64,000 bases of DNA from Ascidiella aspersa (Eukaryota). Shown one piece after another: positions 1-64,000 of this stretch (position 1 is the first letter of the stretch; every line of letters begins with the position of its first letter). Both the position numbers and the translations under genes were made by a program. The notes beneath the pieces were generated by a model. That model ran no database searches and had not been told where the DNA came from. It was given only the letters and a program-made list of their open reading frames with translations. The DNA is taken from positions 38,812,001 through 38,876,000 of the forward strand of contig OZ004608.1 in NCBI GenBank assembly GCA_963924565.1. Direction: 5' to 3'.

Positions 1-739
1 TTTCCCTAACCAAGGAAGAAACAACACTCAAATGTGATTTTAGTAAAATTTTAAACGTTTTGGATATCTTTTTATTTTTTTTATCATAGTGTTGAAAATA
101 AATATATAGATTTTTAAAACATTTAAAATTTTGTATACTTCTATCTGAGCTTCAAATGATATTCCTACTGTACGTCCAATCAACATATTTAATCATTCTG
201 CTTCAAACGTGACTATTTTCCATATTTTTTTAGATTTATATAAACGTTGACTGAAATCCATTATTAGTTGACATTTGTCCCATATCCAATCCATTGGTTA
301 AAATTAAAGTGTATTTTTAGGTACAATTTCTACAAATCTGTAAAGTAGCTTGAAAAGAAAAAAAACATACAATTTGATCAACTCAACATATTTAGCTTTG
401 ACTTTTGTTTTTGAAGTTTATTGTGTTGTTGTAACAACAGTTTTGTATTCCCATAATAGAGAGTGACAAACATTTAGTTAAACTCTGCTTTGTTGTTAAC
501 ATACAATTTGATATACTGACATCAGACGTGATACATTCGTTTTTATATAGTACAATGTTTTTGTATTTACACACATAGTAAAACAAAAATATCAGCACAT
601 AGAAAGTTAAAAACATTTTTTTTTGTAAAAATCAAAATATTAAAGAATTGGTTTACTATATACAAAAGAAACCTAGACAAAGTTTGAGATATTTCAAGTT
701 CAATATATTGTTGAATAATTTCCAACATTTATATTTTAG

Positions 740-861
740 ATTCTTTTTGTTTGGCCGGCACCAGGGTCCAGGTTTATTGGCCCAATTCGTCAGTTCAATG
801 GAACAGCGCCGTGGTGACAGGCCACGATGTAGAGGGACAACTACAGATCATGACTGACATG
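740..861 (+). CDS. KDM3: KDM3 exon 1 in window (phase 1->0), N-terminal Tudor-like region: [40 protein letters not shown]
   Basis: tttag| acceptor, |gtgag donor; resembles the JMJD1C/KDM3B N-terminal 'RVRVY..QWFTG..HD' segment (from recall). Confidence 0.85.
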
Positions 862-3800
862 GTGAGCTGTGGGTAATCACTTGCAAACAAGATTTATACT
901 TAGAAAAAGCTCAACAAAAACAGTAATATTTAGTAGACCATTGTTACTTCGTGCTTGAGAAACAACTATGCTTTTTATAAAAGTATCAGAAGTAGAAACG
1001 TAGGTAATATGGTGTGGGGTTCATGTGATTCATAAAAGTTATTTGCTTTTGCGGATTGAATAATTTGTGTTGTTTCATTCGATTTATATAAAGTTGTTAA
1101 TGATTGTACAAGTTCATCACTATAAATGAAAAATTTTAATTGACTATCTGTTTATAGTTAGTGTTTGTTTTATTTATTACTTTATTTAAAATGTTGAATT
1201 TTAGAGCCATAGCAAGTAAATGTGCTTTTACCAATGTTCACTATTGATTTAATTTTTGAATTTTTTATCCAAATTTTGTTTTGTTGGCATTATGTTTTGT
1301 TTTACCTTAAATTTGATAAAATAAGAAGACAACAAAATTGACCAGTAAATATAAAGTACTTTAAGAATCAAAATATTTACCTACAAAAACAAAACAACAA
1401 AGAGCAAAACATCCTAACAACCAGCTTTTTAACTAAAACAACAAATAAAACCGTTTTTTACTCAAGGTGTTGACTCAAACGTCGGTTAACCCTCGCTTGA
1501 CTCAAGTCAAGTTCCTCGACACAACGATAATATCGGAGATAATTCCCGATGGAGGAGCCACGGTTGTTCGAAGAAGCAGACGCAGCACTCGATACAATAG
1601 CTCCAGTTCTATGGTAAGTACAATAATATCAGATCGGAACCAGTACCTGATGCCCAGTCGTAGAATCTGTATTATACTAGGGTGGTATTGGTATCCATAA
1701 CACCAATAAAATGCTATTCAACGCAACAATTCTACATAAAAGGATTAATTTGTCAAAAATTATGAGGCTAATAACTAAAGGTAACTAAATTTTTTAACAC
1801 TAACACAAATTTTGGCCTTAAATAGCATTAGGAAATGTCTGATAATTTATCAGGTTGTAGCCGATACCCAATGTCAAGTAAAAGCATCTCTAATTGTCTA
1901 ATACTCTGGTGATATCTGCGTCGATTTAGTATGGTTAATGTAGACAGTGAATGTGAATTCATGACTTGTGATAGACTGTTTAAATTTTTTTTAGTTTTGA
2001 ATACAAATGTGAGGATGACCTTTGCACACTTTTAAACCTTTGCTTTTGTCCTATAATTGTGAATGGTATAAATGAAGCAAATCCAAAAAAAACTTTTTTT
2101 TTGGACAAAGATATATTTGAAACATTACCACGAACCTGTTAAACTACAAGTTTCAACTTTTAAACAAGTTATTTTAGATATAAAGCGGTACACTTGGCTT
2201 AACTATTACATTTAAGTACCAACTGCTAATTCCTTGCTGTAGTTACAGAAGGTTAACTTTTGTGAGACAATTTCTATTACTTCGAACACCCCATAACGCA
2301 CAGTATGCAACACTTGTCAAGTTTCGAACCATTTTCTTTTAATTTTAATTTGTTTTCAGGACTCTCCATCAGGAAAGCAGAAAGCCAGACTTGGAAAGCG
2401 ACGATCTTGTGTCGGACGTGTCGGATCCCAAATCACAACAGGTTAGGCTTTTTAAATACCATATTGATACAATTTTTTCAGGTTAAAAAATATATTTTTA
2501 TTACACATTTTTGCATAATTGTTTTATTTAAATCATCAAAACATTCTGTCTTAAGGTTATCACACATGAAAAATTTCAACATTTTTTTTTATTGCTTTTT
2601 TTTAACAAATATTTTTGGTTCCAGGAATGAAGAAATCGAGCAGCGGCCCGTCGTCCCCCGCAAGCAAGCCCTCTACCCCCGGATCGGTGGAACCGGCGGC
2701 CGAAAGCCCCGGCGCCCCAAGTCCCCCGACCCCAGTGGCACCAGCTACAGACACCTCAGGCCAATCTGTGAAAGATAAAACAAAAATTAACGAACAACAA
2801 TCACCAAAGCCCCCCGATGATAGTGGATTGTCTGAACAAGTGTCAATCAAATCGCCCCCAGAAGTACCAAAAAAGAAGCATGAGGTTGAAGATCATGGCA
2901 AAAGTGTGGAAGATAAACTTGCAACGAGTCTTGCGCAACAAACAGCGCCAACAGCACACGAAACACTTGATATTTTCAACCACAGGGGTACAACACAGAG
3001 TCCTGTATGCACGATACCAAAGAATTTATCCCCAGTAAGCGATCAAAATAACAGCTTAACAAACCCTAGGGATAAAACCCCACCATTGCTTAATTTGAAG
3101 GGTGAAAAACAACATGAACCAAGTTTGCAGGATAAAAAACAAGCCCCATCATATACAACGGGTGAAACAGCACCCACAGACCACACAGTTGAGCCATTAG
3201 CTCTTATCAAGGTGAAAAACGAGCAAGTTTTTAAACCCGACTCCTCAATGCTTCCCGACATCAGCGCAGATGAAGAGGACACTAAAAACGCTGCGTCGCT
3301 GTTACTCAGCATGTCCAACAACACTCTACACAGCCGTTTGATCAAGCGCGACGTCGATCACATGACCCAGCCGTCGACCAATCACAAGCCTACCTCAAGC
3401 TCACTGGAGCGTGTCGATTACAACAAAGGTGTAAGCAGAACAAGTCAACCACATCATTCTACCTCACTCCACGCAACCAACATCCGCCACAACAATATTA
3501 GTAAGTCCTAACATGTGTTGTTGTAAAAACTTGTCTACTTAACACCATACTCTGTAGGTTGTAACTAGGGGGGTTGTTCGATAATAGCATAGTATCGGAA
3601 CGGATACTTGATGCCAAGTGGAAGTATCGCTACTCTGCCGATACTAAGGTGATAATACCCTAGTATCAGTGCCAAACCTGAATTAGCCTTTTAGTCATGA
3701 TTTGCAATCCAGTTTTTGCGATCCTAAAATCCAAGTGGCACAGCAGACTTGGGGTGTTTTTAGGTCTCTTGCTGTGCCAACGATTTTGATGATGCAGTTT

Positions 3801-6800
3801 TGTTTGCGTTCGGCAGTTTGTCTATCATAGCATATCATTATGCTTGGCAAACATAAAAATTACGTATTTACGAGTTACAACACAATGTTTACCAAATTGA
3901 ATGGCATTTTTTTTAAAGTAGCAAATTAACAATAAAAAAATGTAAGTTTCCCAGCAGTAAAATACAACCCAACAAACATTATGTCTGAATTCAATTTTAT
4001 CAATTTGAATGAAATATGTTTTCTTTCAAAAACAAAACCTTTAGGAAAATAGTTTTTGATGCAGAATTAGAATTTTTTTGTACTATATGGAGAAAACATT
4101 GTTGCAAAGGTTTTGTTCAACCTTCATTAGTTAAATCAGACCTGCCAACCAAACTTTGTTCATACTTCAATGTTCATATTCATCGGTTTAGCAATATTTT
4201 AGCAAACAATTGATGTTGCGTTGAACTGCTTAGAAGGTGACTATGTTTTTGAAAGGTAAGTTTATTGAATTGTCTTTGCTTACAAATGGCAAATCATAAT
4301 AATGGGTAGGAGTCTGCACAACGTGAAGAATGTTAAACAACCAAAATCTGTGCAACCTTGCTGCAATTTTAAACAGTTACCTCTGAAAAAGCTTGAAGAA
4401 GTTCAAGGTAAGTAATTACAGAGGCAGATTTAAGCAGGTGTACTTAATTGTTATTGTCAGAATCTAAATCACGCTTCACAAACCCCCCAAAAAACATTTT
4501 TCGTAACTTCTGTAAGTTTTGCATTTCTATTAAAACCAGTCAATCGCAGTTGTGCCGAACGCCCTAAAAAAACACAGTCAGTGAAGTTTTAAACCTTTCA
4601 CAAGCGCGCAAAACCAACAGGCCAATAATCCGCTTAACTTGCCAACTCAATTCGCAAACTCCGTCGCATTTTTTCCGCTACTGGCGGTAGGGAGCCGCGT
4701 TTGAATGTCGCGATGGTGTGCGGTGATGCGTGACGCCGCACTGTGATTGATCGTTTTGTCGCCGTTTCCCGCTTTTCTAAGCGGATTGTTGCGTCACAGC
4801 CGATCGGTTTCCGAGTATAGGCCGATGGAAGCAAACATATGCCTTCGGGCAACTTTGTAGAGGTAATTTAAGCGGATAACAGATGCCTCTGTACATCTTG
4901 TTGATTAGATGAAGTTTATTTTTGGCAAAACTTCTTTGGAAGAAATCTTCTCACACTGACAGTTATTTACATCTTGTGGTTTTTCGCGTCAAACTTTGTT
5001 GTTGTCGAAATCCGTTCTACATTGTTTTGGGCTGGTTTGTATTTACCTTGCACATTAATACGATTAACAGTTGTAATTTGTGCAATATATATAGATCGTA
5101 CTAATAAATATATTTTCTCTATCCGTTTGAATAGTTGGCTAGACTGGTTGTTGTGTGAAAATTTATACTCATTTATTATGGCTGATTAAACCTTAAAACT
5201 TTCTGTTACCTGACTTAATAGTATTAGGTAAGTTTCTAAGTAATGTTCAGAGTTCATATTTTTATATCTTGCATAAGATATAAAATCACAGTTATAAATT
5301 TAGCCAAATATTTATTCCTACTTGCAAAATGTAATCGATTGACGATAAAAGGTTCATCCTAGCTTTGTTGGAATTGATTGATTAATCAATGTTACCAATG
5401 TTACCGTTCTTCGATGAATTTGCTCAAGCGCATCACCTCTAAATATCCTCACTTCACTTGCTCGTCTCACTAGGGCAAAGGTCAAGTGATCAGTCCTCTC
5501 GTCACGCTCCAATGAGCTCTCCAACGACCTGCGGTTTAGGTTGAGTGCTTTTGTTGCTTGGAGCTTGCATTATCGGCACCAGATATATTCTCTCAACAGA
5601 ACTCTAGATCTTTGTGTTAGAACGCTGTCGGTAACGGATTGCTTATGGCATCTTAGTTCCATTGTAAAGTTGTCACTAGCCTTTTGTTAAACATTACCAA
5701 ATTTCATTTTTTCGTATTTCGTTACCTCGATTTTTTCATTTTTTCATTCACTAGATTTCAAATTAAAAAAGGCCTAAATAAACATATTGTTCGCCTCCCA
5801 TGTAACACATTGCGTTTATGCGTTTATTTACTACAGAAGATGACAAATAATAATTTTGACAAGTAGCATAATATTAAATGTTGACAATTACTTCTTTTTC
5901 ATTGCGATACACGATAAAGGACGATAAAAAATCTACGATAAATATATAAACTGTTAATATTGATCAAAGGTACAGCGTAATTATTTTAATTTTCAAACGC
6001 TTCAGAAAAAGACACCGAACTACGATGATATAAAATCCATTGTAAACAGAAAAAAATTAACATTTACGTTTAGCAAAAGTATGTTAAACAAAATAGATAA
6101 AATAATTTATAAAAATAATAGCATATAAAGCAAACTGCGACTTTTTACATGTTTTTTCTGGCTGTTTTTTTGAAGAGTAAAAACCAAAAAACGATAGAGA
6201 ATTGTTCCTCCTATTTAAACTCCAACAATAGTTATCATATGTTTTCATGTTTTCAAAAAATCAGTTGCAGTTATTCAAAGCACCCCTTTCAATGTGATGA
6301 CGAAATTAAACTTTTATCCGATTTACAAATGTATAAAAATACATTTAACAAAATTTCATCCATTTTATGCGGTGCTTTAAGCACTTGTAATCCAAAATGC
6401 GCTTGCTTTGCTGAAAAGTTTTTCCACCTCTGGTGTAAAAAATAGGCCTAAATATAAATTAATCGACCGCCAGCGCTCGCTTACAACCCTAGTTAGCCAT
6501 TGTGTAGTCGTACTTGACAAATCGACCCCCCATTGAATCCCAACAGGTCTGGAATGTTGAAATGTGTGGAGAGATGGATTAACCCATCCATAACCCGCAC
6601 CAGCGCACGCGTTGAGCGCCATTAGAGGTTCCGCCTTCAAATATAGTGGGTATTTATTGATCGTTCCAAACATAAACTTATTTCGGGCTCAGTTTGAAGC
6701 ATTATATAAAAGATACAAAAGGAACACGAAGGTAAAAAAGACCAAAAGAACCACGAAGGTTAAAAAAGACCTAAAACATACTATAGTCACGCCAAAACGG

Positions 6801-9800
6801 CATTACCAGTTCTGCTTAAAAACTTATTTCGATTAACCAGAATTCACAAAAACATTGACACATCAAAAAATACTACATTTAAACGAATAAAGGCTTGTTT
6901 TAGGAGCATAATGGCTGGAGGTTGTAGTAAGACGTAGTAAGAATATCAAATCCCATACAGAAGTAGGTATCAACAGATGTTGATAATGAATAAAGATTTA
7001 TTCGAAATGCCACCTACCTCTTAGATATTCGTACTACGGCTTATTTTTAATGCGGTTTTATATATGACCCCCCCAAAAAGAGTCCTGTCTCATTGCTAAA
7101 CAGCCCTGCAAACCAACCATACTATCGCAGTTTGCCAAAGGCGCCACTCGAGTCTAGTCATTGTGACGTTCTGATTACATTGCGGTCGATTTATGGAGCT
7201 GTATGTGAAGGTTAATGGTGTTACAAGTGTGAGGTGAATTAGGAGATAAGTATTGAGCTGTAATTCAAGCATTTGAAAATGTGGAGGAATGTTGGACAAT
7301 CCAAATTCAACTTTCAATCGCCTATAACTCGAGTTTCTCAATAAATTCGCATCTAAACGTGTTAATTTCCTATAATCTTTATGTGTACATAATTTCTGTG
7401 AAAAATATGGTTAAAAATGTTGACGAGAAAAAAAAACGCGCAAACGGGGGCTTTTTTCTGTATGAGCTTACTCCCCGAAATATTTTCTTTATTTTACGAT
7501 CATGATTTTCGAATACAACATATGATAGATCTAAAGTTATCGCAGACTCACCGAATCTCTCGTTCAATGATGGAAGTGAGGTGTACTAATGATACGTGAG
7601 CCGTAATCGTTGGTCAAAACAGCAGCTTCAGAAGGGCTAGATCACAGTGGTTAACACACATTTGTGTGTGCATCTTTCATTTGAACAACACATGATTTAA
7701 TAAATAGTTCCTATCGCTTAATGCCTCGCAAGTCTAACAAACATTTCAGAAGGCGTCGCAAGAAAATGTTTGATAAGCACTGATACAACCCACGCACCAG
7801 CTTCCACGCCCTGCGTGATTGATGTATGTTACTTGTGGTGAACCACCTTTGGTAAGCCTCAACATTAGGGAAGTGATCACAACGTCTTGCGCTGCTACAG
7901 CCGGTGGAAGTATCATTATACCACTTCCCTTCACACCACTGACTTCAACTATTAACCCCAGGCAATGCTGAAAGTTGATTGTTATCATAGAAACGTTTTA
8001 GCGTTGGCTCTATGCACGGGCACTATCTTGCCTTCTAGCCGAAGATCTTTGGCGTGGAGTTCTTTTCTGAAGTATATGTAGTGCAGAAATTTGGCGTAGG
8101 ATTTCGTAAAACCAAAATTTGGGAGAAACTTTGGCGGCCACAAGTTTTGACAGATTACTTAAATATGTAACGTTGCTCTTCTTACCAAAAATAATCGTTT
8201 TAAGCTCTTTTCTTACATCGTTATTTTAGAATCAACATGTTGAAATGTTTAAATATACTCGGTTTCGGAACACTATGTTAGCTCTCACTTTGCCTTCTAT
8301 TTTAAACGTGACTTAAATTGCTGTGTATCTAAAGGTCTTTCGCTGCTTTTTGGGAACCTAGGCACATGTCCTGTTTATCTACCAGGCGATAGGAAAAGCG
8401 AAGATGTGTTTAAAAAAAACATTGAGAATATATTAGTTCTTCATGGACCCCCTAAAACTAGTTCCTGTACCTCAAGGGGTCCACGAACCCCAGTTTAAGA
8501 ACCCCTGCTTTGGATAAAAGACGCATATGTTGTAAAAGTCCAGACTTTTAGACTCGTTCAGGCAATTGTTTACCCTTATAAACAATCCCAGCCGTGGAAG
8601 AACAACTTTATCACATCTCACGAACCATCTCCACTCCTAACACCACAACAAACACAAGCACAAGCCTTTCCACGAAACATATCGCCACAAAGATCACCTT
8701 TTAAAGCCCCAAGGCTCTTCTTACTTCAGGCACAGACTAGCCAGCAAACGTGTATTGTTGACGTCATAATGGCTATAATGACACCTTAAACGGCGCGAGA
8801 TGCCAATCGCAGTCGATATTTCGCACCCGAGAGTAGGTTTGTTGCGACAACAGTGGCAGGTGATTTCCAACCTAGCCATCTCGTGCTAGGTTAACAAGCT
8901 CAACCAGTTATTTTCAACCTGGTTTTATGCACCGCTAGTTCGCGGATTATATGCAGAGTTTTGGAAAGAATGTGAGAAGTGTGATATTTTGAATTGTGTA
9001 GTTTCGGTCTGCTGCATTTAATTGACTTATGTTCTAACATCTGCCTCTATAGCGCTGTATTTCTTTAAATCTTTTTTGGGCTGTAATTTGCACAGATATA
9101 TCTGGGCGAAATGGTTTGGTTCAACCATTTTTTGACGCGGGCATTTTTAGCCCTCATGCGGAGTTTCGATTTTAACGCATTTTTTTGTCCACCTGCTGTA
9201 AATATTTTCCCTGTTTTAATGCAACATTAAATCGACCTGCAAACTAAACCCTGTGTTTTGTTAACCCTCATTTTTTTGTTTTTATAAATTTAAGTAAATT
9301 TCATTATTTTAAAACCAGCTGATGCACAGCGATAGTGAAAAGTCTAAGGTGTTAGGTGGACAGAAAAGTTGGAAAAGCACTGACTTTGGTATTTCAATCA
9401 AGGTGCGGCCGTTGTACTTTGCTCATGGAAGTGTTTGTTGTTTATTGCTCTCATGTGGCTGCCTCGGGCGATAAGCACTTGCACCAAGCACAGGCTTGCC
9501 TTGAGGCAGTTTTAACGTAGAAAGCTGATCTAGAAGTGTTGGTTAAATAAGCACATTTTTATTCAAAAGGTTATTGTTTTTCTGATAAAAAGCACAGTCA
9601 GTTAAATAATAGCCACAAAACCGCTAAATTAGGTCATTTCTATGACACCGAATCCCCAGGAAATAAGAGAAGTTCCAGGCAGTAGTTTATAGGTAACTTA
9701 TTTATTTAACATTTTTATCCGTAAAAATACCGTAAATATAGTTGTGAAAAAACAAAATTACGCACCATTTTATTTTCTTGCTAGAACCGATGATTCTTAT

Positions 9801-12800
9801 CCAGTGTCTGTAATTTTAAATAAATTTATTTTAGATGTTTTAAAACTTTATGGTCCTTGTTTATTTCTCACCCAACATATGAGTAATTGGTATGCGACCC
9901 TAAATATTCCAAGTGTTCATCACATACCCTGTATAAGATTGTTTGCCTTTATACCACAAGCAGCCTCGTCAGCAAGTTAGTCAACAAAAAACGCAGCCGA
10001 AGGTCGCCCATAGAGCCAAGTCAGCATCTACCTTGTATGCCTTGTCTCACTTTGTGTGCCTTGTCTTACTTTGTGTGCCTTGTCTCACTTTGTGTGCCTT
10101 GTCTTACCTTGTGTAGCTTGTGGCTAGCCAAGGTTGTGCACAGACCCACGCAACGTAGCTTTGTAACCGCGCGCCCAAAACACACAAACCGGTGTGCAAA
10201 TACCTAGGGGTGATAATATCGTATGATAGCCGATACTAGATGCCAAGTGGTTGTATCGCTACTCGTCCGATACTAGGGTGGTATCGCTGCCGATCCGATA
10301 CCAAATTAATATAGGAATTTCAGCTATAGTTTACGATTAAATACAGTGATTTTTACCTTAAAATGTCATTGTTTTAACAGACAGTGGGTTTACAACTGGA
10401 GATAAGCCACGTACTTAAGCCAGACTTTTATTAAGTTGGTGGGAACACCGACGGCTTTATTGTAATGTGTCCTGGGATTTGCTTTTTAATCCTAAAGGCG
10501 AGGACAAGTATAAATTTTCTCTGGCAACTGGATGCACTGTTTGCACTTTTTTTCAGCCAACTCAGAAAGATACAGTTTACAGTGATTTGGACACAAGCAT
10601 TTGCAACTTGTCATTTGAAATTTGTTGTTTCAAATGTTAATTAAGGCGTGGTGTTGTCGGTTTTGAATCACTAAACGTTGGAATGTTTGAGTAGCACTGA
10701 CCGGAACATTGTTTTCAAACCCCGGCATTGCGAAAAGGTCGCTACTGTTTGTTCGAATGAGTCATTTTGGGTTAAACTAGAAATTCAAATTGTTTTTTTC
10801 GTCGTATTGACCTTTGTTATTGATTAACGACAATCAGGTGACAACACCTTTTGTCGTTACACCATTTAAAGTCTGACACAATTTATTTGCTCCAATGTGT
10901 TTAACATTAATGCAAAGGTGTACAGCGAAATTTTGCATTAAAATATAGCACAAGCTCGCAAAAAGCCAGGGACAACATTCAAAAAAGTGAAATATTTAGA
11001 GAAATTTAAATTATGATGGCATCGTATGTAAACAGCTGGATAATTAAATAGATAATTTAAGTTTTTGAGTTAAAAACATTGCGATTTTGTCTGAACTTGT
11101 TCTAAATTGAATAAAAATTATATTCTTGTTCAGATTTTGGTAATAATTCTACCTTTTTCTACTTTCTAATTCTAATCTAATTTTTTTTTTACGGAAACTG
11201 AAATGAATATATTTAACCCAAGTCTCGTCGTGTATAATTCCCAAATATCTGGCGAAAATGCGCGAATGTGCTTCTTGTGTCCTTGTGTATAAGTGAAGCC
11301 AACAGCATTCCAGCACGACCCAGGCTTATTTTAGCTCCATCGACCTTCACAGCCACAAGCCTCTGTCAATATTTCCAGCAATCAGCGGCTTTAGCGAAGT
11401 ACTTGGCTTGCTAGAGTTCAAGGGCGTACAACGGCTAATGAAGGCTGCCTTTAACAAGCTCGTTTTACCTGGAAACTTGCGGTCGTTCATTAAAAGTAGA
11501 ATCAAAATCGACCAGCAACTTAGTTTATAGCTTGCAAAACATACTTAGAGACTTATTGCACGAATTTGTTATTTCAAACGAGTTTATGCTCACCGTGTGT
11601 TATGTGAACAGGGCAGAAATATTTAGCTTGATAATGAATCTCAAAACCAAAAGGCCGAGTGATTCGACATCATTAAGACGTTTCGATACGAACTTGTCAT
11701 CAGTTAATACGTCACAACTGCGTATCGAAACGTCTTTATCAAGATGATGTCGCTCTACTCGACCTTTTTGGGTTTGCAATTCATTATCAAGCTACATTAC
11801 ATATCCGTGCATAGTGCACTTCAGAAATATTTAGGTGTGCCATTTACTGATTGAGGTTGCTAACAAATTTATCAAAATACTCAGATGTAAATCTGTCACA
11901 GAATGCAGAGCTGAATACCATGCAACATCATAAAGTCAATAAAAGAGAAGTTACGAAAGTCATGTGTAGAACTTTCTGCTGAGGCCTTGTAAATGCCAGC
12001 GTGCTTAACTGGAAATTTGCGGTCGACCTTGAACCTGTTATGCGCTGTTGGGCAGATTACGGCGGTCTACATGACCTTTAAGGCGCAAATGTTATTCAAG
12101 ACAGGATTTCAATAACTTTGACATTTTTTGGTTTTAAATGTGTGGATTTTTAGTATGCCGGCTTTTTTCTTGAATTGCTTGCAAATTTTCATTACATAGG
12201 CTTCTCAGTTAAACGTGGTCGCCGCGGATTTAATTGTTTTTATTTGGTTTTGGTGTTGTCGCCGTAGTTGTCATGCTTAGATTTGTTGAGATCAGTTCTG
12301 AGCAAGTTTGCCCAAAAATCTATGGTATAATTTTTTCCCAATAATTCTGTCATATTATGTTTATTTTGCCTTTACTTATTGTGTGATAGCGTTTTGTGCT
12401 GTGTAGCTTCTGGTCCACAGAATGCAGACTGGTCAGAAATAAATAAAATTAAAATTTTGGTGACATTGTATAACTATCACTGGTAGGTTTTGAAAAAAAT
12501 TGCATTTTTTGATTTATGCTACTATTGCTACTATGTATTTGCTACCTCGCCACGAAAAAAGGTTGAGAAACACTTGTGTAAATTCACAAGCAACGTGTTT
12601 ATTGATATGCACTTATACAACCAGCAAAGCTAACAACCTTTGTACGATAAAGCGAATTCAGTTTCACAATCGCCAAACTCATGTTGTGGCCTTACCAACC
12701 CACACACACAGCAGGTTCCAGTGTAGATAGAAGTCCAGTAGCACCAGCTCTCAGCCTTGATTGATCACACACGTTCCCCTCCATTAATAATTCACCAGTC

Positions 12801-15800
12801 ACGTGATGTCGTGACGTGGCAGCCTACCTCTCATCCGACCCCCCACTGTTGCTGTCTGCGTCGATAAATAAACCCCTGGTCCCACGTGGTTTGTTGCTGA
12901 CTTGAATACAGGGAGCGAACGGTTCCATGTTTTTAACTTCTCCGTTTAAGGAAAGTTTTTAATATGATTTTTGTGTTAACGCTTATTGCTTTAAAACGCA
13001 GCGTCTTTCAAGCTTTTGTGCTAATTTTCACATTTGTGTTCGATAAAAATTTGTGTTTAATTTTTCGCGCCTTTGATGTGAAAATTAATAAGTCGTTTTA
13101 TTGAAAGAAGTCAACAAGATTTACTTTGCAGTCATGTGAGCTAGCTAATAAGGTACACAGGCATTGTTTCTCACTTTGGTGTACAAAGCAAAGCAAGGCA
13201 TGTTAAAAACGTACCCAAGTTGTTTAATTATGTCAACCAACAGGCAGTGGTGGGTTTCGTGACAAAATATGTCTTTAACAACATCAGCTGCACCAATTTG
13301 CACCTTTGCCTCTAGGGAGAACTGAGTTAGAATACCTCTTAAGTGATTTAACGTACGCTAGAATGACGTCATGGCAATAATAAAGGGAAAGTTGAAAGAA
13401 AACGAATTGTTTCCAATAAAGTTGCCACGGCCTTACACTTAAATAACGACAATAACAAATTGAAGCAAATATTCTTCCGATTTTTATGTACTAGTGAGTG
13501 ATTAGTCATTTTTCATTTTTGAAATGACTGACTTCGATTACGACAGAAAAATCCTAAGAATATTTGTGATATAGTTTTTGCCAAAACTTAAAAAAAGTTA
13601 AAGCATAAATGCGCTTTTAAACTCGCCCTAATGCGCAGTCCACGTTCATAAACCCAATGCAAGATCACAAAGCAGCGGTTTAAACGTTGCATTGCAGCCA
13701 AGTCAAGGGCGCCACTGTAGCATTTAAGCTCCAGCAGCGAGCAAATGTCAGTTGGGGTCAGCTGTAACCACGCATCTCCCGGTAGACCTGCCAGTATAAC
13801 TAACTATCCTTTCATGTTCAACGTCGCTGTAACCGGCTTATGAGCGGCAGGAAGATTTGTAGAAACTGCGCATATTCGGCACTGGCTGATTTGTTTTTCA
13901 GTTAGCTGAAAAGACAACTGATTCAATTTTAAACAAATTCTATTGGCTTTTATTACCCCAATTCATCTAAAAACTACAAAACAACATTTAAATATCTGAC
14001 CGTCCGCATTTAGCAGCCATTTACCCTAAACCGAAACCAATGGTCAGTGTTTACGATTTATTTGCACCCGGATTTTATTGTTCCTCTAGTTTTTGCGTTG
14101 CCAAGTGTTTTCGAGGGTCTTGTGCTGGTCTGTGTGTGGTGCCAGGGCGGGCGTGGTTCCACAGGCCACAAGACTCCCCTGGGATTCCATCCTAACCTCT
14201 CGGCGCCGGCCTGCTGTCGCCCTGCTCTCATCCGATGTATGCACGAGCAATTGTAGACTTAGAAAATAATGGCTGGAGGTTGTAGTTAGTTCAAACGTTT
14301 GCTAAACACTTTTTCTGTATAAATTTTAGGCATGTCGTGAGCTGAGGTTTATTTAAAGTGAAAGTATGTGAATAGTTTGGTCCTGTTGTCTACATATGCT
14401 GATTCATTGGAAGAATATATTTGAATAAAATTATAAAGATGTTCATTTATTGAAAATTGTGTTTTCTCTAGTCTATAATATATCGTAAAAGACCGTTATC
14501 ATTCAAATACGGTAGCAATGATGTTTGGTAAAATTGGAATTACAAAAGTACACGAAGTTCTGTTCCTTTACTCTGGCTCCTCAGCTGTAACCAATTGCAA
14601 GTTGTTTAACGTAATCCGTGACCTTTCAAGGTTAAATGTCAAGCAGCCACATCATGCCAATAAAATCTTATCGCTGATCTGTTTATAAAAACCCATATCC
14701 CGATCAAATGTTAGTTTCTTTGTATTGAGCTGTTTATATCCGCTTCTGCTTGGTCAGCCAAGTTCATGCGAACTTTCGGCCACGTTTTGCCGCAAATTGC
14801 ATCTTTCAACCCGCCTCATTATCCCGTCATTGTTGAGCGGAATGTGTCGTAACAATCTCCACTGTTCAAGCCATTGTTGAATCACGATTATTCCGGGAAA
14901 GTCTAAATAAGTCCGACTCGCCGACCTCCACCTATTTTGCTCCACACGTTTTGGCCGGCTGTTTGCCTATGAGGTCATAAAGGCAATTATGTCCCGCTTG
15001 TGCGTCATAGTGCTGCTACACAAACACGCGGAGCCCCCCGCAGTGAGGACATGATGTCAGTGTGGTTAAGGTCGCTGCCAAATACCATCCAAGTATCTCG
15101 CTTCGACTTCCGTCCATTGCTTGTATGTGCATTTGTGTGTGCTAGTTCTTGTGTAGCTTCTGCAGTTGATGGTTCTCTAGTTTTTCTAGTTTTTTTCTTG
15201 TTTTATGCGTTGAAATACGATGTTCGTTACCTGGCAGGGTTAAGTTTGCGATGTAAGTTGTTTAACACATTTTTTTCAGTCATTTTTCTAAAGCGTTCAG
15301 CTGACATTCACGATTTATAACTATGTTTAAATAAAAAAAATCACTTTATCCGAGCAATTTTTTTTTATTTCTCATATTTTTTTACCTGGGATCTGCTGTC
15401 TAACCGTCAGTTGATACTTTTGTTTTCACGAGTAGAACAATTATTTGAGTAAAATGTTTTGTTCCCCCTTGGGTGGATATAACTTTTAGAACATTCTATT
15501 GGCGCACAGTGTATGTTTAAAGGACAGCAATTGAAATATTTTTCTTTAAAAAGACAATCAGCAGATGATGACAAGACTTACCCGGTGGTTACACAACCTT
15601 GGTAGTCGGTATTTCACTTTAGGCTTTAATTCAATGAACGAAAGATGTAACGCGTTGTTAGTTATGAACTAGTAACGTTTGGTTTAGCCCACTGTTACAC
15701 TTAAAGTGTTTGAAAACGTTAATATAACACGGATCGGTTCTTATTTTAATCAAAGTACATAAAATAAATTCGATGGTCAAATTATCCCGTATTGATTGAG

Positions 15801-18800
15801 CCAGTCTGTTATGTCGATGTTTTAAGGAATGCACTTCAATACCAGTCAGGGTTGTATAGAGCTCGCATCATTTGTACAGATACATCCGAACACTTTCTAC
15901 AGCAATGTTTGAATAAGGTGAACTTATGAATGGTGTTTGGCTTTTTACGATGGCTGTCAGTTCGAGCCTTAAAGTCGTAGGTTGTGAATATGGTTGGATA
16001 TTGGAGAAAGCTTGTAAGCTGTGAATCTCTTGTCAGTAAACGAAATAGCCTTGAAAGAGTATTAAACCCAATACAGAAGTAGGTAGCATTTTGTAAACGT
16101 TTCCAATGAATCTTAAGATAATGGATGTAGTTAGAAGAGGTTGTAGTTAGATTTAGAATGAATATCAAAGCCCATACAGAAGTAGGTAGCATTTTGTAAA
16201 CGTTTCCAGTATCTCTTTATTCTTTTTCAACAATGGTGGCCAACCAAATAAGACCTTTCTGTTTTGCAAACTACAACAGCCAAATAGTTGATTCTGTTCT
16301 GCAAAGTATAGCACACATAAAGGCAAGACAAGGTTGTTCGAGATTATTTCGGCCGGATACCAAGGCAAATGCTTTTTCGGTTTCAGCACTTACTGCAATT
16401 TCTCTGCTGTTGGTACATGAAGGATATATTTTGAGAGACTGGTTCGTCAAAACACCTTAAAAATATAATTAAAAATCAGGCTGCTCTCAAAATAGCCACA
16501 TAACGAACGTGAGCAGGGTTGCGAAGTCAATTTGCCTCGCTATTCCAAGCACCTCCAATCAATGTTGTGATTTATCGCTGTTAATTCCAAACTCCAAACT
16601 CGCGGCCACATTTCTCCAATCCCGACAATTCATCGATCCCGATTATTACGGCCGCACATTTTCACGACTCGCCCCTCCTGTCGCCGAAACAATCCTCGCT
16701 CTGTGACGCGACAATAGCGAGCGCGAGAAGCTGGAAGGCGATCGATCGCGTCTCTCCTGTGAGCGAACAATGCCCCGGGCCGCACGACAATCGATGGCGG
16801 CGATCGACGCGATAACCTTTCGAGCAGGATGCAGCTTGCTAATGTTGCCAGGTCGCTCTTCCTCGCCCATGCTTGTTTGTAAGCTGCTATGCTTATATGC
16901 TGCTGTGCTTATGTGCTGATGTGCTTGTATGCTTATATGCTGGCATGCTTGAGTGTTGTTGCCAAACCTGCTAGTTTTAATCGAGCATATTGGCTGGAGG
17001 TTTTAGTTGGACGTAAAATAAATATCAAAGCCCATACATGAGTAGGCAGCATTTTGTGATTTTTTCCAATAGTTTTTCCCCCGGAGGTTGTACCTAGACG
17101 TAGATTGATACCAAACCCATTTATATGGAATAAGCATTTTGTAAACGTTTCGAATAACTCTAAAAAAATATTGGTTGGAGGTTGTAGTTAGACGTAGAAT
17201 GAAGATAAAATCCATTTCGATGGAGACTGCATTTTGTGAACGCTTCGAGTCAATCTTTATTGATTTTTTAACACTTCACTATGGGCATTGATATTCTTAA
17301 TGCATTTAGTCCCACTGTTTTGTGGAAATATGGAAAAATGCAGGTGTTTCAAAATGCAATATGGTTAGGTTTGATGAGGTATTTCAAAACAAACGCAAGA
17401 TTTGCAAAGAACTGGTTGTGTATATTTTGAGAGGCCGTTACAGCACTGTATTAACATCATGTTTAGAACCCGAAAATAAGCCAGGAATTTACGCCAAATG
17501 TTTAGGCCTAGCAGTCAGGGTTTGACTGAGGGCAAAGTTTGCAAAATACCATTTGCGTGAGTGATTTCATTTTTTGCCGCCAGTGCGACGCAAGATTAGA
17601 TGATAATTTACAGCAACTTAAATCTAAGCTGCATACACATATCCTCGTGCAGTTAGACAAATTTTGCTAGAAAGACCTTTGTTTAAGATCCTCTTATTTG
17701 TTCGCCAAATACATTTTTCGCTATATTTACAGCCGATTAAATTCAAGCTGCATACACTTATGCCCCGTACAATAACCAAAGTATGCAATTCGGTAGACGA
17801 ATACGCGACACAACCGTGTGTACTAAACTGCAGGGTAGACGATGGTAAACCCCCGTTGTGCAAAGACAGGCTGCGTAAGCTTCCATTCGTGTTTGAAGGC
17901 GACAAAAATAGCAGGCCATGATTTGTTTTCTGACGCAGCGCTCTAACCAAGTGAATTTGCATCTGAGCGCTGATTGAGGATTGCTCGTCATGGGAGTTAC
18001 TCCATGATCATAGTGCTGGGATACACGTACGCACAACCAGTCACCCAATGCCCGCTATATGAGGTTCAAGGGTCACTTTAGTAGTACTTGAAATTATTCT
18101 AGGGTTACGTTTAATTCCATAACTTTTCAACTTGCTACGCCATTTAGGTTAAAATGTATCAAAGAAGCTACAAAGCAAATATCAAAAATAATTTGAATAT
18201 CTCTCATTACTTATTTTGGGCGTCATAAACGGCAAGGTTAGTGCGACCACCTTTGTTGGGAACCACTGGAGAAAAGTGTGTTTTAAGGCCTTTGTTTTGC
18301 ATTTATAGTTTTAATTGAATATATCGAAAGAAAGGAAAAGCCTAACTTGATAATTTGATAGATAGAACAGTAAAATTAATGTTGGCCTACTTGTAACATT
18401 TTAAGAAACAAACCTAGTTAATAAACCTAGTTATGAGTTCTGGGTAGGTGTTCCATTGAAGAAATTCGATTTAAAATAAATGAAAAATGCCAACTCTACA
18501 CTCTATACCTCTCAAGGTGCCAAGGAACTCAACCTTGCTATTAGAGGCTTTCGCTTACAGTTAGAAACCCTCAAAACCACCAATTTAATCCCACCACCTC
18601 GTGCCCAGCAGACCGTGACGCCCCTCGGTCACGCACCAATGCACACAAGCCCCTCGATCTTGTGGTCATGCTTGGTTGACCCCGGCGTATTTGAACAAAA
18701 GCTTTGGGTTGAAACGGGTTTAGCTTATTTATCACTGGTGGAAATATTTTAAGCGAACAGATGAGATACTGAATCGTTTTGTTTAATTTGTGGGCGTTGA

Positions 18801-21800
18801 AAAGGGTGAAAGATCGACCGATATCATAGTTTTGAACCGATGTCTGTTTGTTTTGTATACCTTGGATATGACAATAATTTTAATCAATTGAAAATTAAAT
18901 GCTTACAGCAATGAGTTTATCTAACTATTTGGCAATACAGCTCTTTTTTGTATATTTCTTTTATATAATGCTAGACACTGTAAACTAAAAACTATGCTAA
19001 ATCAGTCAGCAATTATAATATGAACAACTCACTAATTTGCAAGTTCAAGAAATAAAAAAGTTGTTCGTTTTGATGGCAGAGGTGAAGATAAAAACAAAGA
19101 GTGTTTGAAAATCAAAAAAATGCGACCCAGAAGTGTTTATATAGAATATAAATACAAATTAGTGCAGAGCACTTTCTTTACCATAGCAAGTGAAACGTTT
19201 GCATATTTAGCTTCAAATGATACAAGGGGGTGCAATGTACAGCACTACAGAAAGGCACGAAATACCCAGGGTTCAATCAGGTTTGTCTGGCAGCCCAGTT
19301 TAACCCTTCCATCACAGCAAGTAACTTGCTAGCAACGTCGTTCGTGCGGAGCAGTAGTACGTGAGGGATTTACAAACTCAAGGGTGCCTGAGTTCAGTTT
19401 GTAGCTGCCCAAAAACGTCACGGCTTAGTGCCAGAAAGGCGAACCTGAGTTTGGAAAACACCAAGGAAAAGTCTGCTGCAGCAATTATTCGGCTGGTATC
19501 TTTACCGATTTCAAATTAGTTTGGACTTGGCAGTCATGGTTTGCAATCTAACAGGGCGGTTTCTTCGAGATTGGAATTATACATTTTCCAAGGTATTTCA
19601 TGTCGGGATGTAAGCATTTACTTATCAACCCTGAAAACGTTACGTTTGAGTTAGATTTATTTTTATTATTTGAGCATAGTTAGGACGTCATCAAAATGTC
19701 AAAAATACTATTTGTTATACGTTAAACTTTTTGCGAGCCCTTCAAAAACAGCTTTCTCGTTTCGACAAACAACTTTGAAACACCGGCGCATAACTTGCTG
19801 TGTTGCTTACATCCGATAAGCGGTGGGCGTGCGGGGGGGAGGGGATTGTGACGTCATAGAAACCCGATCGTGATCGATCCCTCGATTTCCTGTGTTCGGA
19901 ACGTCAGGCGTGCGGGGAGGAGATGATTGATTTTCCCCGGAACGTGCAGAGGCGCTAGACAGGTTTAGGCTTTTTAGCTTTATTGGAGACTTTTCGACCA
20001 AAATATTGATACTGGAAGTCATTTTTTTTATTTTCAAAAAAGTTTTCTTGTGTGAATTAACAACTTGAGGTTGATATTTTCGATTTACTTTTACGTTTAC
20101 AAAAAAAGCTCCTTTTAAGTTTCAATACAAAACCTAAGGTTTTAAAAGGTTTTACTTTTTGAACAGGGGGATGTGTGACAAAAAAACAAAATGATAAATA
20201 GTGCGTCAGGTTTTGGTGTCGACAGAATGTGATATATACGTTCAAGCTTACTTAACACCAGTTAGCCAGCATGTCACTTTCGGCAGCCTTCCATATTTGC
20301 AGGGGCAAGTCGTGCTTTGCATGTCGTTCACATGCTGTTAATAGAACACAGCACCGCATTATGGAGGACTCTAAATAGCTTGTCATTTAGCAGCGTATAT
20401 TTACCACCGCTTCATTTATAGGCATCATGCAGACATTGCTAAGCAAGCGTGTCATGTTTCCTGATGGGGCACTTTCTTCTGTTAGACGTCATTACGGTTG
20501 CTTACCGCGTCATTGTGACATGTCCTTGGTTTTGACATACATGTGCAATTGTGGATGCTTGGCCATATCATTGGTTGCCCACTGTGATGTAAATTTTAGG
20601 CCAGTTCATAATTTTGTTTTCCCTAATAATGTTAATTATTTTTTCTGTTTATAATGTCAATTTTATTTCTTTGATGTCACGGGTTCAATCCCGGCATCTC
20701 CAATGTTCTACTTGGTATATTTTCTTAAAACAATTATATGTTAGTGACACTTAATTCAATTAAAAATGAAACTCAACTTAGCATTGCAGGATTTAAAACA
20801 TTTTTTAACATAGTTTAATTGTTTATACGGGCCAAAATTTTATTTTCGGGACATTTCTTGTTTGTTTTTTTTTGGTTGTTTTTTATTAACAAACATTTTA
20901 GCTGCATAATGTTATTTTATAAAGCCAAGTGTTTCAAGGTCAACCGTCATGACCTTCGTTCAAAATCCTGCTTTTTTCCAGCAAGCTCTTATTGCTGGGA
21001 GCGTTTCTAACTCCGTAAATACACAGCACCAGATATAGGCGCTTTATCTTTGTTTACTGGTGGCTGTTTACAGCATTTGAACCGCAGCTTTTAAATACAA
21101 ACTTCTACTTAAGAACCAGTAGGTCTCTTTTTTCTTCTGTCTACAACTTGGTTCGCCACGCAAGTTATAAATATTTATTAGCTCATATTTTAACCAGTGT
21201 GTAACATTTTGCGGTCGACCTGAAGTTAAGCCCGCTTTAGGACCGAAGCTGCGCGACTGATTATCTTTTTGTCTTTCTTACGCACTTCAGTCCTATTTGT
21301 AATCTCTCAAACAGAGCCTTATTTTCTTCTCATTTTTATAAAACTAAAAACAAATTGTCTAGCGTTAAGTTTCAGGGCGAAAATAAGCGACACAGTTGAT
21401 ATATTTTGTAATATTGACGAGCTTACGCACAACCGTGCTTTATCAAGTTAGAGCAAAAATAAAGGTGATTAAAATACACACGAAGTAGAAGCACAAGCGC
21501 ACAGAACAATATTGCAACTTGCTTGTTTTCCAAAAAATACAAATCTAGCGTTAACCAAGATTTTTGATAAATCGAAGCCTATAAAACACTTTATTTTACG
21601 ATCAACCAAATAAAACAGGACCTATGTGTTAATCACTGGTTTATACAAGATAGTTAAAAAAAATACTTTTTTTTTGCGAAATGCTTAGAATTAAGCTTTT
21701 CGCGATGCCTAGCCAAGCGTGTCGCCGACGTCATCACAAAGGGCAATTGTGAACGAACAAAGGCAATCGAGCGGCTTACCAAAGCAGCAATATCGCATTT

Positions 21801-24800
21801 GCCTCGTGGCTTCCTTTGTGACCTTGCCCCGCTCACGTGCCCTTCACGCCCCGCTGCACACGGCTCTATGCTTGACTTGATTCTCTGTTGGTCTGTGGTG
21901 GTGCGGATGAGGGCAAATAAAGCAGTTTGTCGCTGTTTTTTCAATTGGCTTGGCGCTATATGTTTACCCACAATATAATCTACCGCGTAGCATTTCTACA
22001 TATTTTACAGTTTTTTTTCCGATTATTAAAATTTGCTGGTAAAGCATCATATTCACTTTTGCCTACAAGTTATTTCCAACGTAACATGCAAGTTGCTATG
22101 CTGAAGTTTAGCGAGTTTATAAATCGTGTTCGAACCATGACAAGATTGCGCTCCAATTATCTTGAACCACCAAACCCTTCGGTTTCTTTGTGAAACGAGC
22201 ACAAACGTAAACAAATGCTTTTGTATTTTGCCCGCGGCGCCTCAATTCACAAAAGGCCGCAAAACGTTTGAACATTCATCGAGTAGTAACTTGGAATTCA
22301 AAAGCTTCTGAAAGTTGTAGGAAAGGGCCAGAAGCAGGAGAAAAAAATTGTAAAAAATGCTCGTTTTACATTAATTCAGAAAATATAAAAATGAAAATAT
22401 GCACTTTACAAATATGTAAGATTTTTTTTACTAAACTGCTTCGTTATTTTTAAAATTTTAATTTTTTTTAGTAAGCATGTAAGCATACCCATTTCCAGGC
22501 CTGTTTAAATAATCCCAATGGTTCGCTCGCCAAATATTTGTTCACAACACTAAAAAATGTTCATTAGGTAGTTTGCTATCAAATGTGAAACTGTCATAAA
22601 AAAGGCTTCGATTTTCATCCAAAAACTTTGTAAGAAACCGCCTTCCCACTTTATTACCCTTGTTCAAATAATCGCAGTTGCCTCAATGTTTGGCCGCGAC
22701 ACAAGTGCTCGGTTCAAACACGGCACCTTATCAGTCCGATCAAGCTTACAAGTCTCACTGCTTGAGCTGGTTTGTCGATATCAGCAGCAGATTGCCTTAC
22801 AGGAAGCTGTACAAGCTGCAATCGACCGTCGGTTGCGGCCTTACGGGTAAACTGGCAACATAAATACTCTAAGCTGTTTGCAGAGGCTAGGATTGTAAAA
22901 CTTCATTTTTTTCGTGATTGACTTACTTTATAAGTCAGAAGAACCCCTTTATAATTATATAATGCCTGGCAGCAACAGTATATTCATTAAATTATTTTGT
23001 TTTTTGTATGGTCATAATATTTGATAGTTTGCTAAACCCAAAAAAAGTTAGCCTTACAGAAAAAAGTTCGGTCAAAATTCTCACAAATTGCTGTCAAATA
23101 AAAAAACGATATTTTTTTGGCGTGTAGTCTTACTGTATTTCTTTTGGCGTCTTCCTAAATGTATTTCTATTGCTGTAAGCTTTCCTTGTACATCTGATGC
23201 TTGTCACTTTCTCCGGACACAAGCGCCAACATTTGTTCTCGCATCGAGGTCAACTAGGTTTACCTGACGTCATCATGCCTAGACACGCGGTGACGTCACT
23301 TGTCACGCATGAGTGATTCGCATGGGCCACTTCCGCAGGAACTATTCTCGCAGCAGCCGCTTCCGCGTATTGTGAGCATAGCGGCGGAATGCGAGGTGCT
23401 TGCGACATAATGTGCCTTGTTAATGAGTTATAGGCGGTTTAAATAGGTTCTTAGCCCTGGGGGACGAAGTGCTGTTTTAAAGGCGATTTGATGAACTTTG
23501 TGGTTTGAATATTGCGATAAAATCTTGGTAAACAGACTTCTTGCAACTAGGAATATTCAAGCCTATACAGAAGTAGAAAGCATTTTGTGAACGTTTCGCC
23601 AATTTATTTGTTCATTTTCAACATGGTCATGTTGGCTTTGCTATTCCCACTACGTTCGACTAAACACTGATTTCACATGTGAGCGACGAATATGCAGCTG
23701 TTTACTGAAACATGATGATAGGTCGTCTTATATTAGTTCGGAATGATGGTTCAAAGAAGCACACAGTGCAGTTGTTGGTGTTTTATTAAGGGACAAAATC
23801 TCAAAATATAGGCCACCAATGTATTTACGGCAGATAATTAGCAGTTAGTACTAAAATGAAAAAAAGATTGCGGTTCTTTGAAAGCTCTTAATACATCACA
23901 CCAAAACGTGTAAAACAGCAGTTAAAAATAAAAAAGACAGTTGAGAACAGCGTGAAAATACAGCGAAAAACTCCACAACTTTCCGTGCAGCGTGTAGTGT
24001 TGCTCTGTGCGTGGTTTCAGCTTGCTTCAAACTCAACCAGGCTTCACAGCATTTACACGAGGTTGTGTGCTGTGGTTCACACAAGTCGTTGAAGTATGTT
24101 TCCAGAAAGTCGAGCCGCACCAAACAATGGCAGGATTAAACCGCTTACTCGGCAAATGTTAAATTACTATATTGCAGTGTTGCTTGGCTTGTTCCGTTGT
24201 ACCCAGTTTACAAGGGAACGAAACGGCTGTACACGTTAAAGCCTCGTTCTACGTCTACTGTAACTTACGGTCATTTTTGGTAACTTGCTTATTTTGTTTT
24301 TATGCTTTACCAGTTTTTTTTTCTTATAGGTTAAACCAGTGTTTCTTAACCCATCAGTCTCATACCAAAAATGTGCCGCGTTAGATTTAGTTGGCTCGCA
24401 AGGTTTTATCTGAATGGATTCAGTGAGATCGGTTGTAAACAAGATTGCTCCAATACTTGGGAAAATTGCGGAGACGTGGATCATACTATTTGAATTTAAA
24501 CTCAATATTGCTAATTTCTTATGTTTTGTTCGCTAACAAAAATTTCAGTAAAGAAGATAGGGTTTACAAAGCCCAAGCTTTGTAACAACTATGAAAACAG
24601 TTAGGCTTACGCAACTGTTAAAACAAAATTATGATCAAAGGTAACCAACAAGGAAGGCGATGAAGTCACTCTGCTTGTGAGTGACAAGATTAGCGCTATT
24701 TGTTTTACTTTGTGCTAATGTTGGCGTAATGCAATTCAACAAACCCTAGTTTGGGCACAGTATGACCATGTTCGAAACCCCGGCACTTACTCTCTGCGCT

Positions 24801-27800
24801 GAAGAGAGGATATCAAGTGGACTTATAGCGCAAGTTGAGCGTCAAATTGCGGTGAAAGTTCACTTTTGATTCTTTTATCAAAAGGTTGGCTGTCGTCTCT
24901 AAAATAAACCCAGGTTACTTTGGCCTAATCAGACTTGACGCTCACAAGAGCTTACAGGGCACATTAGGAAAGCTAATTAGATTAGCTTATTGCCGGATTA
25001 CCTGCCATGCAACACACCACTGCGAGGTAACTGTGTTTGCGGGCAGAAAAGGCTTTAGGCATCCAACTTGGTACAGAGCTTTTAAATCAAAGAGCAAAAA
25101 ATTGTTTTTTTGACTTGCCACGCAAAATAGATTATTATCAATCGGAAAACTACATTTTAATTAGATATAGTACATCTCTCCAAAACAGTGGTTCATAATC
25201 AGATTGCTGTTTATAATACTTTATGTAATCAACAAAGCACTATTCGTTGAAATTTGTCATATGTTATATTTTTTTCTTCGTCTCATTATTCGTTAAGCTT
25301 CTTGATTACTTCAAAATATAACAGTTTAATTATTTCAATTAAACTGTACAAATACTTGAGTATTTGTTCGTTAAAAGAGCGGTGGCACTGGTCTGGACCA
25401 CGTTATGTATGATCAAAGATACGAGTTGTCAAAATGATATTGAAAGAAAGAAGTAATATTTAAGAATAAATATAATATTAATACTTGACCCACCTAAACC
25501 CAAATGCTAAATCTCACCCTAATCCAAATATTGTTACTTGTTAGCAATATAAACCCCGGACGAAAATGTTGTAGTATTCTAGACCAGCGCCGTAGCTCCA
25601 TTTTAAACTCTCCCACTTTTAGAAAATTGTGTTTTTTACAAGCAACGCACAATCGAAGCGAGTCTCTGTTGACACAAGCCGGCTGAAAACGGCTTAAAGA
25701 GGCCACGGCATCGCGCACAAGCCAAGTGCTGGCAGAGAAAACCGCATTCCCCGCACAGCTCCAGCCTCACGATAAGCCCACGCCTCCCTCTTGGGCGGCT
25801 GGCGGCCAAAAATAATCGCGCCCATGTCTGCTACGCGTGCGTGTGTGTGCTGCGCGTGCGCGCGCGTCTGTGTGTGCCCGCCGACGTGGTTTTGCCTGGA
25901 CGCTTGGATAGAGACGTCTCGTCGAACGTTATGCCGCTTGCTTGCTCATTTTACTGGCGGCCGCCCTCTCTTTTGCTGGGCTGGCTTTATGCTGTTGTTT
26001 TAAACGTTTCGGGATATTCTGCCGAGGCCTGCGCGAGTTGTAAGGGAGTAGTCGTTAATGTTTGCAGCTGTGAGTAAGGTTTTTAAAGTTTTCTGCCGTA
26101 GTTTTTATTTTCACCTTACCTTGAAAGATGTTTTTAAGCTGTTTATCAAGATTGTAAGACGCTTGTTAAATTATGGCATGAGAGAGTGTAACAATAATAG
26201 TTTAATAATCTGTAATGGTTTGTGTAAGGCTAACAATGGATACTATAGAATAGATCAATACGGAAATAGTGTACACTGTTGAAGCGTTCGAGTAAAACAA
26301 TGCGCATTTCAACGTAACAATAAGAGCTGTGTTGAGTTACAGTTGGTTTGTTACAAATTTCCCGCAGGCAAACGTTGCTAGTAGCTGGTTGAAATAGGCT
26401 GCTTTAGTCGCACAGCAGAGCGCGTTTCAAGTAAGCCAAGCTAGTTGTTTGCGCGTCGCTTCTTCCACTAAAGCATGGCGTGGTTCGAAAGTTAAGCAGT
26501 TGGTTCACCCACCTACGCACACGCTGCTTAATTGCCTGGCTCGCTTTATTGACTGAACCACTTCAAAAGGATTATTTTCCAACTTGTGTATAGTTTTAGA
26601 AGCAATTAACTTTTGAATAATTCTGTGGCCAATTTGAATTGTTTTGAATATTGTAACTTGTTCCATTTTTACACCATTTTGAAGTGGTAAATGTTGCTGT
26701 TTATCTCAAATAATTAACCTTGATCAATTTTAATGTGTTACTAATTTCTTAGAATAACCACAAAGACATCACCAAGATGAAACAAATTTTACATGCAACT
26801 TAAATAGACTTTTACTTGGGACATTGGGCTTTTCAAACAGAAGTAGGTAGCATTTTGTAAAGACTTTTTTGGATATGTATCACCCATGTTCAATTCCCAC
26901 CAAAAAGCTCCACAGTCCCACCTACTTTCCCCGCTCAGCTCGTATCCCGTGGTTAAGCGATCATAGGTTGGATGCACTCGAACCCACCCACAGGTCAGTG
27001 TGCGCACATGCGCGCACACACACCGCTTGTTTTGCGTCTGCGGCTTGCGCATAGCGGAGTCCTTCCTGTAGCGCGGCGGTTGGTCTATGTTGGGATTTTA
27101 CAACGTGCCAGCAATCCCAACCCTAAAGCACATACTCACATGGAACTGGCATTTTACCTTATTTTGTTTGAATAATTGGAATTTTTTTGATAATGTCTTG
27201 TTGGTTTTACTTGCTGGAACTCGAAAATAATTTTTGCAATTTTTTTCTAATACAGACAGTTCCAAGTGGTGTTTAGCTTCCCATATGTTTAACCTTGATT
27301 TGTGCTTCGTTTGTCGTGTTTAAAATACTAAAATTAGCTTGCAATTTCAGCAGACTGTATTTTTGACCAACCTTAACACAATTTGTCAAATATATTGTTA
27401 GCTTTTAATGTTTTCAGCCAGCAATTTCTAAACTTTACTTTTTGACAGCTAATTCTAAACCTACATTATTCTTTCAGGGTTTAATACTGAAATCATGATA
27501 ATTAGGTAACAATTTTGACATTTATATAGTTTGATATGTAAACAAGGCATCATCATACGTTGTAACTTGTCTTCTGTGGATTTTCGTCCGAATACGCTTC
27601 CAACTCCAAACCCTCGTTCCAGTCGTTCTCCACTTGCACCTTTTAACGACGCACATTTTCACGCCCGCCACGGCGCCGCGATTGACGTCAGAGCTGGGCT
27701 TTTGTGCGAGGCGCGATGAACAAAGAGAGAAGCGCGCGCGTCTGTTTGTTGCCCCAGCTCGGCACACTTGGACGCCTTTCAATGCGCAACGAGCCACCAT

Positions 27801-30800
27801 CGACCAACACGCGTTTTTTGCGGCGGTTTTGAGCTTCATAGCTTCAAACTGGCTTTTGTAGGTTGAACGCGGCTTGATTTGATGGTTTCTTGTTGTGTTT
27901 CAGACGAGGTTTGAGGATATATTAAGTTTAAAAGGTGTTTTAAGGCTAAGAACTGGAAATAAGCATAATGATACTAAAGAGCAATAAAAGGTTGATATGT
28001 TTCGCACTTTTGGTATTAGTTCAAGACGATATGTAAAGAAACAAGGTAATAGCTTAAAAGGTTGCGAAATACCCCGAGTCAACATGCCAGTCTTCATGGC
28101 TGCTCATTTAGAATAGCCTGTAAAGTTACAGATTTAAAACAGTTCTGTGGCTAAAAACAGTGCTAACCTTGTATGAGTTCGGTTGATGTACAAACTCTGA
28201 TTATATTGCTTTCGTTGGTTTAAAGTTGCGTCTTAGTTTAAACGTTGTCAATTGCCAAACAAGTTATACCTCTGGTGTCACACACTGCCAGAAAACACTT
28301 AAAATTGATTTTAAACTCCGCCCTTCAAAACACAGTCATAACAAACCTCTCAAACATTGCACAAGGAGAGAAAAGAATCACCTCAGGGCTTTATTTTTGC
28401 GAATTCTTGCGAAATTTTAGAGCATAATGACTGGAGGTTGTAGTTAGGCGTAGAACGAATATCAAAGCCCATACAGGAGTAGGTTGCATTTTCTGAATGA
28501 GATTCGATATCCTTACTAGGCCTGCGGAATTGTTCTGCCAGGATTAGCGAGTCCAAACGTTGTAATCCCACAAGTTTCATCACGACAAAGTCACGACGCT
28601 TGCCTCGCGCAACCTGCACCTGTTTCCGCCGCCACTTCCAAGTCACGACGCAAACCAACTTTCCAAGAAGTCAGCTCAAGGCAACCCGGCGCTTTCTTGG
28701 AAGCCAATCTACTTCCAACGCCTTGTGTGTGCTCCAAACTCCCACAAGCCAAGCAGGTTTATCGAGCTGCCTTGGACCTTTTAACCGTTCCCGCTTTGTA
28801 TTGCTAGTTTAACTAGCCGCTTAAAAAAACGTGTTGTTTCTAAATTACAATTCTCCCCAACTGATGAAGATGTAGAAGAAACGTAAATGTGCGATATAAA
28901 ATGTTAACTAGAAATCTATCTTGCTGTTGTTAAAAACTTGAGAGATGGCTACGTAACTTAAGTTAGCAACATGTCAAAACTAATGTCGGAAAAAAATGTA
29001 ATAGCCTAACGCTGTATAATTCACGTTTACTTCAAACACTTGTGCAAACTTACTTAGATGTAAAGCTAACTAGCTGAGTACCCAACAACTTATGTTAGAA
29101 ACATTAGGCCAGCAAACAGCCATTCAACTAGCCAGCTTGCGAGTCATTCAGCTAGTTGGTTAGTCAGCAGCTTGAGCCAGACTGCCAGTCGAGCCGAGCA
29201 CAGGATACGGGACCTCGTGTTGTTTTGCCTCGTGCAAATATTCTGGCCAACTGCTCATCTCGTTCTAGCCGCGCCTCGGCAGTTTTCTCTTAGTTGCTGT
29301 TTTCTTGTTGATATTATATGTAAAACAAAAAGCGAAATGCTGTTCAGTTTCAGGTCTGAAATATGCGTCGGTCGGGTCAACCTTAAAGCCAACTTAATAT
29401 AAATAAAAATCGCAATTAAACCATTTGGAACGGCCATTAGCATACTTTCTCATGTTGAATGGTGATGGCGCCTAGTGTCTAAAAGATAGACAGCAATTAA
29501 ACTGTTTGTTATGCTGGTGTATTATCAACTAATATGTGCATTGTGCGGATTTATGAAATGTTTGGAAGTTAATTTATCTTTTCGTTAGAAGCGTGTTGTT
29601 CCAAGTGCTGATCAACACTCTTCCGTTGCGTTTTGTCGTAAATATCAGCAACTGTGCAAGGTTCCACTGGATTGGTTGAACAACGGCGTCGCTTTTCGAG
29701 TGAGTTGTTTTAAGGGCAAACATTTGGGCAACGAGATTATAGTTGGTTGCGATAAAGTACTACGGTGGCTAGCCCCGGGCGTCTCAAACTGGCGTGAGTC
29801 CGACTTATTCCTGTCGCCTTTAAACTGGTTAACTTCAGCAGGTAAGTGGAATGTGATCGTTTAACGCTAAAACTGAAGGCGGGATTGGCTGTAGTTCGAT
29901 ATTACTAAAAGTTGGCTGTAGTTAAGCTCTGCCTATTTAACTGACAGATACATAGTTGTTATAGTTGCAGATAGTTCCATTAGTTTGTCATTAATAATTT
30001 AAGGGTATGTGCACTATGCACTGATCTGTAATGTAGCTTGATAAAGAATTTAAAAGGCAAAATGTCGAGTAGATTCACATCATCTTGATAAAGACGTTTC
30101 TATACGCACCTGAATCAACCTTAACTGAACAAGATACAAGCGTATTGAAACGTCTTTATCAAGAGGATGTCGATTTCCTCAACCTTTGTTTTCAACATTC
30201 TAACAATACAGTGTGCAATGTTGACGTGACAAAGGTTCAGAATTGCAGCTTGTCATAAAACCGTAGCTAATAATCTTAGAAATTAGATTTTGTTTACACT
30301 GCTTGAACTTGTGGTACATAATTCTGCGGAAGGTCGTTTTTCAGCGACATTAGCTGTGCCGTGGCTTGTTGTTGTTGGCAGTTTGTGTGTGTAATTAATT
30401 TCGCTTGTATTTCCGGCGCAAAGCAACGCTCATATCTTGTCACTAAGCGCCTGTTTATTTTAGTTGTTGTGATAATAAACGTGAGCTACAGACCGCAACC
30501 TTCAAATGAAAACGTTTTTTGTTGAAGTTGCACAACGTTACAACAACTGTATTAATAAAATTCAATGCGAGTGTCGCACAATATATTATTGTACAGTATA
30601 GTTAGTTGTTGTTCTCTTAGAATGTAGATTGAAATCTAGGCAAAAATGTTACTTGATTTGCACTTTAAGTAACCTTTTTCAAAAGTGCGACTTTTAAAAC
30701 GCCACCGTTTCACAACGTCACAATGCCGTTTGCGGGCGTCACACTGGCCCGAACAATGGCGCTTGTGTAGAGCGACGTTTAAGAGCAGTTGAGCACGCTT

Positions 30801-33800
30801 TGAGCCCCGGAGCACTGTGACGTCACTACATCCGGGAAGGAAGGCGCAGTCACGCTTGGCTGCACACGTGCCGCTACGAGCGAGCGATGAGTCACGCTTA
30901 CGTCAGCAGAATGGCGCTGCTGTTATTGGGTTCATGTGAAGCTATAAATAAGCTGGCTGGCTTCCCTATCGATCGCGCTTCCTACTAATGCTACCGCCAT
31001 ACGCAGAAAATAAGCATTGATTTTTGCAGATGCGAGAAAGCTGAATGCGTGACTGCAATGCTTTGCCACGTAACCACAAAATCGCACCAGGGTTTTGTGG
31101 AATCCATTCTTTAAGTTGAAACTAAACGGATTCGTCCATATAGTATCATTCTGTTGGAATTGTGGTGACCTTGTGTTCTTTTTTGTCAAGAAATTAATAG
31201 CAGCTACTTCGCTCTAGACACTGTTGTTTCCCCGTCGACTTTTGGAATTTTTGCTTTTTCTCATTTTACAAATCAGCTTTAGCTGAAAGTTGCTTTTCCG
31301 CTTTTGTTTGAGCAAAATTGCACAAAAAAATGTTGGAAAATTTGACTTTGGGAATTTCGCACCGCGATGTTTTTTTAACGTATTTGTTTTGAACTGTTGT
31401 TAGTTTTAATAATATCCGACTCCTTCGTCGAAGTACAACAGCTCGTAACGTAATTAATCCCTTTTTAAATAGCTAATGTGTTTTTGTAGTATACTATGCT
31501 TGCTAGCGACAGCATATTGATTCAAGTAAAGTTATGTTTACCATTTTGCCAGAGGCGCTAAAATATCACCAAAATAAGTGCGTCTGTATTATGAGCATCC
31601 GACTAAGAACGTCGCTAAAACACTGGGCTGTGCTGCGGTCGCATTAGATCGAAGTTAGATTGAGTTGTCGTGTCTCGCTCATGTGCTTCAAGTAATGGAC
31701 CGTCTGCCGATGCGACGAGTCACTAGCTGCAGATAATGTTCGGATCAATTGTGAGCTGGTATAAACAAAGTAGGTCGTGAGAGCAGCGCTCTGGCCCCGA
31801 GCCAATATATTGTGCGACGATCTTGTCTAGCGCGCTTGTGCTCATTTAGGCGAAAGTAACTTTCCGTTCGTCAGATGAACAGCACTGTAGAACAAAATGG
31901 TATTTTTGTTTAAGTTTTTAAGTTTAGTTTATATTAAAAATCTTACTACTCGGTAAGTGAGACATTTCTCGGTTGTACATGAATGCCGAGGTCACATGTA
32001 AACCAGCTTGGCAGTGTATATATAATCATATATGTTACGTTAAATTAAAGGCGTTGTTCTCGAACATTCGACACTATTGATTTTGCAATCCTGAAGCAGC
32101 AGCAGTCGTTTTATATTTATCATTGCATTAATATGTGTTGAAGTGAGTAGAGATTCGAAACGTTCACAAAATGCTCCTTATTCTATAAATGCTTTGATGT
32201 TCCTCCTACTTCTTACTAAAACCTTCAACCATTTTTCTCAGATTTTTGTTTCAGTTTGTAATTGCCTTAGTAGCGTTAAGCCCAATATTCGAACAACAAA
32301 GTTTTGTGAATCACGAAGCATCGACACACTTGCTTTGTGCTATGAGTAATCTTCAAGCTTATTACACACGGTTCAACACACGCAATATGATGCATCAAAT
32401 CATGCGTGTGTTGGCGTAGGAAGGAAATAGTTGGATGCGTGTCATCCGGGGACGACCTACAAACTAGCAACAATAGTATTATTTTGATGACGGAAAGTAT
32501 AAAAATACCTCATACATTTACTCTAAATGCAAATTTAATGCCTCGTTTGTTTTGTTGTTACGAAATTTTCACAATTACAGCTCACACAACTCTACTTTAG
32601 TTACAAAAGTAGGCTGTATTTTGAAAGAGATCGTTTACGAAATTTGGAAGCTCTGTGCACTCAGGCGTTTAAATAGTTACACAAATGATTTAAAGTTCTG
32701 CAATTGTTATATGGGCCGAAAATTTATTTTCGGGACATATCTTGTTTTAGCATGTTTTTGGATGATCAAACAGTCCTGTTGATATCATTGCAGAATAAAT
32801 TCAAAATCCACCAGTTTTAAAATGCGTATTTACTTGCTCAAGGCGTTTGTCGATACATGATATTTCAAGGTGTTTGTTCTGTTTGAAGCGGCTAATTGCG
32901 AAGGTTTCAACGCACGTCATGCTTCACTGCTCCTGGCGTTGCAACGGAAACCTGTGGTCACGCCCCACTGACCTCAGGGGTTACTCTGGGTCGTTGCGAT
33001 TCTTGTGCACTGAAGCGAGACGACCTTGGGTGGTGAAAAGTGGGTTTGTGCCGTTGAAACACGCGTGTTGGCAGAAGGTTCAACAGGACGCTTTAAGAAA
33101 AGTCTCAACAATTTTTAATCATTTTTTAAACAACATTGTTGTCGAGAAAAATTGTAACTTATGGTTGGAAATTCAAAGTTAAAAAAATTACGTTTTTTCT
33201 CAAAACTGTCAACATAATGTTATAATTTTTGGAGCATACCGGTTGGAGGTTGTTTAAGACGTAGTAAGAATTTTAAACCCTATACAAAAGTAAATAGCAA
33301 TTTGAACGTTTCGAATAAATCTTTAAAAAGATTTTACCTACCTCGATATGGGCATTGATATTCTTACAACATGTTATAATTGTATTTCGTACAAAAGTTA
33401 TGTTTTAAGCAACTTTAATTTCGCTTTTCACGCGTTAAGCTCACAGTTGCGCTTTGTCTCTCATCTTATTAATGAGAAAAAAACTAAAACCTGGTTGGCC
33501 TCTTAATTGGCTTGATAGAATTTGCGAAAGGTTAAAGTCAGGCGTGGCGTTTCTATTTGCGATGTCTGGCGCAAATTACCGAAACCATGTCGTCACTCGA
33601 TTAGTTTTGCGGGTTATTTTAGCGCTCGGCTGCTGATAAATAATGCATTGAGGCAAGGCGAATCAGCAATGGGGTCAGCCATTAGTCAATTAAACATGCT
33701 GTGTGAAAGCTAGTACTTTCGAGAGCGATGTAGCGCTACGCAAATTTGCAGTTTAGTTTATATACCAATGTATCTTATGTTTTATATTTAAGTGTCTAGA

Positions 33801-36800
33801 CACTGTTTAAAGGACTTGCACAACAATTTTTAAGTTGTTTCAAAAAGTTGTATAAAAAATGATAGTTGTGAAACGGCAGAAGTCTAGTTTCTACTTGGTT
33901 GATTGATTCTAACCAGTTTTAATTTGCCATATTGAAAAAAGTAAACCTGTGAGTTTTAAAATTTTCACAGCTCTGTAAGAATACTATTTAATTTAACTTG
34001 AAAAAGTACGTGATGCTAAGTAGGATCACACACTTTGCAAAAGGTGTAGCTACGCCTATTTGCCAAATACTGTACTTAGCGCATTTACTGGTTATAATTG
34101 CAACATGTTGTTGTAGGGTGCAGTAGACCAAAGGGCAGCATTGCCCAGTATGATAGTACGCTAACATCACGCAGGAAGTAGCTATGTACCTACTGTTGTC
34201 ATTAGTGTAGCACCCAGCGCTTGCCCAATATCGTAATTGTCCGCTTTTAGTTCCACGGCAACAACACGCACTAAAACAACAATGAGCTGATCGATTGTTG
34301 TTCGTTTGAAGCCGCTGCAACAAAGAAATGTCAGCTGTCGCGTTGTCACCGTCGTTTCGTATCGACTTTCATCTTCCATGTAATTAAAGACTTTTGGAAA
34401 ACAAGCTTTATGCTAAAAAAAACATTTTTTTGTTTTCAAAGCACTGTTTCTCAACTTTCATTTCAAGTCGACCGAAATACTAGGCGTAAGTCCAGCTTCG
34501 AAGCTTCAGCGCCCAATTTCCTTCACTGAACTTTGTTGTTAGCCAACAAAACATAAGAACATAAGAAATAAGCATGAATAAGTCTGAATTCCATAAATAT
34601 GAACTTTGTCTTTGTATTAAATCTTAAAAAACCTTGCCATGTGAATTACTGCAGTCGGCGACCCAACCGAATCAAACTGCCATACATTTTGGATGTTGGC
34701 CCATGGGCCGAGAAACGCTTAAAGAGCGCTATTTAACAAGAATTTTGGCGAAAATGTTTAAATGACAAGTATTGACCAAAGCAGGTTTCTCTGCGGGCTT
34801 TCAAGATTTATTTTCCCGCCAACGGCCGCTGCGTCATTAGCACCCCTAGGCAAACTGCTCTCTGCAGTTAATCAATAGAACGCTTCTTTATTGGAGGTCT
34901 GTGACGTATACAGCGGGCTATTATGGCGTCACACAGGGTGTAATAAGGTCGTGTTGGTGCAAGAATTGAGACAAACCAGACTGATTAGCACTCACTTAAG
35001 TAGATGTTTTCTATCTGTGAAATATCACAAATGTTAGGTTGAATTCGGCTTGATTTTAGAAAATTTGTTGAAATTGTATTCCACATATCTAGCAACCACT
35101 GCTGAAATATTTATTAGATTTTACGCATGACCGTTTATATTTAAATTTTACCAAATAATATTTTTAGCAATTCAAATTGTTGAAAAAGTCCGGTAGAGGG
35201 TTGTAGTCAGGTTGTTTGGCTGATACAAATCTAAGTTTTGCACCACAAGAAACTTTCTCCGGTCGCATAAACAGTGGTAATAAAACCTAAAGTCTTAAAT
35301 GGTTCACTTAAAGAGAAGTAAAACATCGCTGTTAAAATCCGCCGGCAAAGTGTGACTTTTTTCCCGGCGAGCTACTTCCAGCGACGTCGGCCATCTTGTT
35401 ATTTCCTGCCCAGCAACCTGAAGCAAACGAAGGGGATTAATTTGATCGATCGAAGCAGCAGCCGTCGGCAGAAACCTCCTTCAAGCCCAGTTTTATTGCG
35501 CGATCGATAGAGAGGGAAAAAGGTGCCCCCCCCAGCGCTGTACTCTACTGTGCGATTGACTGCACTAATTATGCTCTCGCCAGATGAGATTGGAAAGGCA
35601 ACGCCTTGCTTGGCTGGTGGAAATTTAACCCAGGCATGTTTAGAAATCGCATAAACGGCTTTTTGTGTCGGCCGGGAGCTTTCTTGTAAGAAGCTACCAG
35701 ATTTCGTGATTATTTTCTGCCCAGTATTGCTATTGAAGTAGTCAGTGTTTCCCATGGTTGCTTTTTCTTACGTTCTGTTCTTAGGCTAAAAAGAACTAAA
35801 ACGACTCTTATCTTTAACTGGCAGTGTTGGGACAGGCTTAGGTATAAATACAAACAAAAAATATAGTATTTTGTCACCAGTATTTTGTAAGGTTGTAAAT
35901 ATGCGATGGTAAACTGAAGTTTTGATTTTCTTAAACGCAGGTCAAAACTGCTCAGCTTAAAAGTGTCGATAAGTTGATGTTCTTGGAAATTGTTCACCCC
36001 AATAAGTTGTTTATTCGCTTCACTGAGCAGTTTTAAACCTTGCAAGCCTGCTGTTTTGTCAGCAATTGCTTCTGTCCTTTTTCACTTTCACTCGTCACAA
36101 TACGGACTTTCCCAGTCTGTGTGACATAACAGACGATCAATTGTTGCGTCGAGCTGCATGCAAAGCAGTGCTTTATTGGTGAAAGGCTGCAGACAGGTTT
36201 GGAGCAAAAAGTTCAAGTCACTCGACCAAACTGCTTGGCCCTTATCTTACCTTTGTGTATTCACGCTGGTTTGACTTCTGTCAGTTGCTGCTTCTGTAGA
36301 TTTATTTTGGTGATTGTTGAGTAGAATTGGCAATTGTCAAAATGGATTGGGCACACAGTTTGAAAACTGAGCACCTTCCGGGCAAAGCTAGACAAAAAAA
36401 TAATTTAAAATAGTATGTTGATTTTTTCATATTTTACTAGATAGCAAAACTTTATTTTCCAGAAGTTTGTCTTTAAAGTTATATTTTTAACCCCGTTTTA
36501 TATTACATTCAAAAGTGAATCAAACATCGTTCTACTCTAAAGTTTTGTCTATCTTTCAACGTGGAAAGCTTGTTTGATTGTCTTGTCACAATACGCGTGT
36601 CGCGACGCCTGCGCGTACCCGTAATGCGCAGACATGAATAATGCATGACAACCCGGCTATAACTGGCGATAAAATGCAGCTGACCTTTGGAATTTTGCCT
36701 GGCGAGCAACCAAGCTCGAGCTGCGCCTGATGATTAATGGGGATCGTGGCCTAGATTATTCTCAGCAGGCCAGAAGGCCGACCAAGCCACTGTTGTATGC

Positions 36801-39800
36801 AGCAATGCACAACAAGCTGGAAGTCACATCTGTTGCATCAGCGGGAAGCTGCTTGTGAAGTTGCTGGGAACATGTTTGTGTGTGGAATCTCCCGCAGAAT
36901 ATTGACTGGTATTTGAGTTAGGAAACTGATGATGCCTGCCTGTTTTGCACGGCAAACTATATATTTTTACGTATTCGCTCAGGCTGGTAGACTTAACATT
37001 TGCTGATTAGTAAAACCTAGTTTGGGCAGATGTTCATTAAAACATCGGCGGTAATTTAACGTAAATAATGCGTATTAAAAAATGGAATAATGCGAATTAA
37101 AAGCTAGCTATGTTAGTTTTGTGGTTTGCAAACTTGGAGAAAAAGTCGATATTTTTTGGCTCAATTCGTGAAGCACGATTTAAGAAAACGTGACAATTCT
37201 ATCTCAAAGTTTCAAAGGTAATGTTAGCTTGGGGTGGTAAGCCCACAACAGCGTAACGTCGCACCTCTATCTACAAGTGTTTCCTTGAACTGCTTTTGTG
37301 AGGTTTAGCTTCATCCATCGCTAAGGAATCTAAGTAGACCGCTTTTTTTGTTCCATTTAAGTCTGTAAAAATACCATTGCTGTAGTTTAAAGATGTATTT
37401 CAAAAGACCGCTTCGGTTTCTCAAAGCGCCTAAAAACACATTGTAAGAGCTTTTCACAAATTCACGGTCGTATGCGGTAAAATTAACGCAAGTGTAATGC
37501 GGCTGCCGTAATATATATTTATTTTTGCCACATTTATTTGACTTGCAATTTAAAATCTCAGCTATCGTTAGGAGCGAAGTTTTTCAACTCACATTAGACT
37601 TTCTAAATTCAAATAAATTAAATAAAATGGTTTTAGGTTGTCCGCACCGACAGTGAGCAGTCAATAGGTGGGAGGTGGCCGACAAAGTTTGAGAAAGTCT
37701 GTTATAGCAGGACTGGATTCGAGTGTGAGATGTAACCTGACCATATGTGCGGTGCGACAAGGGCCCAGGGCGACAGGAATTTGCTCGACGACTGAAATAA
37801 GACACCAGAGCGGTCACGGATGGGCGGGTTTAGTGAGAGCAGACCGAACTGTGCGCTACAAGACAGACTTGTGGGTTTGAAGTCGCCTTAAAAACAGCAG
37901 TTCGCCAATCTTGGCTGTACGATGTTTGGCTGTTTGGTTTTCGCTGGTTTGGCAGGCTGTTGGAGAATAATGGTTGGAAGTTGTAGTTAGACGTAGAATG
38001 AATATCAAAGCCTATAAAGAAGTTTGAAGTTTTTTATTACAGTTTCGAATAACTCGTTATTCATTTTCAACATCAAATAATGTCACTGTCTTGTCCTTAT
38101 ATCTTCTTAGTTCACTTTGACCTCGCAAAAAGTTGAGTTAAGGTAATCGGCTTGCCGAAACTTCGATGTTATATTTAGCCTTAGTATTTGTGTGGCCGCG
38201 AAAAAAGGTTGAGAAACACCGACTTAGGGAGTGAGTAACACCACGGACTTCGAACGGAATGAGCTGTCCGCATCAAACTGTTAATGTTTAACTTTGATAT
38301 ACGTCATTACTGCGGTTAGTTTCAGTAAATGTGTAAGACTTGTTGACGCCTCATGTATTATTAGTTGGCTAGAGGCCAAACCGCTACGCTCTAGTTCTTA
38401 ATTAGAAGCATTCAGTTGTTTTCTATATCCAGGCAAGGCAGGTGAGATAAACGTTGTAGTAACCCTCGACAACTATCTTCGTTGAAAGCCGTATTTGTTG
38501 AACTCTAAATCTGGAAACCAGGTGGCACTGTTGAACGATAAATTGTGTTGTAATATTGACAACCTTTCGTACAACTGTGCCAGTCAAGTTAATCCAGCGC
38601 CATTTTTATGTTTTTAAAACTTGCAAAATCGACGATTTGGCCTCTTCAACGTGATAACGACTGTTCAATTGTGGACTTAACCTTGTAATATTTCGCCGAC
38701 ATGCGCCAAATACACGCTTGCTGTCACCTGGTTTGTTAAACATTCATCTTAAGCTGCGCTCAGCATTTTGTAAATAGAAGCAGACTAGTGGTTCTCTGGT
38801 GTTGAGGAGGCCTTGTTTAACCTTTGCACTACGACCTGTCGGTCTTTCCACAGCTCTTTGTTGGTGAAATCATGTTGAACACAGTTACTGGCTGGGAAGA
38901 AATCTTTTTGTACAAGTCGTAGATTACTATAAATAAAAATGAAAGGGATTCATGAACTAATCTTCAAATTAGAAGATTTACCCCAAGAAAAATAATTTTA
39001 CAGAAAATCTGCTGTTAAAGTTGCCTATCAACAGCAAGGTTTCGAATATTGAATTTCCATTTGTTGAAATCTACAACAACGAGAAAAATGTTCTATTACT
39101 GTTTTCGACTAACCAGACCTAGCCTTAACTTACATTTATAAATTCATACTGGAAATCAGTTGGCACTGTTGACAAATTGTATTTTAATGTGAACAAGCTT
39201 TCGCACAACCTCGTGCTTAGTCGTGTTAAAACATTACAATACAAAATCCCACCTGATTACCAGAAATCAATAAAGATAGACGCAAACTGAATGTGATTGC
39301 GCGTCATTGACAACCCACCAACCAAACCTCGTATAATCAACATCTCAAAAGTCCCCTGTGCCCCCCACCCCCCACAATCGCCCGCCGCGCGCTCTCGGGT
39401 TATGAGCGGCGATTGTTGGCCTCTAATCTCATTATGACGTCATGTCCCGGCGCGCGCGATGATTGATTGTCGGTGGAGCGCTGCAGGCGGTCGGACGCCA
39501 GAAGCGAACGCGGCTTCACCTACGATCAGCGATCCAAGCTTTGGACGCTGTTTGCTGCTGGATGTCGGTGTTTTATCGCTAATGTGTTTTGGGCGTTGTT
39601 CGAGTTTCAACTTTCAAGGATGTCGGAACAAAGCAAACCTGGTTGATTACATGGGATTGGTGAAAGTGCGTAGTTATGGAAATATAATACAATGTGACTG
39701 ATTAGGAATGCGTGTTGTTACTCAAGTTAAGGCAATAGGCGCTGTAGTAAAACAAGACAAAACACTGTTAAGTTTGTGTTTTTCGCCATAAACGTTGTTG

Positions 39801-42800
39801 CAGTGTCTAGCTTTTAAAGGTTTTACGATTTTGTTAAAAAGTTTTGGACGAAAAGATGGGAAACTTGTGTATTTAGTGAGAAACAAGAGTTTAAAAAGTG
39901 TACAGTTAATGCTGAGTTGTGTAAGCGTTCCGTCGCACTGTACAGGAATTACAAGCAGTCTTGAAGTAGTGATTCACAAGTGTTTACGTGAGTTGCAGTT
40001 GAAGTCACAGTAGCAGCATCAGCAGTGTCACGCGTTTAGCACCAGGCACGTTATTCTCATCTCTAGTGCTTCCTGTAAAGCTGTGACCCAATGTCGTCTG
40101 CGCCAGCTACAGCGCCGTATATTACTGGCGTGGGCGTGATGCTAGCTTTGTGCGTTATCAGTTTTAATAGATGGAGGGTTTAGCTGTAGCAGACCAGCGT
40201 CGTGTGTACACAGTCGACCACTTCTAAGCTGTGCCCTTAGTTTAGGGTTGCCAAGTCAAGTTGGTGTCATTGCGAGGCTAGTTTATAATTAGTGGGAAGT
40301 TAATTTGAGCTTGTTTTGAGTTGACTGGAAATTAATTGGACAGTTATTTAAATTATAGTCGTTTGACCTGATCAATTTTGAAGTTGCGCTTTTGTGAAAC
40401 TTGTGCTTTTTAATTTAATAAGTTAACTGTTTAACCACGTTTCGATTGTCGGCCATTTCTAGTCAAAACCTTCGCTTTAACGCAAAGAATTTTCCTTACT
40501 CAGGAAATACTACGTATTTTTGTCCAAATTGGAATATAGCCTATACTTCAGACAATACCATGATAAAGAATCATATACGCAGTTAACAATACTTGTATGT
40601 TGCCGTGATTTTGCGAAATCGTTCATTAGTCGTAAGGAATTTTTTTACATGATTAGCGAACTCGGCCAAACCACAAGTTGTAGGGTTGCCAGCTGTGGCT
40701 TGCCTGCCTAGTCACCGTCCCGGTTAATATTTGACCACTACACGCCCCACATTCTTCGCGCTTGTGCCAACAGAACGACGTGATGGTCCTTTTATGGCGC
40801 CACTCCTCGCCAAGGACAAAGAAGCATAGGGGGAAGTGCTTTTACTGTGGAGTCGCTTCGAAAGTCTGCCAGCTAAAAGCTAGCCTGGTTTATATACACG
40901 CGTGGAAAATCCTTTGGTATCAGGTGGCACTCCTTAAAGACAAATTGTATTGAAATCTTCCAAGCTTTTGTACAACCGTGCTTTATCAGGTCAAAGTAGA
41001 AGAAATGACCTGATAAAGCAGGTTGTGCGAAAGCGGTTACTTAGATGGAAAAGCCGTTACTTAGATCGATATGATAATTAGGATTGTTTAGTGCAAGCAA
41101 AGCTAGGCTAGTCAAATGTAGTTTAATGAAATTACTTTAAAACATGTGGCTCTACAGCTGGAGACATGTTGTAGGTAAAAGGCTTTACCAAGAAGCAGTC
41201 AGAATTAGACATTTTGCTTATTTTTCCGTAAAAATTGCTGAATACTGTGATGTGCTAAATCTAACCGTACTCAAGGTTTGATTTTGTTTTAATGCCGCGT
41301 TTTCATTTGTAGAACAATCGATGTTCCACCAACAATCAGCATATTTGCCATTAACGGTCGCTCTAGTTCGCAAATGTTTAATGCGCGTAATTAATTGCCT
41401 GTCAGTTCGACTTGACGCCATTAGTCACTCGGTGTGAAACTTCTAGTTGGCACGTTTGCTCTAGAAACAGCAAACCCTCCCGCCATTTTCAACCTTCCAA
41501 AACTTGCCCAGCAAGCCAGACCGCTCGCGCCCATTGTCCTTGCCACGTGGTCGCATACCGTGAGCGCACAATGGCTATTATTACACCACAGGACGACAAT
41601 ATCGCATCGCATTGTCTCCTGCTATTCTCATGTCATTACACTCTCATTGTTGGGTCACAGTTGTTGATTGTGGCGCGTCACAATGAGCATTGTTTAGTCT
41701 GCTGATTATGTTACGGCTTGTTTGGGTTTGATTTTATTTGATTTAACCTTTACTCTTCAGATTTATTCCGTAATTAAGAGCATTATTTTTAGTTTTGATG
41801 AGCATTGTTTATCTGCTTAGTGCATTTGTATGAATATAGTTGTTATAATTGCCGACTTTAATTGAAAGGTCAATTTTCCTTGCGCGTGTTTTCCAGACCT
41901 GTTCAAAGCTGCTTAATCCAACAGTATTTATTTGCTTGTATTTTTAGCCCAAGGCTGTATAGGCGCCTCAGTAGAACCTAACATTACAGCCACTCCTATT
42001 AAGTAGCGGGATATGCGCCAAATATGCGCTTTCCATCCTAAATTGGAATCGTGAATAGCTTATTACTGGAAAGTATTTACCGCTCTTTATTACGTCATTT
42101 AGTTAACGTTCGTTTGTTCTTAAAACATCTTAAAATGGCACAATCTATTGATAATAAGCACGAGCGTTGGTAACTGGCATTAATTCAACCAACGTTGTGT
42201 ATTGATTGTCACCCTTATGAGGTCATAAAGCTAAACAATCGCTACCTTCTGTTAAGGATCAATGTATTGTGATGTAACAAAGCATCATCGATTGTTTCTG
42301 TGAACATCAATTCAGCACTTTAAGCTGAATTTCTGTGGCAAAGTCCATTAGTGTCAGCAGATGATAATTATTGACCCACTTGAATCAATTAAACCACCCA
42401 ATGATTCAGTCTCTTCAAATGTTGTTACGACCTCGCAGTTTGAATTACAATAATAGCTATTTATGCTACAGCTAAATTTAAACAAGGAAGTCATTAAATT
42501 AGATTTTGTAAATTTATTATTGTTTGCTTATACCATCACATGTTTTTGTTTTTGACATAAAAGATCAAACTGAACCTTACTTGTAATTTTCTAAAGGTCA
42601 AATATAAAGCAAAGGATTAAATTTTGTTTATGAAGTCGTTGTAAATTGATTTGCTTGATGAAAACAGAGCATAGCAACCCGGAAAATAAAGTTTTATGGA
42701 ATGTAGCAGCAAATGTTTGCTAGTAAACTATTATTGCTGCAATTGTTCAACTGTTTTCATTGCAATTGAATCTAATTTTATTCTTGTGCTCTGTTTGTAA

Positions 42801-44187
42801 TTCACAGTCCTCTGAAACTCCTGCCCATATTGAATTTCCAACATCCCATTGGTCTTTCTGTACAAAGGAAGACAATTCCTTTGTTGCTGTCATAAAAACC
42901 CTTTTCACCCTCTCAATTCGGATCGTAACCGATTTACGACATCCAATATGTTAGTGACGCATTTCTCCACTTCACAAAGCCACTAACAATGGGCTCTGTG
43001 ACACGTAAATACCTTTCCTGGAGGGCTTGTCTCCTGGTAAGAGAGTCGCAAATGGAAGGTATCACATTGCAAAAACATAAGTGTACCAAGCTGTTATTTT
43101 AATCCTTAGATTTTGCTGTTACTATTTCACCCATGATATACATATTTCTATTTTCTTTCAGGTTTTGTTAATAGAAACAAGAGTTTAAATTTGTAAAAGT
43201 TTGTAAAAAAGTTCTTCTCTTATTTCGTTGTGCCAAGTTTCATTGCCTTTGTACAAAATGAAGCGGTAAGAAGTGGCATTATTGTCTCAATTTTTCTGTT
43301 AAACTTGTCTTTGCTTAACAGCATACCAATGGACATTCTCTATTATAGCGTTTGCTCTGCAAGTATGTTCTTTAAGCAGAATTACTTTGATTATCTATAC
43401 AATACAGGCAAAACAGTAAAAACATAGAATATAAATGAACTTTCTCTCATTTAAACAAATTCCGTTTTTCTTTGCAAAAAATTATTTATTTTAATAACTG
43501 AATTCAAAAATGATTTTAGAAGTTTTGCAAACCCTTGTAGTTGACCCAAACAAACAGCGATTTTTTATTTGTTTGCTCCAAATGATTTATGTTAAATGTA
43601 GTATAAAAATAATTTCATAAATTTACAAAAGTTATTTTACCCAACAGCATCATAACAATACAGACTTTATTTGTTGTACTTTCCAGAAACCGAAAGTGTT
43701 GAGTCTCTGTGTTCAGAGACGACTGCCGCCAACCCGATCGCCACGATGCACCAAAGCAGCCCGAATGCCAGAACCTTGTCGGCAATGGTCACGCAGCAGG
43801 TAACGCACACTTGTTCGCCTTAATCTTAACTTTAACAGGCATTAAAAAATAAATGAAAATGTATTCAAAATGTTACCTATACTTTTGTTATGTGCTTTCT
43901 TATACCTCTCCAATGTCCAACAATTGGTATTTAATTTATTACTTGTACCTTTAGCGTCAACTGGTTCATGTTTTGTTATGTTTTTTTATTAAGTCTGTTA
44001 CTGTGCTGGTAAGTGCAGGTTGTTTGTTCACAAGACCTGATACAATAAATTGCCATTGTTTTTTTTTTTGTGTAATAAATATACTTTATAAATAAGCATT
44101 AAAATTACCTTTCTAAATTAAGTAATTTGCTTACTGGTTATTTCCAATATTTTACAACTGATGATTTTGCAGGCCTTACAGCAACAA

Positions 44188-44231
<44 letters not shown>

Positions 44232-47200
44232 ACAACAACAACAACAGCAACAACAACAACAGGCAGTTGCCCAAAGCCAACAGTTACAACAACAAATGGC
44301 TTCCGTCCCTCCACATTTCCTGGCCAACCCGTACTTGAACCCCTACGGCCTTCCATTTCTCTACAGCAACCCTGTAAGTGCATATAACTAGATTTGCATT
44401 CAGCAAAATATATGCCAATATTCCACTTCTATGTGGATACTATCAAAATATTATATTGATTTCTTTGAAAAAAATGATTTCATGTGTTTAGTTTACTGTA
44501 TTCCTCATAGTTCAATTCATATGCAAAATATGACTTGTATAACTAAATGGGCAGAGAAACTGAATGCTATTCTTATTTTATGTTAAATTAATTTAAATTA
44601 TTACCATAACCAAGGTTAAAAAAAAAAGAAAAAAATATTAGTATCAGATACCGGTTTAAACAAGTGAACTTGCTATCTAGCTTATTCACATGTCTGAAGC
44701 TCAATGCTGTCTCATGTGTTTTTTATGTACTGTACAATTTTACTATAACCACCCTTCTGACTTGACAATAGACACTTGCTGCGGCCACCGGACTAAACCC
44801 AACAGCGATGGCTCACCTGCAAGCTGTCGCCGCTAGCAACGGGATCGTGAACCCGAACCTGGCCTCGTGGTTCAAACAAAGTCTCCAGCAAGATATGCTC
44901 GAAAAAGAAATGCAACTGAACCAACAGCAGCAGGTGAGCAAGAAGGCAAACGGTGTCTTGTCTTGTGACAAGTGTTTTTAACCATGGGTCGCATTTAAAA
45001 TTAGATTTTTGTTTAATTTGGTTTGGTCGCCGGTTACAATAGTTCAAATGGTTAGATCTGGCAATATACGTACTGAGAAAGATTTTTCTAACATCTTAGG
45101 AAATTGCTGAAGCATTGCAAAGATATGGCCTATATTAATTAAATTTAACTGATTAATGCTTATTTCTTATAAGCAATGCAGCTCAACCGACAGCAGCACA
45201 TTAGCGGGAATGCAGAACTTGTTTTTAAGTTGTGCTCATAAATTTTGAAATCTTAACTGTAAAGTGTAATTTGCTTGAGCAGAAGTTGCCAAACTGTCTC
45301 GGAATTAATTTATTATTTTTGAAGCAAATATGTCAAAAATTCCATATTTAATTGCCAAGAAAACATTGCATTTTAAATCCCTGCCAGATTTCATACATTA
45401 TTTGTTTTATTTTGAATTACCATGTTTTTTGCTAACGTTTTTAAGCTGGATTTTTTTAAAGAATTTTTGTCCAATTTTTTAAATTGTAAACTATAACATG
45501 AAATATTTTTTACACAAATCTAATAACCAATATAGACTTGCGAACATTTCGACCATGATTATCCATTGAAGGAAAGGCACAACAACATCGCTCATTTTCA
45601 TGCTACCCCATTTACGCAGTATGTTAATATAAATTGAAATATTCACAGGTGCTTGCAAGTTACGCTCTTCTCGGCGCCAACCGTGATGCCTTGGCCGCCG
45701 CAGCGGCCGGTTACCCAGGCTACCGTCTTGACCCTGCCGGAACCGGTTCCCCCAAGGTCCAGCAACACCACCAGGCCATCCTGGACGCAACCGCGGCCCA
45801 ACTAAGCAAGGAACATATGGGGTAGGCTGACAAAACTAGAATGGACTCTAAGTAGAAATAAATGGGACATAAACAAACTTAAAAAAGGCTGCAGTGTTTG
45901 AGTTCCACTTACACCGCCTTAAAGGTTTTGTTTATCAACTTCTAGTTTGAATACTACCATGTCTGGTCCTGTTTGTGAGAAGAAAATGTTTTGTTTAAAA
46001 AAAATAAACTTTTTGCCTGTCGATCTTTTTAGGGCGTTCATGTAACCTTTCCCACCCCATTTGTCAATTACCTTAATTTTTTGTGTGTTCTTAAATCCAA
46101 AGCACCTTCTGAAATATTTTACTTGTTGTTTCTCCACGAAAAATATACAGCAACTGTTAATGATTTCAAATATTCTTAAGACTTTCCCTGTCATAATCAA
46201 AGTCAGTCATTATTAAATTCTATTCATTTATAAGAGAAATACATTTCGCCACAACATAAGGAATCACCAGCCTCTTCATTTGGAAAGAATGATTCATTTA
46301 TTCGGATTTACTTAGAATTAAGACACTTATGAGTGATGATGCGTATTTTGTGGCGAAATATTTTTTTCTTATAAATGACTAGAAATTATTAATGACTAAG
46401 TTTGATTAAAGACAGGAAAGTCGATAAAGAATATTAACTACAAGGACTTGTTCGCAGGAAACTTGTGAGCGAGCAGCACAAACAAGATCGTCATCGCGAG
46501 CAGCTCAACTCTCCTTCCTCGTCCAAGAGCAACATCATCAAGAAGTCCACTCAGCCTCCACCGCAACCTCCGCAGATGCCAAAAGCCCCGGCCCGTCGTC
46601 CCATGGAACCGGGTCCGGACCGGGGTTCCCGTGCCCACCACTTCTCCCCGAACCGTACCATGTCCCCTCACCGTGCGCCCCCCCACCCTGGTCAGCTGTC
46701 AAGCGAGTTGATGGAGAAGGAACGAGAGAAGATCCTCCGTCGTCAGGAGGAGGACAAGAGGATGTTGGAGGAGAAGCAGAGGATCGCTCTGATGCGGCTC
46801 GAGGAGGAGCAGAACAAGAGAGAGGAGAAGTGGAGAAAAGTGAGTTGGAAATATTGTTTCCTTGCCTTTATGTAGGTTTTCTTAAAAAGCTCAGGGCCTG
46901 CAGAAAAGAGCAGCACAAAGTGCCAAACACACATGTAAATATTAAATATGTCGTACCTGACTTGTACGTTTCTTTTTTTAATTTGCAAACGACGACCAAT
47001 TGAAACAATTTATTTTATTGGATTTAGTAAAAAAATTTAAAGCGTAGCACTAACAATTTTTAAAGGGTAGCAATTTGGTGAATATGTTAAAGTTGGTTAT
47101 TACCTTCAGCAACTAATCACTAAAAATTACAGGTAAAAAAGAAATTACTACAACAAAGCATGGGTGTTGCAAACATTTTTTGTTTTTATTTGACACATTA

Positions 47201-50200
47201 CTAGCTTGACAGTGGATGTTTATCTTGAGGTTTTAAGTTTAGTTTCCACATTTGACTTCTGGAGATAAAACTCGGGTGTTAACATTTACATTGATGTTCA
47301 AATCATTGATCGATCTTATAAAACCGCCATATTTTGACCAAACATTTTGTTCATTTCTTAAAAGCATTAAAACTAATGGACTTTTATTTTTTTTCCAGAG
47401 CCTTCTCGCTTCGAACATTCCTGACAACAAGAACTTAGTCATCGAGCGTCCTCGGCCAGTCGAGCATCGACCCAAGCCCGAACCCAGCACCACGATCCAC
47501 CAGAGGGCAGCACAGTACATGGATAGCAAGCCGAACAGCATCATAAACAACACACCCTTTGGCATGGTGGACCCCGCTACGTACATGGCAGCACACGCGG
47601 CACGACTATTCGACAATAACCAGCAACTAAAGTTCATGAACGATACTGCTGCCAGATCTGCCGCATCGACACCCGACCATGGCAAGCTGGCACCTGTGGC
47701 ACCCCAGTCGGTGGCAAGCAGCAGCAAGATATGGCAACCGCCGGTGTTGCCAGAACCGGTTAAAATCAAGGAGGACCCTTCGAGGGATAACCGACAGAAA
47801 ACCTCCCCGAAGCGAGCGGTTCCAAAGAAGCCCGCTGCCACGGCCGCCCTCCCAACAACCTCGGCCAACGTCCCCTACCCCCCTTGGGCGTATTACCAGC
47901 ACCACCCCGCTGTGCAGCACCACCTGGTGGCCTCGCAGGCTCACAATCGCCCCACATCGAGCGCACCTGCCTCCGTAGGCCAGTCGGTGATCAACATCAA
48001 CTCGCTGAAGTACAGTCCGTCCGGTCAGAAGCTGGCCTCTCCGAAAGCAACAAACGATGACATCCATATCGGAGGGGTACATCCTGACAAGGGACTGGCC
48101 CTAAAAGCCCCCGCCAAATCATACAGAGACCCGCAGTCGGTGAAATATATAAACGAGCGTGACGCTGTTAACCATAAGCCGCTCCAGCAATCGCCGAGCC
48201 CGGAGATCCTGGGTCCTCTGATGCCAGACGGAACTCACGCGAGGATTCTCAGCCAATCAGCGATGAGCAATCTTTATCGCTTCCCCGGACCAATGGAAGC
48301 GAAGCTGGCGTTATCAACGGCCGCAGCTGCTGCCGCTAAACCGTCAACTTCAGTGATAATCAACGGAGGACACTACAAAGTGACCGAGGTGCACGGAAGC
48401 AACGATAACATCCAAACATCGACGAGCAAACCAAGCCACGTCTTCTACCCAAAGCATTCACCGGCAGTTTCAAAGTCCGACGAACCAATTGTCGTCCACG
48501 ACAGCAAAACACCTCCTCCGCAGCCAATTGTCTCAAGTGAATCGGAGGCTGACAAAAACCATCGCAAGCGTCTCAGCCACGACACAAACGCTGTAACGTC
48601 TGCGCACAAGAAACCATGTCCAGACCCACCTAAAGTGGAGCCGGTCGTGCAAGACAAGAACCGGACTCCTATAACGACCGCTCCAATCAGTTTTGTCGCC
48701 AACAAAGTCCTCACGGAGTTGGCAGCGGCTGGTTTGATGAACATGAGCCCTCACGACATATTATGGGGCACACCCAGCCAGGACGGGAATTACCCAGGAG
48801 CCCCAAGCAAGCTCGCACTAAAAGATGCGCTTCTAGGTCGAAGAGGGGACACCCCTAAATCTTACGAGCCCCAACACTCGGTGGCGCACCCAAGACAGAA
48901 CGGGTCGGCCTTCGTACAAACCCCCGTCACAAAATCATCTCCAGTTACGGAGAAAGCATCTCCTATTGTTCCACTTTCCAAGAAGGTTGAAGTATCTCGG
49001 AACAATGACGTCGCTCCGATGAATCTCTGCTCGAAGCCACAACAACCGCCTCCACAAATGCTACAGCAACAACAAAGGCAACAACAGCAATTTCAGCAGC
49101 AACTACATCAACAGCAAATTCAACAACAACAACAGCAACAGCAACAACAACAGCAACAAGAAATTCAAATGCAGCAACAACAGAAACAACTTCAAAATCA
49201 GTTACAACAACAACAACAACAGAAAGAAAAGTTACCCCATGAACCGCTCCAGTCGCATCCCGTGCACCAGACGACCCCCGAACAACCCCAGCAAACCCCC
49301 ACAGACCCCCCACCCCCCGTAGTTGTGCAAGACGACATCAAACCAAAAACCTTACCCATGGACACGTCTTCACCCCCTGCAGAACCCCCGAAAGCAAAGA
49401 CCCCTACAGTTGCTGTGAGCCCCAGCTCTGACGCTTCAAGTATCTCCGACTTCTCGTGCAGCTCCTCGTCGAGCAAGACGCACCCCCCGGTGGCTGAATC
49501 TGCCCCGAACGCCCCCCAAGTGTCGAAACCCCCGGCCTCTTGCCCCAAGCTGAAGAAAGCGTGGCTAGCTCGCATGTCGGATGAGTCGGACGACGCCACT
49601 CGATCTCCAGCAAACAATCCGATGAAACGTAAGAACTCCGGTGACCTTTGCGGCTCACCTCCTGCCGAGGTTGCCCCCGTCAACCAGGTTACCGAGCTAA
49701 GCGTGAGCACCGACGTGAAACCGAGCGACGAGGGGCTCGCACCTCCCCTGAAGAAACCCAAGAAAAAGCATCGGAAGCAAGACAAGGAGAAGAAGACGAA
49801 AGATCCGAACAAGAAGAAGCGCAAACACAAGGACAAGGATGCAAAGAAGAGCAAGAAGTCCCCAGATCACAACAGTGAGTCCTCCCCCTCGCATCCCAAT
49901 GACGAGGAGCGTAACCATGACAATAGTCTTGTTGCCGCCTGTGACGAGCTGAAGTCGTCGTTGAGGAAAGCAAAGTGCCAAATATCGAACAGTAAAAAAT
50001 ATTTGCTCGGCCTGATGAACTCTCCGAGGTCACCTGGTGGAGAGGATGACGGGAGCGATAAGGAGTTGTCATCGTTTGCAACCGGAGATCACTGTGATGC
50101 TAAAAAGACCAAGAAAAAATCGAAGAAGAGCAAAGAAGTCGAGGAAATGCCATTAGGAGAAAGTAGGTTTTGTTTTATTATTGCAATCTGTAATGCAAAG

Positions 50201-53200
50201 GGTTAGTTGAAAGTGGTTGATTGAAAGTATATTAGGGCAGATTTTTAAGGTATGTCGTTGAGCCTACAACTAGACCCACATTTTTGCTAATGTTTACAGG
50301 AAGTCCATATTTTTTTATATTGTTTGTAAAGTTGGAAAGACTGATTTATCCCCTCAAAACCACTTAAAACAGTATTGCATATGTACGAGTGTTTCAGTAA
50401 CTAACAAACAAATTCTAACATAACAACGTGCTTGTAGATGGCTTGCCCATGTCGGTTCTCAACTGCAAGAAGCAACAATCTAAGTTGAAACGATCGGGCG
50501 AGGCGTTCATCCAGGACGCGGCCTGCCACGAGATTGCAGTCATCCTTGGAACCGGCACTCAGTCCGGCTCCAACGGAACCCCTTCGCTCCCTCGGTGCCG
50601 GGAGTGCCGCAGCATCAAGCGGAAAGAAAATACGACGATATTCTGCAGATTCTACGGCTTTAGAAAGTAAGTATAAGTTAGAGCTTGACTAGGAAGTAGG
50701 AACAATATACTGTATGGCATTATAATGTGAGAATGTTGGTAATTAAAAAAATATACATGCAAAGAAAAAAAAATGGTAACAATTTTTAAAACTGATTTAT
50801 ATTTAAACTGACTTGTCTAAATGCATTTTTTTAAAGGCATTTTTTCTGTATAAAAATTATTTAAATTAAAAAAATTGCGTTGGTTATTCTGACATTCTTT
50901 TGTATGGAATTTTTTACCTACTATAACTATGAATTTAAACAAGGAAGAAGCACGAGCTTGTGTAAACACAATCCCCCTTAATCTGCCATCCAACATATTG
51001 AATAATTTATAGCTGACATGCCAATAATGTTTCACAGAGCTCATACATAAAGCCTTGGGTCGGGGTCACTAGGCTAAATGGCTTTCTATGTAATCTGTTT
51101 CTCTTACACAGCAAAATATTTTATTACATACCTTGTATATTACCAAAGCAAAGTATTTTTAAATCAATTAGCTTTGCCAACTTTAATCTGAAGAAAATCC
51201 TATATATTTAGTCCCATTTTTAAAGACATTAAATCTCTATAAATGGAATGCGTTTAGATTTGCATTTGAGGTCTTAACATTTCAACAACACACACAAGAA
51301 ATATATTTTTTAAAACATATATACTTTTTTTTAATCATATGTTCCTGGTGAATTGGGTAAAAATATGTTTTTTCAGGAGCTAATATTCAGAAATTTGTGA
51401 TTTACATAACGTTTAAACTTTTTAACTTCCACTTTTGCATTCATGAATGGAATGTTGCAGCGTTATTAAAAAACTTCAATCATAAACTCCCAGTAAATTA
51501 TGTTTTTCAAGATTCCATAAACATTTAAATTTTTTTCAATTTATATAAACATTTGAACTTTTTAATTTCCAGATTAGCATTTATGAACGGAACGTTGCAA
51601 GGAGCCGGGTTTTGCGATCCTGAAGATAGCAAGCACCAAGACTTGATGTTGTGGCTCCCGACGTACAGTGACCAGGTGAAAGCCTCCAGCGCAGTCATAA
51701 CCACCACCCAACAACAACCTTCACTTGACCTTGAAGCGTGCAAGTACATAATGAGTCACATCGGAGGTCAATTCTGCGAACTCGTCAACAAGGAACGCGA
51801 AGCTCTGTTTGGTGTCGACAAACAAGGTAATTCACTCCCTCCCAGCAAAAAAATGTGATAGAATTATATACATTCTGAACAAAATATTCATAAAATTGGT
51901 TGAGCATAATACAGTAACCAACATGGGATTAAGAGATATAGTTATTCAGAACTTTTTCAAAACATATTTTGCTATATAGATATAGTCAATAACTGCCACA
52001 TGCATTTAATGATGTTGATTAGTAAGACAATAATGTTGCTTGTACATATAAGAAGAAGATATTTTTTGTGGATTTATTAAAATTGATTTGCACTCAAAGT
52101 TATTTATGTACATTGGTATAACCCTTTTTTTTCTTTTTGTCAAAAAGAAATTAATTTATGACAAATAAACCTAATGATTAATAAAAAATGAAATTAATTT
52201 AAATTAAAAAAAATAAAATAAAATTTATTGCATTGTTTGTTTCATTCGATTAGCGTGTTTTGCAACAACAATGACACAACAAACACCAGTTTTAATGCAC
52301 TGTTTGTTCGTTTCCAGCCAAAGTGTTTTGGAAGCGTCCTGTGGCCGGGGTTCGTGAGATGTGCGACGCTTGCGAGACGACCCTGTTCAACCTTCACTGG
52401 GTCTGCCCCAAATGTGGCTTCGGAGTTTGCTGTGATTGTTACAACGCAAGGCTTGCCATGAAGAAAGAAGGTAAATAAAACCAAAACAAAAAACAATGCT
52501 TGCATAGCATGTAAAGGGAATTTTGTTTCAGATTTGGGTAAAAAATACCTGTAGTATTTTGTTAAACACTGGTTCACAACTGGGATGCCGTTTCTAATGC
52601 TCTAGGGTGCCAAACAATATTTGGAAATCTTTAGGAATCCCATTCTACGCAATTGTTTAGCCTCTTACAATTATTTGTATGCAATTAGAGTACAATAGAT
52701 CAAATTATACTTTCCTACATTGAGTTAATGTGTGTCAAATATAGTGAACTGACCTGCGACTGCTTTAATTTGCGAATTGGATTTGTACAAAACTCGAAAA
52801 CATTTACCCCTTTTTTCAATATAGTTATAGGTTACCCTTAAAGAATTTTATGTGCATTTTAAAGTTTTTAAAATAATAAACTTAAATAAAGCTGTTTGCG
52901 GATGCCTTGCAAATATTATTGTTGTTCATTTGTTGCAGAACTTGAGGCTTATGACAGCGATAAGAACAACTTGTACCGGTGGATGCGTTGTACCAAGGGG
53001 AAGCACCACCTTCCCCAGCACCTCATGCCAACACAGATCATCCCAAGGTAACAGAGACATCAAAACTTTAACGATGCTTACTGTATAGGTTTAAGTGGAG
53101 CCAGTCTTACCAAACTAAAACTGTGTAAATTTTCTCTGAATGAATCGAGTAGAAATTATCTTTTTTTGCTTTATGGACTTTGACGAAACACTGAAAACTT

Positions 53201-56200
53201 TTTTTAAACTTCTTATTGCTACCACTCATATGTTAATCGGTACTATAATGTTCACATCCAAATATTAAACTTGCAAATGTTAAGTGGCTGCAATATCAAG
53301 CAGGGCTGTGGAGTTTATTAAAAATAACTGACTTTGGCTGAATGTGATATTTCGTTGAGTGCAGGGTCAGACTCCACAGCCGGTTTTCCTCAAATAAACA
53401 AAACATTATATAAGTTTTGTTAATATTTTTCAGCACCAGCTTGTTTGACTTGTGTGAGATGACCCACCAGGCTCGTACCAAGTGGGACATAGGGTCTCAA
53501 TGTCGGTGCAAGAAGCCCACTGTGCCCCCGATCCTGCCCCAACGCTCAAACAACCCAACTCCACTCTTCAAAAATCACTGTCACAGTAAGTAAATCTAAA
53601 ATCATACAACCATTTCAAAGGCCGTACAGAAGTAGGTAAAATTTTCAACGTTTGGCATATATATGTCTCTTTATTTCCAACTTATTTTTCAAAGTTTTTA
53701 AAAATAAATAAAAGTGAAACTGCTGAACCAACTTTATTGCACTTAATTTACTTTAAAAAAAGTCTGTTTCATTCAAAAATAAAAAATAAAAAGATTTTAG
53801 ATTTTTAACATGCCAACCCTTTTTAATTGTTCAAAATTAAAAAAAATTTCGAGGCCAATGAATATAAAGCCAACTTTAACATTTTGCAGTTTTTTGCAAT
53901 TTTCAACAAATTGAACAATGCTCGATAAACATGACGAATGCCGCAAAGTTGTTGATTCGCGCCTTAAAGCAAATTTGACAACTTGACCTTGTGTCAAAAC
54001 ATTTGACCTTGAACTGTACGCTGCATAGTGCCGCATATTGCGCATAGTGCCGCATAGTGATGTTAATGTGTAACGAGGTTTAATAAAACAATGTCGCAAT
54101 AAAGCAAGGTGTTTAACATTAAGCCATAATGGCCGGCTGTGCAAACTTACTTTATGTTATGACGCCAGTAAATTACTTTCAACAAACAACTTCATGTGAA
54201 CTCAATGAAGTTGGCAAAAACAAGCCATGTTAAAAAATTTTGTCAGTTAACTCTTTACCTAATTAAATTTAATTATTTATGCCTAACAAAGTTTTGTTTA
54301 TTATATTTAGAAACGCTACTTGTGTGTCAAGTTTGCAATGTATTTTTAAATTTGTTGAACAATAATATCAGAGCATTTTGTTTATTTCCTATGTTGTATT
54401 AAATGTAACACCACACAATAATGCACAAACACAGTATTTTGAGGAAATATCAATATAGGTAGCAGTGGTTTATATACTTTAATTGTATTCCTCTTAATAA
54501 GAATGAAGTAGGTGACCATGTTGAGAAAATGAATAAAGACAGCTTCCAAACCTTCGAAATGCTTCTTACTTCCATATAGCTTTGATATGTATTTTACGTC
54601 TCACTACAACCTCCAACCATTATCTTAAGATTTATTTAAAACATTCATAAAATGCCTTCTACTTCTGTATGGGCTTTTGATGTTCTTACGTCCAACTACA
54701 ACCTCCAGCCATTATTCTTCAAAGTGTATTTTACCTAAAAAGTGAATTCTTTTCAGACGCTATGATGTCGCAGAACAACTCGAAGCAGAATGCCAGTCCG
54801 AACAAGAGCGATTCGAAACAACAGAATCGTGACAAGTAAGTAAATATTTATATTATTCCTTATTCTTGCAAACTTTATTTTGTGGAACAATGTAACAATT
54901 TCAAAACTAAATTCCATTGTTCATTTAAGGTTAATATGCTAATATCTTGTGATGCTTTTTCAGTGCAATTATTCTAATTGCTTTATATACTTTGTTTTTG
55001 AACCTAAAAAAATTTGTAAAAATATTCCAAAATTTGTAAAACAAACAAGATAAGAATTGCGTCCCACCACCTTTTATAAGCGAGGTTAAATAGATTTCTC
55101 CGACATCAACTAACGAGCCGACATTTACTGCGAAACATTAACAACTAATAATCGAACAAGTTAGTGCTGATTTGAAAGAAGATGATATTGATCTACTCGA
55201 CCTTTTTTGATTTGCGATTCATTATCCAGCTACATTACAGATCCGTGCATAGTATGCAATCCTCTAGCAACATAATAAGTAGTAAGAAATATTCATTTTT
55301 TTTTGCAGCAACCGCTTTAAGAGTTACGACTGCGAGAGTTCAGCTTCCCCCCTCGATTGGCTGGCGAGCATCGCGCTCCGGGAGCAACGAAAGTCGTCAC
55401 CCACATCCAAACCCAACCCAAGGTGGGGCTGACGAGTAAAGCACCTGACAAACTAACCTTAGACCTCCATCACTACTAGCTCTGAACATTTCTAATTAAG
55501 ATGCCAGCACTGCTGTGCAACTAAAAAATAATAAAATAAATAAATAAATGAATTTTGTCAAAAAAATGACCTTTTTTTTAGTCAAACTTGGTTTGTCTAT
55601 GTTGTTCCAAACTTTAGACGGGTCGTCATGAAAGAAGACAGTTAACGAACAAATAAATAAAGTCCTAAATAATTAAAACTTTAGTCGAAAGCTTTCCCGA
55701 TAACCCTTTCCTGCTTATTCTGCGTGTTTGTGCGTCGACGTAGCGTTGTTTGGCCAATTAGTTCACTGTAAATAATTAAAAAATCGCTAAAAAGCTTAAT
55801 ATTAGCTCCGGGCATTGAATCCTTCTTTGCAGACTTTCACTCTCCAGATATTTGTAGACTTTAAATTTATTGTGATTTTTTTGTGTTTTTTTAGTGACGA
55901 CAAAAACAGCAACTCCGCTGAAAAGGAAACGGATTCCACGAACAACAACAAACAAACAGGTGGGTAGAGCGTTGCTATAGGAACGGTGGTCGGTTGTCAT
56001 GGAGATTGGGCTGTTACCATGGAAATAGTAATATAAGAGGTGTAGGGTAATAAGGTTAATTAGTATTTCTGAAAAAAAAAGTTTTTGTTTGTATTAATAG
56101 TGAGTCAGTGAGAGTTTCATTTATGTTTTGTTTTGTGGGAAAGGACACGTAATTGTTTTGTATTTATTCTGAGAAACTTAAATAATATATTACATCAAGT

Positions 56201-59200
56201 GGAATCTGGTCAATTTAGAAACCAAAAAATTATGGTTGTTTGCTGCAGTAAAAGCATACAGCGTTGGAATATGCTTAGCATTCTACATTAACTATTTGCA
56301 TGGAGATGTCTTTGTAGGACTTAAATTTGACTGCAGCCTCCTACACGACACATTATGTTATTAGGTGGATGGATTCAATAATTTATGTCCTGGTTCTATT
56401 TTAGGCGAGCCTTCATTAAGCTTTAACCCAGCAATGAATGTCCTACGATTGCAGTATACAAGCAACTATGATCCATAACACAATGGAAGAAACCTCACGG
56501 GATTAAAATCAAACTACCCGCCTTAGTTGCACTTACAAGCCACAATCGATAAAAAACCGCCACTCCGCTGCATGAAGTGGTATTACTACATTTAGTACGA
56601 CGATTAAGAGGTCTGATTGATTGGCCGATTCGTATATTCGTAAATGCTGTCATTTTATTACCCACAAATCCACACCGGATATATTTTATATTCATTATGT
56701 CTTCAAATTACCTTAGGTTTCCCGACATGATTGAATCCTATTATAGTTAAGTAAAAATACGGGTCGTTTTTGATAAAATAAAAATGCTTACTGCGTGGCT
56801 TGCTCTGTTGCGACATCAAGTGACTACGCGCCTGCTTTAAAAAATAGTTGAGGACGCACCATGTTAGATACTCGATTTTCTTTTTATTTCAAAAAAGTGT
56901 TGTTTCTGTTTTTTGTGACCAACATAACCTAAATAGTCTGCCACACCTTTAATTAAAACTGCGACCTCTTTCAACTCAAGTTTTTCTACTAAAATTGGTT
57001 CCAAATTTATCCTAAAAACATAGAATCTCGCAACAAAGATTCGCAGAACTGTAGTTAGTGACTAACTCTTAGTTTATTTGTTGAGCAGCTCGTATCCCAA
57101 GCCACCTGAGCAACACTTGGATGTGCAATGGCAAGTTCCCGACACTGAACGACCACTCGAGCACAATAAGCATCGACAACTTCCAGATGCACTGGTTCTG
57201 TGGAATGGTGAGTGGTTCACTGGTGTACGTTGGGATGTGCGATTATATGTGGAGAATCTATAAATTAAGCAACAGATCGTCTTATTTATGCGCAGATAGT
57301 GGCTAAGACAAATTTTTATGAATTTTAGACTAAATGACAATTTAATTTAATAAAGCCCCTTGCAATTTCCAGTAAATAATTGTAAAGATATTTTTTTAAA
57401 CAATCGGTTTTGTTGAAAAATGAAATATTAAGTCACTACTCTGACAGCAATAGAAGGCCATTAAATAAACTTTTATACTTCTAGTCACATTTTAATAACT
57501 AAACTGGATTAAGGAGCATAATGGCTGAAGGTTGTAGTTAGACGTAATAAGAATATCAAAGCTCATGCAGAAGTAGGAAGCATTTTGTAAACGTTTTGAA
57601 TAAATGTCTTTAGCATCTAATTTATTAGACAACAAAGTTATCCGCTTAATGAATATTCCGTGTTTCACCCACAGCCTGTTGTTTCATCTGGCGCCACCAA
57701 AAACCTGGATCGAAGTTTGTGGACTCCTGACTCGATATGCGCTGAACACGGAGATGAACCAACTCGTAATGCGCTCATCAACTGTAGGGAGGGTTCGGTT
57801 ATCACCAACGCTTATATCAAGGACTTCTGGAACGGCTTCGAATGCATTGCGAGTAAGTGGAAATCTTTTGAATTTTGTGTGTTATAATATTGGAAAAACC
57901 ATATGTTTTTTTTCAAATTGAAGGGTGCTATGCAATATTAGGGTAAAAATATTTTATTAATGAGTTCTTTTTCTTTTTTAATCAATTTTATTTTTACAAA
58001 ATCTGTTTAGTTTATTAAATGACTCGGCAATCACAATAAGAAATAGTTAGGTCAAACTCCAATTTTATTCCTTTTGCGACATTTTACCACAGACTTATTT
58101 CCATATTTAAAAGAAAAACTGTTGCTGTTATGGTGATTTACTTATACCAATTAAACATAAAATAAACATGAAAAAACACATTTTGAAAACTTAATGCTGT
58201 GTGCTTTGTTATTTCTTAAATTCCTCCCATTATGACGTAAACAAAGCCTATTGTTTAATTGGAACTTCCACACAATAGCATGTATGTTGTTCTGACTTGA
58301 ATGTTGTTCAACATTAACTGACCAATGTGTTTAGATCGCTTGCGTGACGAGCATACTGGTGAGAAGATGATCTTGAAGTTGAAGGATTGGCCGACCACTG
58401 AAGACTTCATCGACACAATGCCGGAAATGTTCAAGGTAGGTTTGCTGGCCACTGCTGTCGATGACATCATACCATCCAAAGCAGCTTTTAAACCTGGGAA
58501 ATTAGAATGAAAGCTTTTTTTCAGTGTTTCCTTTTCAGTGACATTGGATCAATTTATTTCTCAAAACAGCCCTTGAATGCCCTGCCTGAATTCAAAAGGT
58601 GAAAAACTAGCTATTTCGGTGCACATAAAGTAATAAGGTTTGCGCGTTCAAATTTATGAAACAACACCTAATTAAACCATCAAATAACCAAATAAGTGTT
58701 CTTTAAATCGATCAATCAAATCAAAACGTGACAAATGTTAGGGTTATGTATTCACATTTAACATAAACTGCAATGTAAGCAGGTTAATGCTTCATTGAGA
58801 CATAATGCCTGCAGGTTGTACTAATGTACTTAAACGTGGAATGGATACAAAAGCCCATGCAGGAGTAGGTTTAACCGTTGATATTTTCACAGGACTTGAT
58901 GAAGGCGCTCCCCCTCCCCCCTTATACGTCACGGGAGGGTAAATTCAACCTTGCGGCTCATCTACCCGAGTTCTTCGTGAGACCGGACCTCGGGCCCAAG
59001 ATGTACATCGCATACGGTGAGTCGAATCAAATATTCAACTGGCTTGGAATGTTGGCGCTTTCACGTTTGATGTTCTGTGGAGCGGTGTGTTAAAGCAGTG
59101 TTTCTCAAACCTTTTTTCGTGGCAGCATAAATACTAAACGATAGGTATGACAGCGAAGCTATGTCGACCCAATTTCCTTCACCGAACTTTTTGTGAGCTT

Positions 59201-62200
59201 ATTGTGAATAAAACTCATTGCAAAGAGTAGAAAATAATAAAATAATGAAAAAGAGAGAGAAATCTTACAATTTCATTAAGTCTAAATCATGTAAAACTAC
59301 TGCAGTCGTCGACCCAACAAAATCAAAGTGAGACCAATGTTTGGGTCGCGACGCATGGGCGGAGAAACACATCTGTAAAACTACACCATAAACCCAGGCG
59401 CCTCATACCAACCAAGCCGCTTATTGCCCAATAACTTAACCACCATTATGTTGTTAGGTTGGGTTACTGAGGACGACTGGAGCCAAGGTACGACCAACCT
59501 CCACCTGGACATCTCAGACGCCTGCAACCTCATGGTGTATGTGGGGGTTCCCCGGGACCAACCACCGGGGGCGCTAGACACACTTGTCAAGGTAATTATT
59601 TCGCACTGGGGAGTAATACACGGGTATATATGTTGGTGTTGTCGTTTTATTGGGTTTAGAATGGCCACAGAGCATAAAGTGCATAGTTTCACTAAAGGTG
59701 TTAGTTCAACGAATTTATAAACACGTTTGATGGATACATTGCCTTATACATTAATTTATTAGGTTTAATTACGACATGGTCGCTTTTTCTGGGCTTGGAA
59801 TCACCCGCAGAGCATAATTTAAATTCAGTTTGTTTCTTGTCCAAATTAAAAACATTTAACAAACAAAGAACGCAATAAAGCGCACGTGTGGTGTTAAGTG
59901 TGGTGTATTGCATAATGTATTGTCAAGCCAGTTTATTGGCTTTACTTTAATATAATTATGAACACCTTCGACGCAACAGAACTTAAAAAATGATAAGTTT
60001 TTAATTCTGTACTTTTAAAAACGAACCGTGTCCTTCACAGCGACACTGTGTGGCGAGAGACACTTTTTACCCCTTTATCCCATTGTTAGATCATAAAGGA
60101 GGGTGACGTGGACGATGCTCAGATCGAGCGAGCCAAGAAACACAAAGCTGGGGCTCTGTGGCACATCTTCAAGGCTTCCGACACCGACAAGATAAGAACA
60201 CTCATCACTAAGGTAGCTATCAAGTAGAAGTTCGTTAACGTGTAGCATTTTCAATTTAGCAAAATTAAACACACTTGTAAGTCATAACTAATCAATTGTT
60301 TAAAAATACTGCATTTAAAAAACACGATAACACGCTGTATCGAGCAAATAGTAGTTATTCTTTAACCTCTTAAACGTGTAGCATTTTGAATATATCCATG
60401 CAAACTACTTTATTTACAGCAATTTAGTCATAATCAATTGTTTAAAAACACTGCATTCGACAAACAAGTAAAGAATATAGCGCAAACCTTTCAAGCAAAA
60501 GCAACAAGCACAAATGTAAAGTTCGAATTGAATTTGTTCGCGCTTGTTTGTGTGTCTTCCGTTCTTTTAAATTTGTAAAAAGCGTTGGTTGAAAAAATAA
60601 CCAAAATACCCTACACATCCCTTGATTTTATTGTTAACCGTGTTTTGGAAAAAAGGATTAGAAACATTATTACTAAGGTGTCAATCAAGTAGTAGTTCAG
60701 TTGAACTGCAGCTTTTTCACCCTTTGCTGATTTATTTTGCACTAAATGTGTAAATGTTGGGACCTTTGACCTAAATTCACAGGTCGGAGTATCAAGTTTA
60801 ATCTTTGCCGTTAAAACAAACATTTTTTTGTTTCAATTATGTTGACTATTGCTTTTATTCTTTTATATGCAGCCTTGGTTATGTGTCTAGAAAGTGTCGT
60901 CGTAAAACAATTTTTTATTGTTTTAACCATGGTGTTTATGTTTTTTAGAATTATGTTAGAAAAACGTCGAGCGATCGAAATTTAGGTCATTAAATAGCTA
61001 TAAATTAAGTGCTTAGAATGTTTTTTTCATAAACAGTAGACGACCAATAATGAAACTTATTTTCGGTTCGGTTTAACAACCTCTTATTTCTCCTCAACCT
61101 CCTATTGTTCCTCCAGGTGAAGAAAGAGTCCGGCTCTTCTCCCGGGAACGACCACGACCACGACCCGATTCACGACCAGCAGATCTACCTGGACAAGAAG
61201 TTAAGGAAGAGGTTGCTTGATGAATACGGAGTCGAGGCTTACCCTATTGTCCAGTGCGAGGGAGACAGTGTATTCATCCCAGCAGGGGCGCCACATCAGG
61301 TAACAAACCTCCAACATATACGCTAGTAGTAAGCCTTGCTGCTGCCATCAAAGTTGGTTATTAATGCAACTTTTTCCGTCCCAGCAATTATTTGGCTCGT
61401 ATTCTATATCGGGATATTCGATATGCTATATATTCGACAACCGATACCCGATATTTCGGACAAAAAGTGTCCGATACCAAATGACGTCATTACTATACTT
61501 GAACGTTGTCAAGTTATTTTTAAATAATAAATAAAGGCCAAAATTTGCTTAGCGTTAAAAAGTTTGAATCGGGTGTCGGCAATCCAATCCGATAGCGCGA
61601 CATCAGTTAAGGCATCTACTGTGCTATAGGCAATAGGCATGTTATGCTGTGTTAGAATAACATTGCACTTTTCACTTTCATATATTCTGATGTTTGAGCA
61701 TTGTAATGACGTCATTTGGTACCGAACCGCGAAACTTTTTGTCTAAAAACATCGGGTATTGCTTTGCTATCAAATGTATATCATCGTACAACCCTACTTA
61801 CCAGCCACAATCTAGAAGTTTCCAACTGTCACAAGTGTTATTTTATCCATTCAGGCCTTTTTATTCGAATTTAAGTCTTAATCAGACAATTTTGTAGCTT
61901 ATTCTGTCATTGCTTTTACTGTATATTTTTACTATCTCGGTGGGTCGTGAAACAATGACATTTTGGATTATATATGGTTGCTTTTTACCAACCACATCCT
62001 CCTTCTTGGGAAGCCCCAACAGTTTTAGGACTTATCCAGACGATGCTAGATCTTATTCTGTCACGGATATTACTGTGTATTTTGCTTTCTTATTTCGTTG
62101 CTATTAATACACTGGCATTATAAAGTATTCTGCACTAGATATTGTTGCTCTGTAGATCTTATCGTGTGTTCGATTAAAACTGAGTTTCGGTATGGAATCA

Positions 62201-62676
62201 AATCTCTAGTATCGGACAAACCTACTTACCAACATTAATCTTCCTTTTTAGAAGCTCCCAACTGTTAAAAGTGTTATTTTATCTATTTATGTCTTTTTAG
62301 ACGATTTCGATCTTACTCTGTGGTTGTTCTTGCTGTGTATTTGGCTTATTATGTCGTTATGACATTGTAGATTTGTCTGCACTAGATATTTTTGATTTGA
62401 TTGTTCCTTACTAACCACATTCTTCCTCCTCAGGTCTTCAACCTGCACAGCTGCATCAAGGTCGCCGAGGACTTTGTGTCCCCGGAGCACGTCGACAAGT
62501 GTCATCGTCTCATGGAAGAGTTCCGACATCTTTCTAGCGCCCACTCCAACCACGAGGACAAGCTACAGCTCAAGAACATCATCTACCACGCCGTCAAGGA
62601 AGTCGTCTCCGCTCTCAGCTGGCACGAGGCCAGGGGTGCCACGGGGAAGTCCCCCGCTCACCCACCCCAAGGATGA
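740..62676 (+). CDS. KDM3: KDM3/JMJD1-family JmjC histone H3K9 demethylase (JMJD1C/KDM3B-like); 26 coding exons in window, 5'-partial, ~2,460 codons
   Basis: Hand-spliced GT-AG exons with consistent phases. Hallmark motifs: [149 protein letters not shown]. Confidence 0.96.
1467..1613 (+). CDS. KDM3: KDM3 exon 2 (phase 0->0): [18 protein letters not shown]...[15 protein letters not shown]
   Basis: caag| and |gtaagt; resembles JMJD1C 'VLEPQNVDP..QMTFLD...RRRSR' (from recall). Confidence 0.85.
2360..2441 (+). CDS. KDM3: KDM3 exon 3 (phase 0->1): [27 protein letters not shown]
   Basis: ttttcag| and |gttagg; the phase bridges exons 2 and 4. Confidence 0.8.
2625..3500 (+). CDS. KDM3: KDM3 exon 4 (phase 1->1), Ser/Pro/Thr-rich disordered region
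   Basis: ttccag| and |gtaagt inside the 298-aa ORF 2615..3511; the phase-1 end matches exon 5. Confidence 0.85.
3566..3680 (+). mobile_element. hAT-like (TAGGG-terminal) MITE remnant
   Basis: GATACT.GATGCCAAGTGG..GTATCGCTACTC..CCGATACTA.GGTG shared with 10205..10305 and 1623..1706. Confidence 0.7.
4600..4862 (+). promoter_or_regulatory. CpG-rich promoter-like island (CCAAT at 4622, TTTCCCGC E2F-like site, GAG|GTAATT donor at its end)
   Basis: Abrupt CpG-dense patch with motifs; function inferred. Confidence 0.45.
6903..7044. mobile_element. Family A foldback-like/MITE element (forward arm plus inverted arm)
   Basis: Unit ATAATGGCTGGAGGTTGTAGT..GAATATCAAA.CCCATACAGAAGTAGGT followed by its degenerate reverse complement. 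Confidence 0.75.
8443..8507. mobile_element. hAT-Charlie-type MITE end
   Basis: GGACCCC..GGGGTCCACGAACCCCAGTTTAAGAACCCCTG, a typical Charlie terminus. Confidence 0.65.
10039..10114 (+). repeat. Minisatellite, 4 x 19 nt (GCCTTGTCTYACTTTGTGT)
   Basis: Read directly. Confidence 0.92.
10205..10305 (+). mobile_element. hAT-like (TAGGG-terminal) MITE remnant
   Basis: Same family as 3566..3680; CCGATAC/GTATCG subterminal repeats. Confidence 0.7.
11625..11819. mobile_element. Family B palindromic MITE (left end truncated)
   Basis: AGCTTGATAATGAAT..AAGACGTTTCGATACG / CGTATCGAAACGTCTT..ATTCATTATCAAGCT inverted arms; related copies at 30009 and 55181. Confidence 0.85.
16056..16237 (+). mobile_element. 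Family A, two tandem units
   Basis: ATACAGAAGTAGGTAGCATTTTGTAAACGTTTCCA occurs twice about 103 nt apart. Confidence 0.85.
16884..16955 (+). repeat. Degenerate 8-nt-period repeat (TGCTNRNR)
   Basis: gctgctatgcttatatgctgctgtgcttatgtgctgatgtgcttgtatgc... Confidence 0.75.
16983..17300 (+). mobile_element. Family A, three tandem ~90-100-nt units plus a short inverted arm
   Basis: GGAGGTT.TA..T.GACGTA three times; inverted ATGGGCATTGATATTCTTA at 17281. Confidence 0.85.
23240..23410. promoter_or_regulatory. Candidate enhancer: two full CRE palindromes (23265, 23291) plus ETS-like CTTCCG sites
   Basis: Motifs read directly; function inferred. Confidence 0.5.
23551..23629 (+). mobile_element. Family A fragment
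   Basis: GCCTATACAGAAGTAGAAAGCATTTTGTGAACGTTTCG. Confidence 0.75.
28419..28497 (+). mobile_element. Family A unit
   Basis: AGCATAATGACTGGAGGTTGTAGTTAGGCGTAGAACGAATATCAAAGCCCATACAGGAGTAGGT. Confidence 0.85.
30009..30190. mobile_element. Family B palindromic MITE (right end truncated)
   Basis: GTGCACTATGCACTGATCTGTAATGTAGCTTG terminus; TCTTGATAAAGACGTTTC / GAAACGTCTTTATCAAGA inverted. Confidence 0.85.
30710..30930. promoter_or_regulatory. Candidate enhancer/promoter: CRE 30818, E-box 30865, AP-1 30888, TTACGTCA 30898
   Basis: Dense motif cluster in a CpG-rich patch; function inferred. Confidence 0.5.
32151..32236 (-). mobile_element. Family A unit, minus strand, degenerate
   Basis: TTCGAAACGTTCACAAAATGC...ACCTTCAACCA is the reverse complement of the unit. 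Confidence 0.7.
33231..33372. mobile_element. Family A unit plus inverted arm
   Basis: Forward unit, then TACCTACCTCGATATGGGCATTGATATTCTTAC (inverted). Confidence 0.8.
34442..34720 (+). mobile_element. hAT-Charlie-type MITE, same family as 59096..59372
   Basis: Shared CCCAATTTCCTTCAC.GAACTTT and ACTGCAGTCG.CGACCCAAC blocks; CACTGTTTCTC/GAGAAACGCT ends. Confidence 0.75.
37962..38072 (+). mobile_element. Family A unit
   Basis: ATAATGGTTGGAAGTTGTAGTTAGACGTAGAATGAATATCAAAGCC. Confidence 0.85.
39355..39560. promoter_or_regulatory. CpG island-like patch with CRE (39435) and C-run/GC boxes
   Basis: cgcccgccgcgcgc, TGACGTCA, ggcgcgcgcg; function inferred. Confidence 0.45.
43687..43799 (+). CDS. 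KDM3: KDM3 exon 5 (phase 1->0): [37 protein letters not shown]
   Basis: tttccag| and cag|gtaac; open frame leading into the polyQ exon. Confidence 0.8.
44173..44373 (+). CDS. KDM3: KDM3 exon 6 (phase 0->0), polyQ exon
   Basis: tttgcag| and |gtaagt; AL-Q28-AVAQ...LYSNP. Confidence 0.88.
44179..44262 (+). repeat. CAA/CAG trinucleotide repeat encoding Q28
   Basis: 84 nt of uninterrupted CAR codons. Confidence 0.97.
44772..44933 (+). CDS. KDM3: KDM3 exon 7 (phase 0->0): [24 protein letters not shown]...LNQQQQ
   Basis: aatag| and cag|gtgag; 54 open codons. Confidence 0.85.
45649..45821 (+). CDS. KDM3: KDM3 exon 8 (phase 0->2): [24 protein letters not shown]...KEHM
   Basis: cacag| and |gtaggc; phase matches exon 9. 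Confidence 0.85.
46169..46435. mobile_element. Family C palindromic MITE with ~100-nt inverted arms
   Basis: AATATTCTTAAGACTTTCCCTGTC..TTTCGCCACAA / TTGTGGCGAAA..GACAGGAAAGTCGATAAAGAATATT; an arm fragment also at 13523..13564. Confidence 0.85.
46458..46839 (+). CDS. KDM3: KDM3 exon 9 (phase 2->0), Pro-rich plus charged E/K/R helix
   Basis: ttcgcag| and |gtgagt; corresponds to ORF 46465..46875. Confidence 0.88.
47399..50162 (+). CDS. KDM3: KDM3 exon 10 (phase 0->1), 2,764-nt exon: disordered region, Q-rich tract, KLKKAWL motif, Lys-rich putative NLS
   Basis: Poly-T tract ccag| at 47398 and |gtaggt at 50163, within the 984-aa ORF. Confidence 0.92.
49064..49222 (+). repeat. Interrupted CAA/CAG repeat encoding a second Q-rich tract
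   Basis: Read directly in exon 10. Confidence 0.9.
50438..50666 (+). CDS. KDM3: KDM3 exon 11 (phase 1->2): [16 protein letters not shown]...CRECR...FCRFYGFRK
   Basis: ttgtag| and |gtaagt; conserved KDM3 Cys-rich block. Confidence 0.95.
51573..51826 (+). CDS. KDM3: KDM3 exon 12 (phase 2->1): [13 protein letters not shown]...[21 protein letters not shown]
   Basis: ttccag| and aag|gtaat; conserved KDM3 'IG..FC.LV..E..A'. Confidence 0.95.
52318..52470 (+). CDS. KDM3: KDM3 exon 13 (phase 1->1), C6-type zinc finger: [38 protein letters not shown]
   Basis: ttccag| and aag|gtaaat; diagnostic KDM3 zinc finger. Confidence 0.97.
52939..53047 (+). CDS. KDM3: KDM3 exon 14 (phase 1->2): [22 protein letters not shown]
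   Basis: ttgcag| and ag|gtaac; LMPTQIIP motif. Confidence 0.95.
53434..53585 (+). CDS. KDM3: KDM3 exon 15 (phase 2->1): [23 protein letters not shown]...
   Basis: ttttcag| and |gtaagt; conserved H..R.KW.I...C.C. Confidence 0.93.
54496..54718 (-). mobile_element. Family A, two tandem units on the minus strand
   Basis: ACTACAACCTCCA.CCATTAT occurs twice. Confidence 0.85.
54757..54835 (+). CDS. KDM3: KDM3 exon 16 (phase 1->2): [25 protein letters not shown]
   Basis: ttttcag| and |gtaagt; phase bridge between exons 15 and 17. Confidence 0.82.
55181..55258. mobile_element. Family B single arm
   Basis: TCTACTCGACCTTTTT..TTCATTATCCAGCTACATTACAGATCCGTGCATAGT matches 11754..11815. Confidence 0.8.
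55309..55422 (+). CDS. KDM3: KDM3 exon 17 (phase 2->2): ...[16 protein letters not shown]...
   Basis: Poly-T gcag| and ag|gtgggg; matches the KDM3 'SPL.WLA..A' motif. Confidence 0.88.
55895..55959 (+). CDS. KDM3: KDM3 exon 18 (phase 2->1): [21 protein letters not shown]
   Basis: Poly-T tag| and cag|gtgggt; required to restore the frame between exons 17 and 19. Confidence 0.78.
57089..57207 (+). CDS. KDM3: KDM3 exon 19 (phase 1->0): [21 protein letters not shown]...FQMHWFCGM
   Basis: gagcag| and |gtgagt; homologous to KDM3 'SWLC.G....D....F...W..G'. Confidence 0.88.
57513..57612 (+). mobile_element. Family A unit
   Basis: GGAGCATAATGGCTGAAGGTTGTAGTTAGACGTAATAAGAATATCAAAGC. Confidence 0.85.
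57675..57852 (+). CDS. KDM3: KDM3 exon 20 (phase 0->1): PVVSSG...LWTPDS...LINCR...DFWNGFE
   Basis: cacag| and |gtaagt; conserved pre-JmjC motifs. Confidence 0.95.
58335..58435 (+). CDS. KDM3: KDM3 exon 21 (phase 1->0): [33 protein letters not shown]
   Basis: tttag| and aag|gtagg; LKLKDWP motif. Confidence 0.96.
58893..59016 (+). CDS. KDM3: KDM3 exon 22 (phase 0->1), JmjC start: [41 protein letters not shown]
   Basis: tcacag| and |gtgagt. Confidence 0.97.
59096..59372 (+). mobile_element. hAT-Charlie-type MITE
   Basis: CAGTGTTTCTC...GAGAAACAC termini, CGACCC subterminal motifs; related copy at 34442..34720. Confidence 0.8.
59458..59591 (+). CDS. KDM3: KDM3 exon 23 (phase 1->0), JmjC Fe-binding H-x-D (59502..59510): [20 protein letters not shown]
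   Basis: gttag| and aag|gtaat. Confidence 0.97.
60090..60212 (+). CDS. KDM3: KDM3 exon 24 (phase 0->0): [41 protein letters not shown]
   Basis: gttag| and aag|gtagc; GALWHIF motif. Confidence 0.96.
61117..61299 (+). CDS. KDM3: KDM3 exon 25 (phase 0->0), distal Fe-binding His (61294..61296): DPIHDQ...[10 protein letters not shown]
   Basis: ctccag| and cag|gtaac. Confidence 0.97.
61400..61796. mobile_element. hAT-like MITE with internal inverted arms, ending in CCCTA
   Basis: TACCAAATGACGTCATTAC (within 61461..61493) inverted at 61703..61741; CGATA repeats. Confidence 0.7.
62434..62676 (+). CDS. KDM3: KDM3 terminal coding exon: [18 protein letters not shown]...[16 protein letters not shown]...stop
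   Basis: ctaac branch point, pyrimidine tract and cag|; TGA at 62674..62676. Confidence 0.96.
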
Positions 62677-63703
62677 AACCAACCCCGAAGAGAAAATGTG
62701 AGTCAATCGAAAAAATTGGATTTCCTCAAAAATATCGGATTTCCACCAAGACTTCCTCCGAAGAGAAGAGAGCATTCAAAGGAACAAACGAGATCCTTCT
62801 GGAAGACCACCAGGATCGGCTCCCCAAGGAAGATGCTGTCATCCTTATCTTCTTCCAGTGACATTTCCTGAGGAATTATTTTTTCAGGAACGAAACATTG
62901 TCTCTTCAAATTAATTTCAAGTGAGCAAGAGACTCCAGCATGATCAGTCCTCCGAAGAGCGCAACGTCCGGACACAAAGGTCCTCCGGACACCAAAGAGC
63001 CGGTGCCTTCGTCTTACTTATCTCATTCCAGTTTGGGGAAAGTACCCACACCGACTGTGCTCTTTGAGAAAATTTCATTTTTACCTCGTTTTTTTCGTTG
63101 CTTTGTTTTGTTCCCGATTTTACTCGTGTGAGTGCGATTTCTATGTGCGCGCTGAACCGTGACCCCTGTAAATACCCCCACTAATCCCCCCTCCCCCTCT
63201 TTCTATCTCTGCTATTTCCTCGTCGCCACGATTTTACGAGTACAAACAAATTATTACAAGCTTTTACGCTGGGAGCGCGAACCTTGTGATAAGTGGATGG
63301 TTGATTACACAAGATTGAAAGTTGATAGATGACAAGATCTTGGACGCAGTAGAATCTGCAGTTGTTCCAGGCTTCAGCGAACGACTGTAAGGTACATCGA
63401 GGCAGCTGCACCCGGTTTGCGATACAATTTTAGTTATAGTTACAATTATTTCAATCAAAAAGCTAAACAGGGGCTTACACCGAAGTTACCATTTAGGCAG
63501 GCATAACAACAGATCGGTCATTTGAAATAATTAACGTCAAAATAAGTTAGTTTTTAACTCCCAAGTCAACCGCTGACATCCGGGTGCTTTCACAACGGCT
63601 TTCCGAAATCAATCCACCTGGTCAGGATTAGTGCAAGCAAGGTCCGTCTAAAAAACATTGTATATACGTTTCAGTTCTTGAAATCACAATGAACTGCTTA
63701 TCT

Positions 63704-63709
63704 AATAAA
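63704..63709 (+). terminator. Candidate polyadenylation signal (AATAAA) about 1 kb after the stop codon
   Basis: First AATAAA I saw after the stop; followed by a T/G-rich stretch (tttgttaatttgtttgttt). Confidence 0.5.
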
Positions 63710-64000
63710 AGAGCCTTTGTTAATTTGTTTGTTTAACTATCTGTATAGTCGTCTCATTCATAATGTCTGTTATGCGATGTGATGCCACAGGGGTGGCGAG
63801 CCAATGTAGGCTACATTACTCGGCGAGCGATCTATTTTGTAAACTGCATGAGCACGCGGCAATGCCTTGAAGCTCAGTTATTTTTTATCTGAACGTAAAT
63901 CCAAGAAAACTAAAAGCCAATGAAAAAACAACTGAAAGCATATTTCACTAATTTCATTTGCCTTTAAAGTAGGCCTATAATTGCGTTTTGATTCAAATTT

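Follow-up and report, generated by a model that had tools for sequence, protein, structure and literature searches.

A candidate internal promoter at the 3′ end of a 40-kb intron in the KDM3 gene of the ascidian Ascidiella aspersa

Intronic promoters that truncate chromatin enzymes are already known, and the KDM3 locus described here would be a further example. According to PMC7000146, the short forms KDM2A-SF and KDM2B-SF come from alternative intronic promoters. The arrangement that we propose has the same elements (a histone demethylase locus, an intronic promoter, an alternative first exon and an N-truncated isoform); KDM2A-SF and KDM2B-SF, however, drop the catalytic JmjC domain and keep the readers, and the ascidian KDM3 short form would do the reverse. 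Within the KDM3/JMJD1C family, isoform 2 of human JMJD1C has its N-terminus missing and is made from another start. PMC3623819 gives it as 219 aa shorter. The ascidian form would likewise be a shorter second isoform of one gene, but about 600 residues would be lost, including the whole Tudor domain and the linker. Moreover, JMJD1C is one of several paralogues, whereas ascidian KDM3 is a single gene.

For DNA methylation, Ciona genes are described in PMC3827831 as almost wholly methylated or unmethylated, and PMC4776710 describes a group of long-intron genes in which the promoter is methylated and the body is not. The patterns reported below resemble this mosaic (PMC3827831, PMC4776710) in that depleted bodies lie beside undepleted DNA, repeats follow their host domain and promoters would set the 5′ edges. 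Unlike in Ciona, depletion fades here after 3-12 kb in four of four long genes. In the honeybee, genes are reported to be methylated mostly in their 5′ part (Zemach 2010, as cited in PMC8857917); the signal here is similarly concentrated 5′, and differs in coming from a chordate, in being inferred from CpG depletion and in lying mainly in introns. Gene-body methylation in Nematostella suppresses intragenic starts, according to PMC13345969.

The window, that is, the whole stretch of 64 kb that was analysed, belongs to a genome of 308 Mb. It contains 26 exons, with all introns GT-AG, that join into a single open frame, which encodes 2,459 aa and ends at 62,676. The best protein matches of this frame are KDM3 of Ciona and Clavelina; the gene is therefore an ascidian KDM3/JMJD1C orthologue. 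Its main parts are given below in window positions.

740..3500, + strand: KDM3/JMJD1C coding exons 740-861, 1467-1613, 2360-2441 and 2625-3500; open frame, with Tudor_KDM3B in the first exon and then a low-complexity linker
3501..43686, + strand: giant phase-1 GT-AG intron of 40,186 nt; 9 RNA reads from exon 4 into 43687
50438..62676, + strand: exons for the zinc finger (52318-52470) and for JmjC, which has the HxD...H iron ligands; the stop codon occupies 62674-62676

The exon at 740 matches Tudor_KDM3B in Pfam (E=5e-9), and JmjC (PF02373) is matched near 61 kb. In the frame of the window, HxD...H iron-ligand motifs occur at residues 2248 and 2375, and a Cys-rich zinc finger motif at residue 1850, upstream of JmjC. 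The encoded protein is predicted to act as an H3K9me1/2 demethylase. At least five further coding exons are situated upstream of the window, the first of them with a weak match to DUF7030 (E=2e-4, below the cut-off). As the gene starts some 9-10 kb upstream of the window, the window's exons 1-4 are not the first exons of the gene. An exon-by-exon scan of the gene for PWWP_KDM3B gave no match; the match is weak in Clavelina. The N-terminal module is a predicted chromatin reader, a label taken from Pfam domain names, and our literature search listed no study of histone binding by the DUF7030, PWWP and Tudor domains of KDM3. With the DUF7030 and Tudor exons before the giant intron and the zinc finger and JmjC after it, the intron does separate this module from the catalytic part, as the initial annotation had proposed. 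The same annotation called the gene otherwise compact; the other 24 introns in the window measure 183-1,171 nt, and those upstream of it reach 4.2 kb.

The exceptional length of the intron was confirmed, as was the membership of the exons on either side in one gene. Nine RNA reads, with agreement 1.0, run from the final 30 bases of exon 4 into 43687 (the RNA evidence is from one run, about 6% of which was read), and DNA depth in two runs is even outside repeats in the 23.9-43.9 kb interval. On the strength of the junction reads and the even depth, two separate genes or a misassembly were rejected. In the same interval, intronic RNA of the one run is sparse (0-1.1) and comes from the strand of the gene, and antisense depth is about 0 outside repeats. 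Scored against 1.06 Mb of sampled genome, short repeats make up 7.2% of the giant intron versus 11% of the small introns, the longest match being about 200 bp; no long transposon was seen in this comparison, in line with the earlier observation that the intron is not filled by such elements. None of 43 intron ORFs of at least 90 aa matched Pfam, and Rfam and tRNA scans of the intron were empty. A nested gene or a transposon-expanded intron was rejected on the grounds of these coding, RNA-family and repeat searches and of the antisense depth in 23.9-43.9 kb. Reads of a second organism gave short pieces, nearly identical and of low depth, and showed no conservation between species.

CpG observed/expected (o/e) values of non-coding DNA are not uniform along the gene and divide it into four zones.

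1..4545, no strand: 3′ end of CpG-depleted block 1 (o/e 0.43), the start of which lies some 9-10 kb before the window
4545..42210, no strand: CpG-undepleted zone, GC 39%, with 19 CpG clusters and about 7% short repeats with intact CpGs; o/e 1.00
42211..55060, no strand: CpG-depleted block 2; o/e 0.53 in its non-coding DNA, while its exons are undepleted
55061..62433, no strand: undepleted 3′ introns; non-coding o/e 0.93

The change points fall at 4,545 and 42,210, where depletion restarts sharply (LR 37), and at 55,060, where block 2 ends (LR 37). The giant intron has o/e 0.98 versus 0.52 in introns 1-3 and 0.57 in introns 5-9. The contrast between frequent CpG at 4.5-42 kb and scarce CpG beside it, seen by eye in the initial annotation, is thus real, but the term 'CpG-rich' was wrong. 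The intron core (0.99) is at the background median (1.01 for 513 windows of 2 kb, 55% of them equal or higher); 76 of 398 overlapping 38-kb background windows are likewise without a dip below 0.8, and the density of CpG clusters, 5.0 per 10 kb, lies within the 3.4-5.9 of four background blocks. The intron should therefore be called undepleted rather than CpG-rich; with CpG content not above genomic background, it is neither a CpG island nor an enriched domain. Nor is the rest of the gene body uniformly depleted, as had been supposed: o/e is 0.87 (masked) in introns 16-25 and recovers in the 3′ introns listed above.

Introns upstream of the window are depleted throughout (0.22-0.56). One of them, 4.2 kb long, is depleted over its whole length (0.33), which argues that depletion is not solely a short-intron effect. 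The likely main promoter of KDM3 is a CpG cluster that precedes block 1, some 10.8 kb before the window. The eight most AT-rich of 94 tiles of the giant intron pool to o/e 0.73, so composition accounts for part of the drop in block 2. An HMM run on unmasked sequence did not call block 2, and synonymous CpG use did not separate the regions of the gene.

Repeat copies offer a view of CpG loss at matched sites. Across five repeat families, with seeds and sites taken from the background and the seed excluded, 15 copies in the giant intron have 31 CG to 1 TG/CA, versus 11 to 9 in nine copies elsewhere in the gene (p=0.0004); non-CpG divergence is equal. Because CG is lost in the gene copies and kept in the intron copies at equal non-CpG divergence, the depletion of the gene looks like methylation decay. 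Retention in the intron did not differ from that in high-CpG background (p=0.13). The giant intron is without methylation-type decay, in keeping with a history free of germline methylation. Genes for DNMT1 and TET are present in the genome, together with two DNMT3-like genes.

Six long housekeeping genes were sought as controls and four were found; searches of the genome for HUWE1 and BIRC6 gave none. The starts of the control spans were placed by eye at the depleted block. Pfam positions served to recognise PRPF8 and TRRAP; for mTOR and UBR4, the presumed first exons were recognised from the human sequences.

mTOR: depleted over 2.9 kb of 44 kb; o/e 0.43, then 1.08
UBR4: depleted over 4.2 kb of 106 kb; o/e 0.54, then 1.09
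TRRAP: depleted over 3.7 kb of 84 kb; o/e 0.58, then 0.98
PRPF8: depleted over 11.7 kb of 22 kb; o/e 0.54, then 0.97

In all four, CpG depletion is found only at the 5′ end, in the first 3-12 kb. The ZMIZ locus (with a 19-kb intron) is mostly at o/e 1.0-1.5; both it and the TET locus are undepleted almost throughout and are therefore uninformative on 5′ limits. Short introns in the 3′ parts of KDM3 and of the control genes have o/e 0.9-1.1. Given where the controls fade, no depletion is to be expected in DNA that lies 15-50 kb beyond a promoter. As judged from CpG content, an undepleted gene interior is the default in the A. aspersa genome, and what needs explaining is therefore that depletion sets in again at 42.2 kb. 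The initial annotation had seen in the intron an unmethylated domain embedded in a methylated gene body; the intact CpGs of its repeats agree with the first half of this, but special protection is not supported, since the interiors of all four controls are undepleted. The two KDM3 blocks (about 14.5 kb and about 13 kb) both exceed the longest control block.

Near the point of restart, RNA reads revealed a second way into exon 5. The elements concerned, with those at the opposite end of the intron, are as follows.

43162..43265, + strand: unannotated exon with its donor at 43266; 3 RNA reads into 43687; no acceptor-like site of the intron scores higher than 43162
43687..43799, + strand: exon 5; a Met codon inside it, at 43746, has a strong initiation context and would start a 2,031-aa protein
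41350..41720, no strand: last CpG cluster before the depletion restart, about 160 bp of which contain 7 Sox-like hexamers; candidate for an internal promoter or an enhancer, without RNA reads
4236..4862, + strand: donor-like sites after 4255 and after 4407, both with top scores; each follows an ATG and is in frame with exon 5, near the CpG cluster at 4.5-4.85 kb; candidate alternative first exons

Among the reads listed, twelve enter exon 5: nine from exon 4 and three, with three distinct starts, from 43,265 (extra-exon share, 3/12). The three extend at most 32 nt upstream of the donor, and 41,100-43,160 has no coverage at all; in our own estimate, a nearby 5′ end fits this better than does a cassette exon within a long transcript. 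In the one run, no reads were seen over 43162-43232 or at acceptor 43162. That acceptor lies 104 nt before the donor and scores 14.1, versus 9.6 for the acceptor of exon 5; the donor after 43265 scores only 5.6. An alternative acceptor at 43238, which would make a 28-nt exon that also shifts the frame, scores 1.6. A stop interrupts the main frame in exon 43162-43265, which also carries an upstream ATG, short and out of frame. This exon is therefore non-coding for KDM3, and the first in-frame Met is that at 43,746, which is aligned in Clavelina and Ciona (three ascidians in all) at the start of a conserved block.

Other signs of a start were sought around exon 5 and in the intron. No cluster of read begin sites was seen in the one run (about 6% read), and the numbers of reads out of and into exon 5 (21 versus 12) do not differ significantly (p=0.16). 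Among 98 donor sites of the intron, there was nothing convincing as a Clavelina-like first coding exon and no similar peptide. CRE, E-box and AP-1 motifs in the giant intron are at background level, and one hexamer family reaches 50 occurrences versus a maximum of 35 across 44 background windows. As the extra exon sits inside CpG-depleted block 2, CpG content and reads together cannot place the start. PMC11155486 reports that ascidian trans-splicing prefers the first acceptor after a start, and PMC4691747 that putative outrons of Ciona average 438 bp.

Relatives are annotated with comparable short forms. Isoform X5 of Clavelina lepadiformis LOC143459469 (XP_076812764.1, 2,033 aa) begins with nine residues of its own, which are followed by the sequence of the 2,547-aa form from residue 524, a place equivalent to the entry into Ascidiella exon 5, and a domain scan finds JmjC only. 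The proposed Ascidiella form resembles X5 in having its own first exon at the equivalent junction, JmjC only and a similar length (2,031 aa predicted); it differs in that the X5 first exon is coding and in frame, whereas the Ascidiella extra exon is non-coding and the intron has no similar peptide. Isoform X4 has another private start, joined at residue 264, and a second Clavelina annotation splits the gene at the X5 junction into 543 + 1,990 aa. In a survey of automated annotations (13 clusters, picked among protein-search matches as likely to show short forms), isoforms without all three N-terminal domains were present in 7 of the 10 invertebrate species scanned for both long and short forms; the other three keep all or part of Tudor. 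Two sea urchins have a near-identical alternative start peptide, and the amphioxus short form begins at residue 216. No short forms were seen among 11 shark KDM3B members, no further tunicate KDM3 orthologues were found and, subscription journals and supplements aside, we found no paper on ascidian KDM3 isoforms.

On balance, we consider it probable, by a modest measure, that a promoter in the 3′ end of the intron makes a transcript which passes through the extra non-coding exon into exon 5 and encodes an enzyme of roughly 2,030 residues without DUF7030, PWWP and Tudor. In this species, germline methylation would be confined to the kilobases that directly follow a promoter: block 1 would trail the main promoter, the giant intron would lie beyond the reach of that promoter, and block 2 would trail an internal promoter somewhere around 41.4-43.2 kb. 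The first spliced exon would probably be 43162-43265, either cis-spliced or leader-trans-spliced, and translation of the short form would probably begin at the conserved Met 43746. The giant intron could then serve as the upstream regulatory region of the short isoform. This reading draws support from the extra-exon reads, the top acceptor at 43162, the depletion restart, all four controls, Clavelina X5, the conserved Met and the 7 of 10 species. It is weakened by the small number of reads, three from one run, by the presence of block 2 in non-coding DNA only and by blocks that are longer than those of the controls. In Ciona, a promoter put into an intron of a methylated gene made a new 5′ methylation edge, according to PMC3827831.

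The giant intron might instead be an actively protected, enhancer-rich unmethylated domain, kept so by factor binding or TET, in one methylated gene body. Intact repeat CpGs inside the intron and a TET gene in the genome would suit such a domain, as would the hexamer family that exceeds all 44 background windows and the positions of the edges, for depletion stops beside the first CpG cluster (4.5 kb) and resumes after the last (41.7 kb), each about 1 kb from an exon; PMC6292497 describes demethylated enhancers inside methylated gene bodies of amphioxus. We nevertheless regard this as unlikely: o/e and cluster density are at background, CRE, E-box and AP-1 are not enriched, the 3′ introns are undepleted, and depletion would need a 65-kb reach from the main promoter versus 3-12 kb in the controls.

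If the locus were an ordinary long intron with splicing noise, the three reads would stem from recursive or cryptic splicing and block 2 would be mostly AT-rich short introns; the low read number, the donor score, the low o/e of AT-rich tiles and the HMM that misses block 2 all fit this. It is nonetheless quite improbable, as 3 of 12 is a high share of entries for noise, the best acceptor of 40 kb sits just 104 nt upstream of the donor used, short 3′ introns of KDM3 and the controls are at 0.9-1.1, and the conserved Met and the Clavelina isoform would be left aside. We give similarly little credence to a poison cassette, in which the extra exon, spliced between exons 4 and 5, adds a stop and leads to nonsense-mediated decay or an N-terminal-only protein. 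A strong acceptor at 43162 requires an upstream partner, exon 4 plus the extra exon does read into a stop, and the 28-nt version is frame-shifting too. Yet the first 70 nt and the acceptor are without reads, all three reads ending within 32 nt of the donor, the 43238 acceptor scores poorly, and a cassette leaves both block 2 and the Clavelina isoform unexplained.

Returning to the internal promoter, its wider form is a tentative proposal that we hold to be possible but doubtful: Ascidiella may have shifted from Ciona-type whole-gene methylation to insect-like methylation in the first 3-14 kb after germline-active promoters. CpG-depleted blocks would then map hidden internal promoters, and KDM3 would be a switch between reader-containing and reader-less H3K9 demethylases that recurs across invertebrates. 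Our literature search, subscription journals and supplements aside, found no paper on 5′-limited methylation in an ascidian. At the KDM3 locus the proposed twist is that the short form would retain the catalytic half and lack the N-terminal module, which is uncharacterised, and single-copy ascidian KDM3 would be a clean setting in which to test the role of this module. The genome-wide, 5′-limited depletion is a more surprising lead than the KDM3 locus; if true, it would mean that the picture from Ciona, the invertebrate-chordate reference for methylation, is not general.

CpG depletion in the four long housekeeping genes used as controls (mTOR, UBR4, TRRAP and PRPF8) was confined to the first 3–12 kb of each gene. 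These genes lie on the following contigs (C numbers) of the Ascidiella aspersa genome:

C9:17979000-18023000, mTOR, CpG depletion restricted to the gene start
C1:36149900-36256000, UBR4, CpG depletion restricted to the gene start
C3:36163000-36247000, TRRAP, CpG depletion restricted to the gene start
C6:20433000-20455000, PRPF8, CpG depletion restricted to the gene start

UBR4 forms a head-to-head pair with a sorting-nexin-like gene on C1; both gene starts are CpG-depleted, while the upstream region that they share is undepleted. Among genes of DNA methylation, DNMT1 (C2:20078892-20081825) has no introns across at least 977 codons, and two DNMT3-like genes are present in the genome, on C5 and C1. 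A GC-rich block of ∼70 kb with uniform composition throughout (C4:15042000-15112000) is probably a tandem array.

The two best donor-like sites in the 40,186-nt KDM3 intron, at window positions 4255 and 4407 (150 bp apart), are located at its 5′ CpG boundary; each is preceded by an ATG in frame with exon 5. Read-through from exon 4 (window 3501-3940) meets a stop at 3511 and then a polyadenylation hexamer at 3931; a transcript encoding only the N-terminal part is possible.

One hexamer occurs 50 times in window 4400-42200, counting both strands, versus at most 35 times in any of 44 background 38-kb windows sampled from the genome. The intron's densest cluster of hexamers that we take to be Sox-like has seven within ∼160 bp (window 41530-41695). 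Downstream of the intron, KDM3 carries poly-glutamine tracts in exon 6 (window 44178-44261; shorter in the Clavelina counterpart) and exon 10 (window 49063-49222).

Near the 3′ end of UBR4, domain exons are separated by a 13-kb gap (C1:36160589-36173799), and the N-terminal domain of ZMIZ is broken by a 19-kb gap (C8:22067835-22086717); CpG is undepleted in both. Therefore, KDM3 is not alone in having a long intron within a compact gene.
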